Shown here: one piece after another, positions 1 through 64,000 of the stretch | Position numbering within the stretch: position 1 is the first letter of the stretch | How the letters are laid out: every line of letters begins with the position of its first letter | Assembly: GCA_951406725.2 (NCBI GenBank) | Contig: OX597823.1 | Location: 24,180,001 to 24,244,000, forward strand | Direction: 5' to 3' | Length of the DNA stretch: 64,000 nt | DNA from: Octopus vulgaris | Lineage: Eukaryota | Position numbers and translations under genes: made by a program | Notes under the pieces: generated by a model | Database searches by the model: none | Seen by the model: only the letters and a program-made list of their open reading frames with translations | Told to the model about the DNA's origin: nothing

Positions 1-823
1 TTTTAACACTGTTGTCAAGATCAAGAGTGAATCACAGAAGATCTTCTACCTGCTTACAGAAAATGACTTCCAGGTGAGATTCCAAGAGTGAGAGGAATGC
101 TGGGACTGAGGTATTACTGCACAAGGTGACTATTTATAAGTAGATGATGTTAAAACTTAGGTAAATTATTTATTTTTTATTAAACATAACTAATCTGGGA
201 ACCTTTTGATACCACCTCATATTCCATTATTTGACTGTTAGTTTGAGTTATTGACCCCCCACAAGATTAACAGGAAAAGTTTTCATTAGTTAGACTTGTG
301 AAGCATTTCTTCCAAAGCTGTAACTAGTATACATTTATTCATTTAAAGCAAAGATGAGAATGATCAGGCAATTTTTTGACTGTTGAGGGATCTCTATTTA
401 GGACATTTGAAGAACTCCATCATTGCTCTGTATTCCAAGGACAAGAGTCCTATCAAATTATTGTTCTTTGATGTACAGGTTTATGCACCCTGGGACCCAA
501 CAACTTTCACTATTTTTGCCCCTCTCACACCATTTAGAACATTTTCCTTGTGGAGAGTATCTTCCTCTCCATCCTCATCTTTATAAATGAAACTTTAAAA
601 ATGTCTTGTGCTATTTGCTCTGGCTCTTTAATATCTGATTTCAAATCTTGCTAATATTAACATTGCTCTTCCTGAGCCAACAAAGTGGAAAACCAATCAA
701 GTGTAGAGACCAATTTAATTGACCAATTCAGACCTCAAATTTTTGTTCTTTTGTCTCTGTTAGAAATTATTTCTTTTATTGTTGCCGTTGTTTTCATTGG
801 TGTAAATTTTATTTTAATTCCAG

Positions 824-1063
824 TTGCTGAGAACCATTTTGTGAAAATAGTAAGTGCAGCTCTAGATATATCTGGGAAAATATTGTGGAAAAAGGAAAGA
901 GTAACAGCAGAAGCCTGTGCAGAAAAATGTGTGTCTGATGAAACTTGTATATCATTTGAAATAATGAAAAAAACTGAGCAATGTTACTTATCAAAGGAAA
1001 GTGCAGCTACCTCTAAGGAAATAAAAGCAGACAATAGCAGAAACTACTATCAACAAGTAAAAC
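824..1063 (+). CDS. Exon A1, PAN/Apple domain type A
   Basis: ttccag|TT...AAAC|gtaatt, 240 nt; [34 protein letters not shown]...YYQ (C-x3-C-x5-C-x11-C PAN core). Confidence 0.9.
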
Positions 1064-4000
1064 GTAATTATTTTTTGTTCTTTATTATTGGAATTTTCTT
1101 TTCTTTTTTTTTTCTTGGAATTTGTTATTCCATTTGTAATCCATAGTATGTAGACAACCATTTCTGTAAAGACATTGACAGGTTTACCTATAATGAAAGG
1201 CATAGAGACATTCTAAAAAAAAAAACAGTATTAAGAATTATAAATACTGAGCAGCAACAGGAGTAACAGTAGTAGCATCAGTAGTGGTGGTGGTAGAAGA
1301 AGAAGATGAAGAAATGATGCCAAATTTTGACACATACATAGCAGTTCTAAGGGGAGTGGTAATTCATACCACTTACCACAATTCATGATTAGTATTATAT
1401 AGTATCTGCACCAGAAGGATGAAAGACAGTTTTTTTTCCTGACGGAGTTTGAACTTGGAGTGTAATAAGACAGAAGACATAAGCAAGGTAGCATGTCTTT
1501 TGCACAGTATTTCACCTTTGTTGCATTCCTCTATAATATGACATGTAAAATAACAGAATAAAGTAATGCTAATTTATTTAGTCATGTATCTCCTATATTT
1601 TGGTATGGTTATTATGGATGGATGCCTTTCCTGTAACCAGCCATTATACCCACATAAAAAGAGTTCCTTTTTCCATGCTACTAGAATTCGAGAAAATAGG
1701 AATATTTCCATAGTATCAAATAGAAAACAGCCAGCAAATTCACTGGAATTGATCACAAGGGTTTTGTCTTTGCTACCAAGACCCTTTCTTCTTGATATGC
1801 TGTGCTCAGGGCAAACATTAGATTTAGTGACTTCAATGGTTGAATACTCATGAATGCCTGCATGCCATTTCTATCATGATGAATCTTTCTTGTCAAAAAT
1901 AAATGAGAGTCATTTCTTTGTATATCTATGAGACAACTCTAATGGGCCAAAATTGCCAACCTCACTACAATTTGTATTCAGTGTACAATCAAGAATTTCA
2001 GACACATTCATGGCTCAGGTTTATACAAAGATAATTGCCTATTTCAAGTAATATGAACAACCCCTTATCCAAAATTTCAGGCCTAGTGGCTATTGTAGAA
2101 ACTATCACCACCACCACCACCACCATCATCATCATAATTATTATTATTCAACATTGGATAGTTTCAGGCAAATTTCCACTGCATTATTTGCTACACCTCA
2201 GTGTTGCTGAGGTGTGTGCTGCATTGTGTGGTCTTGTTTTCTTTCTGCTGTTGGAGAAGAACAAACTCTTCCAAGTATTGTATTGCATCTATTTGTTTTG
2301 TCATGTGGTTTGGCTTTAGTCTTTTGTTGTATTAGTGTTTGTATTGTGTGTTGTGTGTATAATGTGAGTTGTGTCCTTCTCTTGGGTATCCGACTTATAG
2401 AGTACATGTTGCAGTGGTTGTTTATTTTATTGGATATTTACTGTGTAGAATGAATCTTGTGTTTCTGGATTGTTTATTCAGGTCGTACTATTGAATTGAT
2501 AATGTTTTACATAAGATGTGGGCTTCTCCCAGCAGAGATATTTTTTGGAGTGTGTAGTGTTGAGGGTCTGGTATAGCTTCTATATTTTTGTTCATACACA
2601 TTTTCGTCATATCCTATGCACCACTTATTACTGGTATTGTTTTCACCTTTATGCCCCACATCTTGAGTGTTTCAAGATCTTTGTACTTTGACAATATCTC
2701 CACTTCTTTTTGGTCAGAAGGGACTGCAGTGTTTATCAGTAAGCTGGTGTTTGTTTTCTTTTCCAATCATTAATTATTATATCTGGCTGGTTATCTTTGA
2801 TTTCTTTGTCAGTTTGAACAGGCATATCCTAGATGATTGTGGCCAGGTCACTGTCATGTACATTGTTTGACACATGTTTATACCATTTTTCGTGTAGTGT
2901 TGGCATATTGACCAATGGATATAATTACTTACTCTGTCATGTCTGTATATCTGTTCAAATTTGGCAAGGACTGGACAGCTAGAGATGATGTGGTCAATTG
3001 TCTCATTGTTCAGGTTGCACTGTCTGTATTTGATGTTCAGGCCTGTTTTCACTATTTTGTTTTTATAGTTTTTTTGTGGTCAGAGATTGGTTTTGTACAG
3101 CAACAATCAGTCCTTCCATTTCTGTTTTTAATCCAAAGTCTTGTTTGTTGGCTTTTACCTAGGCTCACTTCTCTGTCAAACCTTGCAAGGTATTGGCCAT
3201 AGAGTGATTTTTCCCTCCATTTCTTCTTTACTGTGTTTTGTAGTTTTGTTTTTATGCTGTTTTTTGTCTCTTTGACCATTTCTGTTGTGTTGTCTTCTGA
3301 GATCAGAGTATCAGTGTAGTTTGTTTCTGTTTCATATTTTGTCACTTCCTTGTGTATAAAGAAGTGTTTCTTTCTTTTTTTTTGTATGTGTTGCTTTATT
3401 ACATAGAAGTAGTCTTCCACTTTCTGTTTCTAAGTATTTTTCTAGTCCAACTGTTGTTATTTTATAGTAGTTCTCCTTCTGTGTCAGGCCATGACCTTCT
3501 TTCTGAGCAGGGTAGATATATTCTGTCTCGGTTTTGGGGCAGTAAATTTGGTATTATGTTAATAGTTTCCTGTTCTTCTTTGCATCTAAGTTTCTCATTT
3601 CATTAATCTTCCAGTTTATTATGTTGAAGCTATAATCTATGACAAGAATAGGTAGTGTGTTTATCCCTGTTATCTTATTTTTTAGCAAAGTTCAGTATTT
3701 GATATTAGTCTAACTCTTCAGTAATTTTCTCTCCTAATTTTCTCTTTCAATTTTGTGTGTTGTATTTTCGCTATTTTGTCTATTTCTAGATATTTGTATG
3801 GGCAATTGTGATCTAATTCTCTGATTTTTGTGTCTATTTTGAGTGCAGTGTTTTCAGTGCTGATTAATTTGCCTCTTCTTTATGTCACTTTAACACGTCC
3901 AATTCCATGTTCACCCTTATGTTCTTGCTGAAACTGTGGACAATTTTTAGAAGATTTTTCTGTTCCATGGTATTCTTAGTGAAACCTTTTAAGCCATCAA

Positions 4001-5216
4001 TATATAGGAGATGATTTATTATTTGTCCATAGCATCTATAACCCTTGGTGGTTTCATTTAACAAGTTTCTTAGTAGGTTTCGAGCAAGGCAGAAAAACAA
4101 CAGGGACAACAAATCTCCTTGGAAAATTCATTTTCTTATGGGTATAGGGCAGGATTTAATGACATGTGATTCATTTTCCAGTGTTATGCTGGTTTTCCAG
4201 TTTGCCATTGCATAGCTGATACATTTTAGTAGTATTGGATCTAATTTATTTGTGTGGAGAGACTCAAGAATCTGTGAGTGTGAAACACTGTTGAATGCCC
4301 TCTGGTAATCACCCAAGTCATGTTTAGGTTTATTTTTCTCTTTTTACATTCCCCTGTAATAGTTTGATTCACTAGAAGCCACTCTTTACAACCATACATC
4401 CCTTTCCAGCATCCTTTTGCTCTTCTGGTAAAACGTTATTTTCCTGGTGTGTTACAAGCTAGTTTTAGATCATTCATGTGGGGGATTTACAGGTTGTTGG
4501 TAGGCATGTTATTTTCCTTTGAATTTTTGGTTTATAGTATTTTTGTTTTTTGGTATTAGAGTACTTTGTCCTTCCAGCATCCAGTTTGGTGTTGATTTTG
4601 GCTTGCTTATTATCAAATTAAATGTTACTGTTACCATCATTTTTATTGTCTTCTTCCAAACCATCTGTATGTTTCTCATCGAGCAAGCTATCACTGTTCC
4701 ATTCCTGTGGTTTATTAGAGATTTCACCTCTGTTTTCTGCTATGAGATTGCTTTTATCAGTAGGAATTGTATTTTCGTCATTTCTGCTGCTGTTTTCCAA
4801 TACCCATCTTTTGATAGCTTCGAGCTCTACTTCTGTGAACTAACGATTTTTTCTTATTGCTCTAGCTTGATCACATAATCTCTGTTCCATGAGTTGAAAC
4901 AATCCTCTTGATCATACCCTAACATGAACATCATTTTCCTCTACAGTGTTGCTCAGGTAGTAACACTCCATGACCACAGCCCTGACTCATTTGTTCCATC
5001 TACACCATGTGTGCTGGTCCCTTACTGGATAATGACAGGCTGGAGTCAGACCAGTATCTCTTTGCCTACCGGGTGCAATACTGTCACCATCAAGGGCTTC
5101 AGTTTCATTACCACTGTTATTCACAATATTTTATTTTTTTCATTGTCACACATATGAGGTAGCAATTATCAGGTTGCTCTATTACCCATGTTTTTGTTGT
5201 GACACCATCACTAGAT

Positions 5217-5278
<62 letters not shown>

Positions 5279-8200
5279 TCCATTTATTATTAAAAGGTAT
5301 TATTAAATGTTGTTTAGTTTCAACTTTTGTCTTGTATTTGAGATAATCATAAATATGTGAGGGTTTAAGGGAATGGCAGGAGCAAGAGAAACAGCTTAGT
5401 GAATTCTGCAGGTCAGTAAATAGATTTGGCAGATGGTGAAGAGATCAGCAATAGGCATTCCTGTGCCATAAGGAAACAAAGAGGCCTTACACCCTTGGGG
5501 TCAGCAGAGGTCAAATGTGTTTACTACTACTAGCAATAAAGGAGAGCACTGATCTTGGCCTTGGAAAGAACCAATTCTCCTTGTTCTATTTACTGATGGA
5601 AAAAATAATTATAATTATATATATATATATACTAAATTTCTGAATTATTTTCATTCAAAATTTATCTTTTCTGTTTGGCTGTGGTTTACAGTTTTTGTAA
5701 TTGTGCAGTTTGTATATATTGGCAGGTGCTTACCTCTTTAATTTTTTTTTTCATCATGCATTTAATTGTGTTGTTGCAATAAAAGGCATGTTTACATATT
5801 TGGGTAGTCAAGGAGAAAAGAAAGATGAAATTTTCACACAAAATTGTAGATATTAAAACTTTTAGATTTTCTCGAGATGTTCGTTTGTATGTCTGATCAG
5901 GGAAGACTGTAGTGTTTTTGCAATAAAAAGGTTGTTCCAATTTTTGAATACTCAAGGAGAAAGGAAAGAAAAGGAGGGTAAAATTTTCACAGAAAATTGT
6001 AGATAATAAAGCTTAAAGATTGTTGTTGTTGTTGTTGTCGTTGTTGCTGTTGTTGTTGTTTTGGTTTCGTCCAGGTTTAGTCATATTCCTGATACAAATT
6101 ATGTGGATAGCTAGTTACTACTACCTGTAAATTAAGTGTCCACAAGTTTTCAGCAGTCTTTGAAGTGCTTAGAACTTTACTGATAATCTTTGCTGTCCTT
6201 AACAGACAAATTTTCTGTAGGAGCTCTATCAGGCATTCTATTTCAATCTCATTCAGCCATTTATATCTTTACTTACTGTTCCCAATGCACCAATTATTAG
6301 GGACACAACCTTTATTGTTCGCATGCCCCAATTTCTTTCTATTTCAAGTTTTAAGGGATTGTACTTCTTTTGTTTTTCTTCCTCTTTCTGTATGATCCTG
6401 GAATCAAATGGGCATGATAGTTCGATAAGTAAGCAACTTCGTTTTTCCTTATTTATAATCGTTATGTCTGGTCTATTATTTTCTAATTTCTTGTCCATTT
6501 GAATAGGAAAAGCCCACAAAATCTTACATTTCTCTGACTCCAGTACTCTTTTAACTCGATGATTGTACCATGTATTTCCAGTTTCAAATCCCTATTTCTG
6601 GTACAGTTTCCAGTGTATAATTTTTACAATTCGGTCGTGCCTCCATTTGTTATATTTTTCCTGTGCCAACTTGAGACATTCTACCACAATGTGTGCCACT
6701 GTCTCATTCCAAGTTCCACAGGCTCTACATTTTTCTGAAACATGCTCTCCATATATATTTTTTCTCAAGTTGGTTGTTTTTATTGTTTGATCTTAGGCTG
6801 TTACAATTAAGCTCTCTGTTTCTTTTTTATTGACCCTTTCTTAACCAAGCCCAGGATTTTGTTTCACATACATCTTCAGTGGCTCTCCAGAATTGGCCAT
6901 GCAGAGGTTTCTCTTTGATCTGTCTGATGTGCTGTCTTTGTATTTTATTCTTATCCTTTTCTTCTATTACACACTTCATCACCTGTTCTTTATGAACTGT
7001 CTTTAGTAGTTTTTCTGTTTCAAATGAGTCTCAAGATTTTCTACACTCACATGAATTCTGACTAAGCTGCCATTTTGTGGATCAATTTTTTGTACTACAT
7101 AGATGCTATATAATATTTAATGTGTATTTTAGTATAAAATGTATTTCTTGTTTCCCTTCTTTCTTTCTAGCTGATGAGGACATTTTTACATTTAAAAATG
7201 CTATCTTAGATGTGCAGGATGTTTTTGAACCACTGAAAAATCTGAGCTTGAAGGAGTGTAAAGGAGCTTGCCTTCAGACTCCAGGATGTAGCTCTTATAA
7301 GTATAATGAAATGGCAAAGACCTGTCATGGAAATAATGCATCTCACTTGACTCATAACGTGAAACTAAACAAAAAGGGTTGGGATACTTACATCATTAAC
7401 CCAGGTCAGTAGGGAGTTTTCATTTTATTTATTGTGCATGCATTTACATGTGTCTTTTTGTGTGTCTTTGCATTTACATACATGTGTGTGTGTGTGTCAA
7501 TATATATATATATGTATATGATGGCCATCTACTCGTGACCAAGGACCTTTAGGAACATTGTACGCTCTAGGACTAACTTATATTTTGCATTTGTGGCTCC
7601 ATTGGTGGCTAATGAGCCATGCTCTTGACAAGCATACATGACTGCAAACATTGCAAACCAAGCTTTCTCCATTCACTACACTAGCAGTGCACTTTCAAGC
7701 AGCATGCTTAAACTTTTCATGCAGAATACATGCTCTCTCAAAGGTATCAACTCCTTCCTTAACCTGCATCCTCCATCTGTGGTGATGACAGGCATTGCTC
7801 TCCCAGTCAGTCTCCTGTATATCACAGGCCTTTAATGAGGACTTAGCACAGTCCTTAAATTGCAGCCTTCATTTCTGGCAGGGTTTCTTTCCACTAACAT
7901 GTTCCTCACATAACAAGTGTTTAGAGATCCTGCTCTCCTTCATTCTAATAATGTGTCTAGTCCAACATAACTGGTGCTTGTGCACCATTGTCTCAATACT
8001 CAAGATATAAGCTGTCCTCAGAACATGTGTGTCTGGAATTTTTAAGGTTCAGCCAACATTCAGAAAGTGTTTCAGATATCTCTGATGAAAGCATTCAAGG
8101 ACCCTTACATGACATTTATAAGGAAGAAAAGAGCTCATCGGTTCTGTATCAACACGCCAAGCAGGAACACAGGGGCTCAATCAACAACATAGAAGTTAAA

Positions 8201-8561
8201 ATCTTGTCCACACATAGAACAGATGCAACAATCAGACAAATTACGGAAGCTACACACATAATAGAAGATAAACTTAGCCTGAATAGGAAACTGGAATGGA
8301 ACACTAGCACACACCACATCATATGACAGAAGAGGATCCCCATAAACTGGTTACAATATAAACAAAACAGAAAGCATAATAAAATAAAATACACAGATGA
8401 ATAAACAAATGGAAGTAAATAACTATATACATTTTTTTATTATATTTAAAAAAAATTTTATCTTTATTTTTGTTTTTATTATTATTATTACTATCATTAT
8501 TGTTATACATACATACATAATAATAATAATAATGATGATAACGATAATAATAATGACAATG

Positions 8562-8610
<49 letters not shown>

Positions 8611-11027
8611 TAATAATAATAATAAGTAGGTGTAAACACATGAATAAAATAAAAATAAACAAAAACAAATTACACGAACGTATATAAACAGGAGATACAA
8701 ATATTACAGGCACTTCCCCCCCCCACACACACTAACTAAACATAGACACACATAGAGATATACGCATGTGCAAATGAAGACACATACAATAGAAATACAA
8801 AATGGCTGACGGTTAATAAAGAGAGACACACAAATAAGAAAGAAGAAAGCAAAGGACCACTGATGCGGTCACAGGAGTGTGACGAAAGAACTCTGGCCAA
8901 AATAAGATTAAGATTAATGTAAAAAATAAATAACGCTGAAGCAAAGTAACACCAAATATATAGTGCGTGTGTTTTTATTGGCTAAACTACCAAAATGACC
9001 ATTCCTAAATACAACAATATTTTTATATATATATCTATATATATAAAACTCAACTTGTGTGTATCTGTGTGTGTGTCTGTGTGTTTAACTTCCCGGCACA
9101 TCTTCTCCTAGCCAACAAATCGTAGAACCACCAAAAATGGGTCACTTAAAGTTTGGGCAAATGAAAATTGAACTGCACTATTTCTGTTTCGAAATTCATC
9201 TCGCAAGTACAAAAATCGATAATGTGTTGTTTAGGCCTTATCCCATGCATTGAATAGTGAACTTTACTCAGTCAGCTGTTTGATGTGAACTGTGTTCACC
9301 ACGTGTGCAAGCATGCGTAAATTGCATGAAAAATAAAAAAATCAAGATATAAAAATGAATCGCCATAAACATTGTAGAAATTCAGCAAAGAAATGAATTT
9401 TCGGGATGTAGCCTGGAGGGTTTTTTCGTATTAATCATTTGGACTTTGTGAACACATACCAATTGTTTTCATAACATTTTTAACGCTTTGAATTAAATGT
9501 GACCATTTTGCATTGAGTCTGCAGTTTGAATCACTTTAACCAAATTTTAGCAGGCCGGACTTTTGATCATCACAATACATCACCAGCGACTCCCTGAAAC
9601 TCTCCTCTGAAATCCCCGTTGAGAAATACTGATCTAAAAGAATAATTCAACAATGCAATTATTTGATCAACAAAAATTTATGAAACGCTTCTACGTACTT
9701 CCTATTGAGGAAATGGAACACATAAGCGCAAAAAAGAAGGCATTAAATGCTTGATTTTAAAACCAAAATAATTTAATTTTGATTGAACTTCATCCAAGTT
9801 TGGCTTAATTCGCATGTGCATAGAACGCACGAGCTGGGCAATACTGCTAGTATATATATATATATATATATATACGAAAAAGAAGCACACTCTAAAGCAT
9901 TGAGCAGTAATGTATTAAAAGTAATTGAGTCTATGTCTGGTCATAGACTCTATGACGACACATATACTCAATTACTTTCAATATATGTATGTATATAGCC
10001 TGCATACATGTATGTACCCACATAAGCTGATAAAAAAAGCAAAACTAATTGACAAATTGTTTAAACATTTCCATTATGGTTACAAGATTTTCATAATACA
10101 CTCAGATTTACATCAACTTCATTGTACTATTGTCATTGTTTTAAAGTTCACTTTTCCATGCTCATATGCATGAGACATTGGATTTTCAGAAGCTGAATGC
10201 CCTTTCTGTCAGTAACCCTCAGCTGTTTTCATGTCAGGTAATATTTTCCCATGACCAGATAGGTTTTCACAGAATATTACTAATGAAGATTTGATATTGT
10301 TAGCTTAAAATTGAGACTGAGAAACCATTATAGGTAGGACTTTAGTCCACACAGGTGGCAGAAACTCTGTCTATGTATATGGGATAGCCTGGTCTAGGAT
10401 AGCATAACTGAATTGTCAGTGCCAATTGTTTGAAGTTCATTACCACACTGCCTGTTGATAAATGCAATGGATTGGTGGAGTAAGTATAGTTTCTCACTGA
10501 GGCAGAACTGGTAATGAAGATTCAAGCTGAGCAGGGAAGGTCACTGAAAAGAGACTCCATTTGTTGTTGGGGAAATTCTTCTGATTGTTAAGTGTCTCCA
10601 GATGAATGCACTAAGGAAGTGTGTACCTTCTGTAGCTCAGTGTGTATAAGGACAATGATCGAGCAATTCAAGTTGTATGAATGGATATGCCATTGGAGTG
10701 TTTAGGAAGGCTCTAATAAAGATTTTCAAAGAATTCAGCATACCTATAACATTCCCCATTGATTTAACAAATGCTGACCTCCTGGACATAATCCTAGACT
10801 TGAAGATGGGCAAACACTACTCTTATGGAAACCTAATGAGGAAACTATGTCTATCTATAGAAACTCCAAGCACTTCTACTTGTAATTAAAAACCTAATCA
10901 CATTTATAAGTAGAAGAATTTCTAAGCTATTAGTGGATAGAAAAACTTTCACAGGGCTGCTAACAGATAGCTAGATAGATAGACAGATGGATGGATGGGC
11001 ATCCATCCTTTCTAGCCATCCAACCAC

Positions 11028-11101
<74 letters not shown>

Positions 11102-11117
11102 ATATATCTATCTATCC

Positions 11118-11180
<63 letters not shown>

Positions 11181-13043
11181 CAGTTAGCTATCTATCAGCA
11201 GCCCTGTGAAGGTATTTCTATCCACTAATAGTTTAGAAATTCTTCTTAAGACTAGGTTTTTAATTACAGTTAGTGGTGCTTGGAGTTTCTTTGGATAAAC
11301 ATAGTTTCCTCATTAGGAACGGACAGACAGACGGATGGATGGACAGACAGGTGCTACGAACACACATACATATATACATGCTGGTATCCATCTATCTATC
11401 TACATACATCTATACATACATACTTACATACATACATACATATATGTATGTATATATGTATTTATATCTGTGTGCATATTACTTCAATTTGATTCAGTCA
11501 AAATCTTCTGTTGTATCATTATCAATTTCTGCTCTTTCTCACCCAGCTCCTAATAAATACTTATAATCAATTCTAGTTTTAACAAAAATTAACTGTGGAA
11601 CTCCAAAAGACGTTGTTGGTGCATCGAAGTTCTACAGTACCACCAAATATAAATCTGAAGTGACCTATATTTGTCCAGGAGATGAAAAACTAAAGTCAAT
11701 ATGTGGGAAGGACAACAAATGGACTTCAGTAGCTCCTATTTGTGATGGTAACGTAAATAACTTCTCTTTTGTTGCCTCTGTCTGGATAATTTTGTTTTAT
11801 TTTTGTGATAAATGTGTTTGTCAGAGTAACTCTGAGTGACTCCATTAAAATTTACAGAATGTTTGTGGCTAGTAGGAAGGAGTGAAGGAGCTATCCTCAG
11901 ACCAGAAACCTTTCCAAGTGCTTGCAACAGAGTGGACTTCATTAATACTACCCAAGGGCCAGATAATGTTATTAAAGTGGGTGAAGGATTAAGTCTTTCA
12001 CTCAGACAACCGGAAGCATTGAAGTGTGTCCTCTCTAGCAGGATGCTGCATAACTTGCATCCACCAAATTTGATACGGCTTCATTGTGAAGCAAGTTCTT
12101 AACCACACAGACAAAACTCCATTCAGTATCTCATTGTTAAGTAAACTTATTACCTTCACAGCTATACCTCAGCTCATCTTGAGAGATTTTCGTTTGTTTT
12201 GTAACCCAACATTTCTCACTCTGTGCAATATAATTTCCTGAGTCCTTCTTTATTAAAACTCTGCAACAAACCTCTGATGCCCTTGCTATCTTCCAATCCA
12301 CCCCTTAATAATAATAGTAATGATGATGATGGTAATAATAATAATAATAATAGTAATAATAATAATGATAGTGGTATGAGCACACACCACAGAGAGAGGC
12401 GGAGTTGAAGACTAGCAAAATCCCTTGGGATTTTCCAATCCAAATAAACCATGTGCTAGAGCATAACAGACCAGATCTAGTAGTGGTCAACAAGGTGCAC
12501 AGCATGTGTTATATAGTTGATGCTGCATACCTCTTTGGCCCATGAATATTCAAGACGGAGGTGAAAAAATAGATATAGACAACCCTCTTAAGTATGAAAT
12601 AGCCTGGCTATTAAAAATGAAGAAGGTGAAGATAGTGCCAATTATTGTTGCATCCTTGGAAACAGTATCAGAAGGCATCAAGAGGAATATTAAGGAAACT
12701 GAAATAGAGTGCCCAGTAGAACTGTTACAAAAGGTTTGCCTCCTTGGCATGGCCAGAATAATCAGGAAAGTATTAGATAGTTAAAAAGAACAGATAGCAT
12801 GGTACCATATGCTGCATGCAGCAAGCCTGCTATGTATGCAAGACTCCAGGAGCTCCAACAAAACTTGTGATAAAAAGAAATAATAATAATAATTATAATA
12901 TTCTTTTATTTTCCTTTCTCTTCTATCACATAATTTGACTTTGTAAATGAACTATCTGGCCTGCCAATGTATACAGTGAGTTTCTTTACCCTAGATGTCA
13001 GGAATGTACTCAGTATGAAATGGAAATAAAATTGAAAGAAGAA

Positions 13044-13083
<40 letters not shown>

Positions 13084-16000
13084 GATCAATTACTAATTGA
13101 TGAGACTATCCTGGCTGATTGCAAGAAGAGAGACAAAAATTTGGTGATGGAATGAATGGGCTACAGGAAAGCATATGACATGGTCCCACACTGGTGGATA
13201 ATTGGATGCCTTAAACTACTTAAGGTCTCACACAATATCCTGAAGTTTATACAAAACTCAATGACAATATGGCAAATTGTACTCACGGCATGGGGAGATA
13301 AGCTGGGAGAGGTAAATATCAAAAGAGGAATCTTTCAAGGGGACAGTCTGTCGTCATTCCTATTTGTTGTCTGCATGCTGCCACTAATGAACTTTTTAAG
13401 AAAGACGTACATAGGGTACATGCTAGGCAGTGTGAAAGTAAACAACCTGTGATTTATGGATGACCTAAAGCTATTCACTAAGACTGAGAAAAAAATTGAT
13501 AGTTTGACAGCAACTGTGCAGATGATTAGCAAAGATATTGGCATGGAATTTGGGATCGAGAAATGTGGTGTAATGATTCTCAAAAAGGGGAAAATCAGTA
13601 AAAACCATGGGATCAAACTGGAAAGTGGTGAAACTATAAAGGAAGTCGGAGAGGAAGGATATGAGTACCTGGGTATTATTGAAAGAGATGAGATGAATAA
13701 ACACTAGATGAAAGAAATGTACTGGAAAGAGTATTTGAGAACTCGGCTTGTGTTCCAATCGAAGCTAAATGGGCGCTATAAGATTAAAGCAATTAACACA
13801 TGAGCTCTTGCTTTGATGAAATATGGGGCAAGAGTAGTATCTTGGAAGAAGCATGAATTACAAGAGATAGACCAGAGAACATGTAAATTATTGACAATGA
13901 ACAAAGAACTACACCCCAAGAGTGATGTATCAAGATTGTATGTAAAGAGGAAGGAAGGAGGACAGGAATTAGTGCGTTGTGAAGGTTGTGTAAGGGACGA
14001 GGAGAATATCTTGGCTTGGTATGTCAAGGATAAAAAAGAACTGATTGAATCAGTGAAAATGCAAGGAAACTTAAAAGTGAATGAAGCTGTAGATCCAACA
14101 CAATTTAAGAAAGACCAGAGAGAGCAGATGAAGGAAATTTGGCAAGACAAGAAAATACACAGTCAGTTCTTGAAGAATAAAGATGAGATTGACCGGAATC
14201 GAACATGGCAATGGCTGCAGAAAAGAGGCTTAAAAGGGCCCAATGAGGCGGCATTAGTGTGCAGCATTCAAGAACAAACTCTCAGAGCAAGCTACTCCAA
14301 ATATCACATTGATAAAAGCCCTGACTCACCACAGAGTAGGATGTGTCCTGAGAAGGGAGAAAGTATAAGCCATATTGTTAGTGAGTGCAGTAAGCTCACA
14401 CAATACCAATATAAAAGGAGACATGACAGTGTGGCCAGATATGTCCACTGGCTGCTGTACGGTAAAGCAAACCTTGAGAGAGCCGAACAAAGTTATGAAC
14501 ACAAGCCAGAGGGAGTAATGGAAAATGAACATTGCAAAATACTCTGAGATTTTAACATGCAGTGCAATCAAGTCACAGAGGCGAGACAACCAGATATCGT
14601 GCTCATCCATAAAGATAAAAAAGAAGTAAAGATAATAGATGTTGCAATACCAGGCGATTCGAGGGTGAAACGTAAAGAAATAGAAAAGATTGATAAATAC
14701 CAGCCACTGCAGGACGAGATAGGAAAGTTATGGGGCACGAGGAAAGTAATGGTGATACTGGTGGTAATTGGAGTATTAGGGGCAGTTTCCAAGAGCATTG
14801 AAAAACATATTAAGACTGTTGGAGCTGCTGTCAGGCTCAAGGTGCTCCAGAATACAGCATTGTTGGGTACAGCTTGGTAATACCTTCACAGAGAACTATA
14901 CAAAGTTGCAGAAAGAGTGTGGAGAGGAGTGTATGAACCAGATTCAAATGTACAAGTAGTTCAAACGTTTCCAAGATAGTCAACAAAATGTCAGCAGTGA
15001 CACACATTCTCAGAGACACCCAAAATGCAGAACTGAGGAAAATATCACTGATATGTGTACAGCTGTTCACAAAAACCATTGAATTACCATGTGTGAATTG
15101 TCACAGGATGTGAATATTTGTTACAGTTCAGTTCAGTCCATTCTTACTTAAGATTTGGCTACAAGACATGTGTCTGCCAAGCTTGTGCTGAAACTGCTTT
15201 CAGTTGCAATAACTTTTCTCCAATCACAACTTTTCCCACACCCCCAGTTTGTCAACCACCATATTCCCCAGATCTTGCCCATTGCAACTTTTTCCTCTTT
15301 CCAGGAATCAAATCCCACTTGATAGCAACAAGATTTAAAGATATCAAGGAAATTCAAGAGAATGTAATGTGGCAGATCCTTTATATCCAGAAAAAGGAGT
15401 TCTAGGAATGTTTCCATTGATGGAAATGATGCTTGATAAAGTGTGTAGCTTTAGAATGGAGCTACTTTGAAGGAGATTAAATGCCAAATTTATTAGTGTT
15501 GTAGTTTTCTTTTTATAGCACCAGTCTTGATAAGTTTTGATCAGATCTCAAACTTTAAAAATGCACATGAGGTCTTTATCAAAGTGAAAACTCCCTCTCA
15601 TTAGACATTTCAGGCTCACTCATAATCAACTTCTTTTTCTGTAGCTACTAGACAGCACACTGCTTTCTCCACCCAGCAACAGGAAAGTGTGGGGCAGTTA
15701 TCATGATAGATTTGACTGACAGTCAGATCCATCCTCCATACAATAGCAGGTGCTCTGCATAACTCCACAAGTCATCAATGACTGAACAATAATTAGTGCT
15801 TGGAAAATGATTTCATTGCATTGCACACATCTCAGACATGCCTGTCTGATATCATTTTCATGTTTTATTTTGTACCATTGTAGCTCTTTAGTAGTTCTAC
15901 AAAGCCAAGGACTTCAGGAAATTGTTTATCTGTCAATACGTGTTTATCCTTTGAACTAACTAAAGAAAGTGGAAAATGTTACTTATTAATGGAAAATGCA

Positions 16001-19000
16001 GCTTCCTCCAAGAAATTAAAGCCAAACGCAAACAAAAAGATATTTGAAACAATCTTGCTATTTCTTTATTTCATCATTGCCCAGTGCAACCTGAGAATAT
16101 CAGTGCACTAAGCTTCAATTGAAGAGTAGGACATCAAGCAATTCTATTGCCCATGTCAGATTTGATCCAGTATAATATATCTTTTGAAATCCTTAGGATT
16201 TCATTAGATAATGTGAAATACTCTTTTTAAAGTTGGTTAGGAGTGATTGAGGGAGGTTTTGTTTCTATTTTTAACATGCTAGGTACCTACAAAGACCCTT
16301 CTACACTGGCTGATCCACATTGAATTTTGAACATAATATCGCATGTCACAGCTTATTCTCTGGCATATTCTTTTGCCTATTTCAACATTACCATCTAGCC
16401 CTTCAGGTAGTCATGGCAATGGTGGCAAACAACACTTGGTCAGTGTTGATATATATCACAATAATAAACACTTGCATTGACCGACAGAAGTTCAGAATGG
16501 GCATAGAGCACATTAATCTCAAAAGTGTAGGAGGGAGGGTGGTATGAGAATTTCATGATGTCACTGTTATTGTCATGACTGACTTATTAAAAAATATAAA
16601 TACCACTTCATTGTAATCAATTATGTATTCTTTTGTTTAGGTACATGGCCAAACATAATTAGGGAAAGCAATAAAATTGTGTGATGTTCATATTGTTCTC
16701 TTTACAGTCTGTGTAAAGTGAACTGATGGAAACTGAGAAGGAAACCCAGATCATTAACTCACACCACTCAATCTTTGTTTATACTAAAAGAATAACTAGA
16801 GCAAAATACTCAGGGTCAATTCCTGCATAGAAAACAAATAGTAAAGTGGCTATGTACAGTAATAAGATATTATGATTAATTTTACAACCCTCAGTGGGTT
16901 GTAAAATCATTATTTTAAGAACTTATTCTGGTCATGAAATTCAGAAATGATAACCTTGTAAAGATAATTACTGGGGTTTTTTTTTTTCATTAAATGTGTA
17001 ATTCTGATGAAATATGATTTCTTAGCTTGCTAACATTAAGTTTTGAGTGTCCACATTACAACATATTTATATTTATTCACTGAATGATGATGATGAAAGG
17101 GAAATTACTTCAGTTTTCTCAAGCATAACATTGTAAAATATTAAAGTGATGGTTTATAGTCCTTGCCATTACTAGGCACATTTACATTCTGGGTTTAAAT
17201 TCCATTCCTTTACATCCTGAGCTTAAATCTCAATGGGATGTACTTTTCCTTTCGTACTTCTGAGGTTGATAAAACAAGCTGTATTCAAGTACTGAAGTAT
17301 CCTCACTGAAGAATGTATGGTTTTGTGCTTAAGATAGAAACCACTATCATTAATATCTGTAACTTCAACAATAATTATAATTGTACTTGTTCTTAAAGGT
17401 CATGCATTGACAGAATCATTAGAGCACCAGATAAAATGTGTTGTGGTATTTTGAGCACTTTCAATTCTAAGTTCAAATCCTGCTGATATTAACTCTACCC
17501 TTCCAGGGCCAATTAAAATACAATGCCAGTCAAACATTGGGGCCAATTTAATTGAAAATTAAAGATATGGGCTCATATCTGTATTAGAAATTACTATTAT
17601 TGTTGTTGTTCTTATATTTCATTGGTCTAAATTTTATTTTGAATCTAGATACTAAGAACCAATTTATGAAAATAAAAGATGCATTTCTGGATGTACCCAA
17701 CAAAATATTGGTGGACAAGGAAAATGTAACAGTGGAAGCCTGTATAGGAAAATGTTTATCTGTCAATACTTGTTTATCCTTTGAACTAACTAAAGAAAGT
17801 GGAAAATGTTACTTATTAATGGAAAATGCAGCTTCCTCCAAGAAATTAAAGCCAAACGCAAACAAAAATTACTACCAACGAATTAACCGTAAATATTTTT
17901 TGTGTTTTATTATTGGAATTCTCTTCCCAATTTTTTTCTGAAATTTATGATTCCTGGTAAAGACCTCATCATCTTTTTTGAAATTTCACTTTTAAAGGTA
18001 GGTGATGGTGGAGGAGGTACTGTCCTTGTGTGAATTTATATATAGGTGGATGGAAGTGGCAAAAATGGCAAGAATAGATGGCACCACTATAAGTGTAGTT
18101 TTGTGAGTCAGAGAACAGGAATTGGAGTGGCACTCACCCTAAGTGCTCAGGGAGATCTTGAATGGTGAGCTTCCTTGATTGACTCCAGATGTCCTCCTGC
18201 ATCAAGAGAGTCATGACTATTATCCCAGTCTTTCTAGTGATGTATACTTTTTTCTTTTCTTATACTGTATACTATGAATATTTACTACATTTTTTTTACC
18301 ATTATATTCTACGTTAATCACCACACTTTATGTCCATCTTTGTGTTATTCCCACATCCATCACCCTGAAGGCAAATAAAAGAAATTGTTCTTCTTTTACA
18401 GATCTTTTGAAAATATAATAATTATGTAGAAGTAGCATGTAAATGAAATTTTAAATAAAATATGATGAAGCCATCTGATGCATTGTTTTATAAAGGGATA
18501 ATCTATATATATAAAACTGAGAATGTGTGTCTGTCAGTCTGTATGAATCCCTAAAACTTCAGAACTACTCAACCAATTTCATTCAAATTTTACACATGCC
18601 TTACTTAGGGTCCATGTAGTGTCATGGGCAAAAAGGTTTTAACTTTTTGCCTAGGGCGAGCCCACAGCAATATCATATCTTCTCCACTATTTCAGTATTA
18701 CATGTCAAAAGTGAAGCAAAAACATCTCTCTATTGTAATGTCAAATGCTTTCACTTTAATACTTTCATTTTAATATTGAAACTATTAAAGTGAAACTTAT
18801 ATAACAGGGATGAACTGTAACTGGCCGTCCATTCTGCTAGAAGAAGATCACCTATGGCCTTATATGCTACACCACGGGTTTTAAATTCATATTTATCAAA
18901 TTAATATTCAATTTTTCACCCTTATTTTAAATTTAAATTTACATGTATATATATATACTGGAGTAAGCACATAAATGTGAAACAAGGTGGAAAAAAGAGT

Positions 19001-22000
19001 ACTCAAATACCAGAGGTAGAGTAATATGCTTTATTTAAAAGCAGCAGAAATATAACAAAAGCTGTTACTTGAAGTTTCATGTTCCCGTTCGTCGGACAGT
19101 TTTGTTAAAATAGAACCAAAATAACATTTTGATCAAAACTAGCTAAAGGATACACCTTTAAAAATGGATTTGTTTCATTGGTCCTTTCAAATAACGGTCT
19201 TAGGCAAGCGATAAACAAAAATAAATGAGTTCGATATAAATTATAAAAATCAAGGAAAAACCTTAAATTGAAGAGTTGATTCAAATACATATTGTCATCA
19301 ATTATATAGAAAATATAATTCGAATTAATACATAAAAATTAGAATTAAAATATATTAAAATATTTCACAACAGTATATACTCATACTAAACCATCAATAT
19401 ACATATATACATCAGAATACACAGATAGATGTACACAGACCACATACATATACAGACATATAAATGCAAAATGAAAATATACACACAAATACATGTACAC
19501 ATATGTATATGCAATCTTGCTCGCATGCAAAAATCACTTGGTGTATACATATAGACTAGAAGTAAAACGCAGAGAGGGGGAAGAAAAGAAAACGATCTTA
19601 TAAACAACAGAAAGCTAAAGATATGAGTAAGAGAAGAGGAGAGTTACAGGACTCTATACAAGTAACAAATAGGGAGAGAAGAAAATAACGAAAGAAAGGA
19701 AGAAAGAAATATATATATATATAGATGTATAAATATAGATGCGTATATATATATAGATGTATACATATAGATGTGTATATATATCTAGATGTATATGTAT
19801 ACATGTATATGTATAGATGTATTTATATAGATATAGATATGTATACATGTATGTGTAGATGTATATATATATATATAGATATACATGTAATATGTACACA
19901 TATATACATGCATACATATATACACCCATACACACATACCCCCTACATACACACACACATGCACACACATACATAGGTGCAGGTGTGGCTGTGTGGTAAC
20001 AAACTAGGTTCCAAAACACATAGTCCTCAGTTCAGTGATAACTTGGCATTTGTCTTCTGCTATAGCCTCAGACCAACCAAAGCCTTGTCAGTGGATTTTG
20101 TAGACAGAAACTGAAAGAAATCACGCCACATTCTAGGGAGAAAAACTAGAAGTAGTTGATAGCTTCCATTACCTAGGTGACCAAGTCAGTAGCGGGGGTG
20201 GGTGTGCTGAAAGTGTAACTGTTAGAGTAAGAATAGCCTCGGCAAAGTTCAGAGAGCTCTTACCTCTGCTGGTGACAAAAGGCCTCTCACTCAGAGTAAA
20301 TGGCAGACTGTATGATGCATGTGTACGAACAGCCATGCTACATGGCAGTGAAATATGGGCCGTGACTACTGAGGACATGCGTAAGCTCACAAGGAATGAA
20401 GCCAGTATGCTCCGATGGATGTGTATACATACTCAACAGGAGGGAACCTGTGGAAGAGGTAGACCCAGGAAAACCTGGGACGAGGTGGTGAAGCATGACC
20501 TTTGAACATTAGGTCTCACCGAGGCAATGACTAGTGACTGAGACCTTTTGGAAATATGCTGTGCATGAGAAGACCCAGCAACACAAGTGAGACCATAACC
20601 CGTGGCCTTTTCCAAGGAATGTAGCCAGCCGACTTATGTGTACCTTTCCTTCTTTGGTCACAAAACTCTGCTTGCGAAAACCTGTTGAAGCAAGTGAATT
20701 CGAAATCGAACCAAATCCGACAACTGGCACCCATGCCAACCTCCCTTCATTGGACACTAAACTCTGCTTGTGAAGACCTGTTGGAGCAAGTGAAATCGAA
20801 ATTAAATCAAATTCGATGACTGGCACCCGTGCCAGTGGAGTGCTAACAACTCCATCCGAGCGGGACTACTGCCAGAGCAGCTGTCTGGCTTCCATGCCGG
20901 TGGGCACGTAAAAAGCACCTTTTATAGCATGATCGTTACCAGTGTCGCCTTACTGGTACTTGTGCCGGTGGCATGTGAATGAGACATTTGAGCGAGGTCA
21001 TTGCCTGTGCTGCTGGACTGACTTCTGTGCAAGTGGAAAGTAAAGAAACACCGTTTTGACTCTGTGCTTGAGGAGCGCTATTGAGTCAAGTACATCAACA
21101 TCAAAGAATCAAATGGAAATTATAGCTGTGATACCTGTGCCGGTGGCATGTAAAAAGCAAGCATGATTTGAATGTGACTGATGCAAGTGCCGACTTCACT
21201 GGCTTCCGTTCCGGTGGCACGTAAAAAGCACCAACCGATCGTGGCCGTTGCCAGCCATGTCTGGCAACTGTGCTGGTGGCACGTAAAAAGCACCCACTAC
21301 ACTCATGGAGTGGTTGGCGTTAGGAAGGTCATCCAGCTGTAGAAACACTACCAGATCAGAGTTGAGCCTGGTGCAGCCTCCTGGCTTCCCAGACCCCAGT
21401 TGAACCATCCAACCCATGCTAGCATGGAATACAGACATTAAACGATGAGGATGATGATGTATGTATATATGTAAGTCTATGTGTGTGTCTTTGTGTTTCG
21501 CCCTCATCACTGCTTCACAACTGCTGTTCATTTATTTACATCCCCATAACTTACTGGTTTCCCAAGAACAAACTAATACAATAAGTACCAGGCTTATCAA
21601 CATAAAAAAGCACTCGGCTGTGTCTCATATTTTTGTTTGCCCACTCAGTTGTATCTATCAATTTATCTTTGTGTGTGTGTGTATATATATATCTATATAT
21701 ATACAAAAAATTAGAAAAAAACACCTTCTATCAATTGAAAATGAACAATTGAATTACACCATCTAGAAAATTATATATAATAGAAATATTAAAATTAAAA
21801 TAACAATGAAATACCAATGATGAAGTAAATTGCAAAAAAAAATAATAAAAACGTATTGCAATTTACGTAATCATTGGTATTTTATTGTTATTTTAATTTC
21901 AATATTTCTATTATATGTAATTTTCTAGATGGTGTAATTTAATTGTTCATTTTGAATTGATAAAAGGTGTTTTTTTCTAATTTTTTATATATATATATAT

Positions 22001-23620
22001 ATATATTATATTGTGTGAAACTTGATTTAGTATTTCTAAATTGAATTTTTTCCCTGTAAGTTTGGATTAATATTCCCTCAAATAATTATTATATATATAT
22101 ATATAACACCCTAATGGGGGCCTTAACTCCCAAATTTTAGTCATTTCTTTTATGATCCAAAACTACATCAAATGTACTGAATGGATCTTTATGAAATTTG
22201 GAAATTATATTCTATGCATAAGGGCCATAACCACCATGACAATTCATATATTTTTCCTGTTGATGAAATTTTTACCATAGATATTAGACACAAATGAATA
22301 TTTATACAATTTCAATTTCTTACAAATCAGAAAGACCCCTCCATTGGGACTTAACACCCACAATTTTGTCATTTTATCTAAGCAAGGACAAATACAGTTG
22401 TGCTCTTGGAAGCTGTAGGGTTACCCGAGCATAAAAGATGAGCATTATTTCTAATTCAATGGTACAACAGTGTAACAGTTTGCTTTGACATACACTTACA
22501 TTGTGATTTCTTCAATGTGGTGCATAAATTGTCAAGTAAATGAGAGGCATCTTTGCCTCTACTGATTCAGTTGCAAAGTGTTGAATAAAGTTATTTAATT
22601 GCAGACCTCCTTTCAGTCTTTTATTATCAGTGGGTCACGCATAGTCCCCAAATGGTAACATTGATTTCAAGGCCTCCCCAGATGAGTGACTGCTTATTCA
22701 AAGACATTTATAGATTGTAAATTTATTCTGTCCAGTTATGTATCAGTATAGTAGTCATTTGCAATCTCCAGAGGTGACACTTTCATTTCTCCTTAGCCCT
22801 CACATCACACAGTTGTTAATGTTTATTTCAGTTGGGTCATGCCCTTGCAATTGCTATAGATTCGTATTGCATCTTACGGCTGTGCCTGTCACCTGGATGG
22901 TGAGGAATCCATTATTGGGAGTGGTAACGACTAGGGTAGCTGACTGCTTATTGTGATCATTTGTCTTTTGGTTTCCAGTAGTTTTGCTCTCTTTTACAAA
23001 CCCAGTGAACATATATTTCCTATTTCAAAGAAATTCAAACAATAGATATAAGACCCAAGTTAAAAAGATTCTCAACAATTCAACTTCTCTGCTTGACATT
23101 AAGACACCCACCCCCAACAGGGGCCTTAACTCTCACATTTTAGATCTCCATGACCTTCATTTTTCAGGAGTAAAATCCTTTTAACAGGTTCAATAAGACT
23201 GGAATTTTGGAATATGTGCATAAAAATCAGTAGTATGGGATACATGTGGCACGATTACAATTTTTTTAGGGTGGGTAAAGTGGGAAATAACCCTCATCTG
23301 CAATTTTGATGAAATGCGAAACATAGATATTCCAGTTCATTACAGAAAATATAACAGAAAAGTCTAATTCTTCAATTGCATGTAACACGAGCAATGCTGG
23401 GTATCTCTGCTAATTTATTATAAAAACACAATCTGATCAAAAATTTTTTACGATAAGATGCCTTCCCAGAATTTATGTGAATTTTAATACATCATGAAAG
23501 ATAGTCAAAACGTCATCTGAATGTTTAGGATGTAGATAATCCAATTGTATATCACTCTTCTAATGGTTTGCTTTTGTTTAATATTAAGTAACCCATGCTA
23601 GCATGGAAAACGGACGCTAA

Positions 23621-23652
<32 letters not shown>

Positions 23653-25976
23653 CACTTGACACTTGTTTAAGGGGGCATTGACCCTAAAAAATTTATACCA
23701 TTAAAGAAGAGATGAACAAATGAATTAACTGCAGCCTAAATATTGAGACAAGGTTTCCAATAAGTTTGAAGAAGTTCTACTACTCACATGAATTATGATT
23801 AGGGTATCATTTTGTTGATGAATTATTTGCTTATTATAAACTTGTAGTATCGCCCGGTGTTGCTCGGGTTTGTAAGGGAAATAACTATATCAGCATTTTT
23901 AGAGATGTAAAGTATAATAGTCATCTCAATATGGCTAACCACAAGGGGGGGGTTGCTGAAGCTTGTTACGTTCGGAGATTTAATAATAAATTTTTAGAGA
24001 GTTACTTCCCTTATATATGCCGAAAATGCATTAAAAATGGGAAAAATTGATGGTAAATTTTTTTTTAAATCGTAGACTCATCGTAGATGCACGCTAATAC
24101 CCAGAAGGGCTCGATATGAATCACAACTATAAGATACTCGGTTTTGGTTAAACTGCACCGCAAAGTGTGGGAGTAGTTAGGAATCTAAATCGTAGGAGAC
24201 AGACAGCACACAACCTCACTTTTATATATAAAGATTATCTATTTAAAAAAAAATTATGCACCATGTGCTTTGCAATGTTTAATGTTGTATGTTTTGTGTG
24301 TGCATAAAATGTACTTCTTGTTTCCTTTTTTTACCATCCAGCCAATGAAGAGCATATTATGCTTAAAAAAGTTAGTATACCTGGGCGAGATATTCTAGGA
24401 GTGCTTCCTAATGTGAACTTAAAGGAGTGTAATAAAGCTTGTCATCAATATCCAGGATGCAATTCTTATGCATATGATGAGAAAGGAAAGGTCTGTAGCC
24501 TGAGTGATGTTAGTCAGTTGACTGGTGTACTTAAACCCAAGAATGTAAATGCAGACATTTACATCATTAACCCAGGTCAGTAGAATATTTCCATCTTATT
24601 TATTGTCTGCATGTCTGTGTGTGTATGTATATACACATATGAATGTAGTTTGCAATCTCTTATTTGACTCTGTATTTGACAAAGCATATTTATATTGAGT
24701 TCTAACACCAGATTATTAATATCACTATACCTTAGTGAAAAAGGAAAATACATACATATGTGTGTGTGTACATCCATATATGTATGTATGTGTATGTATG
24801 TATATATAATATAAATTAGAGAAAAACCACTATTATGCAATTCAAACAATGATAGACATAAACCAAATCATAAATAAAAAGTAAAATATATTTTTTAAAA
24901 CATAAAACTAGATCACAAAAAGAACAAAAATGAATAAACAATATATAGTAAGTAAAAAAAACTACGTATGTTACATGGCTATAATTTAAATTCCAATTCC
25001 AATTAAATTTAAATTTAATTGAAAAACAATTCAATTTAAAATTATAGTCACTCTCCAGGTTAACAATAATAACTATAATTACTAAATAAATAAGCAAAGA
25101 GAATTAAACAATATTTCTTAAAGAAATAAAATCATGATATTTCTTATAGAAAAAACTCCATTAACTAAATTTGAAACTTAAAACATTAGGACCAGTTGCC
25201 AACTATACATTTATTATGTTAAATATTTAAGGTAAAAAAATAGAGTAAATAGATAGAAAAAGGTATTTATCTGTGAAGATATAATTTAGCTTAATAAAAA
25301 ACATTAATAAACTATAGAATATCTTTAACCTATACTCTAATATTTCATTCACTGTGATCACCATGACTGACCAGGCTATCAGATGTTGCTACACATCGCT
25401 GGTCACAATGTGCTTTGCATTGTTTTAGCCTTCAAATGATGCCACCCCGCTGGCTAAGTGAGCAGGCCAACAGAAGAAAGAGTGAGAGAAAGTTGTGGCG
25501 AAAGAGTACAGCAGGGATCGCCACCACCCCATGCAGGAGCCTCATTGAGCTTTAGGTGTTTTCACTCAATAAACATTCACAACGCCCCGTCTGGGAATTG
25601 AAACTGCAATTCTATGACCATGAGTTCGCTGCCCTAACCACTGGGCCATTGCGCCTCCACAATATTTAATTACTAAACTATTTTACAAAACAATCACTCT
25701 TAATATTTTTAGATTTTAATTCACATATAATAATTATAAAATAATAAATTTATATAAAAGTACGTATCTAAATTATAATCAACAAATATAGTAATTAAAA
25801 ATCCATATTTTTTCAATCAATAAACATATAAATAAATAGATAAATTACTCCATTATTACTTAAATAAATATTATAGATATCATTCCAAAAATATTTATGA
25901 AATAAAAAGAGTAAAAACATATAATTTATCGTTTATAAAATTATTTGTGTAAAAAGTTCTTCTTCTTCTTCTTCTT

Positions 25977-26041
<65 letters not shown>

Positions 26042-29000
26042 ATTTAATAGCAATAGAAATATAATAAGAGCTTTTAGTTATACTAAAACATTTTTGCAAT
26101 CTAAATCACAAAGTGACAAACTAATATTTTACAATTTAACGTTCAGATATAATAATTAAATAAATGTATGTATCTAAATTATCGTTGACTAATAAAAAAT
26201 TAGAAATTCATATTTAACAATTAATACTTATATAGAGTACAATAATATTTCTTAAATAAAAATGTCTACTTATCTCTCCAAAAGGTGTATTATGAACTAA
26301 AACGTTTTCAAAACGAAAAACGTATTACTTAGCATTTATAAATTTGCTCGTGAATACGTAGCTTAAAGAAATAGAACAAACAGATGGAAATATACGTTTT
26401 ATCAATGAAAACTACAAATATATTTTTGATTAACAAAAAAAGAGAATAAAATTACTAAACAGTAGCATATCAATCACTAGAAACCTAAAATTTAGAATTA
26501 ACTATGATAAAATATAAATATACTCAAATTATCATATAGTTAAATTAATTTATATAACTACAATTTACTGTATATTCTCTAATCCCCTTATACAAATTTA
26601 TTTGTTTCATTCATATAAATATGGTTATGTTAGAGCCCAAATTTTCCCCTGTAAGTTTGGAGTTACACTCCCTAAAATTATTATTATTATTATATATATA
26701 AAGAAAAGGGAGGAAGTCAGAATTTTGGATAATTGTTATTTAGTGCTTCCATCTCATTTCAGAGAATCATCAGGAAAAATATTTTTACAGAAAACATCAT
26801 TTATGTATTTGTGAGTTAGTTGAAAAAATCTAGAACTGAATTAGAAAGAGAATGTTCTTTGCTATTTCAAGTTTATATGTGCCCGTATATGTGTGTGTAA
26901 GTATCTGTACGTGGTGAATTTTTGAAGGGAGGTAGAAAACAGGAAAGATGAAAGAATGAGGATGATTCAAAGGCAGTATTAATTTAAACCCTCAAGGAGA
27001 CATAGGTAGTGCCAATAGATGACCCATGACTCTGTGTCATTCAAAAGAGTGATCAGAGTGACAGCTTTGTACACACTGATCTTAGTAACACTCTTTTATA
27101 CTGTCTGCGAAATGCACTTTTTGCCTTGACCAGTCTGTTGTTAACCACCTTGTTGATTTTGTTATTTGATGAGCTCATGCACCCTAAGTAGGTGAATTGG
27201 TTAACTGCCTTTAATTCAGTCTCACTGATGGTGATGTGAAGCGGGTATTATTCTTGCCATAGTGCACATTGATGGAAGATTGTTATTTTCATTAAACTGA
27301 CTTCTAAGTCAAAATATTAAGCTGCTTTTGTAAAGCAACAGTTAATGTCTTTGCCTTCGCAACAAAAACAACAGCATCTGCAAAAAGTAATTCATGAATA
27401 GCTTTTTCTGTTGTTCTGGTGTGATTTTATAAGTGCCTTAAGTTGAAATGTCTGCCATTGGTATGGTGCTGGATGTAGTGTAGATGCCATCTTCATCATC
27501 AGCATCATAGTCAAGAAGATAGGGAAAAGGGTTGGGATGTGGACATAGCCTTGCTTCACATCAGGGCTTGGAAAGATTGTTGCTGTGCATGGTCAGACCC
27601 TGTCAGTTTTCATATAGCTAGATGATCGTGTTGAGGGACTTGAGGGAACATCCAAAACACTTTAGGATTTGCCCTAGATTTCTTCTGCACAGTGTCAAAT
27701 GCTTTGGTGAGGTCAACAAAGGTAATGTAAAGTCCTTTGTTTTTGTTCTCTGAATTTCTGTTGTCTCTTGTTTGCTCTGAAGCTGCAATGGCTTTCTGAA
27801 AGGTTTTCTTCTGCAATAGTGAGCAGTACTTTCACAAAGATTTTGCTCACAATGGAGAACAAGTGACCTAAGTCAGTAGAATATTTCCATCTTGTTGGAC
27901 TTAAAGAAGTGTAATAAAGCTTGCCATCAATATCCAGGATGCAATTCTTATGCATATGATGGGAAAGAAGAGGAGTAGTTGGAGTAGTCAGACCTCCTAC
28001 TCTACACAAAATTCATTGCTATGATCATTGCTGACTTTGACCTTACTAACAGCATGCCTGTAAATGGCTTGTACAACTTTCATCAACCACTCATCTATTC
28101 GTAGCTTCTGTATTGACTAGCATTAAAGAGAGTTGGGGATACTATATAAGGCTTTCTCCATGTCGACAAAAGTCAAGTACAATGAATCGTTTTTTGCTAA
28201 ATACTTCTCTTGCAGGAAGATAGCACCGATAATGCTTCTCCCTAGCACAAAATGAAACTACATTTCGTCTAGACTAACTCCCTTCCTAAATAGTTGAGCT
28301 ATGACCCACTCTGTAACTTTCATCACATGGTCCAATAATTTGATGCCTCTGGAATTATTTCTGTCTAAATCGTGACCTTTGCCTTTGTAGCAGTTGGCTA
28401 TGATACTGCTACACCAGTCATTGGGTATTGACTCCCTTGTAGAAAATCTGATTAATTATCCAGGAGACTAGATAATATCCCACTATGCCAGGTATTTTAA
28501 GTATCTCAGCAGTGGTTTCTGATGGGTTGGTCTCCCTGTCGCCATATCCTTAATTGCTTTATCTACCAAGCTACTGTTGATTTAGATAGTTGGTTCCTCT
28601 GTTGGGTTACATTAGGCAGACTCTCCTCATATGCATTCTCTATATTTATCAGCCTTTTACAATGGCACTTCCAAGCCTTTTTCTTTGTAGAATTGCTAAC
28701 TGCAAGTGACCCGTTATCCATGTAAACACACATCTTTCCTACAATATCATGATTTTCTCTGACACACTTTACTGTCTTGCAATTCGAAACACATCAAACT
28801 TCTGATCCTCACACTGTAAATTTCTTTCTTTCTGCTTCTCCTTTTGCTAAATATACCTGTCTCTTAGCTTTTCTTCTAGCTACTTGATATAGTTTTCTTC
28901 TCCCCCCACTTTTCCAGTCCTACCAAGCCTCTCTATTTACTCTAATGGCCCTGTCTACAACATTGTTCTATCACCCTGTCACCTTTGTGGGACTTTGTGC

Positions 29001-32000
29001 TATCCACAAATATGGTCAGTGTTCCTCATTAAGTTGGCCCATAGCATCTTCCAGTTGTCCTTGATATTATATGTCACTATCACATCCTCCTTCTTGTCAA
29101 ATGCTCCAATCTGAATCTAAATTTCTGACTATTCAGAGAATCAGTAAGCTTCCAGATCTTTCTTTTCCAGATTGGTTTGCTTCTTGGCATCTTTCTAGCT
29201 TGAAGTTTGAAGTCACTAATGACTAACCTATGTTAAGATGTGCACTCTTCATCTCAAAAAATCTTTGCATTTATAAGCAATCATCTTTCCTACTTTGTGA
29301 GGAAAATACAGTCAATCTGGTTTTTATGGCCCCGAGATTGATAGGTGAACAGGTAACTGACTGGTTTCCTGAAATTGGTGTTGCAGATCATAATGACATT
29401 TGCGTCAGCGAACCCTAGTAGTCTACTTCCCTCTTCATTGCATCTTATCAACCCATTTCTCAGCAAGAAGTATGCCCACACCACCAACCCCATCATTACT
29501 GCCTAACCAGAGGACTTTTTTATCTGTGTTCTTTGCCTGTGAGGAACCTGGCAAAAGCTTTGCTCCACCTTATCTCTTGAATGTAACACACATTTACACA
29601 CCTTCATTCTAGCATCTCAACAATTTATATGCCTTATACATACATGATGGTTGCAAACTCATGTTCGAGTATTGCCATCACCTGATTGAAGTCCCACACA
29701 TGCGAAGTCTACAACTAGCTATTTTTGTGATTGGTCTCTCATTTCTTTCAAGTGATGCCTGTGCATGATGATTTTTTTATAATGGAGAAAGGATTTGCAC
29801 AAAATCAATCCCACTCTCTGAACATGGACAACAAAAACTTGAAAAGAAGAACTAGTCTACATCATCGAATATTGTCAGTGTCACAGGTTTTCTCTCAGTT
29901 TCCATCTACTAGAGAGATGTTATGACAATAGAGGGGCCGCCCACTCCCAGTGGGCCAACCACTCACCAACTCAGATATTTCCAAATCCCCATGCATACAT
30001 ACATGCATACATGCATACATACACATATACACATGTTGTTGGATGGCCACACCCGCCTCACCAAGCAAGCTAACAACCCAACCATGCTACAGGTTGTTCT
30101 GGGTTACATGTTACCAATAGCTCCTAAGTATGACCTTACATACATACACACACACACATACATACATTAATTAATTAATTAATTCATTCATTCATTCATT
30201 CATTCATTCATTCATTCATCTATTTATTTATCTGTGTGCATATTACTTCAATTTGTTTCACTTAATACTTTTTATTGTAACATTGTCATTTTCTCATCAT
30301 TTTGACCCTCTTTCTAACATGAATCATCCCATTGATATCAATTTGTTTTCTTAACTTCAGTTTACACAAAAGTTAACTGTGGGCCTCCAATTGATGTTAT
30401 TGGAGCATCAAAGTCCTACAAAACCACCACCTATAAATCTGAAGTGATCTACTCTTGCCCAATGGCAGAAAAACTAAAGTCAATATGTGACAAGGACAAC
30501 AAATGGAGTCCAGTAGCACCTGTTTGTAAAGGTAATGTAAAAAACTTCTCTCTTGTTGCCTCTGTCTTTGTAATTTTGTTAGATTTTTTCTTTAAATTAT
30601 ATTTTATTTTCTTTCCCCATTTTTATACCTGTAAACAAACCTATTTTAATTCCTCACTTCTGCATATATCCAGATACCTAAATTATATATCATAAAACCC
30701 CATGTTTGAAACAGAATTGAAGAAATATTTATAAATACATAGCCCATACATTTCCATGAAACACAAGGGTTAAAATCTCTTCAAATCAAATTGCTTATGT
30801 AACAATGAACACGAAGAGAGAGGGAGAGAGAGAGAGAGATACAGCAAACAAACTTTACGCCTACCAAAATCCTTTTGTGAACATCAAAGCACAAGATAAA
30901 CAAGTTTCTATACTAGCAACACTGTCACATGCCTGACTAATAACCCCCACCTTCCAATCAAAATAGAAAATACCTTAAATAACAACTAGAACAAGTAAAG
31001 AAATTTCGTTTTTGCCTGTGGTCTGCAAGATTCTTTATGTGAATTCATGTGTTGAAACATATTTTATTGTGTCTGGGGGGAGTCATTTTATTTTAGTACT
31101 TTATTAATTTAACACACCAATTTCCGCTCATTTACTTATTTATTTTTACTACGTATATATCTGTATGTGCATGCACACTGATGTACACACATGTGCCCCA
31201 CCCCCAAAAAAAGAACACAATTCTGATAATGGACAGAGTCAACAACTATTGAAAAGTTTGTAAGTCACAATGAAAATTTTAGTAAAAATAAGTAAATAAA
31301 TGAGTGGAAATTGGGGAGTGTGTTAAATTAATAAGGCACTAAAAGAGAATGACTTTCCCCAGACACAATAAAATATGCTTCAAACACATGAATTTACATA
31401 AAGAATCTTGCAAACCACAGGCAAAATCAAAATAAGATAAGCTTTGGCCAAGCTAACAAGATGTTGAAAAACACTGTGTTCTGCTGTCTAAAAATCAAAA
31501 TAGCTACCTGATAGCTCAACTTAATTAAAACATGCATCTCTACCAAGCTATACATAAAATCTGTTAATCCAGTTATCCAGTGGCTAGGACTCACAGAACA
31601 TCAAGCTAGAAGACTAAAACACACAATGTTACAAAACATCAAAAAGAAAATATACACAGAAATCAACCAGTACCAGAAACGAAAGAAGGTCCTACTGCAT
31701 GAACTGAAGAACAACACAAAAGAGACAGATTCATGACAAACATCCAACAAGAATACCACTGAGTAAACAATGCCTGTATCAAACACTTCAACAACCTCAG
31801 CATGATAAGAATCAACATAGATACCCAAACAATATCGATGGAATTGTCATGTCAGAATGTAAACTACCAGAGGACTTCAGCACCAGGACACCAAAAAACA
31901 ATACAACCAGCAACAACAACAATTACACCTCTGGAATATACGGTGCAGTACAGCTAGATACACATGAAATGCATGCTTTAGAGTTACCACTGAAATTTGC

Positions 32001-35000
32001 TACATATAAGGACAGTAAAATTGATTGTCTGCTGAGATTGATAAAACGTTCTTAAAAAACAAACAAAGAAGATGGAAGTTGGGACAATAAAACAACACAT
32101 ACATATGAAACCAAAACAACAACAATAACAATGTTAATGACAACAATAGTGACGATAATAATACCAACAATGATAACCACAACATTCCCAACTCAAGCCA
32201 CCATAATAACAACAACAACACAAATGTAAGAAACATCAAAACAGCAATAATTGTAACAACAACAAAGATAAGGCCACCCCACACACAGACAACAATACCA
32301 ACCACTACCAGCATCGATACCACCCACAACAATAACAACAACCACAAACACTACCACCACCACAACCCCCACTAGCAACAACAATACCAAAAATTATAAC
32401 AGCAATAACCACAATGATAATAATACCCTACACTCTATCTTCTGTATCCCCAACAACAACAAATCACATGACATGACCAGGATCTACCCCACAAACTTAC
32501 ACTTCAACAAGAAGGTATGTATCCCACCACAGATTGACAGTGAGAAAGAAGCAAAGATTCCCTTGGCTAGAAATAGACTCTAACACATGTTAGACCAGTA
32601 CAACAAAACCACTGAAAGACATAATGATGGGGAGACCCACCAACTCAGTACATCAGTTGCCAAAGGCCTACAAAAACTGAAACAGCAAATTAGGATAGAG
32701 AATTAGTGTGCTTCCCTACGGACAAGTCTAGCAGACTGTCAATAAACAGCCCAAGAACTATGTCCAGATCATGCAACAGCACATCAGTAGCATGAGAGAA
32801 GTTGCACTACAGGAACATGAAAGAGTGGAAAAACTCCTCAATGCACAGATGAGAATGTGGTACAACATACTCCGACCCAAGAAACGGACTGCACAAAATT
32901 TCCAAGCATCCAACACGATGCTCTTATGCTATACGGATTACATAAAGACCATAAAACCTATGCAAACTCTGTCATGAGGCCCCCAACCTCATGTGAATAT
33001 TGCCAGCAATTATAGACTATCCTATTTTCTGTCACAGGTATTATGACCACTCATTGAAATGTCCCCAGATGTCTGCATGAGCATGGAGGATCTCCTCAGT
33101 AGAATCAGTAGTTGCAACCACTCCAGTGATCTCATAGGTTGTGTAGTGAGTAGTATGGATGTAATTTCATTCTACCTATCTATAGACATAAATTTTGCTA
33201 TGGAAAATTGCATTGAGATTATCAGTGAGAGTGAGGTAGAGTTCCAAGAAGTCCACACAAGGGAACTGGGCCTTCTCCTTAAACTGAGCTATGACAGTAA
33301 TTATCTAGACAACTATGACCTTAATAGATTCTGCCTACCAGGTGACAGAGGGGAAAACTACCTTGGCAGTGAAGAAAAGCACCGTAGAGCACTGGAGTGG
33401 CTGGACTACACCGACCCAAGACTCTGAGAACAACAGGCAGGTGAAAAGAATAATTGCACATGCAATAGGGGTTAGCATAAGAACCATCTTGAAGAACCAC
33501 ATTGTAAAGTTTAACTAGAAACCATACATGAAGGTTTAAGGTGCAGCCATTGGTGTTGGTGTGGCTGGAGATGTGGCCGGCCTCTTCATGACTTGGTGGG
33601 ACAGAAAACTAAAACAATCCTTCGCAGAACAATCCACGATTGTTTTACTTTACTGTAGGTGTATTGATGACATTAACATTCTAGTTAGGACAAACTCTAG
33701 TAAAGTGCAATGTAGAAACTGAGAGGAATATAATGGAGAGCATCCAGCATGTAGCCAACTCCATCCCCCAAAGTATCAAGGTAACTATAGATTACTCCAC
33801 TTGTCATCCTAACAATAGACTCCCTGTCCTTCATACTGAACTTTGGTTAGAGGTTGTGAACAACAAGGTGAAGCTCCTCCACTCCTATTACATGAAACCT
33901 ATATCTTCTAAATATGCTGTTCACAAGAACACAGCTTTGTCACACAACATGAAAATCAACATACTAATAGCATACCTAGTTAGGATAATGAGTAATGTGT
34001 CCCAACTATGTGAACCCTATGAAACAAAGAAACATCTATAGAACTTCATGCACTGCATGCAATTCTCTGGATATGATCAGAAGGATAGGGTTTGGGTATA
34101 CAGGGTTGCTATAAAGAAGTTAGCATTATAAGTAATGCCCGAGATATAGAAATAGAGACTGGAATAGGATACAAAGAGCTCATGACAAAGAAAACAGGGT
34201 GAACATGTGGTACAAAAACCGACAAATATCAAGGAGTGATGTTTGTAGAGGCCACAGCCCATGGTGAACTAGCCCGGAGATTTAGGAAAGCTATGAAGGA
34301 GGCTAAACTCAGCATCAAGATTGTTGAAAAGTCATGGAGCACCATCAGATCACAACAATATAGGACATACCCCTTTGAGAATATCACATGCGCCAATGAT
34401 AACTGCATGACATGTAAGATTAACCCTGGCATTTACCGTAGAACTAGAAGTGAACTCTACAGCATAAGGTGCATAGAGTGTGCTTGTAAAGACAAGAACA
34501 AAATATACATAGGTGAGACATCTAGGACCATTGAGGAGAAACTAAATGAACATCTGAGACAACATGACAACAAAAACAATCCTACATACTCTACCATGAT
34601 GCCAAAGTCCAACATGGAGGCAGAGTGGGTCAACTTGACATCTGCATTTTATCAAAGAACCCAAAGGACCCAACACTCAGACAAGTCCAAGAGTACATCA
34701 TCATTAATGAAACATCTCCAGTACTAAATAAGAAATATACATAGGTGTCATACCCGAATACCAAAAGCCGTTATGTAGGTGTGTGTGTGTGTGTATATGT
34801 ATATATATATGTGGGTAAATGGATACATATATGGACAGGTAGATATACAGATAGATAGATATGTAATATGACCAGACAGGCACAAACACACACATACATG
34901 GCCATACACACACTTCACACAAGGACGCATATGGAGACATATTCATACATAACAGACACACATACATAGTCATACAAATCCATACACAGACACACACAAG

Positions 35001-36696
35001 GAGATAGAGGTACACACACAAATACACACATATATACACATAAACATGAACACAAACACGAACACACAAGCACATGGATATACAGAATACATACATACAA
35101 ATGTGCACACATGCATACATATATATGCATACACACACACACATACATGCATCATACATACAAATGTACACACATGCATACATATAAGCATACATACACA
35201 CATGTGTATGCGCATGCACACGGATGCACACACAAGTGTACAAAAAAGAAAATAAGAGTGCAATTCCAATAACAAGATTCAACAACTATTGAAAAGGTTG
35301 CAAGTTGCAATGAAAATCTTAGTAAAAATAAATAAGTAAATGAGTGAAAATCAGAGAGTGTGTTGAATTAAGGCACTAAAAGAGAATGACTCTCCCCAGA
35401 CACAATAAAGTAAAGAAATGAACCAATTAAAACATATCATCTACCTACATTCTTTTGTAAATCCCTAAAAACTTCCATTACAAAAAAGTTGACAGTCCCA
35501 ATTAATAAGTTTTCAAATATTAGACTTTGTTCCTTTGAACTTTATGTTGTTAAAAGAAAAGATTAAATCCAATAAAACCAGAAATAACTAAAATTATTGG
35601 CAAGTCCTGTACATACCTACCAAAAAGAACACAGCTAAAATATACACATTTGTTTACGAAAGACCTACATCATCATCATCATTGTTTGAAGTCTACCTTC
35701 TATGCGGGTATGAGTTGGACAGTCTGACAGGTGCTGGCTAGGCAAGAGCCTGCACCAAACTTCTGTGTCCATTTTGGCTGAATTTTTACAGCTCGATGCC
35801 CTTCATAACACCAGCCAACCAGCAGAGTAAACTGAGTGCTTTTTACTAGGCACAAGCACAGGCAAGGTCAGTTTTGGCATGATTTTACAGCTGAATGCCT
35901 TTCCAAACACCAACCACTATACAGAGTGGACTGGATGCTTTTTAAATGGCACCAGCACTGGCATGGTTACCAAATAACTTGCAAGACAAAAATCCTTTGA
36001 GAGAGGAGGGGACATTGGCGGAAGTGATCTTGTGTCAGATGATGAAATGTTATAGTGAGACAGAGAAATGGAAACATGTGTCTTGCTGTAGAGGAGGTAC
36101 ATGGTTACCTGGCCAGAGAGAGAGAGAGAGTGCGTGATCAAGAATGAGGACAGAAGCAGGTGTACTGCTGTAAAGGAAATACATGGTTACCTAGCCAGAT
36201 GGAAGAGCAGGAGAAGGAGAGAGAGAGCAGCAGCAGCAGCAGAGAGGTGATGGAAAAATACCAGGCATACTCACATGGGACAGTGATCAGAATATAAATT
36301 GGATGGTCAAGTAAAAAGAAGAGAGAGCTAGATGGTGGCAAGTGCCAGCGCATATTCTTGAAGAATGGAGGTCATAATATAAGAGAGAAGACAATGCCAA
36401 AGAGGCATGAGTACAAAGTGGATGAGGGGACTGCAGTGAGTGGTGAAAACCTGGGTGTATAGACGTGAATAAATCTTGAACAGTAACATAACCCCAGATT
36501 TTATCAATAACAATTTCCCCAAATCTCAAAACGTAATTTATCACTTCACTCGAATCCACACATCCAAATAAGATTTTAACTCAAGAGAAACTGTATAAAG
36601 CCAAAATCAACTTCAATGCATTCCAATCTTCACTAGCCAAAACTTCAAAGTCACTGTGAGTAATATTCGTATTTAAGAATAATATATAATTAAATG

Positions 36697-36736
<40 letters not shown>

Positions 36737-36899
36737 TTATTTGTAAATTAAGGCTGATCACATGGAGAAAGGTGTTCACCTCCAAAATGGAGGTGAACAC
36801 CTTAACATGAAAACAATGGTAGCCTTAATTCGCAAATAAACAAATTATATCCACCAAAGCAGTGTTGGGCACTCATTTTCATCATTCAACATTTACGTG

Positions 36900-36943
<44 letters not shown>

Positions 36944-39464
36944 CCTGCTTGCTTAGCCAGCGGGGTGGCATCAGTTGAAGGCTAAAACAGTGCAAAGTGC
37001 ATTGTGACCAGCGATGTGTAGCAGCATCTGATAGCATGGTCGGTCACGGTGATCACGGTGATATATATATAAGTAATTATTAAGGAAAATACACACATTT
37101 TACATAGTTTTAATATAATATTTAATATATCGACCGGTTTCACTTTCACTATTTATGATATTATGGTTTACTTATTTGAATATGTATTTTCTTAGAAAGA
37201 AATTTTGTCCATGTTGTGTGTGATGATATTTACGAGTGAATGATTTCACAAATAGAAAAATAAGGGGAGGTAATTGTTTATTATTATTATTGTTATTGTT
37301 GAAGGCAAGGGAGATAACTGTTCAGCTTTCAGTAAGGGGAGGGGAAATATATGTACTGACAAAAAAAGGATTTGAAAAACTTGTCTAGTGAAGGGATTTA
37401 TGTACAGTGATGTAATCGTGAATTGAAATATGTAAAAAGATAAAAGTTGCTTATGCGTGCATATTAAGACGTGTTCTGTACTTTTCAATGTAAAAAGTTT
37501 TGTTATTTAAACATTCTTGTGGAGAGATTGGTTTGATGTTATCTGCACATTTTTCTATGTGTTCACTGAGAGGAATTTGCCTGTATTGCAGGAAACGGAT
37601 TTGCTCTTTATGTAGAGTGGTTCTCTTTCTCAAGGTCATACTTGTTTGTCCAAATCAGTTGTGTCCACAACCTGAGCAGGTTATTACATAAATTAGGTTC
37701 TCAGAGAAAGGGAACTTTTGTTGCCAACAGAGATAATAGTACTGTGAACTTTCTCCATCTTATTCTTAATCTAGCAACTATATACATTCAGAACATCTTC
37801 CTCTGTTGTTAATTAGGTCACCCATGTAGAAGAAACTATCTACAGCCTCTAGGGAACTTGCAGGGCATTTGAGAAAATCCATTTCGTATGTGTCCTTAGT
37901 GTTTATTGTTCCTGCACATCTGTCACATACAAAGACTACTTTTTCTATTGACCTTCCTGTAATTTCATTGCATCTCTTATGTGTCCATAGCTTACACTAG
38001 GTGCCCCATATGAAATTCCAGCCAAAATCTTTTCTATATATCAAGCAGGATACACACACAATATACATTCACCTTTGGCATCAATTTCTGTTTTCAATTT
38101 CAGTTTATGCACACATTAATTGTGGACCTCCAAAGGAAGTTGTTGGTGCATTAATGAACTACAAAACCACTACCTATAAATCTAATGTGATCTATACTTG
38201 TCCAAGGGGAGAACAGCTGAAGTCAATATGTGAATTGGGCAATAGATGGACTTTCGTAGTGCCTTCTTGTAATGGTAATGTACATACATTCCTTTTTCCT
38301 GCCTTGGTCTACATAATTTTGTCTTATTTTTGTTTTAAATTTATTGTCAGTGGAAACTGGTCTAAAACATGACATGTTCCACGGTGTTTGTGACTGGTTG
38401 CAGGGAGGGAGGAAGTTCCACAGATCTCCCTAAATGTTTGCAACAGAGCAGACATCATAAAAATCTTACCAAAGAGACAGGTAATGCTATTAAATCAGAT
38501 GACAGTATAAGTCTGCCTACCAAGAGCTGGAAATGCAGAAACTTCTTGTCTCCAACTAGTTCCCACAGAGATTGCATCCACTAAGTTGCATAACAAGGCT
38601 TAGTTGGGAAGCAAATTTTTAAGCACACTAGCAGAACTTCGTCCATTACTTCATTGTTATTAACTACATGTAATACCTCTGCAGCTACACTTAATCTCAT
38701 CTTAGTCAATTTTCTCTTAATTTCTCATTTGATATTCCTCACACTTATTTTGTGTCATCCTCCAAAACTCCATGAAATGTAATGCTTGAGTTCTTCCTTA
38801 ACAGAACTAAGTAATCCGCTGAAACAGACTATATATATATATATATATATAGTGAGAATTTACAAAAAAGAAACAAAAACAAAAGACAGTTGTGTAGACA
38901 AACAGATATATTAGTTTAACACTCAGGAAGTGAGAAAGTCTTTTACGTTTTTGAGCCTACACTCTTCGACAGAAAGGAACACATAATTTATATGTATGTT
39001 TCTAGGCATATGTCACGTTTGATTTTAGTTTAAAAATTTTTAATTTTTAATTAAATTATGGCTTGCACAGCAAGTTTTTGCAAATTTTATTTGCACACCC
39101 GCATGTTTATTTGTTGGTTACATTTGTAACGGATAAAATATAAAAATATAGGAATAGTTATAGAATTATAAATAAGTCATGGAGAGTCCTAATGATTGGG
39201 GTTGCAGTTAAGACATGTTTCTGAAAAAGACTGAGTGTCTCGGGAACGTTAAACACACCCCATGAAACACATGTAGAAGAGAAATTTGGAACTGAAATAG
39301 TAAGTATTAGAATAAAATTCTATGACATGGTGTGATGTATATTAGGATTTGATGAGTTGCATGGGGACTTCCATCTCTAAATAACATATATTTCCTTATC
39401 GAGAATAATTCAATTTATTTGAATCCCTGTGATGCTGCAATTTTTATTCCCTAATTAATATATA

Positions 39465-39496
<32 letters not shown>

Positions 39497-41328
39497 CAAC
39501 ATTCCCATCAAATGGTACTTTTCAATTTCGTAATCGGAGGAGCCAGGTTGAAAACTGTTTTGCACATCGGTCTCCATGTAATGAAGCTCACATATTAGTA
39601 TTGATGGAGAATTTCATTACTTTATTCCATAGGTGTGAAGACTTAATGCATGCTTTTATTTTATCAGATCTTCTTCATCTCAGAATGACTGGCAATGTCT
39701 GTCTAAAGTCTCCTGATGAAACTAATGTAACTCCTCCCATAAATTTATTGTTTCCTTTGATGTCCTGTAAGGTCTTACCAAGAACTTCCATTGCACCTGT
39801 ATGTGACATGGTACATTCATTCAAATGATAAGGTGGTAATGGTGCAACACTTCTGCTGAACCTGAATCTTAGGGTTAGGGTTATATACACACACACATAT
39901 GCATGCACATTCATATACATATGTGTGTGTGAATGCGTGCATATGTTTGTTTATATTTTTCAGATTGAAAATTTCAGTAAAATATGTTATCCTTTACTTG
40001 GAAAAGGAAATAAGGGCTTGTATCAGAAAAGGCAAGCATGATAAAATGGACAAAAACAAAACAAAAATGTGAAAGTATATGTCATCATCATCATCATTTA
40101 ACATTAGCATGGGTCGCACGGTTTGACTTAGGGCTGGCAAGCCAGAATGTTGCACCATGCTCCAATTTGATCTAGCAAGGTTTCTACAGCTGGATGTCCT
40201 TCGTAATACCAACCACTCTGAGAGTGAAGAGGGTGCTTTTTACATGCCACCAGCATGGAGGCCAGTGAGGCAGCATCGGCATCAACTATGCTTGAATGGT
40301 GCTTTTTATGTGCCACCAGCACAGAAGCCAATCAGGTGGCACTGGCATCGACCACACTCGAATGATCATTCACATAACATATCTATGCTATGTGAAAAAT
40401 ATTTTGAAAACAAAAGTGTTTAATGTTTAATTTCATATATATATATATTTGTGTGTGTGTGTGTGTGTGTGTGTGAAATTGATAGACTAAATACAATTTA
40501 TGATAAAAATTTGCAGTTTTATTTTGATTAAAGTACCAGCATCTTCAGAGCAATAGATTTAAATGCTGTTCACCAGCTCTAGTCTCTCTGATTGTCACCT
40601 ACTCCTACTCCATTTGTTGTTTTACTCTTCTTTTGCTAGTGTGACTAATTATACACACATTACATTTTATTATATGTAAGATTGTTGCTCTGGTGTTGTA
40701 GTTACTTTTCAATTGTCTCAATCTTACTTTAATTCCAGTTACTCACATCTATTTTGTGCAAGTAAAAGGTGCAGTTCTGAATGTAGGTGGGAAAATTATG
40801 GTCGACTTGGAAAATGTAACAGCTGAAGCCTGTGCAGCAAAATGTTTGTCTGACAAAGCTTGTTTATCATTTGAAATAAATAAAGAAAGTGAAAAATGTT
40901 ACTTATTAAAGGAAAGTGCAACTTCCTCCCAGAAAATAAAAGCAACCACAAGCGTAGATTACTACCAGCGAGTAAACCGTAATTATTCTTTGTATTTCAA
41001 GACTAGAATTTCTCTTATTTTTCTGAAATTTATTATTCTATTTGTACTTCATAATATATAGACAACCATGTCTGGAAAGACATTGACAAATTTACCTATA
41101 AGGATAGATAAAGACAAAGTCCTGAAAAAGAAAAGTAATATTAAGAATTGTAAACAGTTAGGGCATTCTCATACAACATTTGTTCACAGTGAACACTATT
41201 ATGCGTGTTTTGAATAGTGTTTTTTAAGTAAAATGGGAAACTTTTGTTGTCTTTATTAAACCTCAGCAACAGCAATAGGGGGGTAGTGGTGGTCATAGTG
41301 GTAGTGGGTGCTGGTGGTACTGATGGAG

Positions 41329-41386
<58 letters not shown>

Positions 41387-44300
41387 CTGTTGCAGATGCA
41401 GTAGAAATAACTACAGGTTTCTCTTCATTTGTTTGTGTTAGCATCACATAGACAGTGTGTTACAGCACAGTGTCTCACTACTAGTTGTTGTTCTTCATAC
41501 TCCAATATACAGGATAAAAGAAAAAGTAATGCCAATGTATGTAGTTGTGTATTTTCTATGTTTTGCCATGGTTATTATAGCAAGAGCCCCTTCTTATCAC
41601 CAGTCATGCTGCATGGTGAGAGTACATTTTCCTGTGCTATCAGAATTTGAGAAGTTGTCTGCTGGGACTAAAGAGTCTTTTCTGCTTAAAACAAATTTCT
41701 CTTCAGAATAATTTTATGGTATTAAGAACCAACTAGTCAGCAGATTCACTCAATGTGAACTTAAAGATTTTGTCTATTCCTAATGAAATCCTTCCTTCCT
41801 GAAACCATGGACATCAGGGGAAATTTACTTAGTTTAGTGATCTTGATATTTGAACACTCATGAATGCTAGGATGTCATTATTGATGAATATTTCGGGGTC
41901 AAAAAGAAAGGTGAGCCATTTCACTGTATATGTGAGGAAATTTACTGAGCTAAAAATATAACTATATTTAACTAAGTAGACATTACTTTAGAAATGAGGT
42001 TTGGTATCAGAAAGCCTAACAAGGAGAACAGACACCTTTCTGGAAATTTCAACTCTTATTCTCAAGTTATAATAAGAAACATAGTAGCCAGCATTACTAA
42101 AAGAGTATCCAATTTATCAACAATTGGAGACATTTGTGACCATAGCTTTTGCAATACAGGGTGTTACCTAGGATTGGTTTTAGCGTGAAGTTAGTATAAA
42201 CAGAGTATCTTCCACCTCCACATCTGAAAAAGAATTAGAAAGAGGATAACTTGATTCACTCTATCTCTCAGTCTAAATGTCTCCCTGAACATAGCTGGGG
42301 AATTATAATCCTCCATTTAAAATTATTTCTCTGGTACATTTAAGTATTAAAAACTTATGACTGTGCATAGTTTTAAGGTTTGTTACTCCTTTGAAGATTA
42401 CATGACTTCCAACATTGTATGTGGATAAGAAAGTGTGATTCACTTACCTCTCTGGTTTTCTCATAGCACCGATCCTTTCCAACCAGGTTATATCTGTAGC
42501 TGCCTTACCCGCCTGACCTCTGGCCAGAACCTAATAGCAAATTCCCTCTTCTCCACACAGTTACTACATCCACCCCCTATGACTGCTCCATTCAAAAAGA
42601 GGGCCACATTGATCCTGCTTCCTCTCATGTGATGTCCCTCACTCCTCTCTTTCTGACAAGGCTATTTAGCTGACGCTATACTCATATCTCATCATATTTC
42701 ATCCCCACATGCCCCTCTGATCTCAAAGATTACCCCATCACCTCACTCCATGTCAAAATCTGCCATCCACCTGGGTGGATGTCTTACCTGCTGTGACTTC
42801 TGCAGGGATGGAGTACTGCTCACATTCTCTCCTCCTCCTCCTCCTCCTCCATCATCTGACATATTGACAGACCTGCAGACATCCAAGACATAATGTGGAA
42901 TTCCATCAACAGACATTATTTTGAGAATTAACAGTCATTACTATTCCTTTTCTCTATTGAGATGTGCAGTGCACATTTGGGGGCACAACTCAAACTTCAT
43001 CTCCTGACTACATAAAGGTAGGCCCTCTCTTTTCTACAGGTCATTGAGATACCATACACAGATGTTGCCATTCATATCTCAGTATTGCTCTGTTCTAACC
43101 TGCTTATGGCTGCTTATATGCAGACTAACCTGCTTATGTGCAGACATGCACTTAGGCTGATACATCTCCAGCACTTCTTTGACAATAAGCAAGTGTTGTC
43201 ACCATTTGTCAGACAAGATTTTTCTACAGCTCGTCTCTTTGACTAAGCTGCCATCCTAATCAAGTATAGACCAATGCAGGATATCTGATACCTTGAGTGT
43301 TGTCAAGCACTAACTGTCCTCTGTCAGTTGGGCAGTGCGGTTGGTGGAAGTTCAACAATAGTGTTCTATTGAGGGTTAGTGGCAGGCAAGTGCAACAACA
43401 TTCTTGGAGAGATTCTGGGTGTTGATGAGAATCAACTTGCTGGTTTGTTCTTTTGGGCTAGTACCTATGGGTAATTTCTAGAAATCCTTTGCCCGGCATT
43501 GCCAGTTAAGGATAAACTCTACAAGCATGGAAATGCTGTCAACTGGGCTTACCTGAGTTGAGCACAAAGTGACAAAACTGTTCTGCATGCTCTCCTCCAA
43601 CACCTAAGCATTCCTGACTTGTGAGCCTATGTTGAGTATCTGCTGTCACATGAAGGATGGATCCAGCTATTGGCTGAGACCATTGTGAAGATCATCCCAT
43701 CACTGGGGGTTTGTACTGTTTGTCAAGTCAGAACAAGGAGATCAGACAGACAGTACTTTAGGCAATATGCATGCAGTTCCAAGTAATGTTGATTTTTGCA
43801 ATACACCTTGATTGTAAGGTATTTCTAAAGTTTCCAGCTGTTGCTTCAGGTTGAGTGGTATTGAACCCAATGCCCTAATGACAACAGGGACAACCTTTAC
43901 GTTCAACTCCTGTAGCTGCCACATTATTCATTTCTGCTCTAGGCACAAGACCTGAAATTTATTTTGGGGGAGGGAGCCAGTCAATTACATCAACCCCAGT
44001 ATGCAACTGGTACTTAATTTATCGACCCCGAAAGGATGAAAGGTAAAGTCGACCTTGGTGGAATTTGTACTCAGAAAATAAAGACAGATGAAATACCGCT
44101 AAGAATTTCGCCTGGCATGCTAACATTCTACCAGCTCACCGCCTGTAGCTGCCACATTATTATCATTATTAAGGTAGTGAGCTAGCAGGGTTATTAGTAA
44201 GCCAAGGTAAATTATTTAGCAGCATTTCATCTTTCTTTAACTTCTGAGTTGAAATACTGCTAAGTTGACTTTTCTTTTCATCCTTTCTGTGTCAATGAAA

Positions 44301-47300
44301 TAAGCACCAGTGGAGCACTGGAGTCCAAGTAATCAAATACCTACCATTTCCCAATACTTTTGGCCTTGCACCTACACCGATAGGGATTATTATTATTATT
44401 GTCATCATCATCATCGTTTTAAGGCAGCAAGCTGGCAGAATCATTAGCACGCTGAATGAAATGCTTAGCAATATTTTGCCCATAGCTACATTCTGAGCCC
44501 AAATTCCGCTGAGGTCAACTTTGCCTTTCATCGTTTCAGGGTTGTTAAATTAAGCACCAATGAAACACTGGGGTTGATGTAATTGACTTATCTCCTCCAA
44601 AATTTCAGGCCTTGTGCCTTTAGTAGAAATGATTATTATTATTATAGCAATAGCAACAATCATCCACACCACTACCAACAACACCACCACCACATCAACA
44701 CCAACAGTGACACCAACCATCACACCACCACCAACAATAGCAACAACATTATCATCATCAACACCAACAGCAACACTACCCACAGCAATAACAGCAACAA
44801 CAATGGGCAAAACACAAGCACTACCATTACCACAACCACCAATAGCAACAACAAAGTTAGCAACTATAACAACAACTGCAACGATAATAACACTCTACAC
44901 TCTGTCTTCTGTAACCCTAACAACAAATCTTATGACCTGACAAGGATCTGTCCCACAGACTTACCCTTCAACAAAAAGGTATGTATCCCACCCCAAATTC
45001 ACAGTGTAACAGAAGCAAAGATCTCATTGGCTAGAAATAGACTCTGATACATCTTAGACAGTACAACAAATCCACTAAAAAACATAATGAAGAGGGGACC
45101 CACCAACTAAGTTCATCTGTTGCCAAAGGCCTACAAAAACTGAAACAGCTAATTAGGAATAGGGAATTAGTGAAGTAGAGTTCCATGAAGTCAACACGAG
45201 GGAACTGGGCCTCCTCCTTTGACTAAGGTACAACCATGACCTCAGTAGATTCTGCCCCACCAGGTGACAGAGGGGAAGACCACCCACCATCACCTCAGCA
45301 GTGAAGAAAAGCATCACAGAGTACTGGAGTGGCTGGAGTGTACTCACCCAAGACCCTGAGAACAACAGTCAGGGGAAAGGAATGATTGCACATGTAATAG
45401 GGGCTAGCGTAAGAACCACTTTGAAGAACCACATAGTAAAGTTTAACAAAACACTATACATGCAGATTCAAGGTGCTGGCATTGGTGTCAGTTTAGCTGG
45501 AGATGTGGCCAGCCTCTTCATGACCTGGTGGGACAGAAAACTTAAGCAATCCTTAGCAGAACAGTCCATAATTCTTCTACTTTACAGTAGGTATGTAAAC
45601 AGCATTAATATCCTAGTTAAGACCAACTCTATTAATGGTAATGTAGAAACTGAGAGGAACATAATGGAGAGCATCCAGCAAGGAGCCAACTCCATCCACC
45701 AAAGTATCAACGTAACTATAGATTACCCCATTAGGCACCCTAACAATAGACTCCCCATCCTTCATACTGAACTTTAGTTAGAGACGGTGAACAACAGAGT
45801 GCAGCTCCTCCACTTCTATTACATGAAACCCATTGCTTCTAAATATGTTGTTCACAAGAACTCAGCTTTTTCACAAGGCAGGAAAATTAACATACTGATA
45901 GCAGACTTAGGCTAATGAACGTGTCCCCATTATGCAAACCCTATGAAATGAAGAAATATGTACAGAACTTCATGCATCACATGCAGTTCTCTGGATATGA
46001 TCAGAAAGATAGGGTTCGAGTATACAGGGGTGCTAGAAAGAAGTTATATAACATTATATGTAATGAAACCAGTGGTACCTGCCCTAGATATAGAAGCAAA
46101 GACGGGAATAGGATACAAAGAACTCATGAAAAAGTAAACATGGTATAAAACTGACAAATATCAAGGAGTGATTTTTGTAGAGGCCACAGCCCATGGAGAA
46201 CTAGCCCGTAGATTTAGAAAAACTCTGAAGGCAACCAACCTCAACATTAAGATTGTTTAAAAGCCAGGGAACTCCATCAGATCACAACAATGTAGGACGT
46301 ACCCCTTTGAGAATGCCATATACACCAATGATAACTGCATGGTACGTAGGATTAGCCCTGGCATTAACTGTAGAAGTAGAAATGTAGTCTACAGCATAAG
46401 ATGCATAGCAGGTGCTTGTAAAGACATGAACATGACATATATAGGTAAGACAAGTAGGATTATTGTGGAAAGACTAAAGGAACATTTGATACAATATGAC
46501 GCCAGAAAAACAGTCCTCCATACTCTACCAACATGGAGGCAACCTGGATCAACTTGACATTCACATTTTATCCAAGCATCCAAAGGACCCAAACCCTCAG
46601 GCAAATACAGGAGAACCTACTCATAAATGAAAATCCCCAGTACTAAATAGGAAATATACATAGTAGATAATCATACCCCCAACACCCATAGTATATATTT
46701 ATATACAGGTAGAATAATTAGTGGGTTGTTATGTAGATGTATGTATATATGTGTGTGTGTGTGTATGTATATGCACATGTATGTAGGCAAATGGATATAA
46801 AAGTAAGCAGATAGATATACAGATGGATAGGTAATGTGAACAGACACATACACACACATGCAAAACACTTACACAAAAACACACAAACCTGAACACAAAA
46901 ACATATGAATATGCAGAATCCAGGGTCAACAGCTATTGAAAAGGTTGTGAGACGCAACAAAAATTTTAGTTAAAAAATGTAATTATGTAAAGAAGTGGAA
47001 ATTTTACCAGTGAGTGTGTTAAATTATAGGGCACTAAAAGAGAATGACTCTCCCCAAACACAATAGAATATCACTTTGTAGCTATTTGTAAAATAAAAGA
47101 ACTATGCAAAAATACCAGCATTTGAAATTTTGATTAAAATAGCAGAAAATTAACCAATGGATTGTTTTGAAAATGGCCTATGTACAACTAAAACCCAAAT
47201 TCATCCACAAAATAGTTTGTTAGCATAAGACACTTCTCTTGAAATTAATGTGAATTCTGCTACATCATGGGATACACATGGAACTTCACCTCAATGTTTA

Positions 47301-48064
47301 GGTTGTAGGTAATCCTTTTGTATATCCCTCTACCAATGGTGTGCATGGCTGTAATAACACTTGACACAGGCTGACCACATTTTTAAGTATGTAATAGCTC
47401 TATAAAAGCATACCATTAGAGAAGAGACATACAAATGCATTGTCTTGAGCCTAAGTAGTAAGACAAGGTTTCCATTAAGTTTGAAGAAATTGTACAACTC
47501 ACATGAATTTTGATGAGGATGTCATTTCATGGATCAATTATTTGTTTACAATAAATTAAACATTTACAAAATTTTGTACCACATAGTTTACAATATTTGA
47601 TATGTGTGGTGTGTGTGTTTGGTTGGGTGGACATGTATAAAATGTATTTCTTGTTTTCTATGTTTTCTTTTTTTATCCAGCCGATGGAGCGCCTCTTGTG
47701 CTTAAAAATACTAGCATAGCAAGCAAACATACATTTGAACGTCTTGAGAATTTAACCCTAGCTGACTGTCAGGAAGGTTGTTATCTATATACAGACTGTT
47801 CATCATATTCATTCAATACCAAAGCTGAAATCTGTGAACTGAGTCGTGCGAATGAGTTGAGTCATATAATTCACCATGACAGTGAAAGTTTGGAGGTACA
47901 TGTTCTTAACCAAGGTCAGTGAATTCTTCCTTTATTATTTATTGTGTGCATACCTGTGTGTATTTACATAGATACATGTGTGTGTATTTACCTATCTATC
48001 TATCTTTCTATGTATCTATCTAGCTTTCTATCTATTTATCTCTCTCTTCTCTCTCTCTCTCTCC

Positions 48065-48104
<40 letters not shown>

Positions 48105-51100
48105 TGTCAGTAAATCATAAATCCAAAAGAGAAGCACACTCTAGAGCTAGAATATTTAGATAAAGATAGTTATGGCTGGTTTATAGGGTTACCTAGAGTG
48201 TCACATCCATAAAGCACTTTGCTTTATGTCTCATCAGACTGTAATGGTTGACCATAACTATCTTTATCTAAACATATATGTATGTGTGTGTGTGTGTTAA
48301 AGTTTGGAAAATGGAGAGTTGGTAAAGATGTAAATTAATTTAACATAGTTCTAAGGTAAAAACTGAATACAAATAAATTTAAAAAAAGAAAACTATGTAC
48401 ATTTCGATTCCAGCCCACAGATAAATGCAAAATTTCAAGAACTGCATTAAATCCAATGATGAGAATTATCATTTTGAAAAATATAGGGTAGAATCTCTTC
48501 AGATATTTTTTTTTTTTTTAAGCTGATGTTTACATGCTTATGAAAGGGATTAAGTTAATATACTAGGGAAGAAAGGAAATATCTATCTTACATATAGAGT
48601 GTAGGTATATGTTAAGAATATCATACAAATAAACAAAAAATATAAAAGTATAAAAATAATTAAAAATAAAAATATTAAAAAATAATACATAAAAAGTATT
48701 AGCAAATAGAAATAAAGACGTATTATAATCACAAAGATAAAATAAAAACAAATAGTAATAAATATGTAATACAAATAAAAATAAAACCATCATCTATTTA
48801 AATTACTATTAGTTTACATAGTCAATGTAAACTCTTGACCAAAGTGTCAGTAGCCATAAAATCCTATCGAATCAAATTTATTTATTTATATATAATAGTG
48901 TGTAGTCAAGTTTGAACTGTATAGTTGTTAAGAAATGCATCATTTCATATTTATATATATACTCATATAGACTGTTAGTGTATGTATGTGTGTTTGTTTA
49001 TATTACAGTTATATGTACTTATGTAGGAGTGTGTTTGCCTTTATTTAAATGTGAAAATATTCTTATATACTTATATATATATGTCGTTCAATAATTTGAG
49101 ACACTAGGATATTTTCCTACTTTTCTTAACATGAATCCAATGGTAACCTTAATTTACAAATAAAGAAATTATATATCCACCAATGTAGTGTTAAGCACTC
49201 ATTTCATCATTCAATATTTATGTATATATTATGTAGAATATGAGGATTTTAGACCACCGCTTAGATTCCTCTAATATATATGTATCTATATATATATGTG
49301 TGTGTATATATATCAAAAGAATGTGCTTATAATACTATTCCACAGCCACACTAACAATCCAATAATACTGTTGCACATATACAAAAACAGCCATACCAAC
49401 AATCCTAAATACCTCCATCATCAGCTGTCCTACAGATACCATTATAGTTTCAATACCTGAGCAGTACCATTCAATCCAGTGGTGTCAACAGCACTAAAAT
49501 AAGTGTTGTCTGAAAACAAACCAAGGAAACCACAGCTTTCAAACACATTTACCTTATGTAAATAAATTCAATAAGTAAATTACAACCAACTCCTAAATAG
49601 GTAACTAAACAGCAACAGATCTATTAAGTCATACAAAAATTATAATCCCTACCATCTTCCATAACACCTGCGTGTGTGTGTGTGTGTGTGTGTGTGTGGT
49701 ATCAAAAGATTCCTGGACTAGCTATGTTTAATAAAAAATAATTTATTTACCTAAGTTTTAACATCTTTAAAATAGTCACCTTGTACAGCAATACACTGGT
49801 CCCAGTGTCTCAGCCATTTTTGGAATCCAGCCTGGAAGTCATTTTCTGTAAGTGAGCCAAAGACCTTCTGCAATTCACTCTGGATCTCTTCAGCAGTGTT
49901 CAAGCAGCAATCATTGAGTTGCATTTTCATCCTGGGGAAGAGATGGAAGCCCACAGGTGGAATAGGGTGGGTGCCGAAGCAATGCCATGTTGGTTTTGGT
50001 GAGGAACTCATGAGTGAGGAGATCTCAGTGAAGAATCCAATTCTTTGTGCTTCACAGATCCAGCCACTTTCACCAACTTGCCTCCCTCAAATGCTTCAAA
50101 ACATCGCAGCTGGACTCACAATTGACAGTCTGGCCTTGGGGTACAAATTCTCAATGCACAATATCACATTTCCAGGAGATGCTTGTGGCTGGTCTTCCAG
50201 ATTGCTCATTGTCTTCCAGGGACATTCTTCTGCTTTTGAAGCACCCATGCCACTCGAAGCATTGTGTATGTCCCATTGCCATAAGCTTGCCAAAGTATAA
50301 TAGTAAACAACCGACTATATAGGAAATAGAGTGGATGATGATAATCTACTGAGAGATCTGAACTTACTAATATCAGTGGTACATCAAACTATACCCACAA
50401 GTAACACTATCTACCTATCTGTCTATCTATCCATCTGCATGTCTGTCCAGCCATCAATTCATCTATTTCTCTTTCTCTGTGTGTATGCATGCATGTTGAC
50501 TTCAGTTTCTTTTACTATTTCAGCTCACAAAAAAATTGACTGTGGTCCACCAAAAGACATTGCTGGTGCAAAGATGTCCTACAGTGCCACCACCTATAGA
50601 GCTGAAGTGATCTATACTTGTCCAGGAGGAGAAACAGTGGAATCAGTATGTAAAGAGGATGATAGATGGACTCCAGTTGCATCTGATTGTAGAGGTAATG
50701 TAAACAGGTTCTCTCTTGTCTCTGAATTGGAAATTTTGTTGTTTTATGTAAAATATCTTTATCAAAAGAAGAACAACTAACTCCATGACAATTTCCATGG
50801 TGTCTGTGGCTGGTGGGAGGAAGACAGGAAGCTATCCTCATACCAGAGACCTCCCAATATTCTTGTAACAGAGTGGACTTCATTAACCTTTTGATACCAA
50901 CCTGAATGAGACTGCCTCTGGCTCTGTAGTACAAATGTCTTGTTTTCAAAAGTTCTAAATTAAAATCTTCCATCAAACCTTACTCACAATTTATATTCCT
51001 AACACTAGCTTAATGATAACTAAGTTATTTTACTAAATTCTTTGTCATATTTAAAATTAACTGAAAGAAACATAAAGCGTCTCAACAGAAATATGATAAC

Positions 51101-54100
51101 AAAAGGGTTAACTCTATCCAAGGGTGTGGTAATGCTATTAGTTTGTGTGATGGATTAAGTCTGCCAAACAAGAACAGCAAGTGTGGAATTTTGTTCTCTC
51201 CAGTAGGCTTCCACATAGTTTCCATCCACCAAATTTCATCTGCAAGGCTTAGTTGTGAAGAGAATTTTTAACTGCATAATACCACATTGTTATGAAATGA
51301 ACCTTTTGTTTCCACTGCTATATCTCAGCTCATCTAGGTATTTTTTCTCTTAACTTCTAACTTGACCTTCCTCATGCATACATCATGTCATCATCTGAAT
51401 CTGTACTGTACATTGCACTAAGTTCTACTTTACTAACATTCAAAATCATCTGAAATTTCTGATGTTTTAGTGATAGTCCATTCCACCATCTTAAAATATA
51501 ATGATATGAATAATAATAGTGGTTTCTGATTTAGAAAAAGAAGGTCACTTTCTACTCCAAGGACAATTGTCCTTTCCAATTATTGTTCTTTGACCTACAG
51601 GTTTATGCACTGTGGGACCCATCACTTCTCACATCACTTTCAGTAATTCCCTTTGAGTACAGTATCTGCCCTTCCATCCTCACCTCCTTTACCAGCAAAA
51701 CTTTACAAATGCAATTGAGGGATTGACCAAAGAGGAAAGTCCACATTGCCAGGCCTTTCAACCTCATCCAAAGCACCACTTCTTTGCTATAGCTACCAGG
51801 CAAAAGAAAACTCCCTTCTTTGTTCAGAAGAATAGTGGGACAATCATCATGATGGAATTGACTGACAGCCAGATTTGAACTACACTCAACAGCTACTGTC
51901 TGACATATATCTACAAGTCAATAATGCTTGGATATTGAATGAGTTCATGTAAAATGATTTTGTTGCTCAGTGTACATCTCAGACAACACTGTCTGATGGC
52001 AATAGATTTTATTTTGGACCAGTAGAGCCCTTTGGTAGCACTGCCAAGGACTCCAGGAAGTTGTCCATAGTCTTCGGAGACCAAAAATATCTTTGAAACA
52101 AATTTGTATCATTCTCATAGATGCCTAGAGTGTTCCTAATAATGTCCATGCATTTCCCTTCCTCTAATCCTCTTTAGATTGCTAGAGAGTAACACCCACT
52201 AATTTCTTTGACCAGGTCAGGTTTGATCCAGTATACTTAGAATTACATTAGATAATCTGGCCCTCCCTTTTTAAAATAGTGTAACATGACTGAGAAAGAG
52301 TTTGTTAATATATCTAACATGTTTTGGATTCACATAGAGGATTTCCACAGTGACTGGTCCATGGTGAATATTGAACTTAATATTGCAAGCTAACTGATCT
52401 GACACAGTTTATGATTTGGTATAATTTGTTGTTTCATTCAACACCACCACCTGGCCCTTCATGTAGTCATGGTGACAGTGGTGGTGAACAATACTTGATC
52501 TAATGTTATTATATCTGTGTTCAAAAAGTATCTTTGGGCATATAAAAAGCAATTTTGTACATTTCACAGGTTTTATTAATCTTCTTCAAAATACTTTCCT
52601 TGGGAATTAACACACTTCTCCCAGCAGTTGTGCCATATATAATAACACCTCTGGAACACCATCTCTGGAATGATATGAAGCTCTGCCATCACTTTTATTG
52701 CAATTTCTTCTCACATCTCAAATTGCTCTCCTTTCAATTTAGGAAAGAAATAGATGTCACTCAGCGCCATATCAGGAGAGTAGGGAGCCTGTTGAACAAG
52801 TGGTGTGTTGTTCTTGACCAAGAAAGCTTGGATTGTGAGGGCAAATGAACAGGAGTATTGTTGTGATGGAGTTGTCAATTCTTTGCTTTGCGCATGTCTG
52901 ACTACTTTCAATCATCAATATCATGAAAGTGATGTATAACTGCCAAATAGTATTCCTTATTGATTTTCTGGTCTTGTGGTGCATATTCATGATGCACAAT
53001 CCACAGCATTCAGAGAAACAGGTCAACATTACCTTCAAATTGCTGCAAACCTGTCATAATTTTTGGGCCTTGATGATGACATATGCTTCAACAAAGGGGA
53101 CTGGAACTTAGTAACCAAGTCGTGACCATAAACCCATGTCTCATCACCAGTGATGATAGTCTTCATGAAGTCTGGATTGTAGTTAGCACAGTTCAGCATG
53201 TCCTGAGCGATTTCCATGCAGAGTTGCTTCTGCTACTCTACCAACACATTGACAATGAATTTCACTGACACTCTCTGCATACACAGATTGAAAGCACTGA
53301 TCCTGTGTTTATTCCCACTTCATGAATAAGTTTCTTGGTTATTACACAATAGTCTTCCCTGACTATTTACCAAACCTTCTCAATCAGCTCTTTGTTTCAG
53401 CTTGTGAATTGCCTGCCTGAGCATGCCTCACTCTCCACTGAGATGCAGCCATGTTTTAAGTGGTTGTACTACTCCTTGATTTGAGTTTTTTCCCCATGGC
53501 ATCATTGCTAAAGGCCTGCTTAAGCTTCTGGATGGTTTGAACTTGAATATCACCAAGCTTTTAGCAAAACTTGAAGCAAAATCTCTGCTTGATTCATTCA
53601 GTGTAATGAAAATCAAACAAGTTTGCACTACACATCTGTAATCAAGGTGTAACACCCAGGAATTGATACAGCCAACTGACACGAAAATTTTAAATTATAC
53701 ACAGGAAGGGTAGTGTCACCTTCCACCCAAGGATTTTGCCCTTGTGGCATTAGTTTTAGTGGGGAAGAAAATAAAGTTCGATACTTTTTTGGTGCATCTC
53801 ATGTTTATTAAAGTAGAAAACATTCACATTGACCAACAGTTACTTAGGCAAGACATGGATCATATGAACCTTACAAGTGTAGGAAGGAGGTTTGCCTGAG
53901 AATTTCATGACATAGCTGTTTCTTTCATGACTAGCTTATTAAAAAATATAAAGTACCACCTCGTTGTAATCAATTATGTATCCATTGTTTAGGCACAAGG
54001 CCAAATATAATTAAAGAAAGCAATGAGATTGTGTGTTATTCACATCTTTCTCAAGGGCATTAATTGTCTAAGTAACATGAACTGACTTAGACTAAAAATG

Positions 54101-56620
54101 AAACCCAGATCGTTGACTCACATCATTCAATCCATATTTATACTGAAAGAACAACTAGGGAAAAGTACGGCCATTTCCTGCATGGAAAAGAAATAGGAAA
54201 ATGGCTAGCTATTGAACCAAGTCATTATCACTAATTAAAATTATAGCCTCAATGGCTAGTAAAGTCATTAAGTTAATGACTTGTGGTCATGAAATTCAAA
54301 AGAGGCAACTTCATAAAGATATTCACTTTTCTTTTTTCATCTCGCTAAAATCATAATTTTCAGGAATTAAAATTTCTTAGCTTGCTAACATTGAGATTTG
54401 CATATCCACCTTTACTACTTATTTTATATTTATTCACTAGATGATAATACAAATGCTCTTTTAGTTTTTGAGGGCAAAGCATTACAAAATCACTAAAGTG
54501 ATGGGTTTTGCCATCACTAGTTATATTTAGTTACATCCTTTTACATTCTGGGTTCAAATCCCACCTGGATGTATTTCACCTTTCTTACTTCTGGAGATGA
54601 TAAAATAAGTATTATTCAAGTACAGAATTTCAACTGTTTTCATGTATCCTCCCTGCAAAATTTGTAGCTTGTGTTTAAGTTAGAAATATTAAATATTGTT
54701 AAGTTCAACAGTAATTATAATTGTTCTTGTTATTAAGGTGATGGATCAACAGATTTATTAGATTATCAAAGAATGTTGTGATATTTGTTCTAGCTCTTTA
54801 ATTTCTGACCTCATATCCTGCTGACGTAAGCTTTGTCTTTCCTGGACCAAGAAAACACTATACCAATCAAGTATATTGGGCAATTTAAATTACCAATTCT
54901 GACCTCAGATTTTTTGTGGGAAGTTATTATTATGGTTCTTATTTATATTTGTATAAATTTTCCTTTAATTCTAGATACTCAGATGCATTTTGTGAAAGTA
55001 AGTGGTGCAATTCTACATGTACCTGGGAAAATATTGTGGAATGAAAATGTAACAGCAGAAGACTGTGCAAATGAATGCTTATCTGACGATACTTGTTTAT
55101 CATTTGAAATAAGTAGAGGAAGTGGAAAATGTTACATATCAAAGGAAAGTGCAGCTTCTTCCAACAGATTAAAACCTACCAATAAAAGAGATTACTATCA
55201 ACGAATAAAACGTAATTATTCTTTGTATTTTATTATGTGATTTACTTTTCAGCATTCTCTGATACCTGATTCCCTTTGTACTTCATATTATATACACAAC
55301 CATTTTTGTCCAGACACTGCCGGGTTTATCTATTAGAAGAGACATAAACATTCCAGAAATTAGCAATATTAAGAACTATAAAAACTGTTAGGGCATTTTC
55401 ATTCAGCATTCTTTTGCCTTGAACACTTTTATGCATATTTTTAGTTGCTGATTTTTTTTGTGTGTAAGAAATGAAACTTGTGTTCTTTTTTAAAATCTGA
55501 GTAATAGTAGTAGCAACAGCAGTGGCAGTGGTGATGGTGGTAAGAATGATTTCAAATTTCAGCACAAGGTCATCAGTTTTTGAAGGGCAAGTGTTAGTTT
55601 ATACCACCAACTCCAGTTCTTGACTGCTGTTATATTGTATCCACATCAGAAGGATGAAAAGGAGTGTTTCCTGACAGAGTTTGAACTTGGAATGTAATGA
55701 GATGGAAGACATACAGCAAGGTAGTATGACTTTTGCATGGTATTTCACCATTTGTTGCTCTGATACACAAAGTAATCAAAAAAAGATAATGCCAATCTGT
55801 TTAGTTGTATATCTCCCATATGGTTATTTTGGCTGGATGCCCTTTCTATCACCTACCATTATACCCACATGAAAACAATACACTTCCCATGCTACTTAGA
55901 GAAATTTTCTGCTGGGACAAACAAGTTTTTTTCAACATAAAATAAGAACAATTCCATCATATTAAGAAGAAAACAGCAAATTCACTTATTGATCTCAAGG
56001 ATTTTATCTTTCCTATTCAAAACCCCACATTCATGATACTTCAAGGAAAATTTACTATATTTTGTGACCTCAATCATAGCAGTGTGCATTACTTTAGACT
56101 TGAAGTCAGGTATCAGACAAGTAATACCTCTAAACAGCTTAATGAAGAGAACAGACACCTTCGTGGGAATTTCAACTCCTACTTTCAAGCTATAATGTGA
56201 AACATAGTAGCTAGAGTTAAAAAAAGAATATCCAATTTATCCACAGGCAGGAATATATTTGATTTCATTTTTCCTTGTACAATGTGTTTTGTTGGATGAG
56301 CTTTTGAGAGAATTTAGTATAAATAAAGCATCATCAACCTCTACAACTTAAAAAAATTAGAAAAAGAGCAGCTTGGTTCAATACCCTACTCTACCTAAAT
56401 GTCTCCTTGAACATGGTCAGGAACTTCTATCCTGCATTAGACATTTTTCAGGCACATGTTAGTATTACAAGCTTATGAATGTGCATAGTGCTAAAGTTTG
56501 TTACTCCTGTTGTGGTACTATTAGTTCCAGCATGGTATGTTATAGCACAGTGGTTCCTAACCACTTTTTAAATGAGTTTTCCCATGGACCCCTTTTAATA
56601 TGCTTATCCATATGTGTGTG

Positions 56621-56672
<52 letters not shown>

Positions 56673-59600
56673 ATCATCATCATCGTCATCATTGTTTAAC
56701 ATCCGTTTTCCATACTGGCATGGGTTTGACTGTTTGACTGAGGTCTGCAGAGCCAGCAGCTGTACCAGGCTCCATTCTGATCTCACAATGTTTCTACAGC
56801 TGGATGCCCTTCCTAATGCCAACCACTCCAATGGTGTAGTGGGTGCTTTTTATGTGCTACCAGTACAGGATCCAGTCAGGCAGGCCTGGCATCAATCACA
56901 TTTGAATAATGTTTTTTATGCACTACCAGCATGGGGGCCAGTCAGTGGGTACTGGCATCGGCTACATTCAGATGATGCTTTTTACATGCCACTGGCATGG
57001 GAGCCAGTCAGGGGACACTAGCCACTGCTACGATATTGGTTTTACTTAACTCAACATGTCTTCTCAAGCATATCATATCATTAGGGGTACTTTTTACTGG
57101 GCTGGACATGCATGGTTGTTATCTCACTTTAGTTGAGTTTTCTTAATCACAGTATATCTCCAAAGGTCTCGGTCTCCTGTCATTTCCTTTGTGAGGCCCA
57201 ATGTACGAAGGTCATGCTTCACTTCCTTATCTCATGTCTTCCTGAGTCAACCTCTTCTACAGGTTCTTTCCACAGTTAGAGTGGCACTTCCTCATGCAGC
57301 TGTTTTCATCCATATGTAACACATGACCATACCAGCACAGTCGTCTCTCTTGCACACCACATTTGATGCTTCTTATGCCCAACCTTTCTCTCAAGGCACT
57401 TACACTCTGTCTTGTATGCACACTGACATTACACATCCAGCAGATCATACTAGCTTCATTTCTTTCAAGCCTATGCATGTCCTCAACAGTCATGGCCCAT
57501 GTTTCACTGCTGTGTAGTATGGCAGTTTGCACACATGCATCATTCAGTCTACCTTTCATTCTGAGTGAGAAGCCCTTAGTTGCCAGCAGAGGTAGGAGCT
57601 CCCTGAACTTTGCCCAGGCTATTCTAATTCTAGCCACTACACTCTCAGAGTAACCAGCCCCACTACAAACTTGGTTGCCTAGATAGCAGAAGCTATTAAC
57701 TACTCCTAATTTCTTCCCCGGGCATGTGATGGAATTTGTTTTCTGTACATATTCAGTAGTTCATGGACCCCCAGTACTACCTTCGTGAACTCCAGGGTGG
57801 GAACCACTGTTATAACAGGAAAAGCATACACTTATCTAGCCTTTACACAGATTCCCACCAGTAACAGTCAAAATCAATCTACCTTTCCACTGAGAATTCT
57901 GCCTAAGATAGTGCTATACTGAGCACCTTTTCATTCCATGTGATATTGTCTGAAGAACTACATAGAACTTACAACCAGTGGCTTCAGGAAAATTTCATTT
58001 AGCAGATATATGCTTTCAAGTTCATGTCCAGAGAAAAGTCCACCTCACTGTTCAATTTTATCTGGAGGTTCTAGAAACAGGAAAATGATCTCTCCAGCAT
58101 AAGCTCATGTTCCACTCCTTTGCCAGAGCATATAACTGCAGCCTTTATTTTTCTGACCAAGCCACAGGAAAACAAAACACATATATACATATACAAGTAG
58201 GGTATCTGAATAGGTGAAGCTTTTGTTGCAGAAAATGATGAGTTTGAGGTTTATCCTACTTGAACTGGGTTACAGGAGAGCCATGTTGGTTAATATAGAA
58301 AGTATCACTGACATAGTACAGGATTTTTGAATATAGATTGAGACAATATTGAAAGAGTATGAAGTATATACAAGATCACACAAAAACTGATGCAAATTGG
58401 TGCTCTTAAGCCAAGGCACATGGAGAGATATAAGCCCATACTGGCCAGTACTGACTTCTGTCACTACACTGAGAGCTAAATGAAAGTGCTCAAAATCTGG
58501 CTTTGAATAGACCTTCAAGTTGATAGGAACTGGGAAGATGTTAAAACCAAGGCTATTAATTTCACTTAGAAATGGTTTGAGAGGAAGATGCTCTTCAGTA
58601 GTTTGATAGAAGTTGTGAACGTACATTTTGATTTGGAGGTGAACTACTGTTTGACCATTAAACCTTGTCTCAATGTACATCAGACCAGACTGAAGAGGAT
58701 GCTTTCCTAATTATTTTGAAAGAAACACGCTCCACTGGTAGAAAATCCATCTGCTGCCACCAACCACTCCATGTCATGTAGCATCCCTGGTGATGCACAG
58801 GGATGCTTAGAGGCTGTCACATCTGCAGAAATATCTGGATACTGTAACGGTGAGGACAACAGAAAATGCAAGTAAACTGTTGTGCATATCTTTCCGCAAC
58901 TCAACTCTTGGGCCATGTTACAATTATGAGTCAAGAATTAACTAGGATTTGGCATTTGGTATCAAGAATGTTGCAAGTGTTTAAAGCACTATACCAGTAG
59001 GTCAAAGCCATTAGCAAGAAAACAACTATTGATTTCTATGAAAATTGAGTGTGCTAGTAATGATTGATCCTAGGCATCAGCGAGATGAGTCTAAACAGTG
59101 TTATCTGAAGGAATTTGGGGTTGGGGACTATGGATAACTTCAAAAAGTCCTTGGCATTACAATGTTATGTGAGTGGTAGAGGGCATTACTTATTTGAGGC
59201 AAGTTCAATAGGCATTGAATTGCCAACAGTTGAGCCTGTCTAATATACAAACAGGGAAATTAAACTGTTTTGTAAGTCACTGTTCAATGTCCACACAGTA
59301 GTGACTTTTGGAGTTTTTTTTATTAGAGAGTTGCTTTTGAGTGTAGGATGTATCTATACTACTGATCAACACACCACTTTACTTTGGGAGGGATGGGAGA
59401 TAATCTTTCTCTGGTTGCTGTGACAAATAGAGTTTGAGTGGGTGAACTTGTCTAAAAGGTTTCAAGACTAGCATTTTCCTATCTGGCCAAGCTTCCAACA
59501 ATTTCTTCAAATATATGAAGAGGAAAGTTTGAGTAGAGATATATGTGTGGCCTACTACCATGAGAGTGGCAAGACTGTTGAGTCTGAATGGATCTATGCT

Positions 59601-62600
59601 AAATATAATTTCCTAAGTAAGAAGAAACCAAAATTGGGTACTTTTGATGCCTTTGGAGATGACAGAGTAATTTGGAGTTTGTGTGGGGTTCATACCATAA
59701 GACCTTAGGTAAACAACCCTCCTATTGGGGAATTTTCTTCTTGAAATTTTCATTGACCTTTATTTTTATATCATTGTCTTACATGGCTAATAAAAGAAAT
59801 TATTAGAAATTTTGTTATTGTTGTCATCATCATCATCGTTTAACCAGATTGTTAATCCAATAATACAGGAAAGTATTCTAGCCAATCCCTGATACAGCAG
59901 AAGCATTATAAACAGCAACAAAAGCAAAAGGGATTCATTAGAGGAAATTATAGAGGCATCAAATCATTGATGCTAGCTATGAGGGCAAGAAAGTGAATCA
60001 TTGCATTGTTGATCCAAACGAAAGTAAACCTAGATGCAATGCAACTAAGTTGTAAGTAATAAAAAAGAAGACAAGGCTTGGGTGTCTTCAGAGAAGTGTT
60101 TTGTTGGATATACAGAAAAGTAGAAAGGATAAACTTGATACATTGTATTCAGTATGGCATGTGGCAGAGACATACTATGAATGCTTTAGAAAGATTTTCC
60201 AAAAGGCATAGATGGCTCGCTTAGAAGTAGTCAATAACTTCTGTTACCTGGCAGATACAATAAAAAGAGAAGGTGGTTGCTCAGAAAGAATGGTAGCCAG
60301 GATAAGAATATGCTGCAAAATGTTTGGGAAACTATTACCATCTCTGGCCACAAAAGTCTTTGTGTTCAGACTGAAGGGCAGATTGTATGACACTCATGCT
60401 AGAACTGCAATATTACATGATAGTGACACATAGATGTTGAATGCAGTAGACTTGCAAGGACTAGGAAGAAATGAATGCATGTTCTGATAGATTTGCACGA
60501 TTTTTATTCCTCAATGTAATGTTTGTGCCCTTCAATACAAAGCACTAAGGCTACATTGTCAGAACTGAGATGCTTGGATCCAGTTGTCTAGCTCAAGTGG
60601 CTGAGGCACTAACCCATAATTTGGTCTTTGGTTGACTGAGGAATTCTAAGTTGTTATTTTGTAGATCAATTTATAATAAATTGTCCATTTAAAATAAATC
60701 ATGCACCCTGCAGAGTGGTTTGTGTTAGGAAGGTCATCCAGCTGTAAAATCCGTGCCAAAACAGACACAGTAGCCTAGGGCTGTTTTTCTACCTGGCTGG
60801 CTCCTGTCAACTGTCCTACTCATGCATGCATGAAAGAAGGACACTAAACAATGATGATGATGATGCTATATATTTGATATGTTTGCTTGAATATAAAATG
60901 TCTTTCTCATTTTCTTTTGTTTCTTTTTTATCTAGCCGATGATGAACTTTATATAATTAAAAGAACTTCCATACCAGGGAAGGATACGTTTGGACTGCTG
61001 AAAAATGTGAACTTGGAGGAGTGTCGTCAAGCCTGTCATCAGACTCCAGAATGTAACTCTTTTGACTACAATGAAAGAGCTCAGGTCTGTGATCGAAGTA
61101 ATGCAACTCACTTGACTTATAACCTTCAACCCAGCAAATGGGGCTGGGATACTTACATTTTAAACCCAGGTCAGTAGAACGTTTTCATTTTAGTTTTTAT
61201 GTGTGCATGTGTTTTTGTGTTTATGTTTATTTAAATAGAGGTTCATGCATGTGTGCAATATACAGGGTGAATGAATAAACTGTCCTCTAAATTACGCAAA
61301 AATAAAAATAACACTGACATCTCATTTTGGCAGATATATTAACCAAAATTACATAAAAATATCTTCAAATACTAAAGAGTAAATTTATTCAATAAATTCA
61401 CCATTGGCTTCAACCACAGCCTCCAGACGACTTCAGAATTTCCTACAACTCTTCTGGACGGTCTCATTGTTTAAGTTGGTGAATGCTTTCATAATCCTTT
61501 CCTTCAGTTCATCTTTGGAGTTACAAGGAGTTTTGTTGGTCTCTTACTCAAATGCACCCCACACATAATAATGAAGGGGATTGCAGTCTAGGGAGTTAGA
61601 TGGCCAGATGTTAGGGGTGGTGTGGTCACTGAAATTGTCTGACAGCCATGACTGGGTTCCCCTGTTTGTGTAGTGTGGTGCAGAGTCCTGTTGCCAGACA
61701 CAGGGTCTTTCAGCAGCCACCCTCTTGACCCAGGGGAGCACTACCTTCTCTAAGCACTTGATGTAGGCCTCTGTGTTAAGTCTGAGGCTGTGTGGGAAGA
61801 TTAATGGAGGCACAACGTCACCATCGCTAGTAATCATTCCAAACACCATGATATTGATTGAATGTTTGTTTTATCACTTTCAGTACTTGTTTTGGGGACA
61901 CAGCAATCAAACAGTTGTTCACCATCTAATCCTGGCAAAAAGTTTTCTCATCTGAGGAAAACCAAAGCATGTTCTGTTGGAGGGGATGATTGAGTTTGTT
62001 CAAAAGCTTTGTAGTGTGGTCTTTCTTTTTGTCCTTGATTATTTGGGATAAAAATTAGCTCTTCCTCATCTTGTATGAGGAATACCAAATGTCTTCATGC
62101 ACTACCTGCCTGATAAGAAACTCAGACACTCCCACGTTCCTGGTGATGAACCTGATTGACTTGGAAGGATTGTTGTCAACCATGGCCTGGAAATCACAAA
62201 CAAATTCAGGAACTTTTTTTCTTATTGGAGTGAGTTTTACAAACTACCATACCTTCATAATCACCATTAGATTCATCCAATTCTTTCTTAACCCTCTATA
62301 TTGTCCTAAGATTGACACCCAAACACTCTGAGATATTCGTACTGGAGTTTCCAGCTTGAATGTCAAGCAGTACAGCATGTTGTTTCCAAATTTCTGGCAG
62401 AGTGAATTGTGTCATGCTGCTGTTTTTCTCACAGACAGTGCCCAAATGACCCTACTATACTGTATAGTCAACAAAATCAAAAACAAACAATGCACATGTG
62501 CATAATTAAGAATATAAAATAGCTACAATTTACCCATCACACCTTGAGACTAGTATAATTTCTTTTTGTCCCTATATCTAAAAGAATTTACATAAACTGA

Positions 62601-62972
62601 CATGAATTTACATAAACTGACAAGGCAAGTTAAGTTTAGTCCTCAGTAATTGAGTAAGGGTCACTGATGAGGATTAATTAAATCCAAAATCATCGATGAT
62701 CTGTCTATCTCACTTGCTGTAGGGAGCTTGTCTCCTCTTCATTCTCATCCTCCTCCTAACATACAAATATTCTTGATACCAATTTCTATTATCAATTCCA
62801 GCTCATGCAAATATTAACTGTGGAGCTCCAAAGGAAGTTGTTAGTGCAGTGAAGACCTACAAAACCGCCACCTATAAATCTGAAGTGACCTATACTTGTC
62901 CAAAGGGAGAACAACTAAAGTCCTTATGTGAAAAGAACAATAAATGGTCTCCAATGGTAAAAACCTGTAAAG
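824..62972 (+). CDS. Partial multi-exon gene for a large extracellular PAN/Apple-PAN/Apple-Sushi repeat protein: join(824..1063,7171..7404,11577..11747,17649..17888,24342..24575,30361..30531,38104..38274,40739..40978,47681..47914,50524..50694,54975..55211,60936..61169,62802..62972)
   Basis: 13 paralogous open segments, each preceded by a pyrimidine tract + AG and followed by GT at homologous positions. All are phase 1-1, total 2748 nt, with no stops and conserved Cys patterns. No start, signal peptide, TM segment or stop is in the window. That all exons join in one transcript is an inference. Confidence 0.85.
2149..5218 (-). mobile_element. Decayed R4/Dong-like non-LTR retrotransposon (RT + zinc knuckle + restriction-like endonuclease)
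   Basis: Minus-strand fragments [33 protein letters not shown] (RT); [19 protein letters not shown] (CCHC/RHD); many stops and frameshifts; bounded by TAA-type repeats. Confidence 0.8.
5219..5278. repeat. (ATT)n microsatellite
   Basis: Direct reading; others at 8515-8625 (AAT), 13044-13082, 25957-26040 (CTT/ATT) and 41330-41386 (AGT). Confidence 0.95.
6062..7010 (-). mobile_element. 3' fragment of R4/Dong-like element (RLE domain)
   Basis: [21 protein letters not shown]...LIELSCPFD...KYNPL..IIGALG; (TTG)n tract at the 3' end. Confidence 0.75.
7171..7404 (+). CDS. Exon B1, PAN/Apple domain type B
   Basis: ttctag|CT...CCAG|gtcagt, 234 nt; [28 protein letters not shown]...WDTY. Confidence 0.9.
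7520..8100 (-). mobile_element. RTE-type LINE 3' remnant
   Basis: Minus-strand reading ...[13 protein letters not shown]...[21 protein letters not shown] resembles the RTE C-terminal C2H2-like end. Confidence 0.5.
8100..8900 (+). mobile_element. Penelope-like element 3' remnant (GIY-YIG C-terminus + 3' region)
   Basis: [12 protein letters not shown]...[20 protein letters not shown]....LNRKLEW; hammerhead-like motif at 8854-8898. Confidence 0.6.
9034..9850 (+). mobile_element. Non-autonomous Helitron-like element
   Basis: A|TCTATATATATAAAACT...GCACGAGCTGGGCAATACTGCTAG|T: 5' TC, 3' CTAG, A/T insertion site, no TSD; termini shared with the elements at 18502 and 23841-24234. Confidence 0.65.
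10660..10960 (+). mobile_element. Penelope-like RT fragment
   Basis: [37 protein letters not shown] resembles the PLE RT segment after YxDD (FLDVTLDL...Y.PY). Confidence 0.5.
11028..11180. repeat. (CTAT)n microsatellite
   Basis: Direct reading; generates the spurious YLSI-repeat ORFs. Confidence 0.95.
11577..11747 (+). CDS. Exon C1, Sushi/CCP domain (missed by ORF track)
   Basis: ttctag|TT...GATG|gtaacg, 171 nt; [52 protein letters not shown] (4 Cys + Trp). Confidence 0.88.
12370..12880 (+). mobile_element. R4/Dong-like 3' fragment (RLE)
   Basis: HNRPDLVVV..., [20 protein letters not shown]...[18 protein letters not shown]; flanked by TAA repeats on both sides. Confidence 0.75.
13082..14880 (+). 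mobile_element. 5'-truncated R4/Dong-like non-LTR retrotransposon
   Basis: [27 protein letters not shown] (RT); [18 protein letters not shown]; [14 protein letters not shown]; RQPDIV..IIDVAIP (RLE); in-frame stops; starts immediately after (AAT)n. Confidence 0.88.
14883..15550 (+). mobile_element. Mariner transposase remnant
   Basis: [31 protein letters not shown]; ends YFEGD*. Confidence 0.75.
15916..16038 (+). repeat. Intronic near-identical copy of the 3' half of exon A2 (17746-17868)
   Basis: About 123 bp match at offset 1830 with 2 mismatches by eye; lacks the exon's splice sites. Confidence 0.92.
17649..17888 (+). CDS. Exon A2, PAN/Apple type A
   Basis: atctag|AT...AACC|gtaaat, 240 nt; [31 protein letters not shown]. 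Confidence 0.9.
19980..21460 (+). mobile_element. RTE-type LINE 3' fragment with a repeat-rich 3' UTR, preceded by a SINE-like head
   Basis: [37 protein letters not shown]; tail ends in (GAT)n; related copies at 57100-57740(-), 60200-60490(+) and 37740-38020(-). Confidence 0.75.
21700..21990. repeat. Long imperfect palindrome (foldback/MITE-like) within TA repeats
   Basis: About 135 bp arm 21700-21835 is the reverse complement of about 21856-21990; about 20 bp spacer. Confidence 0.85.
23841..24234 (-). mobile_element. Non-autonomous Helitron-like element
   Basis: Minus strand A|TCTTTATATATAAAAGTGAGG...CCCGAGCAACACCGGGCGATACTACAAG|T with a subterminal hairpin. Confidence 0.7.
24342..24575 (+). 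CDS. Exon B2, PAN/Apple type B
   Basis: atccag|CC...CCAG|gtcagt, 234 nt; [26 protein letters not shown]. Confidence 0.9.
25350..25660 (-). mobile_element. tRNA-derived SINE
   Basis: Minus-strand head GGAGGCGCAATGGCCCAGTGGTTAGGG (A box)...GTTTCAATTCCC (B box); its 3' part recurs in the opposite orientation at 36942-37041. Confidence 0.75.
27000..27870 (-). mobile_element. RTE-like LINE RT remnant
   Basis: [34 protein letters not shown]-like motif; frameshifted. Confidence 0.7.
27872..27967 (+). repeat. Rearranged intronic copy of two pieces of the exon B2 region
   Basis: 27872-27893 equals 24576-24597 (donor + intron); 27899-27967 matches 24417-24485 (exon interior, 3 mismatches). Confidence 0.88.
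28030..29600 (-). mobile_element. RTE-type LINE remnant (APE to RT region)
   Basis: [27 protein letters not shown]...[15 protein letters not shown] (APE C-terminus); [14 protein letters not shown]-like RT start. Confidence 0.75.
30361..30531 (+). CDS. Exon C2, Sushi/CCP
   Basis: cttcag|TT...AAAG|gtaatg, 171 nt; [12 protein letters not shown]...[26 protein letters not shown]. Confidence 0.88.
31009..35410 (+). mobile_element. Near full-length decayed Penelope-like element with pseudo-LTRs
   Basis: RT motifs [44 protein letters not shown]; [31 protein letters not shown]; direct repeats about 31235-31370 and 35275-35410; inverted copy at 31009-31151. Confidence 0.85.
37440..37740 (-). mobile_element. 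Penelope-like GIY-YIG fragment
   Basis: [35 protein letters not shown]...LSEHIEKC. Confidence 0.7.
38104..38274 (+). CDS. Exon C3, extra (orphan) Sushi/CCP
   Basis: tttcag|TT...AATG|gtaatg, 171 nt; [12 protein letters not shown]...[26 protein letters not shown]. Confidence 0.85.
39500..39850 (-). mobile_element. Helitron Pif1-type helicase fragment
   Basis: [45 protein letters not shown] (Pif1 motifs II-III, GDFRQ.LPV). Confidence 0.8.
40739..40978 (+). CDS. Exon A3, PAN/Apple type A
   Basis: ttccag|TT...AACC|gtaatt, 240 nt; [31 protein letters not shown]. Confidence 0.9.
43742..43925 (-). mobile_element. R4/Dong-like extreme 3' fragment
   Basis: [22 protein letters not shown]...[17 protein letters not shown]. 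Confidence 0.7.
43930..44635. mobile_element. Cluster of three related SINE copies (one minus, two plus)
   Basis: Shared core CCCGAAAGGATGAAAGGTAAAGTCGACC and its reverse complement GAGGTCAACTTTGCCTTTCATC; degenerate relatives at about 17170-17340, 54540-54690 and 63600-63760. Confidence 0.7.
44650..47070 (+). mobile_element. Second copy of the same Penelope-like family, internally deleted
   Basis: Aligns with 32420-35410 ([40 protein letters not shown]); about 0.5 kb RT deletion at about 45172 joined at an AGTG microhomology; 3' pLTR at 46920-47070. Confidence 0.85.
47681..47914 (+). CDS. Exon B3, PAN/Apple type B (most divergent)
   Basis: atccag|CC...CAAG|gtcagt, 234 nt; [28 protein letters not shown]. 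Confidence 0.88.
49697..50295 (-). mobile_element. Mariner remnant
   Basis: [11 protein letters not shown]...TAEEIQ...[21 protein letters not shown]. Confidence 0.75.
50524..50694 (+). CDS. Exon C4, Sushi/CCP
   Basis: tttcag|CT...AGAG|gtaatg, 171 nt; [12 protein letters not shown]...[26 protein letters not shown]. Confidence 0.88.
50887..51107. mobile_element. piggyBac-type MITE with TTAA TSD
   Basis: TTAA|CCTTTTGATACC...GATAACAAAAGGG|TTAA; empty site in the paralogous intron at about 11935-11960. Confidence 0.8.
52514..53801 (-). mobile_element. Near full-length decayed mariner element
   Basis: [36 protein letters not shown]; degenerate TIRs (TCAAAAAGTATC / GATACTTTTT); absent from the paralogous intron at about 16450. 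Confidence 0.85.
54975..55211 (+). CDS. Exon A4, PAN/Apple type A (one codon shorter)
   Basis: ttctag|AT...AAAC|gtaatt, 237 nt (frame-preserving 3-nt indel); [31 protein letters not shown]. Confidence 0.9.
56548..57809. mobile_element. hAT (Charlie-like) MITE with a nested RTE LINE 3' fragment (minus strand)
   Basis: TIRs CAGTGGTTCC / GGAACCACTG; 8-bp TSD TTATAGCA / TTATAACA; nested [16 protein letters not shown]...[13 protein letters not shown]. Confidence 0.75.
60200..60490 (+). mobile_element. RTE LINE fragment
   Basis: [18 protein letters not shown]...ARIRI...LKGRLYD. Confidence 0.7.
60936..61169 (+). CDS. Exon B4, PAN/Apple type B
   Basis: atctag|CC...CCAG|gtcagt, 234 nt; [26 protein letters not shown]...WDTY. 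Confidence 0.9.
61262..62545 (-). mobile_element. Decayed Tc1/mariner element, DD37D (maT-like)
   Basis: VWQQDSAP[18 protein letters not shown] with 37 residues between the second D and the mutated third position; degenerate TIRs CAGGGTGAATGAATAAACT / AATTTACCCATCACACCTTG. Confidence 0.8.
62802..62972 (+). CDS. Exon C5, Sushi/CCP
   Basis: ttccag|CT...AAAG|gtaatg, 171 nt; [12 protein letters not shown]...[26 protein letters not shown]. Confidence 0.88.
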
Positions 62973-64000
62973 GTAATGTAAATAGCTCATCTTCTGTTAT
63001 CTCTATCTATGTAATTTTGTTTTATTTTCAAGTGTCTTTGTCAGAGAAAGGCTGTATGTATGACAGTTTTTCATGGTGTTTATGACTGCTGGTAGAGAGA
63101 AAGGGAGTTATTCTCAGACTGTAGACCTCTCCAAATGTTTGCTGCTGAGTGAACTCTAGTAATGCTACCCAAAATCCAGGTAATGTTTTTAAATCAGATG
63201 ATGGATTAAATTAGTCAACCAAGAGCTGGAAGTGTTGAAACTTGTTCTCTCCAGCAGCCATCTACATTGTTTGCATCCACCAAATTTTTTCCTCAAGGCT
63301 TAACTCCCAAGCAAATTTTTAACCACAGACAAAACTCCACCCAATACTACATTGTTGTTAAGTAAACTTATTACCCAAACAGCTATAACTCAGCTCATCA
63401 TGATAGTTTTCCTCTTCATTTCTCACTTGACCTTTTCTACCTACACTTGTGTCAGCATTTAAAATTCTGTATAATATAATGCTGCAAGTACTCTATTAAA
63501 ACTGAGAAATCCTGTGAAACAGACTTCTGATGCCTTTGTTTTCTCACAGTTCACTACCCTTGACTATAATAATACTAGTAATAATAAAGGTTCCTGATTT
63601 GCACAAACTCAACAGTTTTTGGTCAGAGGTGTTTAGCCAATACTTTCAATCCTACTATTTGATTGATGCCATACTTTATTAGCCTCCACAAGAATGAAAG
63701 GCAAGGTTGATCTTCACTTGATTTGAACTGATAACCAAAAGAGCCTGAATACATATCATATAGCATTTCTTCCAGTTCTCTAATTAGAATACAAGATATT
63801 GTTATACATGGGGATAATAATCTTTTACCACTTAAATACACACACTATTTATTTGATCTTCATTTTAGTTTTTATCATAATATTTTTAGTGTATTTGTAT
63901 GTCAAAGGTTTTTCATCACATATTCTGAGACTTCTTCAGTGACTCTGTCCCATGTGTCTCCTCTTATCCTGTCAATTCCATTTTGTTTTTCTGTGGTATG

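Follow-up and report, generated by a model that had tools for sequence, protein, structure and literature searches.

The window analysed here, 64,000 nt of the Octopus vulgaris genome (contig OX597823.1, positions 24,180,001 to 24,244,000), is the central part of an array of PAN-A, PAN-B and Sushi exons that extends over 1.64 Mb (Table 1). The array contains 348 HMM matches, which lie on the plus strand throughout and are arranged as (AB S1-3)n. Within the window, all eight A and B exons reach 29-47 bits for the PAN domain (PF00024; gathering cut-off 21.4), and the four Sushi exons scored against Sushi/CCP (PF00084) fall two above and two under the 20.7 cut-off. Three intronic frames matched no Pfam family. 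The two partial exon copies of the array both lie within the window and were removed before every count.

Table 1 Exons and other elements of the window (positions within the 64,000-nt stretch)
Feature	Position	Strand	Remarks
PAN-A exon, unit 49 of 106	824..1063	+	240 nt, phase 1-1; A1 of the original prediction; PAN_1 37 bits; orthologue 80% identical
Conserved intron motif TATAAAATGTATTTCTTGTTT, ahead of B acceptor	7133..7153	+	probably a region of splice signals passed on with the unit
PAN-B exon, unit 49, alpha type	7171..7404	+	B1 of the original prediction; orthologue 82% identical
Sushi exon, unit 49	11577..11747	+	171 nt
Partial intronic copy of the A exon at 17649	15916..16038	+	98% over 123 nt; unusable as exon
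PAN-A exon, unit 50	17649..17888	+
PAN-B exon, unit 50, beta type	24342..24575	+
Partial intronic copy of the B exon at 24342	27896..27973	+	92% over 78 nt; unusable as exon
Sushi exon, first of unit 50	30361..30531	+
Sushi exon, second of unit 50	38104..38274	+
PAN-A exon, unit 51	40739..40978	+	A3 of the original prediction; orthologue 72% identical
PAN-B exon, unit 51, beta type	47681..47914	+	B3 of the original prediction; O. bimaculoides orthologue 76% identical
Sushi exon, unit 51	50524..50694	+
PAN-A exon, unit 52	54975..55211	+	237 nt
PAN-B exon, unit 52, alpha type	60936..61169	+	folded with a 60-row alignment; pLDDT 87, PAN fold
Sushi exon, unit 52	62802..62972	+

The exon array and its gene model

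The exon model joins 349 exons into a reading frame of 73,059 nt, encoding 24,352 aa (2.75 MDa, pI 8.9, 272 sequons) with no internal stop. It consists of a signal-peptide-like exon, a 30-nt micro-exon, 105 repeats of A, B and zero to three Sushi exons (133 Sushi in total), four GON exons and a stop. Every one of its 343 repeat exons is bounded by AG..GT, has a length that is a multiple of three and is of phase 1-1, and no stop arises at a junction; the donor site of one B exon (B043) was set by hand. Four or five Cys are present in 346 of 346 repeat exons, with exactly four in 106/106 A, 105/106 B and 132/134 Sushi exons, and the Sushi Trp is conserved. By a rough estimate, about 219 of the 346 exons should contain a stop in the absence of constraint, and none does. 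A B exon follows each A (105/105), and no full-length dead exon was found in the array. We regard it as likely that the 343 intact exons form one gene (G000:C10:23,362,495-25,003,050) and that this gene would encode a secreted protein of roughly 24,000 aa. This giant gene, rather than hypervariability of the B exons, is the main result; the claim about B would by itself carry modest weight.

The two ends of the gene can be recognised by comparison with a 465-aa one-unit paralogue directly upstream. Signal exon and micro-exon occur twice each, in the giant gene and in the paralogue only, and GON exons occur twice in 1.86 Mb, behind unit 1 and behind unit 106; a scan of the array for additional signal, micro- or GON exons inside it found none. 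The four terminal GON exons match the GON part of P0004 at 80-84% identity, and the paralogue P0011 has a Pfam GON match of 122 bits. The signal exon of the giant gene is hydrophobic, in frame and 75% identical in nucleotides to that of the paralogue; a hydrophobicity scan did not pick it up, and it was found by homology and judged by eye and homology.

The upstream one-unit gene is the orthologue of GON-Abd-1 (81-84% identity per module), a protein that reportedly stems from the posterior salivary gland transcriptome study of Ruder et al. in 2013. GON-Abd-1 (UniRef R4G2C1, Abdopus aculeatus, 465 aa; Octopus orthologues XP_014778328.1 and XP_029640861.2) has the same order of parts as the giant gene, namely signal peptide (putative in the giant gene), PAN-A, PAN-B, Sushi and GON, as do molluscan PAN-Sushi-GON secreted proteins (Sepia, Lottia and Haliotis entries). 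The giant gene differs in holding 105 A-B units and 133 Sushi modules where GON-Abd-1 has one each, and in being about 52 times as long. This arrangement suggests that a small PAN-PAN-Sushi-GON gene was duplicated and that one duplicate then amplified its A-B-S unit, later probably in blocks of four. As the ancestor-like paralogue adjoins the giant gene, the successive steps of the expansion can be followed.

Transcripts, public annotation and conserved exon order

All four canonical GT-AG joints seen in RNA-type contigs connect consecutive exons, Sushi-to-next-A included. These joints come from one 10-kb stretch near the 3' end, in runs presumed to be RNA; the longest transcript seen there covers three exons, and no A-to-B joint was among the matches listed for this stretch. 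For two cross-mapped joints, the best fit is to consecutive junctions, in units 60 and 66-67. One joint, from run X17, connects the end of a unit-66-type Sushi exon to an A start placed on unit 103 and is readable as a skip. Its match breaks off at 35 letters, the point at which unit 67 and unit 103 diverge in their A exons, and it therefore fits cross-mapping of a consecutive junction. Run X1, which contains the query stretch, matched none of the six exons of L039, a result that carries no weight either way.

The X17 joint bears on a different use of the same locus, in which one promoter and one GON end would serve transcripts that take subsets of the 105 modules, yielding a repertoire of medium-sized secreted recognition proteins. 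Any skip would keep the frame, since all repeat exons are of phase 1-1; positive selection is found in every module type (see below), and a pre-mRNA of the whole array would measure 1.64 Mb. Large arrays of paralogous exons in the same phase between unique ends are known from the mutually exclusive exons of Dscam and from the clustered protocadherins, and the octopus array resembles them in these features. It differs from them in that its exon types interleave as AB S(0-3) rather than standing in blocks and in that the canonical joints seen, in the one 10-kb stretch, are consecutive. No internal promoter or start exon was found in the array. Given the four consecutive joints of the 10-kb stretch, the alternative fit of the X17 joint, the B after every A and the absence of full-length dead exons from the array, we consider subset splicing unlikely.

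Public annotations break up the locus; among entries of up to 5,000 aa, the range searched, the longest piece has 4,087 aa. NCBI-labelled models divide it into at least seven pieces in O. bimaculoides and into several in both O. vulgaris and O. sinensis, so that the array might be taken, as annotated, for several genes with overlooked internal starts and ends. The pieces whose ends were inspected, however, mostly start and stop inside domains or in intron read-through, and share no common start or end exon; together with the lack of signal, micro- and GON exons inside the scanned array, this makes a set of separate genes highly improbable. The O. bimaculoides models are collinear with our model over units 15-18, 33-39, 40-43, 44-62 and 103-106, the last of these joined to GON.

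The names SVEP1-like and ADAMTS9-like are automatic labels on annotated fragments. Sushi is shared with SVEP1, but neither the exon model nor the Pfam lists of P0006, P0014 and P0015 contain vWA, EGF or pentraxin; likewise GON is shared with ADAMTS9/GON-1, but the exon model and the Pfam scan of P0011 show neither metalloprotease nor TSP1. With these families missing, neither label fits. Present octopus annotations hide the gene as many unrelated, wrongly named fragments. A final homologue search returned only three matches, each of a single exon, and a literature search found no paper describing the locus. The words GON and PAN are absent from the main text of 10.64898/2026.04.09.716377 and of PMC12607849, where supplementary venom-gland tables may list the gene.

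Variation and selection among the modules

The original prediction described B exons as hypervariable relative to A exons and to their own intron flanks, and proposed diversifying selection on a ligand-binding B surface with A and Sushi as scaffold. Its pairwise values were reproduced: B1 and B3, given as about 30% identical, share 22/77 residues (29%), A1 and A3, given as about 54%, share 42/79 (53%), and the Sushi pairs, given as about 60%, span 41-70% over 10 pairs (pooled 309/560 = 55%). The 234-nt length and four Cys described as invariant hold for the four B exons of the window; across the array, length varies, with 80 of 106 B exons at 234 nt and the remainder at 231, 237, 225 or 201.

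Array-wide, B is indeed more variable than A. Mean identity is 0.461 for B and 0.579 for A, and among 5565 matched unit pairs A is the more similar module in 4894 and the less similar in 574; invariant columns number 5 in B and 14 in A. The B pair originally chosen is nevertheless unrepresentative, lying in the 2nd percentile of 5565 B pairs, and its member at 47681 has the lowest mean identity (0.29) of all 106 B exons. The remaining B pairs of the window are 25-48% identical. Silent divergence is also larger in B, with a fourfold-site difference of 0.241 against 0.197 in A and a synonymous tree depth of 51 against 39. Counting yields dS values that are too high in B and Sushi when set against fourfold sites, and we therefore give both measures.

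The B exons fall into two types, alpha and beta, which alternate along the array. Fourfold-site differences within and between these types are 0.218 and 0.283 for B, compared with 0.198 and 0.203 for the A exons and 0.273 and 0.279 for the next Sushi, although the tightness of the classes is partly circular because they were defined by clustering B itself. Only 6 columns of the beta type reach 90% conservation. We attribute the excess variation of B to an old split into two alternating types combined with a smaller conserved core. B probably split early; A and Sushi do not follow the alternation, probably through conversion among their copies, and the few fixed residues of the beta type would add to the apparent variety of B.

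Similarity of the intron flanks, the other half of the original comparison, is real but general. The quoted motifs are present at both B exons, and 24 of 106 B exons have an exact copy of TATAAAATGTA, the core of the motif ahead of the B acceptor. Near the splice sites, however, A and Sushi flanks reach the same 70-90% consensus, and we rejected the motifs as a B-specific conserved element. A flanks are alignable over more sequence than B flanks, where a TG/TA microsatellite behind the exon limits the comparison. B does not outpace its own flanks in recent duplicates, where dN is close to flank divergence, but it does so in deep pairs (dN 0.46 against 0.32 in alignable flanks; A 0.32 against 0.29). 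The larger deep-pair excess of B would be compatible with a burst of selection on it early in its history.

Selection was assessed by site models with our own code rather than PAML, and unit 1 was excluded from pairwise dN/dS. Whole-exon dN/dS under M0 is 0.76 for A, 0.79 for B and 0.71 for Sushi. The comparison of M8 with M8a gave 2dL of 84-106 for B under three frequency models and 132-192 for A, with 16 sites in B and 21 in A at P>0.95. Only four null simulations were run for this comparison; they gave 2dL of 0.1, -0.3, 0.5 and, with heavy recombination, 15.4. A minority of positively selected sites is present in A, B and Sushi alike, and the signal is strongest in A.

Parity of A and B was found between species and among recent copies. 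Orthologues in O. bimaculoides are 0.818 identical for A and 0.826 for B (34 each, p=0.99), a count that omits B016 (14 aligned residues) and the stretches P0002 and P0008, whose collinearity is unclear, and retains the mis-modelled A016 (0.49), without which A is about 0.83. Sushi is the slowest module (86.5% identity). In 21 recent pairs, whole-exon dN is 0.084 for A and 0.100 for B, with intron divergence at 0.098-0.109, and dN/dS is equal in the two modules. For the originally compared pairs, dS and dN are 0.88 and 0.72 in B and 0.19 and 0.34 in A; this is largely the outcome that would refute the original prediction, namely scaling of synonymous divergence or recent shared ancestry of the A copies.

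These results bear directly on the view that B is a hypervariable ligand-binding surface on an A and Sushi scaffold. It agrees with the lower array-wide identity of B, the significant M8 result, the deep-pair dN above flank divergence and the sparse core of the beta type. Diversifying selection on B therefore stands insofar as B has a site class with dN/dS above 1. Selection specific to B was rejected because A is equal or stronger in site models, orthologues and recent duplicates; selection and rate in B exceed only those of Sushi. For A, with a similar mean dN/dS, more selected sites and the same between-species identity, the role of conserved scaffold is not supported, and for Sushi it agrees with the slow rate between species. 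Considering in addition the greater synonymous depth of B, we judge this view very unlikely as an account of the locus and, for recent evolution, largely refuted. B is the most varied kind of module, yet it is no faster than A in recent copies or between species.

A stricter reading would dispense with positive selection, so that surfaces drift neutrally under conservation of the fold alone and the M8 signal stems from conversion, from AT-biased or multi-base mutation or from constrained synonymous sites. It finds support in the recent pairs, where whole-exon dN is about the intron value, exonic dS of A (0.08) is lower than the divergence of introns, and even the fastest third of sites reaches only 0.125-0.136, about 1.2-1.4 times neutral relative to introns. 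In pairs kept apart from training, however, with site classes learned from other units, fast-third changes exceed synonymous ones in A (147/1274 vs 99/1291, p=0.001) and B (154/1241 vs 111/1192, p=0.016), and the null simulations stay at or below 15.4 against 84-192 observed. Purely neutral drift is thus quite unlikely; it would alter the selection part alone and leave the gene model unaffected.

Taken jointly, a single giant gene, amplification of its unit, an early split of B and equal rates of A and B thereafter form the explanation that we consider probable. After the split, A and B would have changed equally fast, overall about as quickly as introns; in each of the three kinds of module a core would stay fixed and a minority of sites would be under positive selection. 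With 105 parallel copies per domain and one-to-one orthologues in another species, the locus offers material on tandem-domain divergence, conversion and selection.

The predicted product and related proteins

The two PAN modules differ in charge: A has a net charge of +7.4 with 17% Lys, and B of -0.6. For the single B exon modelled with AF2, the top Foldseek rows are PAN/apple domains with TM-scores of 0.6-0.8, none at E<=0.001. B shares the PAN fold, a helix on an antiparallel sheet with a CxxxC core, of the N domain of plasminogen and HGF (TM-score 0.81 to plasminogen) and resembles Toxoplasma MIC4 and Sarcocystis SML-2 (0.63-0.67); the Eimeria PAN module groups with these multi-apple/PAN adhesins of like fold. 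At 14-23% identity, the octopus modules differ from the plasminogen and parasite ones in having four Cys only and in numbering 210 per chain. The six-Cys apple domain of the factor XI type has a third, outer disulfide, which the four-Cys octopus A and B lack.

Based on charge and fold, lysine-rich A may bind polyanions and B glycans or partner proteins, with Sushi as spacer. We tentatively propose, at somewhat less than even confidence, that the product is a very long multivalent extracellular cross-linker in mucus, glue or a gland secretion. The case seems evenly balanced for a single secreted chain of about 24,350 aa that presents the whole binding repertoire, with 210 selection-diversified PAN domains in a species-conserved order. 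If so, the chain would have a mass of 2.75 MDa before glycans and would be roughly a micrometre long if extended.

Titin is larger than the octopus model, which, if translated whole, would be among the largest secreted proteins of animals. It also raises the questions of how 349 exons are spliced into a reading frame of 73 kb and by what means so long a chain is secreted. Drosophila Dumpy is described as the largest protein of that genome, at 2.5 MDa and 800 nm (PMC5715762). As far as that account of Dumpy goes, both are giant and extracellular, with disulfide-bonded modules in a higher-order repeat; Dumpy has EGF repeats and a ZP domain, whereas the octopus model has PAN and Sushi modules and a GON end, with no membrane anchor in its sequence. 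At 2.75 MDa before glycans the octopus model exceeds the size given there for Dumpy, on paper only. The same A-B pair also occurs in the protein P0067, where it is followed by VWD-C8-TIL-VWA domains.

Gene model and local splicing

Thirteen exons, all phase 1-1 and on the + strand, lie in the window (G000:C10:24,180,001-24,244,000): 4 PAN-A, 4 PAN-B and 5 Sushi (below A, B and S). They are 100% identical to parts of NCBI-labelled Octopus vulgaris proteins and 98-100% identical to O. sinensis entries. Searches of the own genome returned >100 copies of each exon type at 23.27-24.99 Mb of the same contig, all on the + strand and none with a stop. The region 23.20-25.06 Mb was taken whole for an exon inventory, which yielded 106 exons each of types A and B and 134 Sushi exons. 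They follow the order A, B, 0-3 Sushi (one unit), with a higher-order repeat seen as identity maxima 4, 8 and 12 units apart. By a rough calculation, a stop would be expected in ~219 of the 346 exons in the absence of selection, against 0 observed. AG..GT ends were found at 343/343 repeat exons, and the donor site is fixed per exon type array-wide: mostly GTAATT for A (97/107 hits), GTCAGT or GTTAGT for B (95/107) and mostly GTAATG or GTAACA for Sushi (92/134).

Unit 1 is part of a small gene, the orthologue of GON-Abd-1 (465 aa), with a signal exon, a micro-exon, A, B, Sushi and four GON exons. Units 2-106 have start exons and a second set of GON exons of their own (Table); no further copy of the signal, micro or GON exons was found inside the array. 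Joining the 349 exons in sequence yields a frame of 73,059 nt (24,352 aa) free of internal stops, for a predicted product of 2.75 MDa, pI 8.9, 1,390 Cys and 272 N-glycosylation sequons. Protein models of O. bimaculoides are collinear with the array in five stretches. The longest of these (units 44-62) includes the window, and one connects unit 106 to GON. Among proteins up to 5,000 aa, the longest public model of the locus found has 4,087 aa.

Splicing was assessed with contigs of four presumed RNA runs (none recorded as RNA) on one 10-kb, six-exon stretch near the 3' end (L039). Three of the four runs contained four GT-AG joints at model exon ends, all consecutive (B-S, S-A, B-S, S-S), and one 572-nt contig covers B-S-A; splicing here is consecutive. 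Run X17 has two extra joints. The letters of the first fit the unit 60 A-B junction with 1 mismatch, as well as they fit a non-consecutive pairing; those of the second fit the unit 66 Sushi end exactly. The second could be a skip from unit 66 to unit 103; we read both as cross-mapped consecutive junctions. We infer one transcript and one secreted chain without a membrane anchor. Run X1 contains the unit 105 A-B stretch whole, including its intron, yet lacks all six exons of L039.

Some window introns carry decayed repeats whose open frames, judged by eye, resemble retroelement pieces; Pfam gave 0 family matches for the three frames tested. Just two sizeable partial exon copies occur in the 342 array introns, both inside the window.

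Features of the locus and related exons (positions up to 64,000 are window coordinates; G000:C10 or Mb, contig of the window; L-numbers, fetched genome stretches)
Feature	Position	Strand	Remark
Decayed intronic repeats	13000-14550, 20114-21473, 32289-35412, 44761-47071, 56659-57760		several in >=2 copies, with open frames
Partial exon copies	15916-16038 (98%), 27896-27973 (92%)		near-identical pieces of neighbouring unit 50 exons
One-unit paralogue	G000:C10:23,269,851-23,294,200 (L057-L060)		68 kb upstream of giant gene; promoter-side sequence homologous
Signal-like exon, units 2-106	23,362,495		75% identical to paralogue's signal exon over 124 nt
Micro-exon, units 2-106	23,363,457		separate from paralogue's copy
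Unit 43 B exon	G000:C10:24,093,506-24,093,706		shortened, 201 nt, first strands lost; O. bimaculoides retains 82-88% identity
Unit 105 A-B stretch	L041:3676-4281		its intron spans just 132 nt, against a median of 3,992 nt
Second set of four GON exons	24.990-25.003 Mb		after unit 106
Short tandem repeat region	G000:C10:25,008,900-25,012,000 (L045)	both	~6 kb past last GON exon
A-B PAN pair, C13	L211:5504-6705	+	~30-50% identical to family
A-B PAN pair, C13	L213:6093-5041	-	~30-50% identical to family
Single PAN exon, C17	L214:4982-4725	-	~30-50% identical to family

Divergence of PAN-A and PAN-B

The original prediction, that B is hypervariable on an A and Sushi scaffold, was partly confirmed as an observation and partly supported as an interpretation. 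Its identities were reproduced (22/77 for B 7171-7404 vs 47681-47914; 42/79 for A 824-1063 vs 40739-40978; Sushi 41-70%), as were its flank motifs. Among paralogues B is the more variable (identity 0.461 vs 0.579 for A and 0.581 for Sushi), and A identity exceeds B identity in 4894/5565 unit pairs. The B pair chosen is not representative, as 47681 is the most divergent of the 106 B exons and the pair lies at the 2nd percentile; this exon is 76% identical in O. bimaculoides and its A partner 72%. In the B pair dS scales with dN (dS 0.88, dN 0.72); the A pair has dS 0.19 and dN 0.34. Flank likeness is equal at A and Sushi exons, the motifs being splice-adjacent sequence of the same age.

Between species the B excess disappears. 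Identity to O. bimaculoides orthologues is 2172/2654 for A (0.818, 34 exons), 2132/2581 for B (0.826, 34 exons; A vs B p=0.99) and 2028/2344 for Sushi (0.865, 42 exons). Among 75 pairs whose introns diverge by 0.06-0.18, dN matches intron divergence (A 0.11-0.18, B 0.10-0.19). The 21 disjoint recent pairs show 291/3662 amino-acid-changing differences in A and 342/3641 in B (p=0.03), with synonymous ones at 99/1291 and 111/1192, so dN/dS is ~1 for both.

Selected sites and two PAN-B types

Codon site models (own code, not PAML; three frequency models) support diversifying selection on B, and likewise on A and Sushi, most strongly on A. M8 vs M8a gave 2dL of 174/192/132 (A), 90/106/84 (B) and 88/124/100 (Sushi), with M0 dN/dS of 0.76, 0.79 and 0.71 and a top-class dN/dS of 1.6-2.5. 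The corresponding 2dL in four null simulations was 0.1, -0.3 and 0.5, and 15.4 in one with heavy recombination. Sites with P>0.95 number 21 in A, 16 in B and 8 in Sushi; those of B are spread over several sequence stretches (N-terminal linker and first strand, loop before strand 2, helix, hairpin). In a held-out test the fast third of sites exceeded synonymous change (A p=0.001, B p=0.016), with an excess over introns (0.098-0.109) of only ~1.2-1.4x. The clear A-B difference lies in the slow third (A 27/1197 vs B 79/1221, p=3e-7), and invariant columns number 14 in A and 5 in B. B has a smaller fixed core rather than a hotter surface.

Clustering separates two B types, alpha (36) and beta (69), which alternate along much of the array. 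Fourfold-site differences within/between types are 0.218/0.283 for B, 0.198/0.203 for the same-unit A and 0.273/0.279 for the next Sushi. B flanks track the split (0.200, 0.227, 0.247) and A flanks hardly do; in neutral units the B tree has 1.2-1.3x the length of the A tree. Alpha-B exons resemble one another as much as A exons do (0.576), a likeness partly circular given that the classes derive from clustering B; columns at 90% conservation number 20 in alpha-B and 6 in beta-B. Most simply, B would have persisted as two separate lineages while A and Sushi underwent homogenisation at an early stage of the expansion. Beta-B may also have gone through an early burst of selection, given the deep pairs (dN 0.46 vs 0.32 in flanks for B; 0.32 vs 0.29 for A). 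Age and core size mostly account for the B-vs-A contrast.

Relatives and proposed role

The PAN-Sushi-GON family is already known, with Sepia, Lottia and Haliotis entries of 335-396 aa; what is new is its ~50-fold internal expansion at this locus into the predicted secreted giant. A literature search, with subscription papers mostly outside its coverage, found no description of the locus. The labels SVEP1-like and ADAMTS9-like were rejected because the defining domains are absent.

With net +7.4 and 17% Lys, the A domains are basic; B domains are neutral, with 1.3 sequons each and a predicted PAN fold akin to that of the N domains of plasminogen and HGF and of apple lectins from parasites. Taking 3.5-4 nm per domain, the chain would reach ~1.3 micrometres. 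The product may act as a long multivalent cross-linker, and a role in mucus, glue or gland matrix can be proposed tentatively, at somewhat under even chances. For comparison, PMC5715762 puts Dumpy at 2.5 MDa.

As a module, the A-B pair is old, with two more pairs on contig C13 and one in the protein P0067 (815 aa), where it precedes VWD-C8-TIL-VWA domains, typical of gel-forming mucins. In P0025 from Argonauta (356 aa), two tandem copies of the pair accompany a signal peptide, and GON is missing.
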